Assembly: GCF_964204645.1 (NCBI RefSeq)
Contig: NC_134026.1
Coordinates: forward strand, 30,848,150 to 30,912,149
Reading direction: 5' to 3'
DNA: 64,000 nucleotides
Origin: Tubulanus polymorphus
Taxonomy: Eukaryota; Animalia; Nemertea
The translations under genes and the position numbers were made by a program. The notes below the pieces were generated by a model that was given only the letters and a program-made list of their open reading frames with translations, did no database searches and was not told the origin of the DNA. Positions within the stretch are counted from its first letter, which is position 1; each line of letters opens with the position of its first letter. This document shows, one piece after another, positions 1 through 64,000 of the stretch.

Positions 1-91
1 TTTCTGCATGAATTAACCTCTTATTGATAAAAGCGTTGAGACTGCTGGAAATATTTCGCCGAGTTAAGAATCAGTGAAACGGATGGTTTTT

Positions 92-334
92 CAGGGTCCG
101 ATCTAAAGAATTAAAAGCCACTTGCCGAGGGGGGGAGCATATCTGAAATTTCACTTGACCCCCCTCAAAAATCAACTTGCCCTACCCAGCTAGTCCGTCT
201 GGTGGCACAATCATCCGGTGTATCGAGTGGGAAAAAGCTTTGAGACATTGCACTCATCCAGTTGACAAGTGATAATAATAAACTACTTGCACTTATATAA
301 ATAGAAATAGGACAAGTGCTTAGATCGGACCCTG
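92..334. mobile_element. MITE with CAGGGTCCGATCTAA terminal inverted repeats (hAT-like), copy 1
   Basis: 15-bp TIR cagggtccgatctaa...ttagatcggaccctg; internal sequence matches the copy at 44596-44830. Confidence 0.85.
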
Positions 335-3300
335 TTTTTTCTTCTTAAACTTTTGTAGAATTCAGCCAGATTTGAGCAGTTATATATATGTAGCAGTTAA
401 GAAGAACAATGCACCAATTCTGTAATACCTCATCCATCATTTTGTATGAATACCTTATTGTATCTTGGTGCACATGATAAAAGCAATGATATCTGCGTAC
501 AGAAAAGTTTGACCTGTTTTAAAAGCTATGAATGTTTAAATGATTGATAATGTTTCAACATATTATCCGCGCTTCATTCGTAATAAAAATCGCTACTGAA
601 ATCAATTTAAGTTTGGTTTCTGTTTTGGTTCCGGGTTGCGGCGGCTGCTGATCGCGCGGAGCCTTCCGTGTCTTCACGGTTGTAGGTAAAAATCTCCAGT
701 TTAAAATCCCCAAATCTATAAGAAGGTAGAAATCCCCACCACACGATTTTTCAAGAACATTTCAAAGCAAGAAATTCCTGCAATTCTATTCATTTGCAAA
801 AGACTGCAATATATTTGAACTGTGCAATAAACTCTTTTAGTTGCTTTAAGCTCTTAAATTAACTATTAGATTTGATGAAATTCTTATTTGTCCTATTATT
901 CATTCCGTACTGGAATATATTTGAACTTTGGTATATTTCACTGTGTGATGCGATACATAATTAGAAATAAAGAACTTTTAATTTGAAATGTTATAAATTC
1001 AAGCTAGTGTACCCCGGTAATATACCGGTGGGGGTATTTGGCCGCATCTTCACTCCTAGGATCTAGAAAAATTGACACGCTGACTGACACGCTGACAAGT
1101 ATAAATTGCATGACGTAAGTCATTTATCCACTGGTTGAATTTAGCCATTTTTTAAGCAAGTAAGTGTCAGTCAATTTTGGTGTAAAACAATTTGCAAAAC
1201 TGCGAGGATGATGGCGTCGCAGGACAACCCACAACCTTAGTGGGAGACCCTGTTTATCTGTTAGGATTTAAACTTGAAGTTGTTGATATATCCGAGATTC
1301 TACGAATGGAAGAACTTTGAGCTTGAGATGAGTTTTTTAATGAATCAAGACCGTGACATGATTCTATCTGATCTTCGTAATTTAAAACCGACGATGTGAC
1401 CGTGAAATGTAGATAGTCACGTGGTTAGTAACCGAATATACACCAGCGCAAGGTCTAATCTAACCGTCACACATCAGTGGGGGCTGATGATGATGATGGC
1501 CATTGTAAACAGCATATTAGGGTGGCAGATATAGTTCTCAATGGTTTTTGAGACATGCTAGTATTTTCAGCTGGGCTGGGCTGGGCCTGTGAGCACTTTC
1601 CAGAGATGTGTATGGTTGCGCCCAGAATTTTTTGATATTCGAACCGGGTGGGCGCAACGTTTCAAAAATCTGTTGATAAAATGAACACTTTAGAGTCACC
1701 CGGCACCCGGTGGTTATTTGGAAAATGTTTCTAGCACATCTTTGCATAATCTTTTGTAAGCATATGTAATTTGTCGCCAGGATTTTGATATGAAACTCTA
1801 TCTTAAATCAACGCAGTGGATATTGTCGGGATCTTTGCTCAGCGGACTGAAGGCAACAGATCCGTGGCCGGGCATCGTTATTCGATGAACCTAAACGGCA
1901 CATGCTTTTTACTCGTAAAAAGAGTAAAACCTTTCTCTGAGAGAGTTTCATTGAATACTCGCACTTTGGGAAGCTGTATACATTTCATTTGTTTCAGAGC
2001 ACTTCAATGATGCTTCAGCCACAGATGCTAAGCACTTATCTGACCCGTGGATGTGGAATAATGATGCAAGATTTATATGCAAAACGTCGATGTGTTACTT
2101 TGACGAATAAAGATCTTAGTTTTATCATGAACATAATGACTTGATTGCTCTCTGCCCTTGTAAAGTCTTAGCAATGGTTATCTGCAATTATATCAACTCA
2201 TATTTATATTACTGCACCGTGCTCCTGCACTATGCACAAAGTTCCAGCGCCTTAATCTTAAGTGCAGCCTCGTAACCGTATTACGTATTGGTTATTAAAA
2301 GGTATTAACTGTTCATCCGATTGTATGCATTATCGTTTACGAGAATAAATTGTTATTATCGATCATCAATAGAGAATGACAGTGAATAGGACATCGCAAA
2401 CAAACCGTCACCACACATGACGTCACCACACATGACTGGTCACATACGCTCACTGGTCACCACGCTGACCACCAGATAAACTGATTAAGTAATTTCAATT
2501 TCAATTTATTTAGTAAGCATGGTTTAGAAACATATCAAAAATAAAAAGAGAGAAAGCTTGTTCTTATGAGAGGCAAGCAAAAAGCCAAAATAAGGCCGCT
2601 ACAGCAATCAGTGACAGAGAAAAAAGAGAGAGAAGAGTATAGAAAGACAAAGAAGAGGAATAAATTGAATCACAGCTCTCGCGCATGATATCCCGGGTTC
2701 GAAGCTTACCGGAACCTTCTGATTCATTTACCGCAAAATTATTGCTTTATGCGTTCTCGCTATTTAGAAAAAAATCAAAAAAAAATTTCTCGGCTTTCAG
2801 AATTGAAAAAGCTCCTGGCTATACGCGGGTCTGAAGAACTTTCACACATGATCTTTGGAGTCAGTTTTCAACTCGGAATCCAGGGTCAAATATTCAAAAA
2901 TGAACTTCAAATGTAGCACAATCATTGAACTGTGTCCTGAGGTCGATTTCACTGACGGGAACTAAATCTTGCTTTAAGTTTCCTTAGTTTGTCATTTGTG
3001 TGTATTATATTTAAGGTCGATTGTTAAACAAGCCTCACATTTCGAATATTGACCCGAGCCATCATAATATTTCTAACTAATGTTACCAAAATAAAAAAGT
3101 ATATATTTTCGAATATACTCGAGTGAGATGATGTCTCATATTTTTCCTGAACATGAACTTGACACTACACCACTCCTCCCACTGCTGAAGGTAACTCTCA
3201 ACATGACGCGACAACATCGCCGATACCTGCGTATAAACTTCCGACCAACTGCTGACAATATGAGACAAAAGTGGAATTTATTTCATCACTCCTAAAATCT

Positions 3301-3876
3301 TTTCAATTCCCCATACAGCATAGACCAATCAACCTCCTCCAGCGTGTATAACTATAGCAACAACAGTGGCGATTATATGTAAATCTAATGAAGATTTTGT
3401 CTCAGTTCTTCTTCTGTGAAATGAATGAATATCCTGAAGCTTATTACTGGAAGCTTATTACTTACGACATCAGGAGTCTAGCTTCAATATCCGCGAGTAA
3501 CGCGGCATGGGCGATGCGGTTATTGACTCATAACCTGCTATAGATATATATAAATATACAGAGGTAAATATAGTAAATGCAATATAACTTCATAATCAAC
3601 AAATACGTTTTTCTTTATTCCATGATCAACATGCACAATTTTGAAGTGAACTTTTTTTTAAACATTTTTATCCTACAAAAACACAACCATTAAACGCCGG
3701 TGTAATTCATCACATCAACCTTTTGTAAAATAAAACAATGTAAACCACTCAGTTCAATCAGTTTATATGAGATCAGCCGTTGTCCTCCCGACTACATAAC
3801 ATTCAAACCATGCAAAATATCATTTCTCCCATTTGTAAACAGTATAAACGTATACTTTATCTTTATATGCGGGTTT

Positions 3877-4190
3877 CAACCTGCCGCCCCCCTAAGCCTG
3901 GACCATGCACCCCTCACACAAACGATAGATTATCATCATGATTGCCATAAGCCTGATCAACCACACTTCGCATGCGTTCAGTACGTCACTCGAGGCCTTT
4001 ATAATTGAAAATGTACTACCAGAAACTGAACATCCACACTTTAAGGCTTCCAATTGTGAGTTATTTTGAATCAAGAAATGAATTGCAAACACAAGACGTA
4101 AGAAATCTTATCCCCAGACTTTCAAAAACGACACTACACATTTTAATATAGTCCCGGATGTCTGAGGGTGTGGTTTAGGGCGGCAGACTG
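3877..4190. mobile_element. Degenerate MITE-like element in IL-17 3'UTR region
   Basis: ctgccgcccc-ctaa...cacccctca at left is inverted relative to tgagggtg...ttagggcggcag at right. Confidence 0.45.
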
Positions 4191-4625
4191 ATACATGTAT
4201 TACAGCCCTCAGGAAGCTAAATGCACGTCACAAATTCTATAAGTAGATATCTAAAATAGTAATATATCAGTTCCAGATTATATCCAAATCTATCGTTGAT
4301 GAAAATTCACATATTGTAAAATAAATTTGGAAACGTGATAAGTTTTTTAATACATATATCCACGAAAATAGTTCAGTAAAGGAATGCGATTTGTAAACTC
4401 GAAGAATTAAATAAGTACAACATTTCTTCAATTACTTTCGAATGATTTTTGGAAGTCCACGCAATGACTAAAAAGTTAAATAAATTCGGAAAAATAATTC
4501 ATAAGATATCGTTTTCTTTAAAAATATCCACGAAAATACTTCTTTGCGATTTTGCGACTTGAAGAATCAGTACAATATTTCTTTGATAACTTTGGAATGT
4601 TTTTTTTTTTTAAAGAAAAGTTGAT

Positions 4626-7600
4626 TTATTTTCCGCGTGATGCACCAAGTCGTCGTCCGAACATGGATCTAGCGCGACAAGTACAAGCGACCGGCAATCG
4701 AATCCACTCGTGTTTGTAAAGATAATGTCCCTCGATGCACGTCCTCTTCAGTACCCGGAAGTTGTAATAAACTACTGAACATCCTTTGAATATGGATCTG
4801 ATACCTTTACAGCGCTCACAACTGCAAACGGCAATCGCTAACACGGCCGGGACACGGTTTGGATCGTGGTGAAGCTCGTAATACCATGGACACAACGATT
4901 GATCATTCTCATCGTTACGTTTGCCAGTATTTTCACAAGATCGTCTGCCCAAATATGTTATATTACTGTAATCGCTAGGATTGATAACGGCCGGGTTAAA
5001 ATTGTCCGATAATCGGATGAAGTATTCGTGCTGTTCGCGAATCTTTTGAAGTACGTTGTTCAAATTAGCCGGTTCTTTGCAGTTATTGGACGATTGCGTG
5101 CCTTCGATCAACAACCAATGGTTATCGGTTGCTAATAGATATACTAATATAATCCAGTGTATCCGGCTCAAATTCACCTGAAAATATACATAATGATGAT
5201 CATGTAATATGGAATTCATAATGCTAATGACTAAGTTTAGGTATTTTAGTCACGCAGTTGATGATCTATTGTTTCAATTTACCACAATGACAGCCAAGGG
5301 AGCTAAAGCAACTGATCACAGTTTCAGAACAGTATAATCAGTTAAAGAATTCTTGAGGATGGCTACAAAAATTGGTCGGCACCGGCCAATCCGGTAAACC
5401 ACTCTTTAGCCGAGGTAGATTTTACGATTGCATTTATTTTGGTGAGACTTTCCATTTTCCCTGATTCTTAGCTAAGACCCAACGCTACTGAGGTCCCTGA
5501 TTCTCAACTCGGTGAAATATTCGCAGCCGTCCCATCGCTACCGAGTTCCCTGATTCTCAACTCGGTGAAATATTCGCAGCCGTCCCATCGCTACCGAGTT
5601 CCCTGATTCTCAACTCGGTGAAATATTCGCAGCCGTCCCATCGCTACCGAGTTCCCTGATTGTCATCTTAGTGAAATATTTACAGCAGTCCCAACGCTAC
5701 ACCGCATAACGTGCCCCAAAGCTGTCCAGGCCGAGGGATACAGCGTGGAGGCTGAGATATAGTGCAGGATCCTGGCTGAAGGGGTACAGGTTCCATCGAG
5801 ATCGATACCTGTTGTACGTTGAGGTGATCTCGATGAAATATCAATCGCAAATTCATTTTTTATTTTCAAATTTCATTGAGCGAAATGTGTTTCTACTTGC
5901 AACATCAGAGAGACCGTTATGATCTGCCAGGAAGAGTAATCTTTCAAGGTCATAGACAAATGATTTAGTCGAGACGATGAGACGTATTATTTACAAAAAA
6001 AAAAACATCAACGGATTAGTAACTAGTCACACAGATTCACTCATCTGAGTCTCACACGCTCTGTAATCCGATTAGAACCTCCCTCGATAAGTGTTTATAG
6101 TAAGCTCTATCTTCTCTACTGTTGAAAATCCCTGATGCAACGAGAAGAGTTGGCGACCTTTTACAATTTGCGATAATTTTTCTCTTGTTTTCGAACAGTT
6201 TCTAAGAAATCTTCAATGAAAGATTGAAGACATTCGTCTTATCACCGAAATGCAATTTACTTCTACAAAACTTTGACATTTATTTCCCAATGGAAATACG
6301 AACAAAAAAATTATCAATCAATGAAAAAATTTCGTTTTTCTTCTAACGCAACGAGCGTCTTGTTATGAGAAGAAGAAAAGAAAAAGAGAGAAAGAAAAAA
6401 CCAAAAGGTTGAAAACGAAATTCATTTTCTAAAAAAAAAAAATTAAATGACACAATATACAATTTTACAAGACTAAATTTATTTATCAAAAGTTTGAATT
6501 GAAATAAAAGACAACTGTGTTTTTAATCGTTTTAGATTTGTATATAATAGGTTTGAATGTTAGCTCTCCGCATCGGTTTGGCTATTTTACCAATAAAAGT
6601 ATCAATAAGTTAAAAACTAACAACCTAAAACTTTTTTAGACATGTTTCACTTTTTTTTCAAAAATAGATTTCGTTTTTAATGTTTTGATTTTGTATAATA
6701 GTTGGGTTATTTCTGATCGCGATGGACTCAGCTAATTTTCACGGTTACTCGTTGAACTTTTAAAATAGATGCGACAGAAATTGATACTCTCGTTGAGAAC
6801 ACAAAAAGGTCGGTTGTGAGTAAACGGATAACTACAGAGGAAAGTAGATGCTTCAACTCCCACTCTGACATTATAACAATATATGTCAAGGTCGTAGAGA
6901 GAGAGAGAGAGAAAGCGAGTGAACGGGAGTAGGTTCAGAGCGTCACCGTACCATGACGACGGTGACCTCGGTTCGTTTCAGATTACACTGCGGAAAACTT
7001 ATCAGACGGATCAAATTTGAAACGGGTCTTTCTGTTCGATTCGGTTGATTTAAATATAGCAATCCCTACGGTATTGTATTACATGTATATACGAGAGAAT
7101 AAACGACACTTTGTGGTGGTTGGGGGCAGCCGTACGAGGTGCGCCATCAATAACAACTTGTGAATCTGAGAAAGGTTTTGAACAATAAGATTCTTTTTCT
7201 AGAAAATTGACCTTTTCGAAACATTTCTCGTTCGACCCGCTCAGCGCCATTCAGATGATCGGTAGTAGGTCAGATATTCATTTTCCCCACAACCCAACGA
7301 GCCAAACTCAGGGCATTATCAATCAGCACATTCGAAGTTTCTTTTTCAATTTCTAAATTTCCCTCAATCCGCTGAGAGCTACTTTGAGGTTTCCCTTCCC
7401 CTCAACCATGGACTCTAAAAACGATGTAGACCAGTGTCTCAAACCCACTGAGCGCCACTCATGGCATACTTAGGAGGTTCAAGAGGTTACGGAATGAGGG
7501 GAGAGAGGTCATATAGAAGAACATCTACCACAGGACCAACGATTCAAACCCACCAATCCACGACTGATGAGACCACACAGACTGCGGATAATCTTTCTTG

Positions 7601-9275
7601 TTGTAACTTACATAAATTTTCATCTTTCGTTTCTTTACTCATACTAAATTTACTATTTCTATTTCTATTAGTTGTTCATCGAAATTTACCAATAAGATCT
7701 TTCTTGAAATTGGAAAAAAGACCCGTGTTTTCGAAGGCACGTTAATTACCACGAAAGATGCTATTCTAGAAATTATACGTTGTGAATTTCTGTGACGGAT
7801 ATGATTTTTTTTTCAATTTCAACGAAAATCACATCATCGCAATGTTGTGAAACACGATACTTGGCGACAAGGATTGTAGCAATTTTTAAGGAATTCATAC
7901 ATTCATTCGATCTGATTATGTTTATACTCAAAGTCACGGCAGTTTCAACATTTTCATCCAGTGAAGCTTTTATTGATTGAAATGCAATTCATAATTTTGG
8001 ATTTTTTGTAAAGAAATTTTTGTAAAGATTTTGTAATGTAAAACGCTTTTAAGCAATAAATTTTTATCATTATTATCGGCTACATTGGTCACTTGTCTGT
8101 CAACGTAGTGAAATTCATGTGGAAATGTGTCTTGTTAAAACGATGTCTTGGCACGGTCCCAGTCCCAGTCTCGCTCCGGCCATGGACTCTTAAACTCATT
8201 TCAACGTTTGTTTTCAAGTTAAATCTTCCAATTAATTGAATACCTCCTAGAAATACCTAATCTATGATCAGTTCTCAATTAATAACTAGGCTTAAAAACC
8301 TTCAAATATTTTCAAATAACACGTCGTAAAGTTTGACCTTTGAACATGAAATGATGTTTAAAGCGAAATGAATCTGAAAAGCGAAATCATGTAGATGCAT
8401 TGAATCATTTCATCAACGCCTTTCGTAATTTGTCGTTATAAAAGAATTAGTGGAATCACCTTAAAACTGACGTTTGAAAGTTTTCTCATAACAATTGTTA
8501 ATTTGGTGAATTATTCAGTGCCCACGAGATCTGGAATGACACCACATAATCACGATTGATAGAACACTATATCCGTGTTGACGCGATGTAGAGAGAATCC
8601 CACAATGATAAGAAAAAGTCCGAAAATGTAACTTCGAGATAGTAGTTTATTTCAACGTTTCGACTATATCCTAATAGTCATCTTCAGGAATAATGTTTTT
8701 CCTGAAGATGACTATTAGGATATAGTCGAAACGTTGAAATAAACTACTATCTCGAAGTTACATTTTCGGACTTTTTCTTATCATTGTGGGATTCTCTCTA
8801 CGACACCACATAATATAAAGGTTTATTGCTATCATCAAGTTGAGACCGGTCACGTGCGGTTAACAGATCCGAAAGCGTTGAATCAGTAAAAGATCATTAG
8901 TTAAAATAATGTAGGATGTGATGAAGTCAGAAAAATGATTAAGTTTGAAGAAAAACCGACAACATGAAGAAAAAACTAAACGAATATTTGGTCCATTAGA
9001 ATTCAGTCGAGACGTCAAATGCTCATTTATTTTTTACTTCTGATAATATTAGACAGTCACTTAGCATCTACGGAAACCAAAAAAGTTTGTCTGAGTTAGT
9101 GAAAAGTTCGACTCGTGTATGTATCGTGCGCCATGTGAGATACTGTGATCTCACATCAGTCTACTTCTCAAAACACATCTTTCAAATAAAAATTGATTCT
9201 AAAAAAATGTGCGAATGAATAAGAAATTTAATATAAACTCACCATAAGTGTGAAAAGATCATGGATAAACATCAT
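4626..9275 (-). CDS. IL17: Interleukin-17 family cytokine (about 194 aa, 2 coding exons)
   Basis: Exon 2 is 5177-4626 after the ttttcag acceptor and has cystine-knot motifs SLCPW, DPNRVP..LA.A.C.C..C and PVACTC. Putative exon 1 is 9275-9243 (MMFIHDLFTLM|GTGAGT, phase 0). Hydrophobic signal-like N-terminus. Exon 1 assignment is less certain than exon 2. Confidence 0.9.
5495..5703. repeat. 53-bp tandem repeat, about 3.5 copies
   Basis: Unit ccctgattctcaactcggtgaaatattcgcagccgtcccatcgctaccgagtt. Confidence 0.9.
8551..8801. mobile_element. Penelope-like inverted pLTR element (family A) with hammerhead ribozyme cores
   Basis: Perfect 103-bp arms 8588-8690/8699-8801, 37-nt one-sided tail 8551-8587, 13-bp TSD gacaccacataat (8538-8550, 8802-8814). 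Confidence 0.85.
8697..8740 (+). ncRNA. Minimal type I hammerhead ribozyme (mirror copy on minus strand 8650-8690)
   Basis: CTGAAGA-T-GACTAT(taggat)ATAGTC-GAAAC-GTT; short stem I tttc/gaaa. Confidence 0.75.
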
Positions 9276-9299
9276 CACCGGTTTTACTCGTGTCGGATC

Positions 9300-9345
9300 T
9301 CAAATGAGAATCTGCGAAAACGACTGATCGCTTTTAAATATCATC
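9300..9345 (-). promoter_or_regulatory. Putative IL-17 core promoter (TATTTAAAAG plus Inr-like TCATTT)
   Basis: TATA-like at 9340-9331, Inr-like about 9308-9302, just upstream of putative exon 1; kB-like GGGAATTCCA at 9912-9921. Confidence 0.5.
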
Positions 9346-10831
9346 ATTGCACCCACAAAATGAAACCAAGTGTTGCGCGCGCGCGCCACTAACGCCACCA
9401 AAATCTGGTTTCTACATCTCTGGTTTTAAACTGATAGCCTCTGCGACCACGACGGCGTCATTGGGTATTCAAAAATACGCACATAGTGTAGATATACTGG
9501 CGCTTTATATAATGCGACAAGGTTACAAATTCATAAAGTGAAGATCCTAGTTAATTAGAAACAGACGCTATGTATTGAATAAGACCCACGTAATTCGTGA
9601 AATGCGATATTTACGACGTCATATCATCTAAAATTGGTCATTCTAATTAAACTCTGATGAACATGAAGACGAAGGCACCGAAAGTGAAAAGGTTCAAACC
9701 GCAGTAATTACGTGCGACTAAACCACAGTCTCATTGGTGGTCCAGACAACGCCGACCACATTTGACACCCCTAAAATACCATCAAGTGCTATTGACATCG
9801 TAATTTTTCTAAAAGAAAATTCCGCGCATCTAAAATAACTGAATTTACTATAATAAATGATAATTTTCGATGAATGCAGAAACACTTGACCCCCGGTGTT
9901 TAAAGTGTTCAGGGAATTCCAGTTGAATTCTTGCAGAGAACCACGCCTGAGTCTCATTATGACACGGGGGATATAGTCGGTAACCCTACGGAGAACTTGT
10001 CCAGCAGTTGACATTTTGTATGATGCGCATGTCCTTTAGCTATAAACCATAACCCACTGCGCAGCCATCACGCACAATGTGTTTGCTGGAGGAAGATATC
10101 TTTTGTCGCCGTTCAACTGAAAAATGATATATTTTACCTCGAAAATACTTAAAGAAATAAGTAGGTGTAGTTTAGATTCAACAGTGCAAGAAGCTAAAAG
10201 TCTGGGAGAACGGTGAACGATGCTAGAGAAAACATATGTACCGTTTGTAGAGACATCTTCATAATAAGATGAGTCTGAGACTCCCGGGTATTCTAATGAT
10301 ACCACTAGTGCACTGAGAAGCCGAAAAGGTGCTTTTTATGATTGCGTCACGAATACGTCACAAAACAAAATGGAAATAACGACAAACACAAATAATAATA
10401 TGTCTTTAATTCGTACTAAAGAAAACAGGAGGAAAACAAGAGACTACAAAAATACAAAAAAATTCTATTAGAAAAACTTATTTACAGGTTGAATAATTTA
10501 AGGACAAATTCAAAGTTACGTGAAGGCTACATGACTTAGCAGATATAGTAATAATTGAATAGTTAATAGTAGGTATTTTATCTCATTTTTGCTGATTGAT
10601 GTTTATTGATACGTAGCTTAGTTTATTTAAGGTGTTTTGCTAAATGGCTTAGATCTCAGAATTCTAAATGATGTGAGAAGATTGGATCGACCTTTAATGA
10701 GGTCTAAAAACCAATTATTTTGATTAGTCAGAGAAATTACTGAGGATATCGATTCATCCACGGGTTTTATTGAAATTTAATGCAGCAGTAGACATGCAGA
10801 GGTTTTGCAACGAGGGAGAAAGGGCCGTTAG

Positions 10832-11208
10832 TGAGTTTAGTCCCAGTGCCCGAGACGAGTACACTCCCAGTGCCCGAGACGAGTACACTCCCAGTGCCCG
10901 AGACGAGTACACTCCCAGTGCCTGAGGCGAGTTCAGTCCCAGTGCCTGAGACGAGTACACTCCCAGTGCCTGAGACGAGTTTAGTCCCAGTGCCTGAGAC
11001 GAGTACACTCCCAGTGCCTGAGACGAGTACACTCCCAGTGCCTGAGACGAGTATACTCCCAGTGCCCGAGACGAGTACACTCCCAGTGCCCGAGACGAGT
11101 ACACTCCCAGTGCCTGAGGCGAGTTCAGTCCCAGTGCCTGAGACGAGTTCAGTCCCAGTGCCTGAGACGAGTACACTCCCAGTGCCTGAGACGAGTTCAC
11201 TCCCAGTC
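10832..11208. repeat. 24-bp minisatellite, about 16 copies
   Basis: Unit gagacgagtacactcccagtgcct; explains the repetitive ORFs 10754..11254 and 10831..11220. Confidence 0.95.
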
Positions 11209-11235
11209 CGGTTAGATTAGATTGCGGTCTATTCT

Positions 11236-11352
11236 CCTGACAAGACACCTTCACCCGTCAAGGGATTCGAACCCACTACGCTAAAGCTTTTCCCCAAAGC
11301 TGGTGGAAGCGAGTATGGGAGTAATACCGGACCCCTGGTAGGCGAGGATGCT
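11236..11352 (-). mobile_element. tRNA-derived SINE-like element
   Basis: B-box GGTTCGAATCCC on minus strand; homologous to 37229-37545. Confidence 0.6.
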
Positions 11353-11389
11353 GACTAGAATAAGTTCGAGGTCAATATATATTTGTCAG

Positions 11390-11535
11390 ACCGTTAGGTG
11401 CTGCCCCTATATATTACAGTAGCGGTGAACATATGAACTAACTATGCAGAAGAATTTTCTTACTGTGGCATGCGGGTAATAAGATAGTTCACAGATTCAC
11501 CGTCAACGATGTGTATAGAGACAGCACATGACGGT
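11390..11535. mobile_element. Tc1/mariner-type MITE, copy 1
   Basis: TIR accgt.aggtgctgcccct...agacagcacatgacggt; homologous to 40850-40991. Confidence 0.7.
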
Positions 11536-13137
11536 TAAGGTATATACAGATAAGAAGCCCTTTATAATGCTAATATTAGGAGAGAATGAATAAATGAGCG
11601 TTATAATGAATTTGGCGTTACGAATTAATTCTAATCCTTTGAAAAATGTTGGATTTAACACCCGAACTCCCGGCCCTGCACATCACTATCAGCAATTATA
11701 CTGGGTTCAAAACCCGACCCCCTTAGCTGTATATCATCTATCCATAGGACGAACCTGGACAACCCTGGACATCCTCTATTCAGCATCAGGACCAGTATCT
11801 GCATCAGTATCAGTGATTACTGGGTTCGAACCCGGGACACCCCTGTACACACACTGTACAGCCCAGGGATCACTCTGAATCAATGCCATGGGTTCGATCG
11901 GTCTGATAACTCCAAGCCGAGAGAAAGGTGTCGATCTGTTGCCTGGACCCCAGACATTCAATCTGAAAGGGATGAGTGGAGGGTTCAAGCTGTGTATGAA
12001 GAGTGAACGCTTCAGATTATGTAGACGGTGACAAGTCTTAACGAGTGTCTGAAGGGTATGGGTGGGCACTATCCTCAGGGTAGTGCCAAGCTGCTGCAGA
12101 TTGATACATGCATTAATATAATTTAGGAGTAATCAGACTGATAACTGTATCTCTATCGCAGTGAGAATGGTTTGAAGTCATTTTCCTTAGTTAAATACAA
12201 ATCTTATGGATGAAAGTGAAATTGTTGTATTATCAAAATATGGATCGATGTAAATTAGCCGGGACCTGCTGGAAATCTGATCGCAATAAACGGGTTTTGT
12301 CTTAAACAGTATCGTATCAATGAGGTTCAACTGTCGTCTCGTTTCATTTCATTCACTTGCAGAGAAAAAAGAATCCATGTACAATAGACTTGACTAACTC
12401 GAATCAATTAAGACAAGGTGATAATTGTCACCTGCAGATCAAAAAATTTCAATGAAATAGTTCAATGTGTTTGGTCCGAGCCGATGTAAGCCTGGAGAAT
12501 CATTACTAAAAGTGACTGGACTTGAAATGATTCTAGTTAAGAGAGTCTACCGTACATTTAAAGAAAAAATAACACATACAATTTGTAGCGAACAACTGAC
12601 CACTAATGATACTGATGTTAAAACAACTTGTGGTTAGTAGTTCAATATGTATTGATAGTTCAATAGTTCAACCAATAATCAAACACCATAAAATCAATGT
12701 ATTCATCAATATCATAATCAAACAAGTCAAGAGCAAACCGAGTATCTTGAGTTTAGAGTTTAACATCGTCAGAATGAGATGCAACACAAAAACAATCATT
12801 CTAAAGAAATAAATGTATTTACAAAAACAAACGCAAAGTCACAAGTACATAATCTCCACATATACAGTGCATTCATTCATCACTGTAACAAAACTCTAAA
12901 CCAAAGTTTGACATCCTCAATTATCATTTACAAAATAATTTAACCAGCACAACAAAAACAAGAGAAGCCCTTTGAAATGTATGCATATAAAACGCTAAGT
13001 CGCAGCACATCAGTAATTAATAACCCACAATCAGATTCAACAACAAACCAGCCAATCAAACCATCAGTTCATATTTATTTTTGAATAGATGTACAATGTG
13101 TATTTACATTCAACCTATACTGAAGCAATCAGCCTCA

Positions 13138-13718
13138 GAGAAATTGGTCGGTACCTCTTGAACTACGATAACTCGCGGTAACAAACACTGAAAGTCCCGT
13201 ATTGACGGAGAAATTGGTCGGCATCTCAGGAACTACAATAACTCGCGGTAACAAACACTGAAAGTCCCGTATTGACGGAGAAATTGGTCGGCACCTCTCG
13301 AACCACGATAACTCGCGGTAACAAACACTGAAAGTCCCGATTTGACGGAGAAATTGGTCGGCATCTCTGGAACTACGGTAACTTGCGGTAACAATCACTG
13401 AAAGTCCTGATTTGAAGGAGAAATTGTTCGGCATCTCTGGAACTACGATAACTCGCGGTAACAAACACTGAAAATCCCAATTTGACGGAGAAATTGGTCG
13501 GCATCTCTGGAACTACGCTAACTCGTGGTAACAATCACTGAAAGTCCCGTATTGACGGAGAAATTGGTCGGCATCACTAGAACTACGATAACTCGCGGTA
13601 ACAAACACTGAAAATCCCAATTTGACGGAGAAATTGGTCGGCATCTCTGGAACTACGCTAACTCGTGGTAACAATCACTGAAAGTCCCGTATTGACGAAG
13701 AAATTGGTCGGCATCTCT
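13138..13718. repeat. 70-bp tandem repeat, about 8.5 copies
   Basis: aaattggtcgg (or aaattgttcgg) recurs every 70 bp from 13141 to 13701. Confidence 0.95.
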
Positions 13719-13719
13719 G

Positions 13720-15175
13720 ATCTGATCTTTTCCTGTCGTCTGATATTCTACAGCCAACCACAAGCTCAATACATGTACTACAATGTGAAAACACAAAATA
13801 TGAATAATGATATCATTTTTGAGACTTCTTTGAAATAAATTTCAATTATACCTGCTTTTTAGTAGATTCAGACACATGTCTCTTAGGTTTTTCATGAGGA
13901 AATTGATCTGCATCATCGGTATCGTTTCCATCTTGATATCTGGTATTGTGTGACGATTAACTCAATACTAACTACAACAACAATGTACTAAATAAACTAT
14001 GATTTTCATTCATAAGACTCTTCATAAAAACAAAATTCATCTAATTTCAATTTTACCTGATTTATAGTCAATTCAGATTCATGACTCGGACCTTGAGGAA
14101 TTTGCTCAATTCTTCCAGAACTCTGATATTTTCCTTTCCTCTGGTTTTGCGCATCTCTTACCACACAACAAAAGTCCACTGGCTACAACAAAAATACATA
14201 TAAGTAACCAGTTTCATTGAGTCAACTGTTCCTGCAAAGAAATTCATAAATTCAATTTTACCTGATTCATAGTCAATCAAGACATATGACATAGAAGAGA
14301 AATTGCTCAGAACTTCAGTTACTTTTCGTATCTTCTTGAACTTTCTGTTTGATGTGGAGATTCCCCAGAGTACTTCGATTTCTGGGTACAAACACTGAAA
14401 GAAGTCCCGAATTGACGGAGAAAATTTGTCAGCATCTCTGATCTGATCTTTTCCTGTCGTCTGATATTTTACGGCCAACCACAAGCTCAATACTACAATG
14501 ACAAAACACAAAATATGAATAATGATATCATTTTTTAGACTCTTCTTAAAAATAAATTTCAATTATACCTGCTTTATAGTCAATTCAGATTCATGACTCG
14601 GACCTTGAGGAATTTGCTCAACACTTCCTGAACTCTGATGTTTCCTTTCCTCTGGTTTTGAGCGTCTCTAACAACAACAGTCCACTGGCTACAACAAAAG
14701 TACATAAAATAAACATTACAAATCTTCTTTAAGTCAACTGTTCCTGCAAAGAAGTTCATATCAAGTACAATTTTACCTGATTCATAGTCAATTCAGACTC
14801 GATCGTGACACCTTAAATATTTCTCAACGACAACTGGAACAATCCTGGATGTTTCCCGTCAATCGTTTGGTATTTTGTGCTTGATGACCAAATCAATACA
14901 CGCTACAACAGGGAAATATGAAATACTCGTAATACTAACTTACCGTCCTAGTTGAGAACATTCTTATCTACAAAGAAATTTATAGCAATTTATACTATAC
15001 CTGATTTATAGTCTTTACTTAGTGAAAAGAACCTCAGGAACTTTCAGTATCATCTTGAACTCTCTGTTTGGGGAGTGGAGATTCCTCAGTAGAGTACCTC
15101 AGATTTCTGCTGACAGCAGACACCAATCCAACACTTCTCTTTCTGGTACTTTCATCTTTCTCTTTCCTCTCGTTT
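13720..15175 (-). pseudogene. Decayed multi-exon gene or spliced ncRNA built from tandem exon-intron cassettes
   Basis: Six GT-AG introns (13778-13851, 13972-14056, 14183-14261, 14493-14568, 14689-14776, 14903-15000), all CAG|GTA...TTGTAG; exons are mutually similar and some have stop codons. Confidence 0.6.
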
Positions 15176-15444
15176 TACAAATTGATATTTAATTATTTGA
15201 CATTTTGATATTTTTACAATCATAAAATTGATATTATGTTTATCTTTACATAATCGTTATTTGAGATTGTACAAGGAATGATACAAATAATACATTCCTT
15301 AACGTTCCTTAATTTTAAACTTACAGCTGTTTGTAAATTTTTTCCACACACAAAGATGGCATGCTGCATGCTGATCAATTTGCTAACTATGCGCATGGAC
15401 CCGCGGGTCTGCCAGTGCTGTTTAGTGCAATTGATGCATCGGTG

Positions 15445-15580
15445 CAAGTGCAAATTGAGACGTCAAGTGCAGAGTGAGACGTCAAGTGCAAAGTGGGACG
15501 TCAAGTGCATAGTGAGACGTCAAGTGCAAATTGGGATGTCAAGTGTAAATTGGGACGTCACGTGCAAATTGAGATGTCAA
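15445..15580. repeat. 19-bp tandem repeat, about 7 copies, carrying CRE-like GACGTCA
   Basis: Unit caagtgcaaattgagacgt. Confidence 0.85.
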
Positions 15581-15928
15581 TTGTTTTCACCAGTGTTTAC
15601 ATTGGTCGACCATCTTTCTGAAGATGCTTGAAGCAATTTGAATTCTAACAGTTTTTTACACTGTCGGCTCACAGAATTAGAAACTGGTTTACCTCATCAT
15701 CAGAGTTTAGACGCCGACAATTTTATCACTCCTTAAGTGGAGTAATATAATCAAGTCACTAACAATTCAGTTTATGTCAAAATTTAATTTTCAATTCAAG
15801 AAGGGAAAGGAGGGGAAGGCATTAAACCTCAATATCACCCCAGCCTTAGGTCACTTACAATTCAGTTTATGTAGCAATTAACTTGACAATTCAAGAGGGG
15901 AAGGGAGGGATCACTAAATCTCAATTTT

Positions 15929-18249
15929 AACACTTAACTTTCATCACTACCATTGATTTAGCAGTAAATCACCAAAAGTGTTTTGTAACACTAAACTTTC
16001 ATCACCACCAATTGATTTAGCAGTAATTCACCCTCAGTGTTTTGTAACACTTAACTTTCATCACCACCAATTGATTTAGCAGTAATCTACCCACAGTGTT
16101 TTGTAACACTTGACTCTTATCACCACCAATTGATTTAGCAGTAATTCACCCTCAGTGTTTTGTAACACTTAACTTTCATCACCACCAATTGATTTAGCAG
16201 CAATCTACCCACAGTGTTTTGTAACACTCGACTCTTATCACCACCAATTGATTTAGCAGTAATTCACCCTCAGTGTTTTGTAACACTTAACTTTCATCAC
16301 CACCAATTGATTTAGCAGTAATCTACCCACAGTGTTTTGTAACACTTAACTTTCATCACCACCAATTGATTTAGCAGTAATCTACCCACAGTGTTTTGTA
16401 ACACTTAACTTTCATCACCACCAATTGATTTAGCAGTAATTCACCCACAGTGTTTTGTAACACTTAACTTTCATCACCACCAATTGATTTAGCAGTAATT
16501 CACCCTCAGTGTTTTGTAACACTTAACTTTCATCACCACCAATTGATTTAGCAGTAATTCACCCACAGTGTTTTGTAACACCCAACTTTCATCACCATCA
16601 ATTGATTTAGCAGTAATCTACCCACAGTGTTTTGTAACACTTGACTCTTATCACCACTAATTGATTTAGCAGTAATTCACCCACAGTGTTTTGTAACACT
16701 TAACTTTCATCACCACCAATTGATTTAGCAGTAATTCACCCTCAGTGTTTTGTAACACCCAACTTTCATCACCACCAATTGATTTAGCAGTAATCTACCC
16801 ACAGTGTTTTGTAACACTTAACTTTCATCACCACCAATTGATTTAGCAGTAATTCACCCACAGTGTTTTGTAAGACTAAACTTTCATCACCACCAATTGA
16901 TTTAGCAGTAATTCACTCTCAGTGTTTTGTAACACTTAACTTTCATCACCACCAATTGATTTAGCAGTAATCTACCTACAGTGTTTTGTAACACTTGACT
17001 CTTATCACCACCAATTGATTTAGCAGTAATTCACTCTCAGTGTTTTGTAACACTTAACTTTCATCACCACCAATTGATTTAGCAGTAATTCACCCTCAGT
17101 GTTTTGTAACACTTAACTTTCATCACCACCAATTGATTTAGCAGTAATTCACCCTCAGTGTTTTGTAACACCCAACTTTCATCACCATCAATTGATTTAG
17201 CAGTAATCTACCCACAGTGTTTTGTAACACTTGACTCTTATCACCACTAATTGATTTAGCAGTAATTCACCCACAGTGTTTTGTAACACTTAACTTTCAT
17301 CACCACCAATTGATTTAGCAGTAATTCACCCTCAGTGTTTTGTAACACTTAACTTTCATCACCACCAATTGATTTAGCAGTAATTCACTCTCAGTGTTTT
17401 GTAACACTTAACTTTCATCACCACCAATTGATTTAGCAGTAATCTACCTACAGTGTTTTGTAACACTTGACTCTTATCACCACCAATTGATTTAGCAGTA
17501 ATTCACTCTCAGTGTTTTGTAACACTTAACTTTCATCACCACCAATTGATTTAGCAGTAATCTACCCACAGTGTTTTGTAACACTTAACTTTCATCACCA
17601 CCAATTGATTTAGCAGTAATTCACCCTCAGTGTTTTGTAACACTTGACTCTTATCACCACCAATTGATTTAGCAGTAATTCACCCTCAGTGTTTTGTAAC
17701 ACTTAACTTTCATCACCACCAATTGATTTAGCAGTAATTCACCCTCAGTGTTTTGTAACACTTAAATTTCATCACCACCAATTGATTTAGCAGTAATCTA
17801 CCCACAGTGTTTTGTAACACTCAGTGTTTTGTAACACTTAACTTTCATCACCACCAATTGATTTAGCAGTAATTCACCCTCAGTGTTTTGTAACACATAA
17901 CTTTCATCACCACCAATTGATTTAGCTGTAATCTACCCACAGTGTTTTGTAACACTTGACTCTTATCACCACCAATTGATTTAGCAGTAATTCACTCTCC
18001 ATGTTTTGTAACACTTAACTTTCATCACCACCAATTGATTTAGCTGTAATCTACCCACAGTGTTTTGTAACACTTGACTCTTATCATCACCAAATGATTT
18101 AGCAGTAATTCACCCTCAGTGTTTTGTAACACTTAACTTTCATCACCACCAATTGATTTAGCCGTAATTCATCCAGAGTGTTTTGTAACACTTTACTTTC
18201 ATCACCACCAATTGATTTAGCAGTAATTCACCCACAGTGTTTTGTAACA
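15929..18249. repeat. 59-bp satellite (A), about 39 copies
   Basis: Unit aacacttaactttcatcaccaccaattgatttagcagtaattcaccctcagtgttttgt. Confidence 0.97.
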
Positions 18250-18289
18250 TAATGTGTAATTTAATAATGTAATTATTTAATAATTCATG

Positions 18290-19308
18290 ATGAAATAATG
18301 TTTAATGTAATAATCTTTATTTTAATAATGTTTAATGTAATAATTCAAGAAGTCCAGGGAAGGAGGTAAGAATTAACACCCAGCAGCAAGTTGCAGTATT
18401 AAAGGAGGTCATCAGTGTTGTAACACACTGACAATTCAATTGATTTGTCACGTTTCTACATGACAGTTGAAGAAGGAAGGAGGAGACTCCTGCACTCAAT
18501 ATCACCCCAAAACAGAGCCAGCAGCAAGCAGCAGTATTTAAGGAGGATGATTCATGGTGTTATAATGTTTAAATTAATAATTTTTATTGTAATAATGTTT
18601 AATGTAATAGTTCAAGAAGTTAAGGGAAGGAGGTAAGAATTAACACGCAGCAGCAAGCAGAAGTAATAAAGGAGACCATCAGTGTTGTACCACACTGTCC
18701 ATTTAGTTTGTTTGTCACGTTTCTACATGACAGTTGAAGAAGGAAGGAGAAGACTCCTGCACTCAATATCACCCCAAAACAGAGCCAGCAGCAAGCAGCA
18801 GTATTTAAGGAGGATGATTCATGATGTTATAATGTTTAATGTAATAATTCTTATTGTAATAATGTTTAATGTAATAATTCAAGAAGTTCATGGAAGGTGG
18901 TAAGAATTTACACCCAGCAGCAAGCAGCAGTATTAAAGGAGTCCATCAGTGTTGTAACACACTGACAATTCAGTTTGTTTGTCACGTTTCTACATGACAG
19001 TTGAAACAGGAAGGAGGAGACTCCTGCACTCGATATCACCCCAAAACAGAGTGTATTAATTAACACCCAGCAGCAAGCAGCAGTATTAAAGGAGTCCATC
19101 AGTGTTGTAACACACTGACAATTCAGTTTGTTTGTCACGTTTCTACATGATAGTTGAAGAAGGAAGGAGGAGACTCCTGAACTCAATATCACCCCAAAAC
19201 AGAGTGTATTAATTAACACCCAGCAGCAAGCAGCAGTATTAAAGGAGGTCATCAGTGTTGTAACAAACTGACAATTCAGTTTGTTTGTCACGTTTCTACA
19301 TGACAGTT
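18290..19308. repeat. 153/267-bp satellite (B), left block
   Basis: cacccagcagcaag-like start recurs at 18377, 18644, 18911 (267 bp) then 19064, 19217 (153 bp). Confidence 0.93.
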
Positions 19309-19409
19309 AACAACTTTCAGTTGCAAGGAACCAAAATGAAGCTATCAAACAATAGCATATTTGAGTATATCACTTTTAAAATCAATAATGTGATAATAAT
19401 TTGCTGATA

Positions 19410-21128
19410 CAATATATACAATGAACCAACACCAGCGACATTTCAAAGATTCAACCACCACAAAGCTATCGATGGATAGCTGTTTTGAATATTTATATAC
19501 TTTAAACGTTAAGTCGTAATGAGGACGATCAGGAAACAAAATCAATCCCAATTCACTGACATATATTACATTATATACACAAAACCAACACCAGCGATAT
19601 TTCAATAATTCAACCACCACAAAGCTATCGATGGATAGCTGTTTTGAATATTTATACATTTAAAACGTAAAGTCGCAATATGGACGATCAGGAAACATAA
19701 TCAATCCCAATTCACTGACATATATTACAATATATACACAGTACCAACACCAGCGACATTTCAAAGATTCAACCACCACAAAGCTATCGATGGATAGCTG
19801 TTTTGAATATTTATACATTTAAAACGTAAAGTCGCAATAAGGACGATCAGGAAACATAATCAATCCCAATTCACTGACATATATTACAATATATACACAG
19901 TACCAACACCAGCGACGTTTCAAAGATTCAACCACCACAAAGCTATCGATGGATAGCTGTTTGAATATTTATATACTTTAAACGTTAAGTCGTAATGAGG
20001 ACGATCAGGAAACAAAATCAATCCCAATTCACTGACATATATTACATTATATACACAAAACCAACACCAGCGATATTTCAATAATTCAACCACCACAAAG
20101 CTATCGATGGATAGCTGTTTTGAATATTTATACATTTAAAACGTAAAGTCGCAATAAGGACGATCAGGAAACATAATCAATCCCAATTCACTGACATATA
20201 TTACAATATATACACAGTACCAACACCAGCGACATTTCAAAGATTCAACCACCACAAAGCTATCGATGGATAGCCATTTTGAATATTTATACATTTTAAA
20301 CGTAAAGTCGCAATAAGGACGATCAGGAAACATAATCAGTCCCAATTCACTGACATATATTACAATATATACAAAGTACCAACACCAGCGACATTTCAAA
20401 GATTCAACCACCACAAAGCTATCGATGGATAGCTGTTTTGAATATTTATATACTTTAAACGTTAAGTCGTAATGAGGACGATCAGGAAGCATAATCAATC
20501 CCAATTCACCGACATATATTACAATATATACACAAAACCAACACCAGCGACATTTCAAAGATTCAACCACCACAAAGCTATCGATGGATAGCTGTTTTGA
20601 ATATTTATACATTTAAAACGTAAAGTCGCAATAAGGACGATCAGGAAACATAATCAGTCCCAATTCACTGACATATATTACAATATATACAAAGTACCAA
20701 CACCAGCGACATTTCAAAGATTCAACCACCACAAAGCTATCGATGGATAGCTGTTTTGAATATTTATACATTTAAAATGTAAAGTCGCAATAAGGACGAT
20801 CAGGAAACATAATCAATCCCAATTCACTGACATATATTACAATATATACAAAGTACCAACACCAGCGACATTTCAAAGATTCAACCACCACAAAGCTATC
20901 GATGGATAGCTGTTTTGAATATCTATACATTTAAAACGTAAAGTCGCAATAAGGACGATCAGGAAAGATAATCAATCCCAATTCACTGACATATATTACA
21001 ATATATACAAAGTACCAACACCAGCGACATTTCAAAGTTTCAACCACCACAAAGCTATCGATGGATAGCTGTTTTGAATAATTATACATTTAAAACGTAA
21101 AGTCGCAATAAGGACGACCAGGAAACAA
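19410..21128. repeat. 159-bp satellite (C), 11 copies
   Basis: gctatcgatggatagc recurs about every 159 bp from about 19465 to 21054. Confidence 0.95.
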
Positions 21129-21139
21129 AACTCGCCAAA

Positions 21140-22362
21140 ACTCAATATCACTCCATAACAGAGTGTATTAATTAACACCCAGCAGCAAGCAGCAGTATTA
21201 AAGGAGGTCATCAGTGTTGTAACACAATGACAATTCAGTTTGTTTGTCACATTCCTACATGACAGTTGAAGAAGGAAGGAGGAGACTCCTGCACTCAATA
21301 TCACCCCAAAACAGAGCCAGCAGCAAGCAGCAGTATTTAAGGAGGATGATTCATGATGTTATAATGTTTAATGTAATAATTCTTATTGTAATAATGTTTA
21401 ATGTAATAATTCAAGAAGTTCATGGAAGGTGGTAAGAATTTACACCCAGCAGCAAGCAGCAATATTAAAGGAGTCCATCAGTGTTGTAACACACTGACAA
21501 TTCAGTTCGTTTGTCACGTTTCTACATGACAGTTGAAACAGGAAGGAGGAGACTCCTGCACCCGATATCACCCCAAAACAGAGTGTATTAATTTACACCC
21601 AGCAGCAAGCAGCAGTAGTTAAGGAGGTCATCAGTGTTGTAACACACTGACAATTCAGTTTGTTAGTCACGTTTCTACATGACAGTTGAAGAAGGAAGGA
21701 GGAGACTCCTGCACTCGATATCACCCCAAAACAGAGTGTATTAATTTACACCCAGCAGCAAGCAGCAGTAGTTAAGGAGGTCATCAGTGTTGTAACACAC
21801 TGACAATTCAGTTTGTTAGTCACGTTTCTACATGACAGTTGAAGAAGGAAGGAGGAGACTCCTGCACTCAATATCACCCCAAAACAGAGTGTATCAATTA
21901 ACACGCAGCAGCAAGCAGCAGTATTTAAGGAGGTCATCAGTGATGTAACGCACTGACAATTCAATTTGTTTTTCACATTCCTACATGACAATTGAAGAAG
22001 GAAGGAGGAGACTCCTGCACTCAATATCACCCCAAAACAGAGCCAGCAGCAAGCAGCAGTATTTAAGGAAGATGATTCATGGTGTTATAATGTTTAATGT
22101 AATAATTCTTATTGTAATAATGTTAAATGTAATAATTCAAGAAGTTCATGGAAGGTGGTAAGAATTTACACCCAGCAGCAAGCAGCAGTATTAAAGGAGG
22201 TCATCAGTGTTGTAACGCACTGACAATTCAGTTTGTTTGTCACGGTTCTACATGACAGGTGAAGAAGGAAGGAGGAGACTCCTGCGCTCAATATCACCCC
22301 TAAACAGAGTGTATCAATTAACATCCAGCAGCAAGCAGCAGTATTGTAGGAGGTCATCAGTG
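21140..22362. repeat. 153/267-bp satellite (B), right block
   Basis: Same units and same orientation as 18290-19308. Confidence 0.93.
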
Positions 22363-22363
22363 A

Positions 22364-22591
22364 TGATTTAGTCATTCACCCACAGTGTTTTGTAACACTT
22401 AACTTTCATCACCACTAATTGATTTAGCAGTAATTCACCCACAGTGTTTTGTAACACTTAACTTTCATCACCACTAATTGATTTAGCAGTAATCTACCCA
22501 CAGTGTTTTGTAACACTTAACTTTCATCACCACTAATTGATTTAGCAGTAATTCACCCACAGTGTTTTGTAACACTTTACTTTCATCACCA
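22364..22591. repeat. 59-bp satellite (A), right block, about 4 copies
   Basis: Same unit as 15929-18249; an isolated remnant also at about 23180-23240. Confidence 0.92.
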
Positions 22592-23534
22592 CAGCAAAGA
22601 ACTAAATGTACACAAACAATGAGTGTCTTATTTAATTGTTGATGAGAGAGGAGAGAGGAGAGGAGGCATGTACACCTAACACAACGTTTAAAACTCAATA
22701 TCACAACCAAAACAGAGTTGAATGATAGCAAGCATCAGCAACATGTAGTTTTCAAATAAGGAATTAATCAGTATTGTAAGTCACATCTATTTGACAATTC
22801 AAGAAGGCAAGGGAAGGAGAAGAGACTCCAATACTCAATATCACCCCTTAAACAGAGTGGAATGAGCAACATGCAGTAGCAAACAACAGTATTTGCCGTA
22901 GTAGCAAACAACAGTATTTGCCGTTTTTAAAGGAGATGAAAGGAGTATCTTCTGTATTTGATACTCGTTTGATGTCATAGCAAGGCCATTACCGGGAGTT
23001 ATAGAGAACAAAAGGAGAAGCCATGCCACCACGACATTTTAATTGTCTATGATTTTTATATTGTATACAAAAACGGCACGATATATCACCTCGTAGCAGA
23101 GGAAGGAGGTAGAACAAACCACAAGATCAGTACATCTATCAATTTTTCATTATATGTATTATTGTTCCAAGACACCAACTTTCAGTGTTTTGTAGCACTT
23201 TTATCACCACTAATTGATTTAGCAGTAATTTACACTTTCATTGTATTCAGATTTGTGTCTTACTTATTTCGTGATGAGAGAGGAGAGAGAGGAGTCTTGT
23301 AGGAAATGTAGCCATACACCTATCAAAGCTTTTTTACAAACGTAAATCAGTTTATTCTAGACTATGGACGTTTGTTGCTGGAGGAAACAAACTTTATTCC
23401 AATCGAAACCCTTTTAGCTTTTTCTTAGAGACATCGAACCCACACGACGTCTGGCAAAGGCTTCAAACATTTTGATAACTGTTCCCATAGAGCCAATGAT
23501 AAAACCAGCATTTATCATCATCAAACCAAAGCTG

Positions 23535-24348
23535 AAAACTGCAACCAGTGAGGGGAAGTATGCACAATCATTGAAATGATTGTTCATAGCTGCAACCAAT
23601 GGAGTGAACTGCAACCAGTGATGGGGAAGTATGCACAATCATTGAAATGATTGTTCATAGCTGCAACCAATGGAGTGAACTGCAACCAGTGATGGGGAAG
23701 TATGCACAATCAATGAGATGATTGTAAATAGCTGCAACCAATCAAGTGAACTGCAACCAGTGATGGGGAAGTATGCGCAATCAATGAGATGATTGTTCAT
23801 AGCTGCAACCAATCAAGTGAAATTCAGCCAGTGAGGGGAAACTATATTTCAAACCAGTGAAGGGAAAGTATGCACAATCAATCAGATGATTGTTCATAGC
23901 TGCAACCAATGGAGTGAACTGCAACCAGTGAGGGGGGAAGTATGCACAATCAATGAGATGATTGTTCATAGCTGCAACCAATGAAGTGAACTGCAACCAG
24001 TGAGGGGGGAAGTATGCACAATCAATTAGATGATTGTTCATAGCTGCAACCAATCAAGTGAACTGCAACCAGTGAGGGGGGGGAAGTATGCACAATCAAT
24101 TAGATGATTGTTCATAGCTGCAACCACTGGAGTGAACTGCAACCAGTGAGGGGGAAGTATACACAATCAATGAGATGATTGTTCATAGCTGCAACCAATG
24201 AAGTGAACTGCAACCAGTGAGGATAAGTATGCACAATCAATGAGATGATTGTTCATAGCTGCAACCAATCAAGTGAACTGCAACCAGTGAGGGGAAACTG
24301 TATTTCAAACCAGTGAGGGGAAAGTATGCACAACCAATGAGATGATTG
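23535..24348. repeat. About 71-bp tandem repeat, about 11 copies
   Basis: Unit atgcacaatcaatgagatgattgttcatagctgcaaccaatcaagtgaactgcaaccagtgaggggaagt with variable G-run. Confidence 0.93.
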
Positions 24349-24479
24349 TCGTAATGGTATCAATGCTACGAATGTATGTGAAAAGTGAAAAGTAATAGTT
24401 TGAAACCAAGATTGAATGCATTCATTCTGTTGTATTGAATAATGTGAGATCCGATGAAAATTATGAAAAAAGAAAAAAC

Positions 24480-24990
24480 AAACTACTATCTACAAATTTA
24501 CAATATTTACAAGAAAATTAAAAAGAGAAATAAAAACGACTATTTACAAATTTACAATATTTACAAGAGAAATAAAAACTACTATTTACAAATTTACAAT
24601 ATTTACAAGAGAAATAAAAACTACTATTTACAAATTTACAATATTTACAAGATAGAGAGAAAGAGAGCGAAAGAGAGAGAGAGGAGAGTGAGGAGAGAGA
24701 GAGGAGGGAGAGAGGAGGAAGGATGAAGGAGAGGGGTGAGAGGAAGAAAGGAGAGAGAGGAGTGAGTTAGTGGGTTAAAGAAAGAGGAAGAGAGAGTTAG
24801 TGGGTTAGAGAAAGAGGGAGAGAGTTAGTGGGTTAGAAAAAGAGGAAGAGAGTTAGTGGGTTAGAGAGAGAGAGGGAAAGGATAGAGAGAGGGAAAGGAT
24901 AGAGACAGAGAGGGAAAGGATAGAGACAGAGAGGGAAAGGATAGAGACAGAGAGGGAAAGGATAGAGACAGAGAGGGAAAGGATAGAGAA
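24480..24990. repeat. 42-bp repeat followed by AG-rich low-complexity and 21-bp repeats
   Basis: aagagaaataaaaactactatttacaaatttacaatatttac x4; gagggaaaggatagagacaga x4-5. Confidence 0.9.
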
Positions 24991-25044
24991 AGGTAGAAAA
25001 AGAAGGGACGATAAAAACGATAAAACATATGATAAAAACAGTAA

Positions 25045-25260
25045 AACATATGGATAAAAACGGTTAAAAAGAGGCAGTTTAACGTCATACCACAGGACAA
25101 ATAGATAAAAATCACTGATAAAATGTATGGATAAAACGTATTGTTAAAATGAGGCAGTTTAACGTCGTACCACAGGACAAACAGATAAAAATCACTGATA
25201 AAATGTATGGATAAAACGTATTGTTAAAATGAGGCAGTTTAACGTCGTACCACAGGACAA
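25045..25260. repeat. 80-bp tandem repeat, about 3 copies
   Basis: gaggcagtttaacgtc at 25071, 25151, 25231. Confidence 0.9.
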
Positions 25261-26130
25261 CTTGAAAATAGAGGTACACTAGCAATACTACTTATATGTT
25301 ACTAGGTACAGTATTTTAGACAATTCTATAAAATTATCTCAACCTCTGCACTACCAAATATCAATTCGACAAAAAGTCATCTCTAAAAACATTTGTATGA
25401 AATAAAACAACAAAACATAACGTAGCATTGAATTAATATTAATGTTATCAGAAGCTGAAAATCTGAAATCAACCATCAGCCATAAATGAGGAGGCGGGAC
25501 TAATGCAATGAAATAATATCAATGCTCCAAACTTATAGGTTAAAATCTTGTTAAAACAATAGATCCAACAAGTGATATCAGTATCAAACTAAGATTGAAT
25601 GCATTCATTCTGTTGTTTTGAATATTAAAATTATTCAATAGAATTAAAAATATTAATTATCAATTAAATCTTTATCAAAATTTGCACTAAAATAGATTTG
25701 ATGTATAGATATTATGAAGTTTAGAAAATTAAAAATTTAAGATTATATTTGAAATGTTTAAATAATCATTAAAATCTTAAGTTAAAAAGATATCTAAAAA
25801 TATTTACAAGTAGAAATCAAAACCAATTTAAAAAAAATATAATATATACAAATAAAAAGCTATTTATAAATTTACAACATGTACAAGTACGGATAAAATG
25901 TGTCGATCAATTTGATGAAATATTTTATATTATTTGTCAATCATAATCGGAACCCAAGTGATTTCAGAATGGAATAACTGGGCCAGGCCAATCACTCACT
26001 CGATGATCATCAATTACTGGTACTACACAACCACAGAAAGAGTGGTTTTTACCACGCGGTATATTAGGCCAGGTGCACCTCCCAATAATAATGCCGCCAT
26101 TATGTTTGGCTTTTTGAGTGTTGATATGTA

Positions 26131-26492
26131 CATCGATACATCCTCAATCACTAGGGTTTTATTGTCGCCCACCGGCACTCACGCTTACACAAACCCCAGT
26201 CACAAACCCTTCATTGGTCTCTTACATTGTCCAAGATATTTCGTGTCGACAGGTTGCTGCTAAGCAGCCACTAGTCTTTATATCTAGTCAATCAGATGTG
26301 TAGCGGACTTGCGAAAAAACAATGCATCTGATTGACTTAATACATAGACTGGTGGCTGCTCAGTGGTAACCTGTCTACCCAAGAAATCTTGAGCAATGTA
26401 GTAGACCACTGAAGAGTTGGCAGCCAGGATTTATGTTGGCATGAGCTTTGGCAGACGACAATTAAAACCTGGCAAGTGAGGATGATATTGAT
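26131..26492. repeat. Imperfect about 170-bp inverted repeat with 26-nt loop
   Basis: ...agtcaatcagatg (ends 26298) and catctgattgact... (starts 26325); similarity extends outward. Confidence 0.8.
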
Positions 26493-26767
26493 ATTGAATG
26501 AAAAAGCTGCATGAAATGTGTACGAGAACCTTGATAGCAGTGAAAAAAGATAAAAACAAGGGGTGCAGGAAGACCATGCCCTAGATTCTTAAAATTAAGA
26601 TAATATTATATATCAATGACTTGAGAGTAAATTCATTACTAATTAATCTAATTAACTGCAAGTTCATCTAACAATAAAAATCAAATCATCTATTCTATAT
26701 CTCCTCATGCAATTATCAATAACAATAAAACAGGCGGGTAATTGAAACTGGTGTTGACGCTAAAATA

Positions 26768-27452
26768 TTTTCAACAATGATGAATTTACTCTCAGTTCAT
26801 TCATTGTTTTAATGATGATCCTAAGAGTGATTTCAACAATGATGAATTTACCCTCAGTTCATTCATTGTTTTAATGATGATCCTGAGAGTGATTTCAACA
26901 ATGATGAATTCACCCTCAGTTCATTCATTGTTTTAATGATGATCCTGAGAGTGATTTCAACAATGATGAATTCACCCTCAGTTCATTCATTGTTTTAATG
27001 ATGATCCTGAGAGTGATTTCAACAATGATGAATTTACCCTCAGTTCATTCATTGTTTTAATGATGATCCTGAGAGTGATTTCAACAATGATGAATTTACC
27101 CTCAGTTCATTCATTGTTTTAATGATGATCCTGAGAGTGATTTCAACAACGATGAATTTACCCTCAGTTCATTCATTGTTTTAATGATGATCCTGAGAGT
27201 GATTTCAACAACAATGAATTTACCCTCAGTTCATTCATTGTTTTAATGATGATCCTGAGAGTGATTTCAACAATGATGAATTTACCCTCAGTTCATTCAT
27301 TGTTTTAATGATGATCCTGAGAGTGATTTCAACAATGATGAATTTACCCTCAGTTCATTCATTGTTTTAATGATGATCCTGAGAGTGATTTCAACAACGA
27401 TGAATTCACCCTCAGTTCATTCATTGTTTTAATGATGATCCTGAGAGTGATT
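26768..27452. repeat. 62-bp satellite, 11 copies
   Basis: Unit atttcaacaatgatgaatttaccctcagttcattcattgttttaatgatgatcctgagagtg. Confidence 0.96.
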
Positions 27453-27699
27453 TTACGACTTAAACTTAAACTAAACTAGACCTTAATTAACTGGAACGAA
27501 TTAAATTTAAAACAGCGAAAATTATTAAGATGACTTAACAAAAACAAACTTATCTAAACTAAGGCTAACTTGAAACACACTAGTGATTAATTATAAACGT
27601 CATGCTCACAATTTAACAAATCCCAGTTCAACAGTTGTGCAATTGTATGTATTTAAATTCTTGTATCCAAATCAAACTGTGGAATTGAGTATGGTTTTG

Positions 27700-28188
27700 T
27701 ATGGAACGAAATAAATAAAATAAAATGGGGTGATATCTTGAGTGTATTTTCTATATGATGTTTTCAGCGACATATTTTGTTATGATGACATCAAAGTAGC
27801 GTTAATTCATATCATTTCCAAAAATACTATAGATTATCATTACGTTCAAAGACTTGTTTCGAAAAAGCCGAGATGACGTCCAATAAAAATAATAACATGA
27901 CTGCAAGCATTTAGGCTAGAGAAATTCTAATTCAAAGATAGTATTGGACTTTACTACTATTTGTATATTGTGCAGGAAAATAAAGTTTGTTGTAACTGTT
28001 TGTACTACAAGTGGTTGTATTATTATATTTATCTGATGTCATTGAACTAATAATCTGACACGCCACCTAGTAGTGATTTTCTGAATCTACGCTTCAATAA
28101 TCTACGTCAATTTCATACGTCGAGATGCTGAAAATATCATATGAAAAATACACTTGGATTGTTTTTTTTTATTTATCGCGTTCCATTA
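27700..28188. mobile_element. Old MITE-like element with about 70-bp degenerate TIRs
   Basis: atggaacg..ataaataaaa...agtgtattttctatatgatgttttcagc is inverted relative to gctgaaaatatcatatgaaaaatacact...ttttatttatcgcgttccat. Confidence 0.55.
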
Positions 28189-28409
28189 TTGTGAAACACC
28201 GACTGAAAATGAGTGGATTTTCTGTTGTTGGTAGAAAATTGATAATAAAATTATAAGAAAAAAGGAAAAGACAGTATGAGAAAAAGTTCTCAATCACATT
28301 TCATATTTACTAAGCCTATATCAACTACGAGTAAAAGCTCTTTATGCGTGCACTATATACAACATGGGCCTTTTATATAACCACTATTTATATCTGTGTT
28401 GTGGACCAC

Positions 28410-29760
28410 GTAATTGTGTCAAAGAGTATTCGGTGATAAAACCTGGACCTTCAGTTATTCCATTCTCATGAAATCACTGGGGTTCGAATATACACAGTGA
28501 TAGTCAAATATAAAATATTTCATTAAATTGATCTTTTAGTTAGTATTGAAATACAAATAAAACAATGTTTTAAAAGAATATATATACAAATGAAATATTT
28601 TTTAAAATATATACGAATAAAACAGTTTAAAAAGATACTTTGAGATAAAATATATACAAATGAAATAGTATAATATTCAGATAAAATAGTTTTTAGATAT
28701 CATAGGTATTTCAAAATTCAGATATGAAATAGTTACTTTAATAGATTAAAATTAAGATAAAATAGTTTTTAGATATCATAGGTATTTTAAAATTCAGATA
28801 TAAAATAGTTTCTTTAATAGATTAAAATTCAGATAAAATATTTACATTAAAATTGAAATAATTTAAAATCGTTTCTAGAATGGTCTTAAGATACGTGTAA
28901 AATTGTTTTTAGAATTTTTTTAGAATTACTAGTTTAGAAGTATCAATGAAATTGTTTTCAGATATGAATATTTCAAAATTGATGCCGATGAAATAGTTTT
29001 AGATGGATCACCTTGATCAATCACAATATTGAACCAAACCCCAAAAGACCTGTAATCAATCAGTGAAAGAATCAAATAAGTGATAATAATTCATATAAGG
29101 TATGATTTTGGGCAATAGTAAAAACGAAACCAGGAAAATAATTAATCATATTCCGCAGATATTCAAAAACTGCAAATAATTTTGAGAACTGGTATGAAAT
29201 TTTGGACAAGTTAGGATTGGAAAAGTTCAAATTTTTGGAAAGTTAAGATCAAGGACTCAAAATTTGTATTAAATTGGAATTTCAGCACTGAAGGACTCAA
29301 AATTTAGGAATTTTGTTCATTCTCGGCAAGTGAAATAACTGGTACCACAAAAATACAACAAACTGTTCAACATGTGCAGTCTGACTGGATCTCAGTGAGT
29401 AGAAATCTATTGATGATGCTGGATTTCGTGACCTCTTCACAACAATAATTACCAAGTGGCTGAGAAACTACAAGTAGCCACATTTCATGTAATAAATTTG
29501 TAGAATATATCGCATACTTTAATACAACTTATGCCATTTTTGGGGACCAAGGAAGCACCTGAGAACCTGATCTGATTAACTGCAATATGAATGATAGACC
29601 TCTTGCAAACAACTTCATCGTAGATTTCTTAAATCTATTGATAATTCACTCTCAACAGCTTTAATCTGACGTGTGTTTAGTGCATTGCTCGCCTACGTGG
29701 AAACAATTCCACGCTCTATCAACCACATTTCAATTGCTAAACGCAATTCCTGCAATCTAG
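28410..29760 (+). pseudogene. Decayed, intron-containing Mutator (MULE)-like transposase remnant
   Basis: Hand-translated fragments in MULE order: WYEILDKLGLEKF (cf. RKI..LGL..Y), KFVEYIAYFNTTY (cf. F..YF..TW), EPDLINCNMNDRPLANNF (cf. P..WN....RTNN), SPTWKQF (cf. HP..w.f); stops and frameshifts present. Confidence 0.45.
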
Positions 29761-29854
29761 ACCCCAATCGAGGACCAGGAGTTACTTATGTCAGAGTGGC
29801 GTCTATTACTGAGTTGCTCGATTGTTATTAACTTAACAATTTTCCTTTTAGACC

Positions 29855-30048
29855 ATCTCCTCTATCATATCTCTCTAAACTCCTCTCTCTCATATCTCCC
29901 TAAACTCCTCTCTCATATCTCCATAAACTCCTCTATCATATCTCCATAAACTCCTCTATCATATCTCCATAAACTCTTTATTCCCTGAACCTCCTCTCTC
30001 ATACCTCCCTGAACCTCTTCTCTCATATATCAGACCTCCTCTCTCATA
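29855..30048. repeat. About 23-bp pyrimidine-rich tandem repeat
   Basis: ctcctctctcatatctccataaa variants. Confidence 0.85.
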
Positions 30049-30921
30049 TGCCTTATTGATCTCAACAAGAGATGCAGACTTATCATCAACAAGCATTTTG
30101 AATTCTCAACCCTTGATCCTGGTGATCGTTAGAATCAGTAGAGATCAATATCAATCAGTAAAACCCGATCACTGATGTGATAACAACGAATTTTCCAATC
30201 CAAGATCTTTATTTTATACTTTTTTTATCAGAGATTCTTAATCGATGCATTTTTGCAGATTTTTGCATTTTCCTATTCTATCCTATGTTCAATTATGAAC
30301 TCATAAATTCATGCATTGATCACCGATCCAGATGGTGATGGTTTCACACACAAGAAATGTAATGAAATTGATTACCGTAGTCTTTGCTGTGGTTTCCTTT
30401 CTTGTGCAATTTTTAATCCAGGCAATCTCATGTATATAAATATATATTCCTTTTCCTTATGAGTAACATTTTAAATCCTTCCGATCACATGTGAAGGATT
30501 TCCCTCCGTCGTTGAGCATTAGATATTAACATTTCAATCATTCAAGTTTTCATGTCATATTAAATTTATCTTTAATTCTGTAATTAGAAAAACAAATATG
30601 TTAATAACGATATAATGGTTTTACACTTGACGTATAAACGTCATAGTATTTGGGGGGGAGGGGGTAACATGGAACATTGAACAATCTGTTTCAATGTAGT
30701 TTCCTAAGGAATCGCATTATGTGAAACATAGCTGTTCCTTCTCCATGTTATTTTCAGCTTCATAAGGAAACACATTATGTGTGAAACATAGCTATTCCTT
30801 CTCCATGTTCCGATAAAGTTTGATAAAGAATCACATTATGTGAATCATAGCTGTTCCTTTTGATTTGAAAAATCCACTTTTTTCAAACTCCATAGGAGTT
30901 ATTGTAGGAATTGATTCCCTG

Positions 30922-31815
30922 CATATCTCGAAAGACATTTACAACGGCCGACCATAGTAGTAAGTAGTGGCAAGGATGGTAAATGCTTCAGCATCATGAG
31001 AAGCAAAATGAACCTTAATAATAAGGTATTGTAATAGAAGTAGTAGCAAGGATGGTCTATATCCCGAAAGACATTTGAAAAGGCTGACCATAGGATTAAA
31101 ATTGATGACTCCTAAGAAGGCTACTTCCACAATCAGGTGGTATGGATGGTTACTGCTGCTAAGTAGTGGCAAAGATGGTAAATGCTTCAGCATCATGAGA
31201 AGCAAAATGAACCTTCATGATAAGGTGTTGTAATAGAAGTAGTAGCAAGGATGGTCTATATCCCGAAAGACATTTGAAAAGGCTGACCATAGGATTAGGA
31301 TAGATGACTCCTAAGAAGGCTACTTCCACAATCAGGTGGTATGGATGGTTACTACTGCAAAGTAGAAGCAAAGATGGTAAATGCTTCAGCATTGTGAGAA
31401 GCACAATGAATCTTAATAATAAGGTATTGTAATAGAAGTAGTAGCAAGGATGGTCTATATCCCGAAAGACATTTGAAAAGGCTGACCATAGGATTAAAAT
31501 TGATGACTCCTAAGAAGGCTACTTCCACAATCAGGTGGTATGGATGGTTACTGCTGCTAAGTAGTGGCAAAGATGGTAAATGCTTCAGCATCATGAGAAG
31601 CAAAATGAACCTTCGTAATAAGGTGTTGTAATAGAAGTAGTAGCAAGGATGGTCTATATCCCGAAAGACATTTGAAAAGGCTGACCATAGGATTAGGATA
31701 GATGACTCCTAAGAAGGCTACTTCCACAATCAGGTGGTATGGATGGTTACTACTGCAAAGTAGAAGCAAAGATGGTAAATGCTTCAGCATTGTGAGAAGC
31801 ACAATGAATCTTAAT
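30922..31815. repeat. 199-bp tandem repeat with alternating variants (398-bp dimer), about 4.5 copies
   Basis: ORF-track repeats offset by 199; ggattaaaattgatg alternates with ggattaggatagatg. Confidence 0.93.
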
Positions 31816-32256
31816 GAATATGGGTCGGAACAAAAATGGTGTGGAACACAGTGGGACGTACAGTCAAAAAAAGAAATAAATAAATGATATAAAATGTATA
31901 TGAATGAGATGATGGATAAAAATTTCCTTTCATCCAAAAAATAAATAAATTGATGAAATGATTATGAATTTTTTTATATTTTTATCTTTTTAAATTTTTT
32001 TGGAGATTAACCGTAAAACTCCATAAAATCCATATTTACAAGGCTGGTTTTTATTTTTTCATATTTTTTTCAAATAAAAATAAGGAAGGACTGCACGCCC
32101 ACTGGTTCAAGGAGTGTTGACAGATATTTAACACTGCGCAACCTGCAGATCGACGAAGGAGGAAGGGAAAACTGAGTTTCAAGAAGTGCCGATCTGCAGA
32201 CGTGCATGGGCTGATGTTGTTGCCCGGGTGATGGCGAGTGAAGGGGCTATATTATA

Positions 32257-33125
32257 TTAATGAGTTCGCCTGCGTTTAACTAATTCATATTTGCCTTTAA
32301 AGGCCCCTTCAACGTCGCGGAGCATTTTAATAGGATCATTATACTCGATGTTTCTTGACCAACCAGGGCCGCGCGCGATGAGCTCGACAGCGGGGGAAGG
32401 TGGTGGCCCCGCTGGAGCGCCCGATGTCGATGCCTGGGCGGGCGTATTATTATTTTCATAATCATCATCACTTTCTTCATCTTCAAGTCTTCTTTTTCTA
32501 TTTCTTGTATTATTTGATCTAGTTGTCGAAGTTGTAGTAGTACTAGTCGCAGTTGAAGTAGGTGGTCGTGGTCGTCTTTTCTTAGTAGTGGTAGTAGTGG
32601 TAGTAGTAGTAGAATTAGTAGTAGTTGCAGGTGGTTGTCGTGGTCGTCGTGGTGGTCTAATATCATCGCGAGGTGGTGGTGTTGCGGGCCCTGGTGGTGG
32701 CGCTCCAGGAGTGGCGAATTCCTCCTCATCACTGCTCTCCTCCTCAAAATTTGGTTGTGGAAGTGGGGGAGGACGAGCTGCACGTTTGCCTTTTTTTTTT
32801 GATTTCGGACGCCCCGTACCTTCTGTATAATCTATTTCTTTTGTATTACGACGGGGCGACCGACGCAGTGAAGGCGTCTGAAGCTGTGGCGCCTCTGTCG
32901 GGGTCACCACTGCAGGGGCGACCTCCTGCTCCACATTTACGGGAGAAGCAGGGTCCACCTCCTGCAAAGGAACCAACTCAAATGGTGGAATTATTTTAGG
33001 AGGAGTTGGCTCCTTAGGCCCGCAGATATTTGCAACGCACCTTTTGTAAACGTTTTTCAATCCCGGAAGTGCTCTGCGGGCTGCTTCAGACTGGTCTTTC
33101 ATTATATTATCAATTATATCCAAAT
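32257..33125 (-). CDS. Terminal exon of an uncharacterised Pro/Arg/Thr-rich disordered protein, probably TE-borne
   Basis: 288 open codons, GC-richer than flanks; strong acceptor ttttttcattccag at 33126-33127; RRSPRR, GRPKSKKK and RNRKRR basic motifs; the upstream exon candidate ending at 33216 has stops in the required frame. Confidence 0.55.
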
Positions 33126-34582
33126 CTGGAATGAAAAAAAAAAAACATTAAGGATCATGCATATTACACATAAATGACATGTTCGCATATAATTATCATA
33201 TTTGTAAATAGTAACCTATAAAATAATGCAGTTATCCAATAGTTGAATGTGATGTGATGGAAAAAACGAAGAGAGTTGGGTAAGAAGGGTCATTTGAACG
33301 TTTGGAAGCGATCGTAAGCTTATTTTGCGAGAAGTGATCATGTCACTGGTTGTACGATACGGTTGTACAACTAACTCCGTTGTAACTACACTTTTAACCC
33401 CTTTCATGATTTGCATCATCCATTACATAATAACGATAAGTCGACAGTATATTATCAGTGAGGCTGATGATTGAATCTTTCGATACACATTTTATGTCTT
33501 ATATACTTACATATTTCAGAACCAACCCTGTATGTGGACGGGTACACTTTTGTTAATCCATTAATGGAACTACTGATTGTAATAAATTACATCCTACCAT
33601 TACCTTGACAATCAATTTTGGTAGCAAATCATGAATCAAAAATACACTTGATTTTTTTCTGGGGTGATGATGTACCAGGTTCCAGGTGACAAAAACTATA
33701 CATTATAATGAATGGAATTGTTACCCATGACCCTGGTTTCAAAATCTGGGAACCTCTTTGGAATAACACGCATGATAACTTTTCATTTATCAACCAATTG
33801 AAGTGGAAACTTTGCAACGATAAAAGATCTAATTTAAAACAACAGACGTCGCGCTGTATCAACAAAAAATTAATTGATAATTCCTTTTATTCAGTAATTA
33901 CTTTTCAAATGGACGAGTGAAAAATGAGTCCAAACTTCAGAAATGTATTCAATTATTTTGTAGAACACTTTTTACTTGCATACAGGGCCACACTCCATCC
34001 ACGGTAAGTGGGAGAACTTGCATTTCATTTCCTCTGAACATGAGGCAAGTGTGTACATATTATATTTTCTTCTGAATTTTCTCAAAAATGAAGATAAAAA
34101 TATGACTGATTTTTTTTTATTTTATTGTTTAAACTATTTACAGCATGAATTAAAACAGAAAAACGACACAAATAATTTCACTTCGCTGAATCTAAAACCA
34201 GTAAAAACCATTTCACACAACACTGCCCATACTGCACCTTCAGAAACAACACTCGCTACAAATATAATACATTCATTTTGAAGAACAATATTTCACTATC
34301 AACATAAATGGCTGTAATTTATTTTTCCCAATAGAATATTCATTGTCAGCAATAGGCCTATCGGTACTCCACATATTCATTACATAACTCACCTAGAATG
34401 TATAATTCATCGTACAGCAGCCATTCATTTATTCAGATCAACAAAATTCCATGCACAGCCATTTCAGCTGATATTCACCATACAGTAGCCTCCGCCTAAA
34501 CTGCTACAGTTGCACCGGGTTTGTAAGAATTGCAAAAATCAATTGATGAAAAGATTTATTGAGCCTAATAGCGGTCAAAATT

Positions 34583-35015
34583 AGGATAGGATAGGATAGG
34601 ATAGGATTGTAAATTTCTATAGCGCCTTGTAAATAGCAGGGCGATTATCAAAGGCGCTCTCCAGACGAAGATGATGACCTGAACAGAAATGTCTTGAGCT
34701 GTGCTTTGAATGCTGGCAGAGAGTCAATATCACGGAGAGGTTGCGGAAGGGAGTTCCACACTGTAGGTGCAAATGTCTCAAATGCGCGTCCGCCGAATGA
34801 CCTAAGACGACATGATTTGACTAACAGAAGGTTCTGCGACTCGGAACAAAGTGTTCGGACTGGTCTGTAAACTGTAAACAGGTTGGAGAGGTAAGAGGGT
34901 GCCAAGTTATGGAGGCACTCGAAAACCAGCAAAGCAACTTTAAATAAGATCCGTTTGCGTACTGGAAGTGAACGGAGAATCAGAGAGATGTGATCACGTG
35001 ACTTAGTGAGTGTAA
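34583..35015 (-). mobile_element. 5'-truncated L2/CR1-clade LINE (ORF2 C-terminus, 3'UTR, (TATCC)n tail)
   Basis: HIS.ILRSLPV.KRILFK..LL.F.CLH.LAPSYL...RAF...AP..WNSLP..LR...SL..FK..LKT.LF motif; 3' agcgcc...ggcgctatagaaat plus microsatellite tail. Confidence 0.9.
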
Positions 35016-35839
35016 TAATCACGTGATTATCAAGTTCTTTGTATTTTATACAATCTGACCATGTAGTGAATCCCCAAATTTCTTCTATAACTCTTTCAGA
35101 GCCCAGTCCACTTTCGTCTACAGATTATTTCAGGTCGTACTGTGCCCTGTCGACTTTCGTCGACATTTCTTATAGCAGTTTTATTTTTAGTTTTTCGCAT
35201 AGAATTCAGCAGAGAACCTGCCGCTAGACGGCTTGATTAAATGGCAGCGCCCGTTAGTTTGTTTTTATGCTGCGTTTTTGTGGTGTTGCTATTCAAAATC
35301 ATTGAGTTTTTTGCATTTGAAAGGTCACGTGATTTAATTATTAGCTCATTTTCTAATTATAATTACCCATATAATTTATATTTCTGACCGTAGACATTGA
35401 ATATTCCATTGTCAGCTGTTAGCTGAGGCTAGATACCCGATTTGTTCATTTTGATACATGAAATTTAGGGGGTTATCAAATAAAAAGGTAACCGATTATA
35501 ATTTATGCAAATTAGCTCATTTGCATAGGACGTCACTTTCGGTCAGAAAAATTACCACCAAAATTTTCCAAGGGTCATACCCTACAAACTTAATGTTTCT
35601 TTATCCCATTTTCATAATGGAAATTATGACCAGTTTAAGTCATGCGTGTGCATTAATAGAACATAAGGCCTAATCACTAACAGTAAAAATACATAAAGAT
35701 GTTCTCATGTTTTTATGTATTTTTGCTAACAGAGATAGAAGGTTGATAGTACATACACGTATTCTATAATATAGGCGAACAGCCGTTACAGTTTACCGGT
35801 TCAGGCAGATAATAAACGGAAATGAAGTGAACATTAACG

Positions 35840-36265
35840 GGATATGGGAAGCGTTCTGGGAAACCAGGTCATTATGGATTTGAACCCCGTACATTACCAT
35901 TGCATCCCCGGCAAGACACTTATCCTCATTTCCTCTCTCCACCCAGAAGTAAATGGGTACCTGGCCCGATAGATGACCCCTGAGCACCTAGCGGCTGTTC
36001 GGATGTTGCTTCTCCCCAGGGGCGGGTCCATAGTCATGGCTTAGACTTAAGACTAGTCTAAGACAATTTTAGTTATATAGCTAATCTAACAGCTTAAGAT
36101 CAGTCTTAAGATTTAAGACCACTTTTGGACTTAAGTCTCGACTATGGAACCGGCCCCAGGAGACTATTAAATGGCTGGGGCAATAAAACCGAAAATGTAA
36201 AGCGCTCTGAGCAGCAGCTGGATTTAGGGCTATATTAGACACATAATATTATTGTTATTATTATC
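35840..36265 (+). mobile_element. SINE with conserved central domain and L2-type tail, interrupted by a MITE
   Basis: ggcaagacacttatcc...ctccacccagaagtaaatgggtacc; tail tgtaaagcgctctgag...gctata...attattgttattatt. Confidence 0.75.
36020..36156. mobile_element. PIF/Harbinger-type MITE, copy 1
   Basis: TIR gggc.ggt.ccatagtc / gactatggaaccggccc; 3-bp TSD cag. Confidence 0.85.
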
Positions 36266-37126
36266 ATCGAACAGAGCAATATACCATAAAAGGCAAAACA
36301 TATGTATCGAAAAACAACATTTCATCTTTATTTCATCGAATTGAACAGATTATACCAGGTATAGACCGTCTACCAGTTTAAGTGAAGTCTACAGTATCAT
36401 TAAGGGCAAAATATCCATCAAAATGCGATACGTTTGAAAATATGTTTTTGTAATATGAATTTTCACCGAATTTTATTTCGAAAAATTGTGATACACAGTA
36501 TTTCCTTAGAGTACTGCACATTTCCATATGGTTTTTGCTAAGTAAGTCTAGTTCATTTCCATTTCATGACAAACAGAAAAAGGACACAAAAAATTTCATT
36601 CAAATTTCTTCTGTATTTTCTGTATTTTCATCATCAATCAAAAAACTTAAACTTTTACTTTCAGAAACAACTGCCGGGGTAAGATCCATTTCACTCGACA
36701 CTGCCCGCTGCTGTACAATCATGCTGTACCTTCAGAAACTACCACTAGGGGTGCAAACCATTTCGCACGACACTGTCTGTTGCTGTACCTTTAGAAACAA
36801 CCACCAGGGGTAAAAACCATTTCACACGACTCTGTCCACTGCTGCAACTTCATACAATTAAATCCATTCACTACAAATTATAATAAGATTTTTGTCTATA
36901 AAAATCAAACGTCATTAAACAGCGAACAATAAACGATATTTAGAATTAGGCCTATATCACATGAATTCATTAAGTATTTCAAATAATCACTACTTACCCT
37001 TCAAGTATAGAATCATTCAGTGGAATAATTCACTATAAATACAGCTGCAGTTGTTTACAGAAAAAACAATACGAAATGTCCCTGTCGAACTTGTAAGGTG
37101 TAAAACAGGATAGACCTAGATAAATG

Positions 37127-39324
37127 TCAGGCCTGGATAACGGTAGAGGAAATACTTTTTATGGCTGCAAGAAAATAAAAGAATTCTGAAAAATAAAACA
37201 TTAAGTCAAAGGGTAGGCCTATCTGAAGACATCCTCGCTTGCGAGGGGTCCGGTATCACTCCCAAACTCGCTTCCACCAGCCCCCCTGGCTTCACGACGC
37301 GTGATTTCATTACTGGCGCTGTTGCGCATGACGTCATATATCGACTTGCGAAATACTTCCTTGTTCGCTGATTGGTCCATTTATCGGTAATTCCAACAGA
37401 AGCCTAATATCATTTGTAACAAGCGCTGTGATTGGTACAACCGGATTCTGGTCAGCTAGTAACGACTCGTGAGGTCAAGGGATTCGGCGAACAGCTTTAG
37501 CGTAGAGGGTTCGAATCCCTTGACGGGTGAAGATTATCTGAAGAACAGCTAGAGGAAATTTGATAAAATCTGGTCTCAGAACGAAATGAATCACACAGTT
37601 CCGTTACTGACTAAACTGTAATCCGGATACTGAGTAAACTGTGGTCCGGATACTGAGTAAACTGTGGTCCGGATACTGAGTAAACTGTGATCCGGATACT
37701 GAGTAAACTGTGGTCCGGATACTGAGTAAACTGTCATCCGGATGCTGAGTAAACTGTGGTCTGGATACTGAATAAACTGTGGTCCGGATACTGAGTAAAC
37801 TGTGGTCCGGATACTGAGTAAACTCACTGTATAAGACTCAGTACCTAACAAGGTGCCAACCTTTGACCGTAATAATGAATCCATTACAAAATAAATCGTG
37901 TGCAAACTGTATTTGCCGCAAGGCCACAATATCTAGGATTCGCCAACAATTAGACGATGAAGATTCTGACTATGAGCCCAGTTAGTGAAGGACATTTGTA
38001 TCAAACATCAGTTTAGATCTAGTATAAACATTGAGTGGGTGCGGCTTGAGACTAGTTCACAGATAAGCTCATGATAGCAGTGGCGAGATGTACCTCCTTC
38101 CTGCCATAATCTCAGGATCTCAAACTGTTTTGAGCAACTACCTTGAGATACGAGGAATAAAGTTTAACCAATCAATCAAAAATAGTGATCCTGAATTTCC
38201 TGACGGTTGATGAATGATTAATAAAAAAAGAAAATCACATGTTTTCGGATCCTGGAGTCAAAGAGAAAAACGAAAGTACCGTAAAGTACTAGTGCTACTT
38301 TTCAGCGGTATCTAAAAAGTTGGTCCCATAATGTGACGGGTATCTGGATATGAACTAAACAGCCGTGCGGTTCCTGACTAAACTATCAACTAAACCGCAG
38401 TCCAGTTATTGACTAAAATATGGACTAAACCATAGTACACTAAAATATGGACTACACCGCAGTCCAGTTATTGACTAAAATATGGACTAAACCGTAGTCC
38501 ACTAAAACATGGACTACACCGCAGTCCAGTTATTGACTAAAATATGGATTAAACGGTAGTACAGTTATTGACTAAAATATGGACTACACCGCAGTCCAGT
38601 TACTGATTAAAATAAGGACTAAACTGCAGTCTGCTTCCTGACTAAATGGACTGAACCGCGCAGTCCAGTTACTTGATTTATTAAACATAAATAAGGATTT
38701 TCTATGAAATGCATTGGTCTGGAAGCCTACACAGTTTAAATTATTTATGTTGTAACTTATCTCTATTGACTGGAATATGAATAACATGATGAATATTTCA
38801 CAATTTGGACAATATTTGGAACCGAAACCAGGAAATGAAGTTACTTCCTCGAGTTAATTCTCATCCACCAGAGCCTCTACTCACTATTCAATTCAATTCA
38901 ATTCAAACTTAATTCACCATAGATTCGATAGCAAATTCAATTAAGTTTGAGAGTTTTCCAAACTTAAAAAGAGAATTGAAAGAAATTGACATTAGATGAT
39001 ATTAGATTTTTTAATTGATGATATTCGAAATAATTGAGATTTAGGCAATTTGAGATTTAGGAAATCAAATAATGCGGAGATTTGAGATAAAATAATTGTG
39101 ATTGTGAATTTGAGATCAAATAATTTCGGATGTTGGAAATCAAATAATTTGAGATGTTCATGAAAAATAATCGAGAATTTGAGATACCCCAGATTGAGAT
39201 TGATGAAGTAGACTTTGTACTTACTCAAATCAAAAAACGCGCCGAGGGTTTCAGGGTCGAGCGTCAGCACCTCGGCGCGAACCAGCTTCAACAGTCCCGA
39301 AAAAAGGTCATATTTTGTAGACAT
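37127..39324 (-). CDS. Candidate spliced 45-aa microprotein MSTKYDLFSGLLKLVRAEVLTLDPETLGAFFDLTIKSISSTVIQA
   Basis: Coding 39324-39225 (|GTAAGT, phase 1) plus 37164-37127 (ttttcttgcag|); non-coding first exon about 40090-40073 below a TATA box. Confidence 0.45.
37229..37545 (+). mobile_element. tRNA-derived SINE-like element with nested about 200-bp TIR element (37284-37481)
   Basis: Colinear with the reverse complement of 11236-11352 except for an insert bounded by ccctggcttcacga / tcgtgaggtcaaggg. Confidence 0.65.
37608..37824. repeat. 23-bp minisatellite, about 9 copies
   Basis: Unit gtaaactgtggtccggatactga. Confidence 0.93.
38385..38672. repeat. Degenerate about 35-bp tandem repeat
   Basis: actaaaatatggactacaccgcagtccagttattg variants. 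Confidence 0.85.
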
Positions 39325-40086
39325 ATTCAAAGTTGAAGTTCAAGTTTTAATTGTTGAAGTTGTAATTGTTGTAGTTGTCGTTGTACTGCTGCTGTTGCTT
39401 TTATAACTGTTGCTTTTTTAACTGCTGCTGTTGATGCTGCTGCTGCTACTGCAATGTAAAAACAATCTTATAAAAATCAAGAAAATCGAAAATTATTGAC
39501 TCTAAGAAATAGCTAAATCGAGTTTCTATTAAGTAATAATAATAATTAACATTAAATTATTTTATCATTATTTTCTTAATAATAGATATAGAAGCCAGCA
39601 GGATTAAGTTGAACGACGCTTCGAATGAAAGGTTTCTATGGATTCGAGTCATGGTTCAATAGACTGAGCTGTCTGTGTATTACACCTAGGCATGTCAACT
39701 AGCCGCTTTAGCGCTAGATTTGAACACCAGAAAAACTGCTTCCGAAAATTTCATAAATAAGTTTAATAAATTTCCTCAATAAAATCACAATAACGTCTTC
39801 ATTATTACGAGAGCGAAATTGCAAATCAAACGTTGAAATTTACTTCTAAATGTTAAAAACACCATTTGGACAATTTAGAGCAAAAGGAACGTCAAAATGG
39901 AAATGTCATAATTAAACACCTATATGATATAATCCGAACTTTCGGAACTCTTGAAATTGTCTTACATAAAGCCGTATGCGAAACCTAAGGTCTATATGTA
40001 TAAAATTTACAAGTAAGATTGATAAATAAATTTTATCGAAAGAATTAAATAAAATGGACGACGTTTGCTTACCTGAAAAATGGCCG

Positions 40087-40168
40087 AACTGGAAGGAGGG
40101 ATCAGCTGACCTGAGTTTTTATACTGACAGTGTGACGTCACTGATCCTGACCAATGAAAAGTACCAAT
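40087..40168 (-). promoter_or_regulatory. Compact TATA/CRE/CCAAT promoter
   Basis: TATAAAAA 40123-40116, Inr-like CCAGTT 40092-40087, palindromic TGACGTCA 40133-40140, CCAAT at 40151 and 40164; donor CAG|GTAAGC at 40073. Confidence 0.7.
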
Positions 40169-40424
40169 ATTACCGCCAAGTCTAGAAAATAATTTTCTGA
40201 TGGGATTCGAACCTGATCAACGCCACAAAAATTCCATTTGGTTCAAATCCACGCAAATTCAATTAATATTCACACTGATGTGTCCTCAGTTTACCCCAGT
40301 TATCTGTTTAACTTAATCCGTTTGACAAACTGTTTAAGATACATTCTGAAAATCGATTTTAAGCAAACTGAACACATACGAAATCACATACGAGACAAAC
40401 TTACACACCCGAGTGATTACCATA

Positions 40425-40500
40425 GATCTATGGTCTAGTGGTTAGAATTCCCGCCTGGTAACCCGGAGACCGCAGTTTCGAGTCCTGCCGGTTCGAACTT
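40425..40500 (+). mobile_element. tRNA-derived SINE head or tRNA pseudogene
   Basis: A-box TGGTCTAGTGG, degenerate B-box TTCGAGTCC; no complete cloverleaf. Confidence 0.55.
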
Positions 40501-40849
40501 CGCTTTTTTATTTCACGGGACTTGGTAATTTGCCCCAACTCTTTTTCTTTTTTTTACATTTCAGATTGTGATGAGGGGTGGCCTACTCGGTGATATTGAT
40601 TTGAAGATGAAATAATTTAATGGATCATGAATTTAGGAAAAAAGATTACAGCACCACTGACCCATGTTTAAAACAGGAATTTTGGCCTTACTGTTGCAGA
40701 TGATGGATGTAATTTCAGAGGGTATAATTTGAAACGTCAATAACAGCAGTCCCAAATTGTGATCGGTAGTGTGAGTGAGTGAACCCTGTGATCGCTCTCT
40801 TAATTACGAATCTAATCAATTCTTATTCTGCGCATGCAGTCGGTTTTTT

Positions 40850-40991
40850 ACTGTAAGGTGCTGCCCCTATGTGTATCATAAGCGGTAAATTTGTGAACTA
40901 ACTGATAGTTCAATTTTCCTACTGCGGCGCGCGAGTAATGAGTTAGTTCACCGTACCGTCAACGATATTTTTAGGGGCAGCACTTGACGGT
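40850..40991. mobile_element. Tc1/mariner-type MITE, copy 2
   Basis: ta-ctgtaaggtgctgcccct...aggggcagcacttgacggt. Confidence 0.7.
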
Positions 40992-42566
40992 TATTGGGAC
41001 CAAAGAAAGTAAGAGCTATACGGGTGCCGTTGCGACTTAGAAAATCATACATTAAGAATTTCTTTAAAAAACATTTCACCCCCTGCTGTCAATTTCTGGG
41101 TGGTACATTGTATGGTAGTGGAACCGATCATTCCGTAAAAGTGACGCTAGCACCGGACAAACCCTTTAGAAAAAATAAAGTATAATACTACCACAAAGGG
41201 CAACCTATTCAGAGACACTTACTCAACTGAATCATCGTTAGGATGATTCATCAACATGATGACAGTTTCAAACAACCAGAGAGGCTAAGTTTTTACCTTT
41301 TAGAAATATTAAATTTCATTTTTAATCGCCGAACCGTCGTGATTTTATACTTAATTTTTCATGTAAAAGATATTTTCTACAAGTTAATATTTTTGTGCCC
41401 AAAAAGTCAAAGAAATTCTTAAAAATATCGCTACTGTTCAGCTGCACCAATAACATACGGCCCCTCAGTGTGATAAACTTGAACTGGTTCATTAGACTGA
41501 ATCATGCGGCGGCGTCTGGAATCGGGGATGAAGATAGACCGGTAACCTATTGAATGGGACAGTCTACTTGTGGTACCGGGATTAGATCTGTAGACGTAAC
41601 ATTAGCAATAAATGGTTCAAGTTCAAAGTTCAAGTTCAAATTTATGGTGGATTCAAACAAACATCACAATGACGTCATCACCGACCTTGTAGTCGCGCGA
41701 CGGGAAAGTCGTGTTAGCACCGGAACCGAAAGGTAACTGCGGTATTCCGATTCGACACGGGAGGTCACAATTCGATATTTTCATCATTTTTTGCCAGAAA
41801 TTGATAAAATGAGAGAATGCGGGAATGAGTAGAAGTTGAAGGTAAGCAGCATATTTTACATTAAATCACAATCATTTTCTCTCGTGGTGTTAGTGAACAC
41901 CGTTTGCCGGAGTTAGTAGACGTCGTAGCCTCTTCTAGGCTAAACTAAGTAAGGCAAAGCGAGTGACAACATTTGTCAACATGTCGAAAAGTGAAACCAA
42001 ATGTCAGTCAGATGGAACTACAGGTCCTGAAATGGTCGAGGGATTGTTCACAGTCACTGTAGTTCGTACCTTAACTCCAAGATGGCTGACACGCTACGAC
42101 CGGGCAGCCGACCTAAGTGCGTTCAGCGAGTGGTGGTCGTGGTCCGGGCCGTGGTTGTTTGGCGATGTGCGTTATCTACAGTCTGATCGACATTTTCTAA
42201 ATCTCTGATCTGATATAAACTACAAGATGGTAGGAAGTGGTAGTAACCTTCCTCTCTTCTGACTGTGAAAATCATCTTATCGCCTTACAATTGAACCCAT
42301 TTAATGGGTTCAATTTTAAGGCACAAAGATGATTACCGCTGTGGATTGAATATAACTATGGTTACCCTGATATTGATAAAAGCTCGCATTATTGCAACTT
42401 CACGGACGCTAACCACGCCATTACCACAATCAGCATCGCACAATTAATTAATTATTTATTAATGTTAGTTTTACATGTATTCACTACTATATTGATTGAT
42501 TCTGTTAAATGATGTGATGTTCCAGAGGAGACCTTGACAACAATTTAAACTGTTTGACTGACTGCA

Positions 42567-42750
42567 GCATGCGGATGCAGTATTTTCTATAGCAGGCTGT
42601 GGCATGCGGATGCAGTATTTTCTATAGCAGGCTGTGGCATGCGTATGCGGTATTTTCTATAGCAGGCTGTGGCATGCGTATGCAGTATTTTCTATAGCAG
42701 GCTGTGGCATGCGTATGCGGTATTTTCTATAGCAGGCTGTGGCATGCGTA
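42567..42750. repeat. 35-bp tandem repeat, about 5 copies, each with an acceptor-like ttttctatagcag
   Basis: Unit gcatgcggatgcagtattttctatagcaggctgtg. Confidence 0.93.
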
Positions 42751-42843
42751 TCTAATACAGCATACTGTACGATGATTATTCTATATATTTTTAGGAGCTG
42801 TTCCCATGACGATGACATTGTTGTGAAGGTTGATATCGTAACA

Positions 42844-45800
42844 ATGCGAGGTCATTGTTGCTACGTGTCGAGGAAGACTTTACGCTCAGTCGCTGCGCTG
42901 GTTATAACCGCGATATTGTTCATAAACGTTATAGCGTTTAACCGCAGTTTGAAATATGAAACGGTTCATCCTGACTACGAGATCAGTCGACGTTGGACCG
43001 ACAATAAAAAACTATTCCCAGTCGCGGTGCCGGCTGCGGCTAGTGACCACTCTGTGATAACGGATACTGTTGTTCGAACTGCTCCGGCTGAAACTATTCG
43101 ACCTACGAAGATGCTCGTAATCGTGAATAACGTTCCGATATCGATGCCGTATTCAGATTTATTGAACGTAACGTCCACAAATTTAACGACGTTGAAAACA
43201 GCCATTCGGACCATCAACGAAAAACAGTTCATTTTTAATAAACACATGTTGGATTCAAAGTTCGCGAATAATTCGGACAGCGTCGCGATTCTCGTACAGG
43301 TTCACAATCGAGCGGCGTATTTACGACACCTCGTACGCTCACTCGCCAGGGCAAGAGGAATCGAGAATACGCTCGTTATTTTCAGCCACGATTATTATTC
43401 GCCTGAATTGAACGCCATCACTGAATCGATCGGAGCATTCCCAGTAAGTATTCACTGAATCGATCGGAGCATTCCCAGTAAGTATTCACTGAATCGATCG
43501 GAGCATTCCCAGTAAGTATTCACTGAATCGATCGGAGCATTCCCAGTAAGTATTCACTGAATCGATCGGAGCATTCCCAGTAAGTATTCACTGAATCGAT
43601 CGGAGCATTCCCAGTAAGTATTCGAATCCCTGCCAGGAATCAAACACAGCATTCTTTGTAAGTTTCACGGCAGGGATTCGAACCTGATAGCATCGTTACA
43701 CTCGGCTACAACACAAACCCCTGTCACACTGGACCGAGTGCGCAGGTACAGCTTTGCCGCACAAAAACTTGCGGCACCAATCAGATTGCTCGTTGTATAA
43801 TCGCTGAGGTAAATGTCATGGAACAACTACCGGTATAAATGGGAAAAACCCAGGCTAAAATGAAACGGGATATCTGATTGGCTAATAATGACATCATCTA
43901 AGCTGCACGCTCGGTCTAGTGTGATAGGGTTTTGTACTGTGACAATCTCGATGCCATCAGGTTCGAATCCTGGGGAGGATGGTTTTACGGTATCTAATGG
44001 AGCATTCCCAATAGTACATGTAATATTATCTGATTAGTTTTGAATTGTTCACTGATGCTATAATCTGTTGATAGCTTTTATGAAAATGATGGTGTTTTTA
44101 AACCAGTTTTTGCTGCGCGAAGTCAATGAGAATGTGTTTGTTTTTCTGATTCAGGTTTTGCAGATTTTCTATCCGAAGTCGATGCAACTTTACCCGCGTG
44201 TATTTCCCGGGGAAGATCCCAATGATTGTCCTCGTAATTTACCCAGAAAAAAGTGAGTTTTTACTCGCGAAATCAATGATATTCTCAAATGTTAAATCCA
44301 TATCAATGAATGACTGAGACAATAAATCAGGATTTTACATCCTGGACAGATCCTGGACAGACCGTAAATAATATCACAATCAGGATTAAGTGTTTTGGTC
44401 TATAATTGTATGTGTAAATGTTAAGTTGTTTTAATTGTGTGTATTTTCTAGAGCTGCGATAAAACGTTGTAATAACGCCGGGTATCCGGATAGATACGGA
44501 CATTACAGGGAGGCAAAATATACACAAACCAAACATCACTGGTTCTGGAAGGTAACGTTGGAATCTGAACTCAATTAACCGGGTTTCTGCGACTCCAGGG
44601 TCCGATCTAAGGAATAAGAACCACTCGCCCGGGGGGGCAAGCATATCTGAAATTTTACTTACCCCCTCAAAAATCTACTTGCCCTACATAAGCAGTCCAA
44701 CTGTTGTATCGATTGGCAAAAAGCTTTGAGACAGAATTGCACTAGCCCGGGGGACAAGTGATAATGATAACCTACTTGCCCTTATGATAATATACTTGTC
44801 CCAGGCAATCAGTGCTTAGATCGGACCCTGCGACTCTTTTGGCTGAGAGTCGAAATATCAATATAAATCCATCATTCACAGAATCCTACCTGATGATGCT
44901 GAATTAATTGTTTTCTAGATGAATCGTGTGTTCGGTAACCTTCACATCATGAAAGATTTTCAAGGTCACTTGCTTTTGTTAGAAGAAGATCATTTTGTAG
45001 CTGAGGATTTTTTACATGTGTTAAATTTACTTAAAAATCATCGCGACAGGTAAAAAAAACACGCTTCGTTTTATTGTGCGATCACGTCCAGTCAATCACT
45101 TTCTTACCTTATTCCAAATGGTTTTTATTCGAAATTAAGAAATTGTTTTTCTTATTCTTATCTGTACGATACAGTGGATTACGCTCGTATTTATTATAAA
45201 ACGTTTATCTAATTTCATTTGGTGCGCAATACAGTTAACCATACCTAACTCTGACTAGCCGGGACCAGCAAGAAGCAAGGTCCTAAGATCGGAATTCGAA
45301 TTAGTCAAAAGTCTCCGAGTTGACGATGACTGAGTAAAACAAGGTTTACCGTATTGTGTTTATGCTGAACTGTAATGGATATCTCCTGTATGATATAATA
45401 TAAGCGTAGTTGATTGTATCGCGATGATTCCTTCAATCCCAATCATATAGGAAATTATTTGATTTCAGATGAATGTAATTATTGTGGTGAGCATTCTAAT
45501 CTTCTATCGGTACCTTCTTATTCTCTTATAGATATTGTAAAATATGTCAAATTGTTGATATATTTTCAAAGCTTACGTATTTGCTACTTCGGTGGTGAAG
45601 AACTATGTGAATTGTGATGTCGGAGATTGGGACAGCAATATGTATTATATATGTGTTAATAGATATGGCTTGGTTGAAAGATATTTCTGCATTTTTTTCA
45701 CAGCTCAACTCCTAAATCTTCATAAATTACTGGGCAGCAACATCTAGTTCAGGGTGGCCACTTACTTACCTGTGAATCTGGGAAAATTCGGGGAAATTTC

Positions 45801-48011
45801 TTTTCTGTGAGGTAGGGCATTTTGCGGCGAAAATCTGTCTGATTACTGGATTTTGTAGAAAAAAAGCTAAAAATCAAGGAAATTCATCGAGATTGTTCGT
45901 AAAATCAACAGTTTCAGCAGTAATGTCTTACGTATTTGACTGTGTCAGGGAATAGTCGGGGAAAACCCAAGTCAAATAAAAGTGGCCGCCCTATAGTTAT
46001 ATCCATCCTATACATCATACTGATCTGGAATAAGCACCGCACTACTGTGGCAAGCGAGGATCTGTCAGGTGGCGCTAGTAGTAATTCCGTCATACATGCT
46101 TCGATATCTGCTGCATTTCGTTTAAATTCAAATCAACTTTTCTTCCCTCTATCCTAAATCATTACTAGGGACAGATAATCTTGTAAAGACTCTTTCTTGA
46201 GACCAGTTGTGAATTTAGATTCGGAAGTTTAAAAAAATCCAGCAAAAATAATTTAGTTTCATCTGCCTACAAAAAACTGAATGTTACTCCTGCCATCTAG
46301 TTGCCAGTACCTCACACGATCATGAACTATTACGGTAATTATTATAATGTTAAATTGATGATTCTATTGTTTTTCAGCACATGTCCAGATTGTAATATTT
46401 TAACGATAGGAAATTACGATAAACGACCAACTTTTTCACCATTTTCTGGGAAAGTAAGTTATTAATAACTCGGGATCTCGCAGTTATCATAGATTCTCTT
46501 CTGGATCCGGTTCGGGAGTTTGAGTAAGAGTTAACTCTGAGTTCTCATTTTCATGAGTGAAATCTGAACTTTTACCCGTGGAACTGGATCCAATTCAATT
46601 TGCTCAAATATAGATGATTGGTCCTCTGACTGAGATCTGAGGCGTGCGCTTATAGTCGACTGTATTTCTTGCGGGATTTGTTTAAATGTTAATTTCTTCT
46701 TTTGATTTTTATTCTATAATCAACACAGTTGGAAGTATCGTTATGGGTATCGGCTAAACACAATATGGGCATGGCTCTGAATTCAACTACTTGGAATAAA
46801 ATCAAGCGATGTAGTAACGAATTTTGTAAATTCGATGATTACAATTGGGATTGGACATTACAGTATATCGGAATGAAATGCATTCCCGGTCGTTTGAAAG
46901 TGATGGCTCTGAAATCACCGAGAGTTTTTCACATCGGGGAATGGTAAGTATTCATTCATTACTCATCAGTTCATCGCGATCATTTACAGTTTAACTCTCA
47001 CCATTGAAGTCATCATTAGCCGCGTTCACACTAGATTCGGCGCTTACAAAGTACCGTACTTCACTGGTGCCGAATTCACCAAAATACGGCGCTTATAACA
47101 GCCAGTTACGTTCACACTACGAGTCGGCAATTCGGCACTTAGTAAGCCCGGTATAGTAGTCACCCAGTGTGCCAATAGAGGGGAGTGTAACTAGTGCTAA
47201 GTGTATTGTACTACGCAGATGTGAATACGCGGCTAGCTAAGCGTTGAATCTGCGTTCACACTACAGAGAATACGCGGCCAGCTCAGTGCCGTACTGAGAT
47301 CGGGTTTTCTGCTTAATAAGCGGCGTATTTCAGTACGGAACTGAATAGGCCTCGAATAGGCCTCGAATAATTTCCTAGTGTGAACGCTTAGTACCGTACT
47401 GAAATCCTAGTGTGAATGCAGCTATTGTAGCTGTGACAACTTGTACTTGAATTAGATGTATTATTTATTAAGTGTAAGTCGTCATTTGGATCGAATTGAG
47501 ATTAGAATATAGAGTTGTTTACCCTAGTTTAACTGAACTCAAGTCGACGAGACTTGAGGGGCTGGTTCCATAGTCGAGACTTAAGTCTAAAAGTGGTCTT
47601 TAATCTTAAGACTGGTTTTAAGCTGTTAGATGAGCTATAGAACAAAGATAGTCTTAGACCAGTCTTAAGTCTAAGTCATGACTTTGGAAACGGCCCGAGG
47701 AGTAAAAGTCATTGCAACTGACGATTTATCAAAATGATGACTTACACTTTTGTCGATAATTCAGGTTTTTCATAAATTCAGTTCTAATTTTCTCATTGAA
47801 TTACAGCGGAATTCACCATAAAGGGAAAGTTTGTTTACCCGACCAAAAAGCAGCTCAACTCGACGACTTACTACACAAGAATACAAACTTTCTTTATCCG
47901 AATTACTTAAAAACATTAGGCTGGTCGAAACAACAAGCTCGTATTCCAAAACCAAACGGAGGTTGGGGTGATATCAGAGATCATCAACTATGTAGTAGTT
48001 TTATACAATGA
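42844..48011 (+). CDS. MGAT2: Alpha-1,6-mannosyl-glycoprotein 2-beta-N-acetylglucosaminyltransferase (GnT-II), 474 aa
   Basis: Exons 42844-43443, 44155-44252, 44452-44551, 44919-45049, 46378-46453, 46729-46943, 47807-48011 join in frame. Type II TM; motifs VQVHNR, FSHD, FPGEDPNDCPR, TKHHWFWK, EEDH, HNMG, DDYNWDWTL, GGWGDIRDH. 5' non-coding exon donor at 41842. Confidence 0.96.
43419..43622. repeat. 34-bp tandem repeat x6 spanning the MGAT2 exon/intron junction
   Basis: Unit cactgaatcgatcggagcattccca|gtaagtatt. Confidence 0.96.
43715..43932. mobile_element. MITE
   Basis: TIR aaacccctgtcacactggaccgag / ctcggtctagtgtgatagggttt, itself inside an outer inverted pair (about 43671-43695 / 43950-43973). 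Confidence 0.7.
44596..44830. mobile_element. MITE with CAGGGTCCGATCTAA TIRs, copy 2
   Basis: Perfect TIR; 6-bp flanking duplication cgactc. Confidence 0.88.
45750..45993. mobile_element. hAT-like MITE
   Basis: cagggtggccactt...aagtggccgccct. Confidence 0.65.
47017..47424. mobile_element. MITE with internal gcgttcacacta repeats
   Basis: tagccgcgttcacactag...ctagtgtgaatgcagcta. Confidence 0.75.
47559..47696. mobile_element. PIF/Harbinger-type MITE, copy 2 (opposite orientation)
   Basis: Reverse-complement homologue of 36020-36156; 3-bp TSD gag. Confidence 0.85.
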
Positions 48012-48628
48012 GTTTATGGCTTCAACTCATGTGATGAATAACTCAACGCGGATTAGTTTTTTGACGAATTTTTATGCTGCTTTTTTGCGTATGTTTTTTT
48101 CTTTTAAAGAAATTATAGAATATTGCTAAAAATAATGAACTTTGCTGGAAATTATTTAATGTTATAATTTGCTGAAAATGACGTTAATATTGAGGGATGT
48201 GACACTACTGTTAATGTGATTTAATTTATAAGTAGAATTCAACGTTCTTCTGGTTAAATTATTGTTTTCTTTGTTGTTATGTCTGAGTGTATTGAATCTA
48301 TGGATCTGACTTGTATCGTGTGGTTCTAGAATGTACAGAAATCTAGACAATTTTTAGGCAAAATTAATTTGAAATGTAACAAAACATTAATCAAGGTTTT
48401 GAAGGCATCGCTCTTTATAATCACAATTCTGAGATGTCTCACATGAACTCGATGGTTTTTAAGGGTTTGCTCGGAATTAAAATGTTATTTGCTCTGTTGT
48501 TATAGTTGTTTCTATTAGATTTCTCATTATTGTTGCAATTATGTTTTCACATTTAGAGTCAGTGCTCAACACAAAGATTTGTTTGTAGTACACTCTATAG
48601 CCTGTAATATCAGCACTGTGTTATCAAA

Positions 48629-48891
48629 TACAGTAGACTCCAATTGCTTCGGATTTTGAGGGACCAAAAAAGTCTCTCTAAAATTTGAAAATTTGTAATG
48701 TATTATCAGTATGGGCCCGTGTCACTATGGGGTAGAATGAGTCCGGGCCCGCAATAATCCGAGGCAATCAACTCCAGGTCAAACTGAGTCTGCGCCCGTG
48801 ATAAACGGTTGTAATCAGCTCCGGGGTAAACTGAGTTCGGGGCCCATGACAAATGTTGTAATCAACTCTGGCGTAAACTGAGTCCACTGTA
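48629..48891. mobile_element. Tc1/mariner-type MITE
   Basis: ta-cagtagactc...gagtccactg-ta. Confidence 0.6.
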
Positions 48892-51800
48892 TCAAATTGA
48901 AGTATTACAAATTACCAGTGTCAGGGATATTGCATAATATTGAGATTTCAAAAAAAGATAATTATGCATTTTATAACGTTGAATAAAAAGTAATTTTATA
49001 TTCAAGTATTATTATAAATATAATTATTATTATTATACAAATGAAATCAATGCCAAATCAGGCGCCGAATGATCACAGCGAATAATTCATCAATTATTTG
49101 AAATTACTGACATTAATTTCTGGTATTTTACAAAATAGCGTCGCTTTCAGTTGAATCTAATTATTATTTTATATAAATACATTTATCTTGTAAGAAACAG
49201 ATAAAAGATAATAAAGTATATCTATCGTATATCTATAGTTCAATGTTATATTCAGTTTCTCTGTCCCTTTCTCATTCTCCTCCCTCTCCTCATTCTCCTC
49301 CCTCGGCCCCCTCCTCATTCTCCCTCTCCTCATTCTCTCCTCTCTGCTCCCTCCTCATTCTCCTCTCTCTCTCTCATTCTCCTCCCTCGCCTCCCTCTCC
49401 TGAAATCAAAGTTACTGAACTACTTGGTACCTCTCGGATCGATTCATCGGATATAACAGTCAACACAATTTTGTTATTTTCGTACGCGACAACGAACTAT
49501 CAGATTTATAACGAACATATTTTCCGATTTCCTGAAGTTCGTTGTAACGAGGTTCCGCTGTATTTTAGCCTTGCTGTTGAAATAACAAGGCATTCGTGAA
49601 TATTACTATTACAACACGGAGGAAACTTCGAAATGTTAGTGGGATTTGATGTCATTGTTTGAACAACGTGGACTGTGTTTCATCTAAGCTGCAGTCGCAA
49701 GTAGTCGCGTTGAGAGGGTAGAAGTGAAAGCCCCGCCGTGCTGCCGACTGATGAATTGCTCTACAAGAAACTGAAGTTTTGCATCTATCGAAAGTAATTA
49801 ACGTTTAGTTTGATGACGTGAAAAGTGCTCAGCAAACAGATGAATAATCAGAACTATAAATTATTGATGATTAGTCATCAATTTCAAGTGGAAAACTGCG
49901 CACAAAAAGTGAACTTATTACGAACCATACATTTACAGATTTCTCTAGATATTCTTGATAGAGGACACGAAGCTGTCATTAAAGAAAATTCAGATGTTAA
50001 TTGAGAGAGAAAGCGACCCGGCTTAACGGTGCTTGGTTTGCTACCGAACCCACCACCGTTTAACCTTCAGACAGCATACTTGAAGTCATAGAGATAGAGA
50101 GAGAAGGGGGAGAGACAGAGACAGAGGGAGGGGTAGAGGGAAAGGGACAACTGGGTAACTGAGAAACGATAAGGACATATGGACGGGAAGAACCGATCAG
50201 CTATTTACGTGATTTCAAGAACCTTTTCGAGATTTTCAAAACAGATTTCATATTCATAAAACGATATAGGCTAAACGTATATAAGTCCATATAGACCTGT
50301 GGTACCAGGACCTTGATTAATACAAATATACGCAATTATTATGACCTGGCACTGATTCAAGTCACGCATTTAAGTTCAACGCTTTATTGGACAGAGAACA
50401 GATTTTACGAAAATGTACTGAATATTTCTGGTCAGAACATTAACACAATTACACTCGGAATTACAAATTGTTCATCAAAATCAGTGTGATGATTATTAAC
50501 CTAAATTAATTCTGATAGAACTGAAGGTTCTCGCTCTCTTCTTTCCCTCACGAGAATTACATTTATAGTCACTGTGGTGCGGTGTACTTATCCTCGGAAC
50601 ATATTGGAACCGCCATCGATCCAGCGGTTGGAAAAGTGCCACATTTGACGTTAATAAGGGTTTGCATATTAATGCACCACCATCTGTTGTCGATGTTATT
50701 ATTATTATATCGCAGACGCGACACAGAGAGCTCTAGAACAGACGAACCACATCTCAGCTGAGCGACGACGGCTTACTGAAATATTTACAGGTATGGTTCA
50801 ATACCCTTTAGTTTCATTGTCGGCTTTCACCCTTGATGAGAGTTGAAATTACGCAGTTTACTTCAAAATGTTTTAACCATCTCTTCTGAACCGCACGTGG
50901 GAATATGGGGTCAATCTTTTTTTCGTAAATCTTTTTTTTTTAGATAACCATAGCAATATTATATCGAAGACATAATTGTACTATAAGATGTGATAAGATC
51001 TACTTTGTTTTCTTAATGAAAAATCATCGTGTCGGAAAGATCCTTTGCATTTTATTTCTCCTTTGATTTTCCGGTTTTTTCTAACATTTCTAGGCCTTCT
51101 TTTAATTTCACAAATGTTAGTATGAAATATGAATTAATCACAGTAATGAAATATACAATAACATGATACGTATAAAACATGACTAAACAAAACAAAACAA
51201 TGTGATTGATTTTATCGATTATCAGTTGATCGATTGGGGCCCTAGAGGTACTTGTTGAACCCTGGGTCGAACCCTGGATAACAAATGTGACAATGTTTAA
51301 ATGTCAATATAAATACACAAGGATTTATTTGAGTTTCAAGGAGCTCGAATTGACTTTCAATGAATGAATGTATGATCAATATTTACAACACAAATAAACA
51401 CCGACAATATAAGAGTTTGTCGTAAACACAAAAACGATCAAATATGAAATGTGAAATTGAAAATTTTGAAATTATGCGGCATCTCAGATCATTTTCAGCA
51501 CTTGTCAAGCACCCACGCTCCGAAAATTCAGGCTTCCCAATATAATTGTTTCAATCCTCTTCAACGCTTTTTGTTTTCTATACTTGAAAATCGTGTTCTA
51601 AGCGCTAATGAAAATTCCGATGTTCAATCAGAAATTGCCAGTTTGAAGTGAAAACTATGATTTATTCACGTTGTTTTATGTTGAAGACCTTGAAGTCATG
51701 AAATTATTTTCATGAGTAATGGCGAAGATCTGAACCATGTACTGAGCGGACCACGAAACATCAATCATAATTCCACTATGCCTTGTTTATTTCAATCTCA

Positions 51801-52311
51801 ATCCAGTGGTAATCATAAACCGAAGTCATAAAAATAATTGTCGCGTGGAATTTCATATCGGATCGGATAATATGTTACACAAATTGACAAAATTAAGACA
51901 CAGTTATAAGCGACATGTAGGGGCCTATATGTATTATAGATTATCATAATCATTATAAATTGTAAATATTTTCTTGGTTGATGGTTGTGAATTAACCCTT
52001 TTGTATGGACTGAGTTCTTAGTCGGGTCTTTCTTGCTCAAACTCCTGCGGATCCAGAAAGTTTTATGTATATATGATAAATCATTCAATTTTTGAATCCA
52101 TCCTAATATACTCCATCGAAATTAGGAGTTCTAAAATACGTTTTTAGATGGTGATTTAGGAGGTGATTTATTTGCTCTGTTTTACTTGAACAGCTCAAAT
52201 GCTTTATTGATGAGAGTGGAAACATTCAGTAGGTCTGCTGTACATGACGCTGCAATTGTTTCGTGATCTCGATAATTATTGGCATGTAACTAGTAATGCG
52301 AGAGGTGGTAG

Positions 52312-52443
52312 AGGGGGAGAGGGGAGAGGGGAGAAGGGAGAGGGGAGAGGGGAGAGGGGAGAGGGGAGAGGGGAGAGGGGAGAGGGGAGAGGGGAGAGGG
52401 GAGAGGGAGATGGGAGAGGGGGAGGGGGAGAGGGGAGAGGAGA
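52312..52443 (+). repeat. (GGGGAGA)n purine tract
   Basis: Direct reading. Confidence 0.95.
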
Positions 52444-53012
52444 GTCGGGCTGTACTCAGTAGTGAGGCAGGATGTAGATGTATTCCAAAGTAATAATATC
52501 TAAGTCATCCCGCTGACTGATATAGAATAGATATTTTGTATGCAACACAATAAAAACATTTGTTTGCTACTGTAAGAAAATAAAAAATCTATGTGTTTGT
52601 ATCGCGATTCAATGAAAGGTAGAAGCAATTCCTATCCTTAACACCTGACTTGCGCAGAGGTAGCTGGCATGGGTGCACAGTAGGACGAGATGGTCCAGGC
52701 GTCACAGGAGATGTAGTAGGTCTTAACATTTACCTGGAAATCTCTTGATGTGGGGAATGACGACGATTGATTCCGGGCTTACATTTGAGTCCGAAATATT
52801 GGACGCAGGCCAAAGGGCCAAACTAACTATAGCTGCCCATCGGCAGAACTTCCAATCAAAATGAATGCGTAAGCACCCCTCTCTTCACCTGAAAAAAATG
52901 GAGCCGACCGGTCTAAATCAGCAACGCCAAACTATCGATGTTTGTTTGTATATGAAAGTAAATATTAATCTGGTAATTTTTCAGATAGGTATTCTAACCG
53001 GCGGCCAGAAAT

Positions 53013-53523
53013 ATGATCGAAGCTCGTTTGGTTCATCCGGATAAATTGCCGAAAATGAACGACGTACAGAATAAACTACTCGAAAAATATTTCCAGTCAA
53101 ACAGAAACGCAACAGAAATAGATTTGATTATTTTATCAGCCGAAGTTGACTTATCACAACAGGATGTTCTGGTAAATAGAATAGATGTTCCCGGAGTTCC
53201 CCGGTTATAGGCCATATCTCCTTATATTACATTTCATTATTAGAAATAACAATAAAACAAGGTTAAGCAGATTTATCTCTGAACAATATTGAACGAATGG
53301 CGATATGTATCTGATTTGCAGGGTCAGGGGTGCACTGAAGGACCAGTCTGAGGGGTCCGGGTTGCAGGATGAGGGATCGCAGGTTCTAGAAGAGCCCCTG
53401 TATTATTTCTCGAGTCAGAAACTGATTGAATTATTCTATTTGCAGGTTTGGTATAAGAATAGATTAGCGTTATGGCGTAAACAACAAGGATTACCCGCTA
53501 ACAGAGGTTCCGTCAATGATTGA
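53013..53523 (+). CDS. HOPX: Homeodomain-only protein, 78 aa
   Basis: Exons 53013-53171 and 53446-53523; C-terminus WYKNRLALWRKQQGLPANRGSVND matches the HOPX signature WFKQRLAKWRRSEGLPSECRSV; putative non-coding exon ending at 50790. Confidence 0.92.
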
Positions 53524-54357
53524 AATTATCCGCTTTTACACAAGACTTTTTCTAGTAGAATTTAAAATGGACAATCGGGTTTCAGTCTGTACAGGCATTA
53601 TATCACGTTGTACTATTCCATACAGACGTTTTTATTCTTTAAGACTAGGCTCCAGTTTAATGGAACTTAACATCGTGAAAGTATGACCATCCAGACTTAA
53701 AGGAAGCTGTATAAATCGTTTATAAAACGGACACTTGGATCGAGGGCTGTGAGTTAATAACATTTGACTCTGGCAGTTCCAGTTTGTTTAACTCCGGTAG
53801 TTGAAATCAAATAATTTTCGAATTTCTGAACAACCTGTTATATGACCCCAAAGTGCTTTAAACTTTCTCATTTTCGAATATTTGTTTTTGCCTGCTTGTA
53901 TAACGGATTCAATCGAACAAAACGTCCCGATTCAAAAGAATATTAACAATTCATATGATTATGTTTAAAATACGGAATATGCGTTTTATTTCTACAAACT
54001 ACACTGAGACACTGAGACTATGTTAAATACTATTACATTATCCAATAAACAAGAATTCTTCATAAATACATATCGATTGATTTGATTATATTAAATAAAT
54101 GAATTCAGCAAATTATCGTTTTTTAATTTATTTCATCTCTAGCAGACCACACTGATGCGGGTTCGAATATTTAGAAGTTGACATAATTGAAAAGAGGCAA
54201 TAAACTCCCAGGGGAACCAAGATCAACTCATCAACCACAAGTACACGCGATAAAATAGAAGCGAAATTGAATTTTGTAGACATTGTTCTGTAGTTGTCTT
54301 AAGCGAGTAACATTCTGGATGCAGTAACGTAAAGAATTTACTGCATTTCACTGACAG

Positions 54358-54598
54358 TAAATCGAGAATCCCCCCCCCAAACTAAACGGAAAAGATGAAG
54401 TCCAAAAAGCTAATTCCTTAAAGCTAATAATTGATTGAATCGACGTTGCGACTATAACCTAATAGTCATCTGCCTCAGGAATACTGTATTCCCGAGGAAG
54501 ATGACTACTCGGTTATAGTCGAAACATCGATTCAATTAATTGCTTTAAGGAAACCTTTCGGAATTCATCTTTGTCGTTAGTGTGGAATTCTTGATTTA
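54358..54598. mobile_element. Degenerate Penelope-like inverted pLTR with decayed hammerhead core
   Basis: Imperfect about 120-bp arms centred at about 54485; gaagatgacta...tagtcgaaac resembles family A. Confidence 0.65.
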
Positions 54599-54788
54599 TC
54601 GCCAAAACACTGAAATGGCGTTTCATCAATGGACATAATACTGGAACCCGGGACCCAGTTTCATGAGAAAAAGTTTAACTCAAATTTCCTGTTTGATTGC
54701 TATAGGTTATTTCATGTTTTCATTGATAGCAGCAAATTCAAATTTAACCGTTTTCATGGGACACCGGACTCTGGTGATCACGGGTTCA

Positions 54789-57700
54789 TTATTGCAGCTT
54801 TTTCAGATCATTTTTGCTCGGGAAATACCAGTAAGATCCGGTGACACATTTAGTAAGTCTCATTACGTCATCGCAATGACCACCGTCTGCACCAGATCCA
54901 ACCATTCTATCCAACATATAGTCGAAATTCTCCGGAGATTCGGCGTAGGCGATAAAAAACAAACCAGCTTCACCACTGAGACTTCCATAAGGCATCGATT
55001 GTCTAACTATCTCAAAACGTTTTTTCTGCTCAAAATTATTACCTATAAAATATATGTATACAGAAAAATGCATTTAAACAACACGAAGATTTATAACTGA
55101 CAATTAGTTGAAAATTGGGATGTCTCGTGTGGGACGCTAACCAGAACGGGCTGCTGGGTCAGAGAATATCAATGTTTTAATCGTCCCCCAAACTCCCGGT
55201 AATGCGCCTCTGAACCTGAGAGCGGTTCATAAAACAGCACGTGGCCCCCATTTAGCAGTTTAGCTTCAGTTCAGTTTAGTTTAGTTCCTCCACGAGCATT
55301 TGGCTACGGTCCTTTTCTTTTCAAAAATGTGGTCACACTATTTGGTTCATCGTAGTGTGACGTATTCGTGGCTCATTGTAAATTGTACGCACGATTTAAT
55401 CATATCGTAATAGGTGGCAGATTAGTTCTGACTGGCTCTCACACCCTCGCTCCCTCTCCCTTCACCCCCTCTTCCTCATCTCCTACTCCCTCCTCTCAAT
55501 GAAGTGAATGGTCCAGCATCTTACCCCCAGTCATCCGTCCCAGATGAGATGTTATTGACTTTCTCCTCAATTCGATACTATCAGGTTTAGATCTACCGAC
55601 CCACTGTTCCATCTTATCACCCGCTACAGCAAAAAAAACAAAACAAATATCATTACATATATATATACGTATTGATATGAATTAGTGATATTTCAAAATG
55701 ATATTCTTGATATTGAAAATGTGTCCAAACCTGAATTGATAACGTCAAATTGATGGATCCATTTCTGAGTAATGACGTAACTGGCACCGGTAGATTTTTC
55801 AACGGTTACAGATTGCCTGTGTTCTTCATCAGCTGGGTTCTCCGTACCTGAGCAGTATATAAACGAGCAGTTTTCATATCCCAAGCTCCCGATTTCAATT
55901 ATAGGCGATTTAATTTTTTGTCATCTTTGAAGCAACAAATATGGCATCGTTTTTTGTTGTTGATCTAAAACAACCGTATGCAATCAAAACTGATCACAGA
56001 CTATAGAACCATCATAATCTTACTGGTCTATTGAGCTCAGACTGGTTGCAATTGGCTGCTTGGGTTGGGGTTTTACATCCAATTTCATTCGACCAAGAAA
56101 CTCTGCCAACACCACCAGGGCCCGGATTTATAGGCTGGTATCATTCTTAACCCGGGGGCTAACTCAATTGAAAACGAATTAAGTTAACAAAGGTAATACT
56201 ACCAGTCTATAAAACGGGGCCCAGGATTCGGATACATTCAACCCTGGATTGGTCGAGGGATACTTACCATCGATAAATCCTGATAAATCGCGACCGTTTT
56301 TATAAACGAAACTATAAACATCTTCGAATTGTTTCACGGCTCCGGGTGGAAATTGTTTCAGAATAATTTGAGTTAATTCGAATAAATTGCTGTATGTATC
56401 AGATTTAGCGTGTATGAATATATCACCACCAGTGCTGGGTAAATCTCCTAACGCACCCTTTCTGTGCGCGTAATTAAACTCTTTCTCTGTTTTTCCGGCC
56501 ACCTACAAACAGAACGATAATTCAAATGCGTACAGTAATGATACGTATAATTCTGGAATATTTGTCATTTATTGCTTCCCGGGGACCAATTCCCAACCAC
56601 TCGCTCGAATCTGTGTTAGATCCCTATTTCAAGAATAGCTGTACATCAATGATAGGAACATGGGGAAACAATAAAAACATTTTCGGACTTTAAGATAAAA
56701 TCCCACTATTTACAGATTAAAAGAATTTAAAAACAAGAATTTATTTATTAAATCTAAAATATCTAAAAGACACGACGTTTCGATCTCACCCTAGAGATCA
56801 TCGTCAGAGATCATCGTCACCTGACGATGATCTCTAGGGTGAGATCGAAACGTCGTGTCTTTTAAATATTTTAGATTTAATAAATAAATTCTTGTTTTTA
56901 AATTCTTTTAATCTGTAAATAGTGGGATTTTATCTTATTATCCGTTCACCACGTTTGAGTGTGGTTATCGTTCTATTTTCGGACTTTATTTTTTCATCAT
57001 ATTATTGTTGGATTGCCTCTATATCATAGGAGGGCACAGACACTGGGTTGGTCATTGATACTGTTTTCATTCATTCACTGTAAGATGGTCACATTGGTTT
57101 CAACATCTTTGAAGTTGACTAATGAAGTGTTTCTATAACGGGATCCTAATCTAAATTCATTTCTAAAATATTATATAAAATTCTAAACTTCATTTACTTT
57201 TCGATAAAAGTCCGGACCGAATCCGACTCCGGCTAAAATCTCTTCCTCGTCATCGCGATCTTTAGGAGGTACCACGTGATCCACGTAACGCTGTAGATTG
57301 GCTGCAATCTTAGCGCACGTTTGGACGTTAGCGTTTGAATTCAAATGAATCCATATATAAACGGCATGCTTCTTCGTCTCAGAATAAACCTGTCGATATA
57401 ACGAAAGACATACATTAATTCAATCAATCTAAATATAAATTGCAGAAGTATTTCAAGCAGATACCAGTTTTTGTATTGTTCGTTCTTATCTGGTCGATTT
57501 ATTACCTTAAGGCTTTAGGGAATCAGATTGTGTGTATCAATTTTCAATACGGGATATCGACAAATTCAAGTTCTTGAATTACTCGTTTGATGGCGCTAGT
57601 CAGAACCGGAAATTGGAACCTAAATCCGCCATGTTCTAGTTCATTTGCAATAAAAATCTCTCGCTTCAAGTTTTTAGTTAGCGATATTTTACTTACTATA

Positions 57701-58891
57701 CATAGGCACGTATAATCCTTTACGTATGATATCTTGGCAATGTGTTGAATTCGATAAAACCTCACTTTGAACGCTAAAGATCACTAGAAATGTGAAAAAA
57801 CTACCAAAAATCACAAATTTAGCGATGACGCTCGAAGCAGCTAACGGAAGTAATGACTGGTGCCGGGTGTCATCGCTTTGTTGTTGAGTTCAAGACTCTA
57901 AGGTGAATTCATTGCAGGCTACACTGATAAATATGAAATCATATTACGAAATGAAATTGATGTTAGAAGGAGTACACCCGTAGATTCATAATAAAAATAT
58001 GAAAAGTACCAGGACTCGAACCAACAATCGAAATTGGGCCGTCAAGTGCTGCCACCATGTAATACCTGGCAACCAGTCTTTACATCTTCAGCCGTTGCAA
58101 AATGTTTTTTGATAATTTTAGGACACTTATAGTGATTTTTAGCCTTTGCAGTGAGGTTTTATCATATCCAACGTAGCGGTAGGATAACATATTTAAAGGA
58201 TTATGCGTAATGATGTATAGTAAATAAAATATCGCTCATTGAAAACTTGAAGCGAGAGATTTTCATTGCAAATGAACTAGAGCATGGAGGATTTAGGTTC
58301 AAATTTCCGGTTCTGACTAGCGCCATCAAACGAGTAATTCAAGAACGTGAATTTGTCGATATCCCGTATTGAAAGAGATTTTCTTAAGTGAAGATTGATA
58401 ATAAAGGTTCTGAAATTGCATCCGATGGAAATGACAAATTTCGGGACCCCGAGATTATCTTGGGATTCTGGAACACCCATGTCCTAAATCCCAGACCCTG
58501 TTGGTTCACGCTATAGTTGCCCTACTGAGAGCCCTGATTGTAGACACCTACACTCGGTTGACTTTCCGGAACATTAGCCGCCTTCACAACAGGAACAGTT
58601 ACAACATCGTCACGCAGTATTGGCAGGATATTTTTCGCTGCGTAGATTCCTAATCCAGATGCAGCCAGTACAGCTCCGCCAGTAACAACCTTCTTATACA
58701 GCGACGAGCGTACGGTAGACCCAGCCCCGTGGATACCACGAACTATAACACCGAATCAGGAGAGCTTTAATTAGAATATACCACGATCCGCTTTTTCAAG
58801 CGCTATAGCAGAAATACCAACCTCCATTTTTGTTGAAGGAACACGATCTGATTCTGCCTAGGATCCGTTCGATACCCCCTCGTACTGCCAT
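54789..58891 (-). CDS. Dye-decolorizing peroxidase (DyP, YfeX/DyP-B-like), 385 aa, with N-terminal presequence and TM segment
   Basis: Exons 58891-58822, 58742-58552, 57389-57198, 56502-56268, 55847-55731, 55623-55525, 55042-54789 join in frame; GRDLSGFIDGTENP, QKWIH, VGRSK, SHLGR (proximal His), IVRQSMPYG, GLFFIAY, TGSYWYFPS. Confidence 0.93.
56691..56974. mobile_element. Penelope-like inverted pLTR element (family B) with hammerhead ribozyme cores
   Basis: 117-bp arms 56691-56807/56821-56937 (1 mismatch seen), 37-nt tail 56938-56974, TSD attttcggactt (56679-56690, 56975-56986). Confidence 0.88.
56818..56857 (+). ncRNA. Minimal type I hammerhead ribozyme (mirror copy on minus strand about 56771-56807)
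   Basis: cac-CTGACGA-T-GATCTC(tagggt)GAGATC-GAAAC-GTC-gtg. Confidence 0.8.
57542..58374. mobile_element. Foldback-type element with over 300-bp TIRs in DyP intron 2
   Basis: tttcaatacgggatatcgacaaattca... is inverted relative to ...tgaatttgtcgatatcccgtattgaaa; identity decays inward. Confidence 0.85.
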
Positions 58892-59317
58892 GATTCCGGT
58901 TTACACACACACTCACACGACCGGTTTTTAAAACGAGTCCTATAGATTACAGTGTACTTAAAATAAGTCCTTCAAAATTACCCTATTTATTTATCACTGT
59001 TTGCGCAGTATAGATATAATGCTGTATTACACTTGCAGCGCTAGCGGTATACGATACTGACGCGTCATGAATAGCTAGACCTGTATTCAACAGATTGTTC
59101 ATTAAAAAAACCATAGAACACAAGTATAAAGTATGCCATGAATTCATTACATATCGTTTTGAATGTTTCTTATTGTGTAAGATACTTCACTGAATATATA
59201 TTATATATATATATCAATCTGCGGCCAGCAAAACCTCAATACTACCCTCTCAACCTGGACTTTACAACCTCACTGCCTGAACGTTGTACGCCTTCAGCAG
59301 CCTGGATGCTGCACTCA

Positions 59318-60087
59318 ACCTGGACCCTACACCCCTGAGACTGGACCCTGCACCCCTGAGACTGGACCCTGCACCCCTGAGACTGGACCCTGCACCCCTG
59401 AGACTGGACCCTACACCCCTGAGACTGGACCCTAGCTGCATCCATGAGACTGGACCCTGCACCCTACACCCCTGAGACTGGACCCTGCACCCTACACCCC
59501 TGAGACTGGACCCTGCACCCTAGACCCCTGAGACTGGACCCTGTACCCTGAGACTGGACCCTACACCCCTGAGACTGGACCCTGCATCCATGAGACTGGA
59601 CCCTGCATCCATGAGACTGGACCCTGCACCCCTGAGACTGGACCCTGCACCCCTGAGACTGGACCCTGCACCCCTGAGACTGGACCCTGCACCCTACACC
59701 CCTGAGACTGGACCCTGCACCCTACACCCCTGAGACTGGACCCTGCACCCTAGACCCCTGAGACTGGACCCTGTACCCTGAGACTGGACCCTACACCCCT
59801 GAGACTGGACCCTGCATCCATGAGACTAGACCCTGCATCCATGAGACTGGACCCTGCACCCCTGAGACTGGACCCTGCACCCATGAGACTGGACCCTGCA
59901 TCCATGAGACTGGACCCTGCACCCCTGAGACTGGACCCTGCATCCATGAGACTGGACCCTGCGCCCTACACCCCTGAGACTGGACCCTGCACCCTACACC
60001 CCTGAGACTGGACCCTGTACCCTGAGACTGGACCCTGCATCCATGAGACTGGACCCTACACCCTGCATCCATGAGACTGGACCCTGC
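59318..60087. repeat. 21-bp (and 28-bp variant) minisatellite
   Basis: Unit ccctgagactggaccctgcac; explains the LRLDPAP-type ORFs. Confidence 0.95.
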
Positions 60088-60494
60088 TCCTCCCCACAAC
60101 CGACGCTGCACCATTCCTCGTTCATTCTCCTCAGAGCTGTCAGAGATTATGTCACAAATTGATGAAGAGCTAATTCTTATGCGTCAGAAATAACAAAAAC
60201 AACTAATTTTTGAGAACTATGAAGAGTTGATCATATACAAAATGTTTATTCATCGGTATTTGAATAATTTACACATAAAATTAATAACTATATATATATT
60301 AACAATAGGAACCAGCCGAACATGACTGCATCTACTACTACTAAATATACCGGTACAATATGACTAGGTTTTAGCATCTACAATCATTGAATAGATTTAC
60401 AGAAATACACGAAATAAAATACAACACAAATATTGAAGGAATGTTGAAATTTAAGATGTATCAATAGTTTTGTACACTGAAATTGATCAAGGCT

Positions 60495-60940
60495 TAGATT
60501 TAAGACCAGCGCAAGCTTAGCTTAGGACCAGTTTAAGTCCATTTTGGTTCTATAGCCAATCTAACAACTTAGGACTAGTTTAAGCTCAATTTGGTTCTAT
60601 AGCCAATCTAACAACTTAAGACCAGTTTAAGCTCAATTTGGTTCTATAGCCAATCTAACAACTTAAGACCAGTCTAAGTCCATTTTGGTTCTATAGCCAA
60701 TCTAACAACTTAAGACCAGTTTAAGTCCATTTTGGTTCTATAGCCAATCTAACAACTAAAGACCAGTCTAAGTCCATTTTGGTTCTATAGCCAATCTAAA
60801 AACTTAAGACCATTCTAAGTCCATTTTGGTTCTATAGCCAATCTAACAACTTAAGACCAGTCTAAGTCCATTTTGGTTCTATAGCCAATCTAACAACTTA
60901 AGACCAGTCTAAGTCCATTTTGGTTCTATAGCCAATCTAG
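60495..60940. repeat. 47-bp tandem repeat, about 9 copies, derived from the Harbinger MITE interior
   Basis: Unit tagccaatctaacaacttaagaccagtctaagtccattttggttcta resembles 36065-36105. Confidence 0.9.
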
Positions 60941-62075
60941 TCATGAATACATACTTCGACTGATTGAATATCATTAAGAAGCACATTGAATAGTATCAAA
61001 CTGGAGTTTATCAATAGAATGGAATGTTTTGAATCATCTTGGAATGTTCTTTTTTATCGTAATACTTAAATTACTAAAATGATAATGCAATTATCACGGA
61101 TTAGAGTTAATACATGATTATCATGAATTGTATAAATTCATATAATCAAAATGGAATGTGAAAACAATTTACAAAAGCAATTCTGAAAAAAAAATTAGCG
61201 AATCTAGCACAATAAAAACCTATATTGATGTATATTAGATCTATCATACACTTTCCTCATTAACCTCGAAACAAATACAAATTCATGATTAAATAAATTA
61301 TATCATAAAATATGATGATATTAAACACCAAAATGTAAAACATTCAGATCTCAAATGATATTACGCATTTAAACAATTGAAATGAGCTGAATGAATGTTG
61401 TCTTGTCAAATAGTACATACTATACACATAACAGTGAGAAAACGAGACAGAACAACAGAAACAAAGCCATCTATGATATATCAATATCAATCTATGATAT
61501 ATCATTATCAATCTACTAGGATATATCATTAACAATCTATGATCTATCACTAATATAATATATCATTGAGATCTATGATATAATTATATCATTGATATCT
61601 ATGATATAATTATATCATTGATAGTCTATGATATATCGTAAATTGCGTATGATATATCAACAATAGCAATTAGTACATAATAGCATATAGTATATCATTA
61701 ATCTATGATTTATCGTTATATTCTTATGATTTATCGTTAAAATCTTATGATATATCATTAATAGAATAGAAACAACATGATTTATAGAAATATTTTACAG
61801 AGTAAAAGAATACTTTTATATAAAATACAAATATACACTATAGTATAGGTGTAGCCTATAGATTGGATGGAATTACACTGTAACAACACATTGAGTCAGC
61901 GTTCAATTTCTCATTCACAAACTTTTCAAACTTCAGCATAAAAACATTCAGAGTAATACTAAAATAATTAAGTACTCCTTCACTTAGAATTATAATCGGT
62001 ATAAAACCAGAAATTCGCAAATTTTGATTTCAGATTTTCTCTCGATGAATAAAGATCTCGATTGCGACGATGATT

Positions 62076-63761
62076 TTAGATGTCGAATGAAGGATAAGAA
62101 TTAATGTTTTGTAAAAATACGACTTGCGGAGGAGAATCATTTGAATAAGCACCAAAATGATTTGAATTGTTATCAAGTGCATCCATTTCGAATGCTTCAT
62201 TATCATACGCTCCACTATCCCGCGAGTCTACAGGAGAATCGACAGTAGATTCTACTGTAGATTCTACAGATGGGTTTACAGTAGAATCTACAGGAGAATC
62301 CGGCTCATTACGAATCGGTGATTCAGCATGATTTTGGACGGTGTTCGGACGATCCGTAATTTCTGATTCGTGTGGATCTTCATCTAATCTATCGACACTA
62401 GAGAACCTCCTGCGATCCAGCCCTCCGCGCTCCAGCCCTCCTCGAGACACCGTCGACGAGCTGGCGCGTTCAGTTTGCTCTAGAGCTGATAATGAAACAG
62501 CTCTATTAAGTCGGGCAGCAGCTGCTGCTGATGCTGCTGCAGCTGCGTTGTGAGTCGCGGTTGTCGATGGTAAATGTTGTAGTGAAACGGTGCGACTCAG
62601 ATCGAGGAGAGGTAACGGATTATTCGCGACCGGTTGAAGGCTCAAAGTCGATTCACCGAGGTTTGTATTTATCGTATCTGTACTGGTAACGTCGCAGTTT
62701 ACGACTCCCGAGTCCGAATCATCTTTCGGTCGAGTTCGCGATAATCTGATCGTTGAATTCTCCTCCTCTAGTTGAGCGACTGCGTCCTCGTATGACGGTA
62801 TATCTATCTGACTGGCGGCCATCGCGTCGTCGTAGCTCGGCGGTAAATCCAAATCGTATAAACTAACCGGCCGCGCCACCTGTTGACCGTTACTCAAAAC
62901 ATCCGGTAAATACGCGTTATTGATAACGGCGCTGTACGGAGGAGGTTGTAACGTGATCGGTGCCCGCAGATTATCACCGTTCGATGCATTGTTACGCGTT
63001 GCCGCGGCGCTGTTGACCCCGGAGATCGCGGCTATCTGCGTGAATCTCTGATCAGCTTCCCTCGCTCGACGCAGCTTCCTTTGACGACAGATGCAGCCGA
63101 TTATCGTGTTGACGACGATGATGAAAATGACGATCGCGAAAACGACGCCGATTATTACACTTACATTCAACGAACCTAAAAACAACAAAATACATCGTTT
63201 TAAGACTCAGTTTCCGTTTAGAATGAGTTTGAGGAATCAACGAGTCGTAGGGACCCCGTACTGTTAATAGGTGGCGCTTCTCACTACATACGTAATATGT
63301 ATATCTTAAGTACAGTCCAACTGGCTGAAGTAGTCTTAATACTTAAGTGTCTCTACTCGTAATTCTAATTCAATTTCACTGTGTAAGTCATTATTTGGAT
63401 AAGTGATCAACACGATGATCAAACTATGACGACTCGTCTCAAGCTCAGGTTTTAGCGTATTACAATTTGCAGGGTTCATAAAGGTCATGGAATTGAAAAT
63501 GTCAAAAACCGGGTCAGAAATTGAATTTTCATTGTGCAGTATTTTGTTCTTCAGTCCCTAAACGCCGTACAGCATAATCAATAGCATAGGGTCCAGTTTC
63601 ACAATATCGATTTCAATTTTTAAACTTACCTCCTCCGCAAGAAGAATAACTGTTCTCATCTGAATTATCTAAACAATCATTTCTACCGTCACATCTCTGG
63701 CTATACAACACACAAAACTGTCCATTTCGACATTTCCATTTATCAGACGAACAAGTGACAG
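62076..63761 (-). CDS. 3' part of an LDL-receptor class A domain single-pass membrane protein with PPxY motifs (LDLRAD3/4-like architecture)
   Basis: Exon 63761-63630 (CSSDKWKCRNGQFCV...RCDGRNDCLDNSDE, phase 1-1) plus exon 63175-62076 (TM VIIGVVFAIVIFIIVVNTIIGCIC, PPPY, PPSY); 5' exons lie beyond the window. Confidence 0.88.
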
Positions 63762-64000
63762 CTAAATATAGAGAAAACATGGCTGAAAAACTGATTCCTC
63801 TCTTCAGTGAACAGTGGACACTTTTTTCTGTTACCAAATGTACATTTGACCCGTCTATAGAAAACAGCATCCATGTACCAGGTCTGGAGAGTTGATGTCT
63901 TTACTTTAATGGTGGTGATTATTATTGTGAACTAGTCATAACTGATTTACTGTATAATTCTAATGAACAGTATTGTATGTATCATACTAACTGACAAAAT

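Follow-up and report, generated by a model that had tools for sequence, protein, structure and literature searches.

Several described systems provide points of comparison for the locus analyzed here. In the portions of the sources consulted, the TSDs of MULEs are given as 8 to 11 bp (PMC6446971), the Pack-MULEs of Jiang et al. (2004) are mostly 1 to 2 kb with none above 7 kb (PMC6431247), and naturally occurring cut-and-paste cargo of animals is portrayed as small and for the most part single copy (PMC6431247, PMC8277862). The same literature describes a multicopy Pack-TIR of Drosophila, Ssk-FB4, and the Ising TE, a composite unit lying between foldback elements (PMC8277862, PMC6431247). In Arabidopsis, the large Mutator-linked VANDAL elements possess a transposase (VANA), tandem arrays whose unit number differs from copy to copy through gains and losses, as well as accessory VANC proteins with conserved ends and a variable, repetitive middle (PMC5735166, PMC6446971, PMC13317346, as far as the consulted text goes).

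The window, i.e., the whole 64,000-nt stretch analyzed, derives from Tubulanus polymorphus (NC_134026.1, 30,848,150 to 30,912,149), and all unprefixed coordinates are positions within it (Table 1). On its sequence, it contains a copy of a cargo family that encodes no transposase and bears one predicted, selectively conserved gene absent elsewhere. We found at least 38 collinear copies at 32 loci on nine contigs, with identities of 76 to 100% depending on the segment; seven of these copies form a head-to-tail array on C6. Nearly all of the loci are near contig ends, with 27 of the 32 falling within the outermost fifth of their contig half (p 9e-15). The left limit of the window copy (~10,826) was set by its match to copy c19, and its right limit (~40,993) is a boundary common to many matches. 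The initial annotation had delimited a mobile-looking block at 12,600 to 33,530; the copies recovered bear out a dispersed multicopy unit and exclude the outcome in which collinear copies were lacking, and those boundaries prove too narrow. Its statement that the block is free of the MITE and SINE families recognized in the flanks does not extend to the part outside that interval, which contains SINE-like, MITE-like and LINE-like passengers, the last being a fragment that we take to be LINE-derived from its motif. No tRNA or Rfam RNA was found within the block, and no paper on this family, or on cargo switching its TIR family, was found in the openly accessible literature searched.

Table 1. 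Features of the cargo copy in the window
Feature	Coordinates	Strand	Remarks
Whole copy of the ~30-kb cargo family	10826..40993	.	Collinear with 14 other copies compared over their full sequence and the C6 array units; copy without TIR or TSD
24-bp array, left edge	10841..11207	+	Also at left edge of copy c19
Fragment of high-copy SINE-like repeat	11249..11350	-	Inside an insertion (~11,209-11,389) missing from c19
~145-bp hairpin hpA, left copy	11390..11537	+	76% identity to right hpA, same orientation
Degenerate 72-76-bp minisatellite units with B-box-like motif	11659..11890	+	Dispersed repeat; at one or both ends of most copies
70-bp array	13138..13719	+	2-11 units across 15 copies
Decayed internal repeat, former "cassette pseudogene"	13720..15150	.	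No coding signal
59-bp array	15928..18249	+	2-42 units across 15 copies
Composite of 15/153/267-bp, 159-bp and 59-bp arrays	18249..22592	+	
71/72-bp, 42-bp, GA-rich and 80-bp arrays	23537..25260	+	
62-bp array	26769..27453	+	4-21 units across 15 copies
Unique family segment, alleged MULE remnant (not supported)	28870..29850	+	Protein searches, pN/pS
Unique family segment, alleged FLYWCH remnant (not supported)	30060..30700	-	Pfam, HMM, pN/pS
60-bp and 199-bp arrays	30701..31820	+	
Predicted last coding exon	32257..33125	-	2 nt + 288 codons + stop
Predicted 6.1-kb phase-1 intron	33126..39224	-	GTAAGT...CAG
LINE-like 3' fragment (presumed)	34584..35025	-	Missing from most copies; no Pfam match
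High-copy palindromic MITE-like insertion	36019..36157	.	Missing from most copies
High-copy SINE-like insertion	37230..37534	+	~10-bp direct repeat on each side; missing from most copies
23-bp and 35-bp arrays within the intron	37605..38678	+	
Predicted first coding exon	39225..39324	-	ATG + 33 codons + 1 nt; splice acceptor ~125 nt upstream of ATG
Likely promoter/5' region	39325..40840	-	CpG o/e 1.0-1.2; no CpG-transition excess
~145-bp hairpin hpA, right copy	40850..40993	+	Window copy ends 2 nt beyond

Analysis of the ends of complete copies revealed MULE-type TIRs of 69 bp or longer together with 8- or 9-bp TSDs, which upholds the earlier link of the block to Mutator-type elements and overturns its designation as non-TIR; the window copy itself lacks a TIR and a TSD, as had been stated. 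Copy c4 (C2:27.76-27.79 Mb; 33.5 kb) has alpha TIRs (69 bp, 91% identity) and a perfect 9-bp TSD, copy c29 (C1:31,533,415-31,564,319; 30.9 kb) has beta TIRs and an 8-bp TSD (7/8), and c31 has paired beta TIRs without a TSD. Of the shared ends with 9-bp TSDs proposed as a check in the initial annotation, c4 provides an example; c29 has the shorter duplication, and convincing TSDs were found in two of the 27 copies tested. The TSD lengths of these two copies agree with those of their own TIR families elsewhere in the genome, where alpha MITE pairs have 9- to 10-bp TSDs in eight of ten cases and a 36.7-kb beta element has an 8-bp TSD. TIR-precise right beta ends occur at unrelated loci in c14, c22, c26, c29 and c31, left alpha ends in c3, c4 and c23, and right alpha ends in c4 and c10/c12. 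Beta ends contain inverted arrays of 67-bp subterminal repeats, and both ends of beta-ended copies bear these repeats in inverted orientation. The left-end tree unites ten beta-group copies in a clade (support 0.999). The right-end tree does not resolve the beta group cleanly; c14 is a hybrid. Besides the alpha and beta TIR families, to neither of which it belongs, there is a third sharp end (...ACGGT). We also considered the two hpA hairpins as TIRs of the window copy and rejected them: they are direct rather than inverted, the family continues past both in other copies, and no TSD flanks them. A preference for insertion near promoters was not supported, with a motif that we assume to be YY1-like at 8 of 54 ends versus 3 of 54 controls (p 0.2) and the same CpG content.

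The 36.7-kb beta element encodes a transposase with a Mutator/IS256 (DDE) fold and OTU and CXC domains in an 857-aa open frame (OTU E 9e-7). Its D/D/E residues are invariant among 13 relatives, in which weak ISL3/MULE Pfam matches are seen, and its best structural match is the ISCth4 transposase (E 1e-7). Descent of the block from this element was rejected, there being no protein or DNA similarity beyond the ends. Our search found no autonomous alpha partner, and the USP-Mutator element lacks alpha and beta TIRs.

On balance, we lean toward the interpretation that the block is a giant (~30-kb), non-autonomous, Pack-MULE-like cargo with one predicted gene under purifying selection. In this view, Mutator-type transposases likely move it in trans through borrowed TIRs, which come from two or more unrelated families, and recombination between copies has likely reshuffled it afterward. 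Under such a mechanism, template switching would have captured the core between the ends of MITEs or other elements, after which the whole would have moved as a unit by cut and paste; where paired TIRs are missing, as in the window copy, the copies might reflect one-ended or repair-completed events or the later loss of their ends. In the consulted portions of their descriptions, Pack-MULEs and Ssk-FB4 are likewise non-autonomous, carry cargo between TIRs with an 8- to 9-bp TSD, depend on a transposase acting in trans, occur in several copies and can carry an intron-containing gene (PMC8277862, PMC6431247). Unlike the Pack-MULEs described there, the cargo here is ~30 kb long, is ~40% satellite, has no detected parental host gene, and presents the same core with two unrelated TIR families plus other ends; its at least 38 copies compare with four of Ssk-FB4 (PMC8277862, PMC6431247). 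As in Ising, a large segment likely moves between foldback or Mutator-type ends, but here one fixed 30-kb core constitutes a high-copy family with its own conserved gene, as opposed to the occasional rearrangement described in the part of PMC6431247 consulted.

The copies are recombinant mosaics: that in the window is 99 to 100% identical to c2 over 31.8-40.4 kb and 76 to 90% identical over 25.9-29.3 kb. Their ends are ragged over 1 to 2 kb and nested, c10 and c12 have 3.3 kb and 5.1 kb of flank in common, as plain duplications do, and the C6 array junction displays microhomology over 4 bp and takes in 2 kb of flanking DNA. Primate core duplicons (LCR16a/NPIP) offer a precedent for such patterns, being gene-bearing cores of 20 to 30 kb that occur at numerous sites, differ in their flanks, undergo gene conversion between copies and vary in frame in the repeats of their last exon; to our knowledge, they have no TIR or TSD. 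The cargo family resembles them in its conserved gene-bearing core, variable flanks and interlocus conversion. The main rival to Pack-MULE-like cargo is repair-based copying, wherein break repair or template switching copies a gene-bearing segment to distal positions, TIRs acquired at the landing sites play a bystander role, and selection on the gene serves the host. We regard this as a serious possibility of clearly lower probability: it accommodates the mosaic identity with c2, the nested ends, the C6 junction, the concentration of loci toward contig ends and the 25 of 27 copies without a convincing TSD, but repair alone does not predict recurrent TIR-precise junctions of two families at unrelated loci, TSD lengths specific to each family, or a beta clade with inverted beta subterminal repeats at both ends. 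The TIR-precise junctions and family-specific TSDs of some copies also set the family apart from core duplicons. The c4 TSD could, against transposition of the cargo, belong to a resident alpha MITE in which the block landed; ~790 bp of alpha MITE is present at the left end of that copy.

At six loci with differing flanks, the end falls no more than 1 nt from one and the same ACGGT motif, and two of these are truncated on the other side; further, the window copy and c7 terminate at the hpA hairpin, and many arrays standing on their own consist of 76-bp minisatellite units in alternation with a related hairpin. Along with the head-to-tail array, these features could be accommodated by a non-autonomous rolling-circle (Helentron-like) element with a fixed ACGGT hairpin end, a ragged opposite end and a 76-bp minisatellite signature. 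We consider this improbable, given that rolling-circle insertion does not account for TIR copies with TSDs, that the C6 junction lies within flank DNA and joins by microhomology rather than end to end, and that the left ends have no fixed terminus in common. The B-box-like motif of the minisatellite has 324 exact matches genome-wide versus none in the control. The bivalve tandem-repeat MITEs DTC84 provide a lead for these edge minisatellite and hairpin units, the comparison being by description only; unlike the cargo family, they are small and noncoding in the portion of the source consulted (PMC3879986).

The block also encompasses a basic, Pro-rich ORF (32,257-33,147, minus strand) that had been annotated as intact. 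The frame is indeed open, but it constitutes half of a two-exon gene lying partly outside the interval originally claimed, namely exon 2 of an orphan gene predicted to encode 322 aa and subject to purifying selection (dN/dS of 0.2 to 0.3 in its conserved parts). Of 48 candidate matches to exon 1, 45 are free of stops and 17 are identical in protein; its dN/dS is 0.21 to 0.28, and the GTAAG donor is kept in all 41 exon-1 alignments. Exon 2 has a helical start, a Pro/Thr/basic/acidic middle of variable length and a conserved C-terminal stretch of ~45 aa; the splice acceptor is present in the copies examined, and 20 of 27 copies keep the frame open as far as the conserved end, the other seven being broken. 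Its C terminus has a dN/dS of 0.31, and its first 58 codons show no significant constraint (ratio 0.81, p 0.16), the p-values being approximate because the copies are not independent. Coverage in three sequencing runs of unrecorded type is alike over exons and intron, no exon-exon joint being among the joints listed (a further 47 are not shown), and the one run that may be RNA placed no reads; these data are uninformative on expression.

No host parental gene was found: each of the 45 exon-1 matches belongs to a family copy or to a rearranged copy at C2:30.39 Mb. Searches for relatives of the protein retrieved no exon-2 homologs among 90% protein clusters (lengths of 158 to 506 aa only), no usable Atlas match, nothing below E 0.19 among PDB sequences, and, with a profile against 1.84 billion representatives, two matches, both to unrelated repeat proteins. 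Pfam yielded no family for exon 2, none above the cutoff for exon 1, and no known DNA-binding domain. The predicted fold of the C-terminal 60 aa is of low confidence (pLDDT 63, pTM 0.29); by eye, the N terminus gives the impression of being death domain-like. In the body of the block, transitions amount to 47% at CpG versus 18% at GpC, with the corresponding values being 24 to 26% versus 22 to 29% around exon 1 and upstream. This decay, of which the region upstream of the gene is free, is likely a methylation footprint, and, in what is the weakest part of the proposed mechanism, an unmethylated promoter would drive expression of the gene in the germ line.

The initial annotation had counted about 10 different tandem arrays, and we found more than that, with 52% of 12,600-33,530 being array (periods of 70, 19, 59, 15/153/267, 159, 71/72, 42, 21/28, 80, 62, 76, 23, 60 and 199 bp). 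Unit counts vary strongly between copies (2 to 42, 0 to 22 and 0 to 35 for three arrays across 15 copies). Across the units, 41 7-mers occur in at least 3 of 20 versus 21 in shuffles (maximum 36), coming largely from the related 59-, 153-, 159-, 199- and 267-bp units. These variable arrays, an accessory gene with in-frame repeat variation across copies, the likely methylation footprint in the body and a short TANNFENW stretch that by eye resembles the MULE catalytic-E motif are what a decayed autonomous non-TIR MULE of the VANDAL type, encoding a transposase, a FLYWCH protein and an anti-silencing factor of its own, might leave behind.

The proposed decayed transposase at 28.4-29.8 kb, however, failed in Pfam, tblastn, HMM, frameshift-aware alignment and coding-signal tests. 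Pfam gave no match in the three plus-strand frames of 28.87-29.85 or 27.46-28.66 kb with stops read through, tblastn with the ORFs of 32 MULE loci of the same genome gave none at the segment, and a profile from 13 of its FLYWCH-MULE ORFs reached a best E of 0.25 across all copies. Frameshift-aware scores were 18 to 26 bits in 18 copies versus 22±3 for shuffles and 21±3 for 78 control windows, with four distant true MULEs scoring 35 to 73 bits as positive controls; pN/pS ranged from 0.75 to 0.94 across the six frames, and of 84 indels 21 had a length divisible by 3. The FLYWCH-like remnant (30.06-30.7 kb) fared no better (no Pfam or HMM match, pN/pS of 0.67 to 1.02, 6 of 45 indels in frame), and the "spliced cassette pseudogene" (13.7-15.2 kb) represents an internal repeat, a few hundred nucleotides long and decayed, without coding signal. 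An ORF at 25.9-26.3 kb was rejected as coding for the same lack of signal. Judged from the sequence, the block has no detectable transposase or FLYWCH domain; since neither signal rose above chance in any copy and complete copies carry TIRs, the VANDAL-like reading is refuted as to transposase, FLYWCH and non-TIR status, and we consider it very improbable overall. Compared with VANDAL as described in the consulted text (PMC5735166, PMC6446971, PMC13317346), the cargo is likewise large, Mutator linked and endowed with changing arrays, and its protein shares the VANC layout of conserved ends and a variable, repetitive middle; it differs in lacking VANA, in having TIRs that are missing from truncated copies such as the window's, and in a protein without DUF1985/DUF287, Ulp1 or any Pfam match. 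No enrichment was seen for the VANC21 motif, with one occurrence in 30 kb of block and four in 34 kb of flank.

Returning to Pack-MULE-like cargo, we tentatively propose, as a possibility short of an even chance, that the protein, which is basic, for the most part disordered and probably nuclear, contributes to persistence of the family, most likely via the element's own chromatin; by analogy with VANC, it may bind to the element's own arrays. A more speculative and rather doubtful extension is that the family is an animal "hitchhiker," a 30-kb core without a mobility enzyme that has outlived its carriers by exchanging the ends of one Mutator-type family for those of another, unrelated one and has retained a single selfish gene whose protein protects or licenses the family, through VANC-like anti-silencing or germ line drive on its own satellites. 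Apart from this extension, a cargo of 30 kb present about 38 times, with TSDs of two transposon families, would indicate that Mutator-type transposases routinely move large intron-containing genes in an animal and that cargo can persist through carrier switching. Pack-MULEs and core duplicons, usually kept apart, would be joined in one family with dozens of natural replicates, and an orphan protein under selection would offer a testable function, including whether animal elements carry anti-silencing factors.

In the window (G000:C2:30,848,150-30,912,149, on contig C2 of a genome totalling 268 Mb in 77 contigs), the block is flanked by an IL-17 gene (Pfam E, 1e-13) and MGAT2 (E, 2e-18), and the extent common to its family runs from about 10,826 to 40,993 in window coordinates. 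With the 28.87-29.85-kb segment as the query, 40 matches were scored out of 46 candidates: 38 near-full-length matches (31 dispersed and 7 in an array on contig C6) and 2 internal duplicates. The collinear copies for which the initial annotation had proposed a self-search do exist; four separate segments find matches at a common set of loci with their order preserved, and the 14 dispersed copies retrieved in full all align collinearly with the window copy. Measured by contig half, 27 of 32 loci lie in the outermost 20% and all 32 in the outermost 35%. The tandem arrays described by that annotation are likewise real: more than 10 periods are present, the arrays occupy 52% of 12,600-33,530 and 40% of the block's whole length, and their lengths differ widely among copies. 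The family combines a conserved core lacking a transposase, two TIR families, each with a characteristic TSD length, a constrained gene, mosaic copies, and one transposase-bearing partner, the beta element. We put it at somewhat better than even that the block is nonautonomous cargo, likely moved by Mutator-type transposases via borrowed TIRs and carrying a selected gene. Within the block's full extent, a very high-copy SINE-like element (37230-37534) has an ~10-bp direct repeat on both sides and a contig depth ~50-fold over that of the block body. Elsewhere in the window, an exon at 56179-56502 resembles, by eye and by its motif, a dye-decolourising peroxidase; Pfam gave no match at E 0.01.

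The window copy itself has neither TIR nor TSD, as had been reported, starting inside a 24-bp array on the left and stopping 2 nt past a 145-bp hairpin on the right. Across the family, ends vary raggedly within 1 to 2 kb and frequently extend into a dispersed 72-76-bp minisatellite, whose motif has at least 324 exact matches in the genome. This minisatellite, units of which lie at 11659-11890, carries a Pol III B-box-like motif and, in its dispersed arrays, alternates with a 178-bp hairpin, often in divergent pairs and with 0.5 to 1 kb of flank common to loci. The description as a non-TIR element nevertheless fails at the family level, where copies c4, c29, and c31 are TIR bounded. Recurrent sharp ends are of three kinds. 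Copy c4 (33.5 kb) is bounded by 69-bp alpha TIRs (91% alike) and flanked by a perfect 9-bp TSD. Alpha arms likewise terminate c3, c23, and c10/c12, and TSDs of 9-10 bp accompany 8 of 10 stand-alone alpha pairs. Copy c29 (30.9 kb) has beta TIRs and an 8-bp TSD (7/8 match), c31 has both beta TIRs without a TSD, the right beta TIR is the exact stop of five copies with differing flanks, and ten beta-group copies form one clade in the left-end tree. The third kind, an ACGGT-ending motif at six loci, is neither alpha nor beta. For comparison, PMC6446971 gives MULE TSDs as 8-11 bp. Several observations point the other way: a scan of 27 copies found convincing TSDs in c4 and c29 only (a 9-bp match in c18, at an ill-defined boundary, is likely due to chance), c10 and c12 have kilobases of flank in common, and the junction within the C6 array, described below, is a microhomology join. 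That the block is instead a rolling-circle (Helentron-like) nonautonomous element is improbable. A degenerate tRNA-like sequence at 40420-40500, upstream of the gene and where two end groups diverge, drew no call from ARAGORN or Rfam.

The MULE and FLYWCH remnants previously placed in the block found no support. Read through stops, their frames have no Pfam match; tblastn with ORFs from 32 MULE loci of the same genome found nothing in these segments, and a profile of 13 such ORFs reached at best E 0.25, elsewhere in block copies. Frameshift-aware alignment of the alleged MULE segment scored 18-26 bits in 18 copies, compared with 22±3 for 60 shuffles, 21±3 for 78 control windows, and 35-73 for four distant true MULEs. 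Across ~20 copies, pN/pS is 0.64-1.02 in all frames and indels are mostly frame breaking, as in the intron; the supposed cassette pseudogene at 13.7-15.2 kb is similarly intron-like. A beta transposase profile matches no block copy. A decayed autonomous non-TIR MULE of the VANDAL type with its own transposase is very improbable, and VANDAL membership fails because the transposase and a VANC domain are absent and TIRs are present. The earlier observation is partly confirmed (arrays, collinear copies, an intact ORF), and its interpretation is partly supported.

A candidate source of transposase is a beta-TIR pair at C2:17,544,206-17,580,883 (36.7 kb) that is flanked by an 8-bp TSD. Its 67-bp subterminal repeats form inverted arrays, as they do in c29 and c31. 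The element encodes an open frame of 857 aa, in which OTU (E, 9e-7) and CXC domains occur, and an AAA-like ORF; a separate FLYWCH-MULE with 15-bp arrays appears nested within it. The transposase has 20 relatives in other genomes, with D46, D118, and E247 invariant in 13 aligned relatives; Pfam matches to ISL3 and MULE among them are weak. Its model (pLDDT 86) best matches the ISCth4 transposase (E, 1e-7), which we take to belong to the IS256/Mutator group. The beta element is likely the motor of the family. No such partner was found for the alpha ends; the 9.4-kb alpha element has a LINE-like ORF and no transposase. A second, frameshifted beta transposase copy lies at C3:13.08 Mb. Between it and a beta TIR, an A32-type packaging ATPase (E, 2e-9) adjoins an integrase-like ORF (stretch L265:2354-3568; G000:C3:13.07 Mb), presumably a Polinton-like insertion. 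Relatives of the beta element, without family names, occur in cnidarians and other metazoan assemblies.

Sequence comparison indicates that the copies are mosaics: the window copy is 99-100% identical to c2 over 31.8-40.4 kb, but over 25.9-29.3 kb its identity to c2 falls to 76-90% and that to c18 is 94-100%. The C6 array (G000:C6:3.87-4.09 Mb) comprises seven head-to-tail units of ~33 kb, joined by 4-bp microhomology with 2 kb of flank included. Capture by template switching followed by transposition as a unit is proposed for multicopy Pack-TIRs in PMC8277862. Here, template switching may have enclosed the core within transposon ends, after which it would have transposed as one unit; the core would have switched ends at least once, and recombination among copies would have homogenized segments and eroded ends. 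Alternatively, the block may resemble a core duplicon, a gene-bearing segment spread by break repair or template switching with the TIRs as bystanders, which we regard as possible but rather unlikely. At least two C6 units have an internal duplication holding a diverged, inverted exon-1 paralogue; a rearranged copy at G000:C2:30.385-30.392 Mb contains six paralogues of exon 1 along with several fragments of exon 2, and in a 1-kb mini version (stretch L126:5584-6661; G000:C2:31.39 Mb) the left body abuts part of the hairpin.

Predicted exons of the orphan gene in the window copy
Feature	Window coordinates	Sequence features	Status
Exon 1	39,324-39,225	100 nt; ATG start; ends at GTAAGT	Predicted
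Exon 2 (Pro-rich ORF)	starts at 33,125	after polypyrimidine tract and CAG; phase matches exon 1	Predicted

The Pro-rich ORF is indeed open in the window copy, and splicing of the two exons over a predicted intron of 6.1 kb would yield a protein of 322 aa. Exon-1 matches without stops number 45 among 48 candidates, all inside family copies; their indels are in frame, and the donor is kept in 41/41 alignments. With p values that are rough because the copies are related and converted, dN/dS is 0.21 pairwise and 0.28 by minimum changes (p 6e-8) for exon 1, 0.61-0.81 (p 0.16) for codons 1-58 of exon 2, 0.48-0.51 for its codons 59-125, and 0.31 (p 4e-5) for the last 56 codons; values as low as those of exon 1 and the C terminus are absent in other frames. 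In 20 of 27 copies, the exon-2 frame runs uninterrupted to the conserved end (248-298 aa). Pfam, sequence, and profile searches found no homolog or domain. The protein is disordered, has basic patches, and occurs only in family copies, which suggests that it is a nuclear factor serving the element, the weakest step in our reading; VANC-like action (as described in PMC5735166) is possible. An amplified host-beneficial gene fits the data too.

CpG o/e is 0.64 in the block body versus ~1.0-1.1 in the flanks, and transitions affect 47% of CpG positions versus 18% at GpC (p 6e-25), with no excess at 39.2-40.8 kb. From this pattern, we infer a germ-line-methylated body and an unmethylated promoter. 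Host DNA (1-10800 and 41000-64000) shows no CpG depletion (o/e ~1.0-1.1), and the contrast suggests that methylation in Tubulanus polymorphus is aimed at repeats.

Among known systems, the family works like a Pack-MULE, with TIRs, a partner, and nonautonomy at the family level, if not TIRs in the window copy; no host parental gene for the cargo was found. Pack-MULEs are mostly 1-2 kb according to PMC6431247, and the family differs in its ~30-kb size, copy number, two carrier families, and selected orphan gene (for context, see PMC13317346, PMC3879986, and PMC11162782). No published description of the family was found in the literature searched. The beta element merits description as a giant MULE-like family.

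Follow-up and report, generated by a model that had tools for sequence, protein, structure and literature searches.

A class B DyP-type peroxidase with a predicted mitochondrial leader in the nemertean Tubulanus polymorphus

Background

Class B DyPs have been described as cytoplasmic enzymes devoid of an N-terminal extension (PMC8230527). A gene of Tubulanus polymorphus, found in a window of 64,000 nucleotides (the whole stretch of DNA analysed), encodes a DyP domain preceded by a leader of ~80 residues, and this raises the question of where such an enzyme acts, and on what. Animal DyPs are already known, and one member has been biochemically characterised before. According to the preprint describing it, EmDyP of Echinococcus multilocularis binds heme, has peroxidase and catalase activity, and is active on DAB and luminol and inactive on RB19 (bioRxiv 10.1101/2022.11.07.515413). 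Both EmDyP and the Tubulanus protein are animal members of DyP-B, have an N-terminal helix, and come in a long and a short 5' isoform. Its authors interpret the helix as a secretion signal, and read the isoforms as secreted and cytoplasmic; mitochondrial targeting is not proposed.

Gene structure and expression

The DyP gene is single-copy, spliced and expressed. Its 7 exons and 6 GT-AG introns (79, 1162, 695, 420, 107 and 482 nt, in order) lie on the minus strand and form an open frame of 385 codons (Table 1). A 1,508-nt contig of sequencing run X3, starting at 58999, matches the locus with 0 mismatches and skips exactly all six introns, introns 1 and 2 included. Run X3 is read as RNA because of these splice joints alone. 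Run X1, compared over 57150-59250, reads through introns 1 and 2 with no splice joints, and behaves as DNA. Run X5 showed no match, a blank that carries no weight. A scan for upstream ATG triplets between 58999 and 58891 found none. The preliminary description of the locus had placed two 5' exons ahead of the DyP domain, and six spliceosomal introns in the gene as a sign that the DNA is not a contaminant. Both claims hold, and the transcript, which might have lacked exons 1 and 2, contains them. Contamination and a pseudogene are both ruled out, since the frame is open, the contig is spliced and the protein falls among spiralian orthologues. The 385-aa product is identical to the RefSeq protein of T. 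polymorphus, and since RefSeq isoform X1 (XP_074640929.1) includes both 5' exons, these were already part of the public annotation.

Table 1. Features of the DyP gene, in window coordinates
Feature	Position	Strand	Basis
5' UTR portion of exon 1, 108 nt, no upstream ATG	58892..58999	-	spliced contig start, ATG scan
Coding exon 1: residues 1-23, Arg-rich amphipathic presequence	58822..58891	-	
Exon 2: remainder of presequence, hydrophobic segment, linker, predicted cleavage site	58552..58742	-	
Hydrophobic segment, Gly/Ala/Val-rich, residues 42-59, predicted stop-transfer signal	58636..58689	-	
V-K-A-A (76-79), predicted inner-membrane-peptidase site, cut after Ala78	58576..58587	-	
Exon 3: DyP N-terminal domain begins	57198..57389	-	
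Acidic loop in exon 3, residues 131-137	57260-57240	-	
Exon 4: ends in GFID of GxxDG motif; Asp229 at 56271-56269	56268..56502	-	
Exon 5	55731..55847	-	
Exon 6: proximal His295 at 55546-55544	55525..55623	-	
Exon 7: distal Arg315 at 55004-55002, Ser317, stop codon	54789..55042	-	
3' UTR to limit of spliced contig	54547..54788	-	spliced contig
High-copy element in intron 2, 272-nt terminal inverted repeats (85%), outside product	57542..58374	.	
High-copy hairpin element in intron 3, 124-nt arms (97%), outside product	56684..56944	.	

Two introns host high-copy elements. The depth of run X1 over the intron 2 element is in the thousands, versus 41-45 alongside.

RefSeq also lists an isoform X2 of 300 aa, and the main product could accordingly be a leaderless cytosolic protein, the long form being minor. 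The X2 start is a Met-Glu in the last six bases of exon 1 (58827-58822), in a good context, which implies the skipping of exon 2; EmDyP has long and short 5' splice forms too. Yet, the sole spliced contig includes exon 2, and no exon 1-to-3 joint was found even at a 1% share, though contigs drop rare forms. Moreover, the first ATG of a skip transcript lies in a strong context and opens a 26-codon frame, and conservation of the leader extends from Trichoplax to hemichordates. A mainly leaderless product is thus scarcely probable.

Family assignment and origin

As judged from profiles, alignments and modelled fold, the Tubulanus protein belongs to the class B DyPs, a family of heme peroxidases, and its catalytic residues are intact. 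Only DyP families match it, namely TIGR01413 (150.6 bits, cut-off 100.5) and both Pfam DyP domains, PF20628 (111.7, cut-off 20) and PF04261 (20.6, cut-off 20.4), and the class A EfeB model TIGR01412 gives no match at E 0.01. The compact domain of ~300 residues is nearest to YfeX, KpDyP and VcDyP. The GFIDG motif at 226-230, His295 and Arg315 line up with their counterparts in KpDyP, VcDyP and the PDB 9li4 peroxidase, and Asp229, His295 and Arg315 are each found in 108/108 close homologues. The AF2 model (mean pLDDT 81.4) has a two-domain ferredoxin-like fold; class B DyPs lead the Foldseek matches (5de0, E 4e-27), and all rows among the matches listed are DyPs. The complete YfeX-like domain with GxxDG, His and Arg noticed earlier is confirmed by these alignments and profiles.

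E. coli YfeX (5gt2), KpDyP (6fks), VcDyP (5de0) and TyrA (2iiz) share with the Tubulanus protein the fold (TM-score 0.83-0.89 by target), ~30-32% identity, and the GxxDG Asp, proximal His and distal Arg. These class B enzymes are leaderless, whereas the Tubulanus DyP carries the ~80-residue leader and an acidic loop. Because the leader is transcribed and conserved, the protein is to be regarded as a variant, not as a typical class B member. Dictyostelium DyPA (7o9j) is also a eukaryotic class B DyP but, unlike the Tubulanus protein, is intronless, leaderless and demonstrated to be cytoplasmic.

Relatives endowed with a leader occur in many invertebrates and protists, and in trees whose supports are SH-aLRT values from quick IQ-TREE searches, without bootstrap, the protist proteins that bear a leader cluster with their animal counterparts. 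This grouping argues against an origin by transfer from bacteria to animals; an ancient horizontal transfer had been considered possible at first. Direct transfer from a bacterium to animals is rejected (AU p=0.008, LG+G4). The leader-bearing form likely predates animals.

The N-terminal leader

Residues 1-41 include 6 Arg, 3 Lys, 1 Glu and 0 Asp (+9/-1), and have a hydrophobic moment of 0.68, a value of simple statistics and not of a trained predictor. The most hydrophobic 19-residue windows of the whole protein all begin at residues 38-48, and the AF2 model places a helix, with low confidence, at 38-62. An Arg-rich N-terminus with a single acidic residue, followed by a hydrophobic segment, was thus correctly recognised at the outset. 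The same organisation is found in homologues. After setting aside 19 of 108 whole-domain rows, either partial, short-leadered or signal-peptide-like, 89 full-length leaders were compared, which are related sequences and not independent trials. No more than one acidic residue precedes the hydrophobic stretch in 86/89, and the net charge is at least +3 in 86/89. The stretch is Gly/Ala-rich, with a median start at residue 35 and a median KD of 1.7. An Ala motif of the V-x-A-A type (AA, CA or SA at most 10 residues ahead of the domain) is present in 81/89 leaders; as background, such pairs occur in 7% of the 10-residue windows in the domain and in 26% of those in the presequence.

Leaders of known proteins encoded by the same genome served as controls. 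The exons of CYC1 (cytochrome c1) and CPOX (coproporphyrinogen oxidase, located in the intermembrane space) encode a Gly/Ala-rich stretch followed by V-x-A (VHAA in CYC1, VYA in CPOX), as in the DyP leader. The best 15-mer of the DyP stretch has a KD of 1.80, versus 1.66 in CYC1 and 2.07 in CPOX; the matrix-type control, the GrpE-like N-terminus of P0068, reaches just 0.63. The leaders differ in the spacer between stretch and site, which measures ~19 residues in the DyP and ~5 in both CYC1 and CPOX.

V-x-A is also a general signal peptidase I pattern. The N-terminal helix could direct secretion or act as a signal anchor, which would place the enzyme outside the cell or in a lumen; such a reading has been proposed for EmDyP, the long isoform of which is predicted in the preprint to be secreted. 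Some paralogues (a Trichinella protein, trematode duplicates) do have Leu/Ile/Cys-rich N-terminal signals. In contrast, 9 basic residues precede the Tubulanus stretch, which begins at residue 42 and is rich in Gly and Ala (7/15), whereas five of six signal-like controls start near the N-terminus and contain 0-3 Gly+Ala, the sixth being a partial model. The secretion of EmDyP is presented in the preprint without localisation, and a tapeworm orthologue (P0188), 45% identical to the Tubulanus DyP, likewise combines a basic presequence with a Gly-containing stretch and an A-K-A site. Secretion or luminal anchoring is thus very unlikely.

Sorting and processing

Yeast Ccp1 resides in the intermembrane space. 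It is likewise a heme peroxidase with a bipartite leader, but belongs to an unrelated superfamily (PF00141). Ccp1 is a rhomboid substrate, cytochrome c1 an IMP substrate (PMC8847149); Ccp1 is matured by m-AAA and the rhomboid Pcp1, whereas the Tubulanus leader resembles that of cytochrome c1. The cytochrome c1/IMP route is more likely than the rhomboid route. In the route envisaged, the basic presequence would engage TOM/TIM23, residues 42-59 would arrest import at the inner membrane, and cleavage after Ala78 by the inner membrane peptidase would leave a soluble ~34 kDa enzyme in the intermembrane space. The Tubulanus DyP probably sits in this compartment, and is more likely freed by the cut than left anchored. 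Of the sorting initially drawn from Ccp1, the presequence and stop-transfer pattern are retained as a prediction, while anchoring gives way to a predicted release. The intermembrane space peroxidase proposed with it has good support from leader conservation and the CYC1 and CPOX controls, though it is still inferred.

Alternatively, the enzyme might be fully imported to the matrix, or stay uncut in the inner membrane. The hydrophobic segment is weak (median KD as above), and dual matrix/intermembrane space sorting is known for peroxiredoxins (PMC11626719). However, the conserved Ala motif would be purposeless in the matrix, and the matrix-type control is much less hydrophobic. In mussel gill, a DyP spot was reported at 30.4 kDa and pI 6.00 (PMC5302490). 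Values computed for the Mytilus orthologue are 42.1 kDa/pI 8.86 for the precursor, 39.4/6.92 after removal of the presequence only, and 33.9/6.03 after a cut at V-x-A. The pI of the spot fits the loss of the whole leader, but the spot was matched to Trichoplax by 2 peptides and is 3.5 kDa under the prediction, a leaderless isoform fits equally well, and the spot does not point to a particular compartment. Matrix import or permanent anchoring is, on balance, quite unlikely.

Two published surveys count against a mitochondrial location. The leader-bearing Naegleria gruberi protein XP_002676075 is absent from the classified lists of a published 946-protein mitochondrial set, and a paper predicting the mitoproteome of Andalucia contains no DyP term in its 7 searchable supplements. 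The literature search retrieved no localisation experiment on leader-bearing DyPs and no paper proposing their mitochondrial targeting; no bivalve mitochondrial proteome was evident among the matches listed.

Function

By homology, heme b would be ligated by His295, and Asp229 and Arg315 would form compound I; the released enzyme would then reduce hydrogen peroxide in the intermembrane space. Given that location, peroxide removal is probably the function. Mitochondrial import, release as a soluble ~34 kDa enzyme and peroxide reduction, taken together, form a reasonably likely scenario. Among candidate electron donors, small molecules or peroxide itself are tentatively put first; ferrocytochrome c is a less likely donor, and porphyrinogens are slightly less likely still.

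A bolder view sees the protein as an intermembrane space cytochrome c peroxidase of invertebrates. According to it, an overlooked, IMP-released DyP clade, anciently eukaryotic, would by convergence fill the role of yeast Ccp1 across numerous invertebrate phyla, putatively docking ferrocytochrome c on the acidic loop, so that respiratory-chain electrons destroy H2O2. The loop is net acidic by at least 3 in 102/108 close homologues but in only 6/15 protist rows, and outgroup domains carry a stronger overall negative charge (median -12 versus -5). Both observations count against cytochrome c as the donor, and this view is doubtful. An exon-wise profile search, of low sensitivity, found no match to class I peroxidases (CcP/APX, PF00141) in the genome; the blank carries little weight, because the same search with PF04261 missed the N-terminal domain of the DyP gene itself. 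As only DyP families match, the protein would be at most a functional analogue of class I cytochrome c peroxidase.

The enzyme might instead be a porphyrinogen oxidase like E. coli YfeX, oxidising copro- or protoporphyrinogen near CPOX in the intermembrane space, and either clearing overflow or making pigment. YfeX-type enzymes are the closest solved relatives of the Tubulanus DyP, and CPOX in the same genome carries a leader of this type too, which would put the substrate in the same compartment. YfeX oxidises porphyrinogens (PMC3215433). On the other hand, a conventional PPOX gene is present, three exons matching TIGR00562 in order, and there is no gap to fill; a substitute for a missing PPOX is ruled out. 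In searches of the YfeX, mollusc, porphyrin and shell literature, YfeX is mentioned only in bacterial papers among the matches listed, and members of the family are found in Trichoplax, parasitic flatworms and amoebae as well. A porphyrin or pigment role, entertained in the preliminary description, has gained no support and is unlikely.

Conclusions

Peroxide removal in animal mitochondria is usually described via thiol enzymes, such as peroxiredoxins. If the proposed location and function are correct, a heme peroxidase acting in the intermembrane space would join them in molluscs, annelids, flatworms, hemichordates, priapulids and placozoans, and would fill a gap in the redox biology of invertebrate mitochondria, including those of hypoxia-tolerant bivalves. 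Class B DyPs would gain a compartment for which no description was found in the literature, and the published view of flatworm DyPs as secreted products of a lineage-specific transfer would be recast.

Gene structure and transcript

The DyP-B gene is real and already annotated. Its seven minus-strand exons, separated by six GT-AG introns, form a frame of 385 codons, the product of which is identical to P0053, the RefSeq isoform X1 protein of T. polymorphus (XP_074640929.1); whether the genome is queried with exon 4 or with PF20628, it is matched at this single locus. All six introns are spliced out, with 0 mismatches, in one 1,508-nt contig of sequencing run X3, the 5' end of which lies 108 nt ahead of the ATG. 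A gene with six introns had been proposed in the preliminary description, and the joined contig and the open frame bear it out; exons 1 and 2 are both carried by the same contig. Run X1 is DNA-like across introns 1-2, and no DyP splice joints were seen in runs X2 and X4, which share the sample code of X3. Other features of the region are listed in the table.

Features of the region surrounding, and within, the DyP gene
Feature	Position	Strand	Remarks
Interleukin-17 family exon	4626-5249	-	PF06083, E 1e-13
Low-complexity frame, 296 codons	32257-33147	-	Pro/Thr/basic; no Pfam match
MGAT2 glycosyltransferase, first coding exon	42733-43458	+	PF05060
Inverted-repeat element	56684-56944		High-copy, MITE-like; DyP intron 3
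Inverted-repeat element	57542-58374		High-copy, MITE-like; DyP intron 2
Tandem arrays, 21-nt and 47-nt units	59319-60087 and 60521-60939		Upstream of DyP gene
Frame of 376 codons	62076-63206	-	Transmembrane stretch, PPxY-like motifs; CYYR1 match weak, under cut-off

The protein of RefSeq isoform X2 starts with Met-Glu and continues with exon 3 sequence. From exon 3 to the end of the window the sole site matching this start is the end of exon 1, and skipping of exon 2 is therefore implied; none was seen in assembled contigs. Translation would require leaky scanning past the first ATG, and the product may be a minor cytosolic form, paralleled by the short isoform of EmDyP, the Echinococcus multilocularis DyP.

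Family and catalytic residues

P0053 exceeds the cut-off for TIGR01413 and both Pfam DyP models, and among solved structures class B DyPs, including VcDyP, KpDyP, TyrA and YfeX, lie closest to it in both sequence and fold (mean pLDDT of the AF2 model, 81.4). Asp229, His295, Arg315 and Ser317 are each conserved in 108/108 whole-domain close homologues, among which one rhizarian and many rows without a taxon name. The domain, as first described, is YfeX-like and complete with GxxDG, His and Arg.

In seven paralogues (P0190, P0195, P0214, P0193, P0223, P0225 and P0231) GxxDG is changed or absent; those named are gastropod, several retain a mitochondrial-type leader, and from their sequences all are possible pseudo-peroxidases. 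Six long-leadered proteins (P0216, P0267, P0241, P0279, P0236 and P0245), one of them from a labyrinthulomycete, form a group and keep the His in 6/6 but the catalytic Asp in only 1/6. In P0068, a Pomacea gene model, a GrpE-like protein apparently fused to a DyP precursor is probably an annotation artefact of adjoining genes.

A conserved bipartite leader

Among 131 homologues examined, 108 span the whole domain, and 89 of these have a Met start and a leader of at least 50 residues, the other 19 being partial, short-leadered or signal-like. Ahead of the hydrophobic stretch (median start at residue 35, median KD 1.7) 86/89 leaders carry at most one acidic residue, and 86/89 a net charge of at least +3. 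AA, CA or SA occurs within ten residues before the domain in 81/89, as against 7% and 26% of windows in the domain and presequence, respectively; given the kinship of the 89 leaders, such counts measure conservation, and are not independent trials.

V-x-A is the site that the inner membrane peptidase (IMP) cleaves, and coproporphyrinogen oxidase (CPOX) is located in the intermembrane space (IMS). In the same genome, the leader exons of cytochrome c1 (CYC1) and CPOX encode a Gly/Ala-rich stretch (KD 1.66 and 2.07, versus 1.80 in DyP) followed by VHAA or VYA. The combination of basic presequence and hydrophobic stretch noticed at the outset holds across homologues, and the stretch is shared by both controls. 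KD is only 0.63 in a GrpE-like matrix-type N-terminus. Signal-peptide-like paralogues are rich in Leu, Ile and Cys at the N-terminus, and members of this kind (P0189, P0179, P0191 and P0183, one from Trichinella) likely underwent a secondary switch to secretion. P0302 and P0257, DyPs of another clade, have a short presequence-like N-terminus lacking the hydrophobic stretch, possibly denoting independent matrix-type targeting.

Cytochrome c1 is an IMP and Ccp1 a rhomboid substrate (PMC8847149), and IMP cuts off the hydrophobic sorting signal, freeing the protein into the IMS (PMC7050145). The DyP precursor would be imported via TIM23, residues 42-59 would halt transfer at the inner membrane, and IMP cleavage after Ala78 would yield a soluble 34.5 kDa heme enzyme able to reduce H2O2. 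The tapeworm enzyme EmDyP binds heme, oxidises DAB and luminol and acts as a catalase, and oxygen induces it slightly; the N-terminal helix was taken by its authors, on prediction, as a secretion signal (bioRxiv 10.1101/2022.11.07.515413).

Cytochrome c is suggested as the IMS electron donor by the predicted location, by an acidic loop conserved in 102/108 close homologues and, a weak point, by the lack of PF00141 matches in the genome; yet only 6/15 protist rows have the loop, and over the domain as a whole the outgroup is more acidic. Action on porphyrinogens is possible by analogy to YfeX (PMC3215433), but protoporphyrinogen oxidase is present in the genome.

Protein data and compartments

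A mussel gill DyP spot, identified by two peptides, has been placed at 30.4 kDa and pI 6.00 (PMC5302490). The Mytilus orthologue precursor computes to 42.1 kDa and pI 8.86, removal of just 26 residues gives 39.4 and 6.92, and a cut at V-x-A gives 33.9 kDa and pI 6.03. The spot fits loss of the whole leader, whatever the compartment. The leader-bearing DyP of Naegleria gruberi is absent from the mitochondrial list in the PMC8134430 supplement, and this counts against the mitochondrial reading; no DyP term occurs in the searchable supplements of the Andalucia predicted mitoproteome paper.

A second, leaderless Naegleria DyP with an SRL C-terminus (XP_002669769) figures in the peroxisomal list of PMC8134430, and is near-identical to one of P0221, P0227, P0234 and P0238, eukaryote-type DyPs that lack a leader, fall outside the mitochondrial group and end in SRL, SKL, SKL and CKL. 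These ends and the Naegleria peroxisomal proteome suggest a peroxisomal DyP lineage. P0208 and P0277, leaderless relatives of the mitochondrial group, carry PTS2-like nonapeptides close to the N-terminus, suggesting retargeting to peroxisomes.

Distribution and origin

Named orthologues occur in Placozoa, Mollusca, Brachiopoda, Annelida, Bryozoa, Platyhelminthes, Priapulida and Hemichordata, and divergent ones in Acanthocephala and Trichinella. Vertebrates, insects, fungi, sponges, cnidarians and choanoflagellates do not figure among the names in the best 120 of 274 matches, many of them nameless, which is not proof of absence. Searching 1.84 billion representatives with a profile gave 1,921 matches at E 0.001, 150 of which are listed.

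In unrooted trees of the catalytic domain without leader (quick searches on 73 hand-chosen rows), animal rows form one group (SH-aLRT 99-100) nested in a 41-row group (98), which also includes Lapot (rhizarian), Echinamoeba (amoebozoan), Naegleria and Willaertia (heteroloboseans), Mucochytrium (labyrinthulomycete) and nameless rows. A leader with hydrophobic stretch is found in 18/21 non-animal rows of this group (one probably truncated, two fairly acidic), and in 0/32 rows outside it, of which only five are named bacteria and the rest are labelled by appearance. The nearest sister of animal DyPs comes from a rhizarian transcriptome rather than from a holozoan.

Forcing animals with the 25-row bacteria-containing group was rejected (delta lnL 76, p-AU 0.008, LG+G4). 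Of the ancient horizontal transfer initially put forward, the direct bacterium-to-animal version consequently falls; an old eukaryote-to-eukaryote transfer, before the placozoan split, is possible, as is vertical inheritance since an early eukaryote, followed by many losses. For Schistosoma, a transfer from lower eukaryotes has been proposed (PMC4420034), but the spread of DyP over animal phyla speaks against an event peculiar to flatworms.

Invertebrate DyPs are in print as proteomics table rows (PMC11036304, PMC4926457 and PMC7006924). Among the literature matches listed, from a search covering few subscription journals, no proposal of mitochondrial targeting of a DyP was found; the only paper combining DyP, peroxidase and mitochondrial targeting, PMC8230527, mentions mitochondria just in a reference title, and describes class B DyPs as lacking N-terminal extensions. 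Judging from its sequence, the conserved leader points to a mitochondrial IMS variant of the DyP-B family, apparently unreported.
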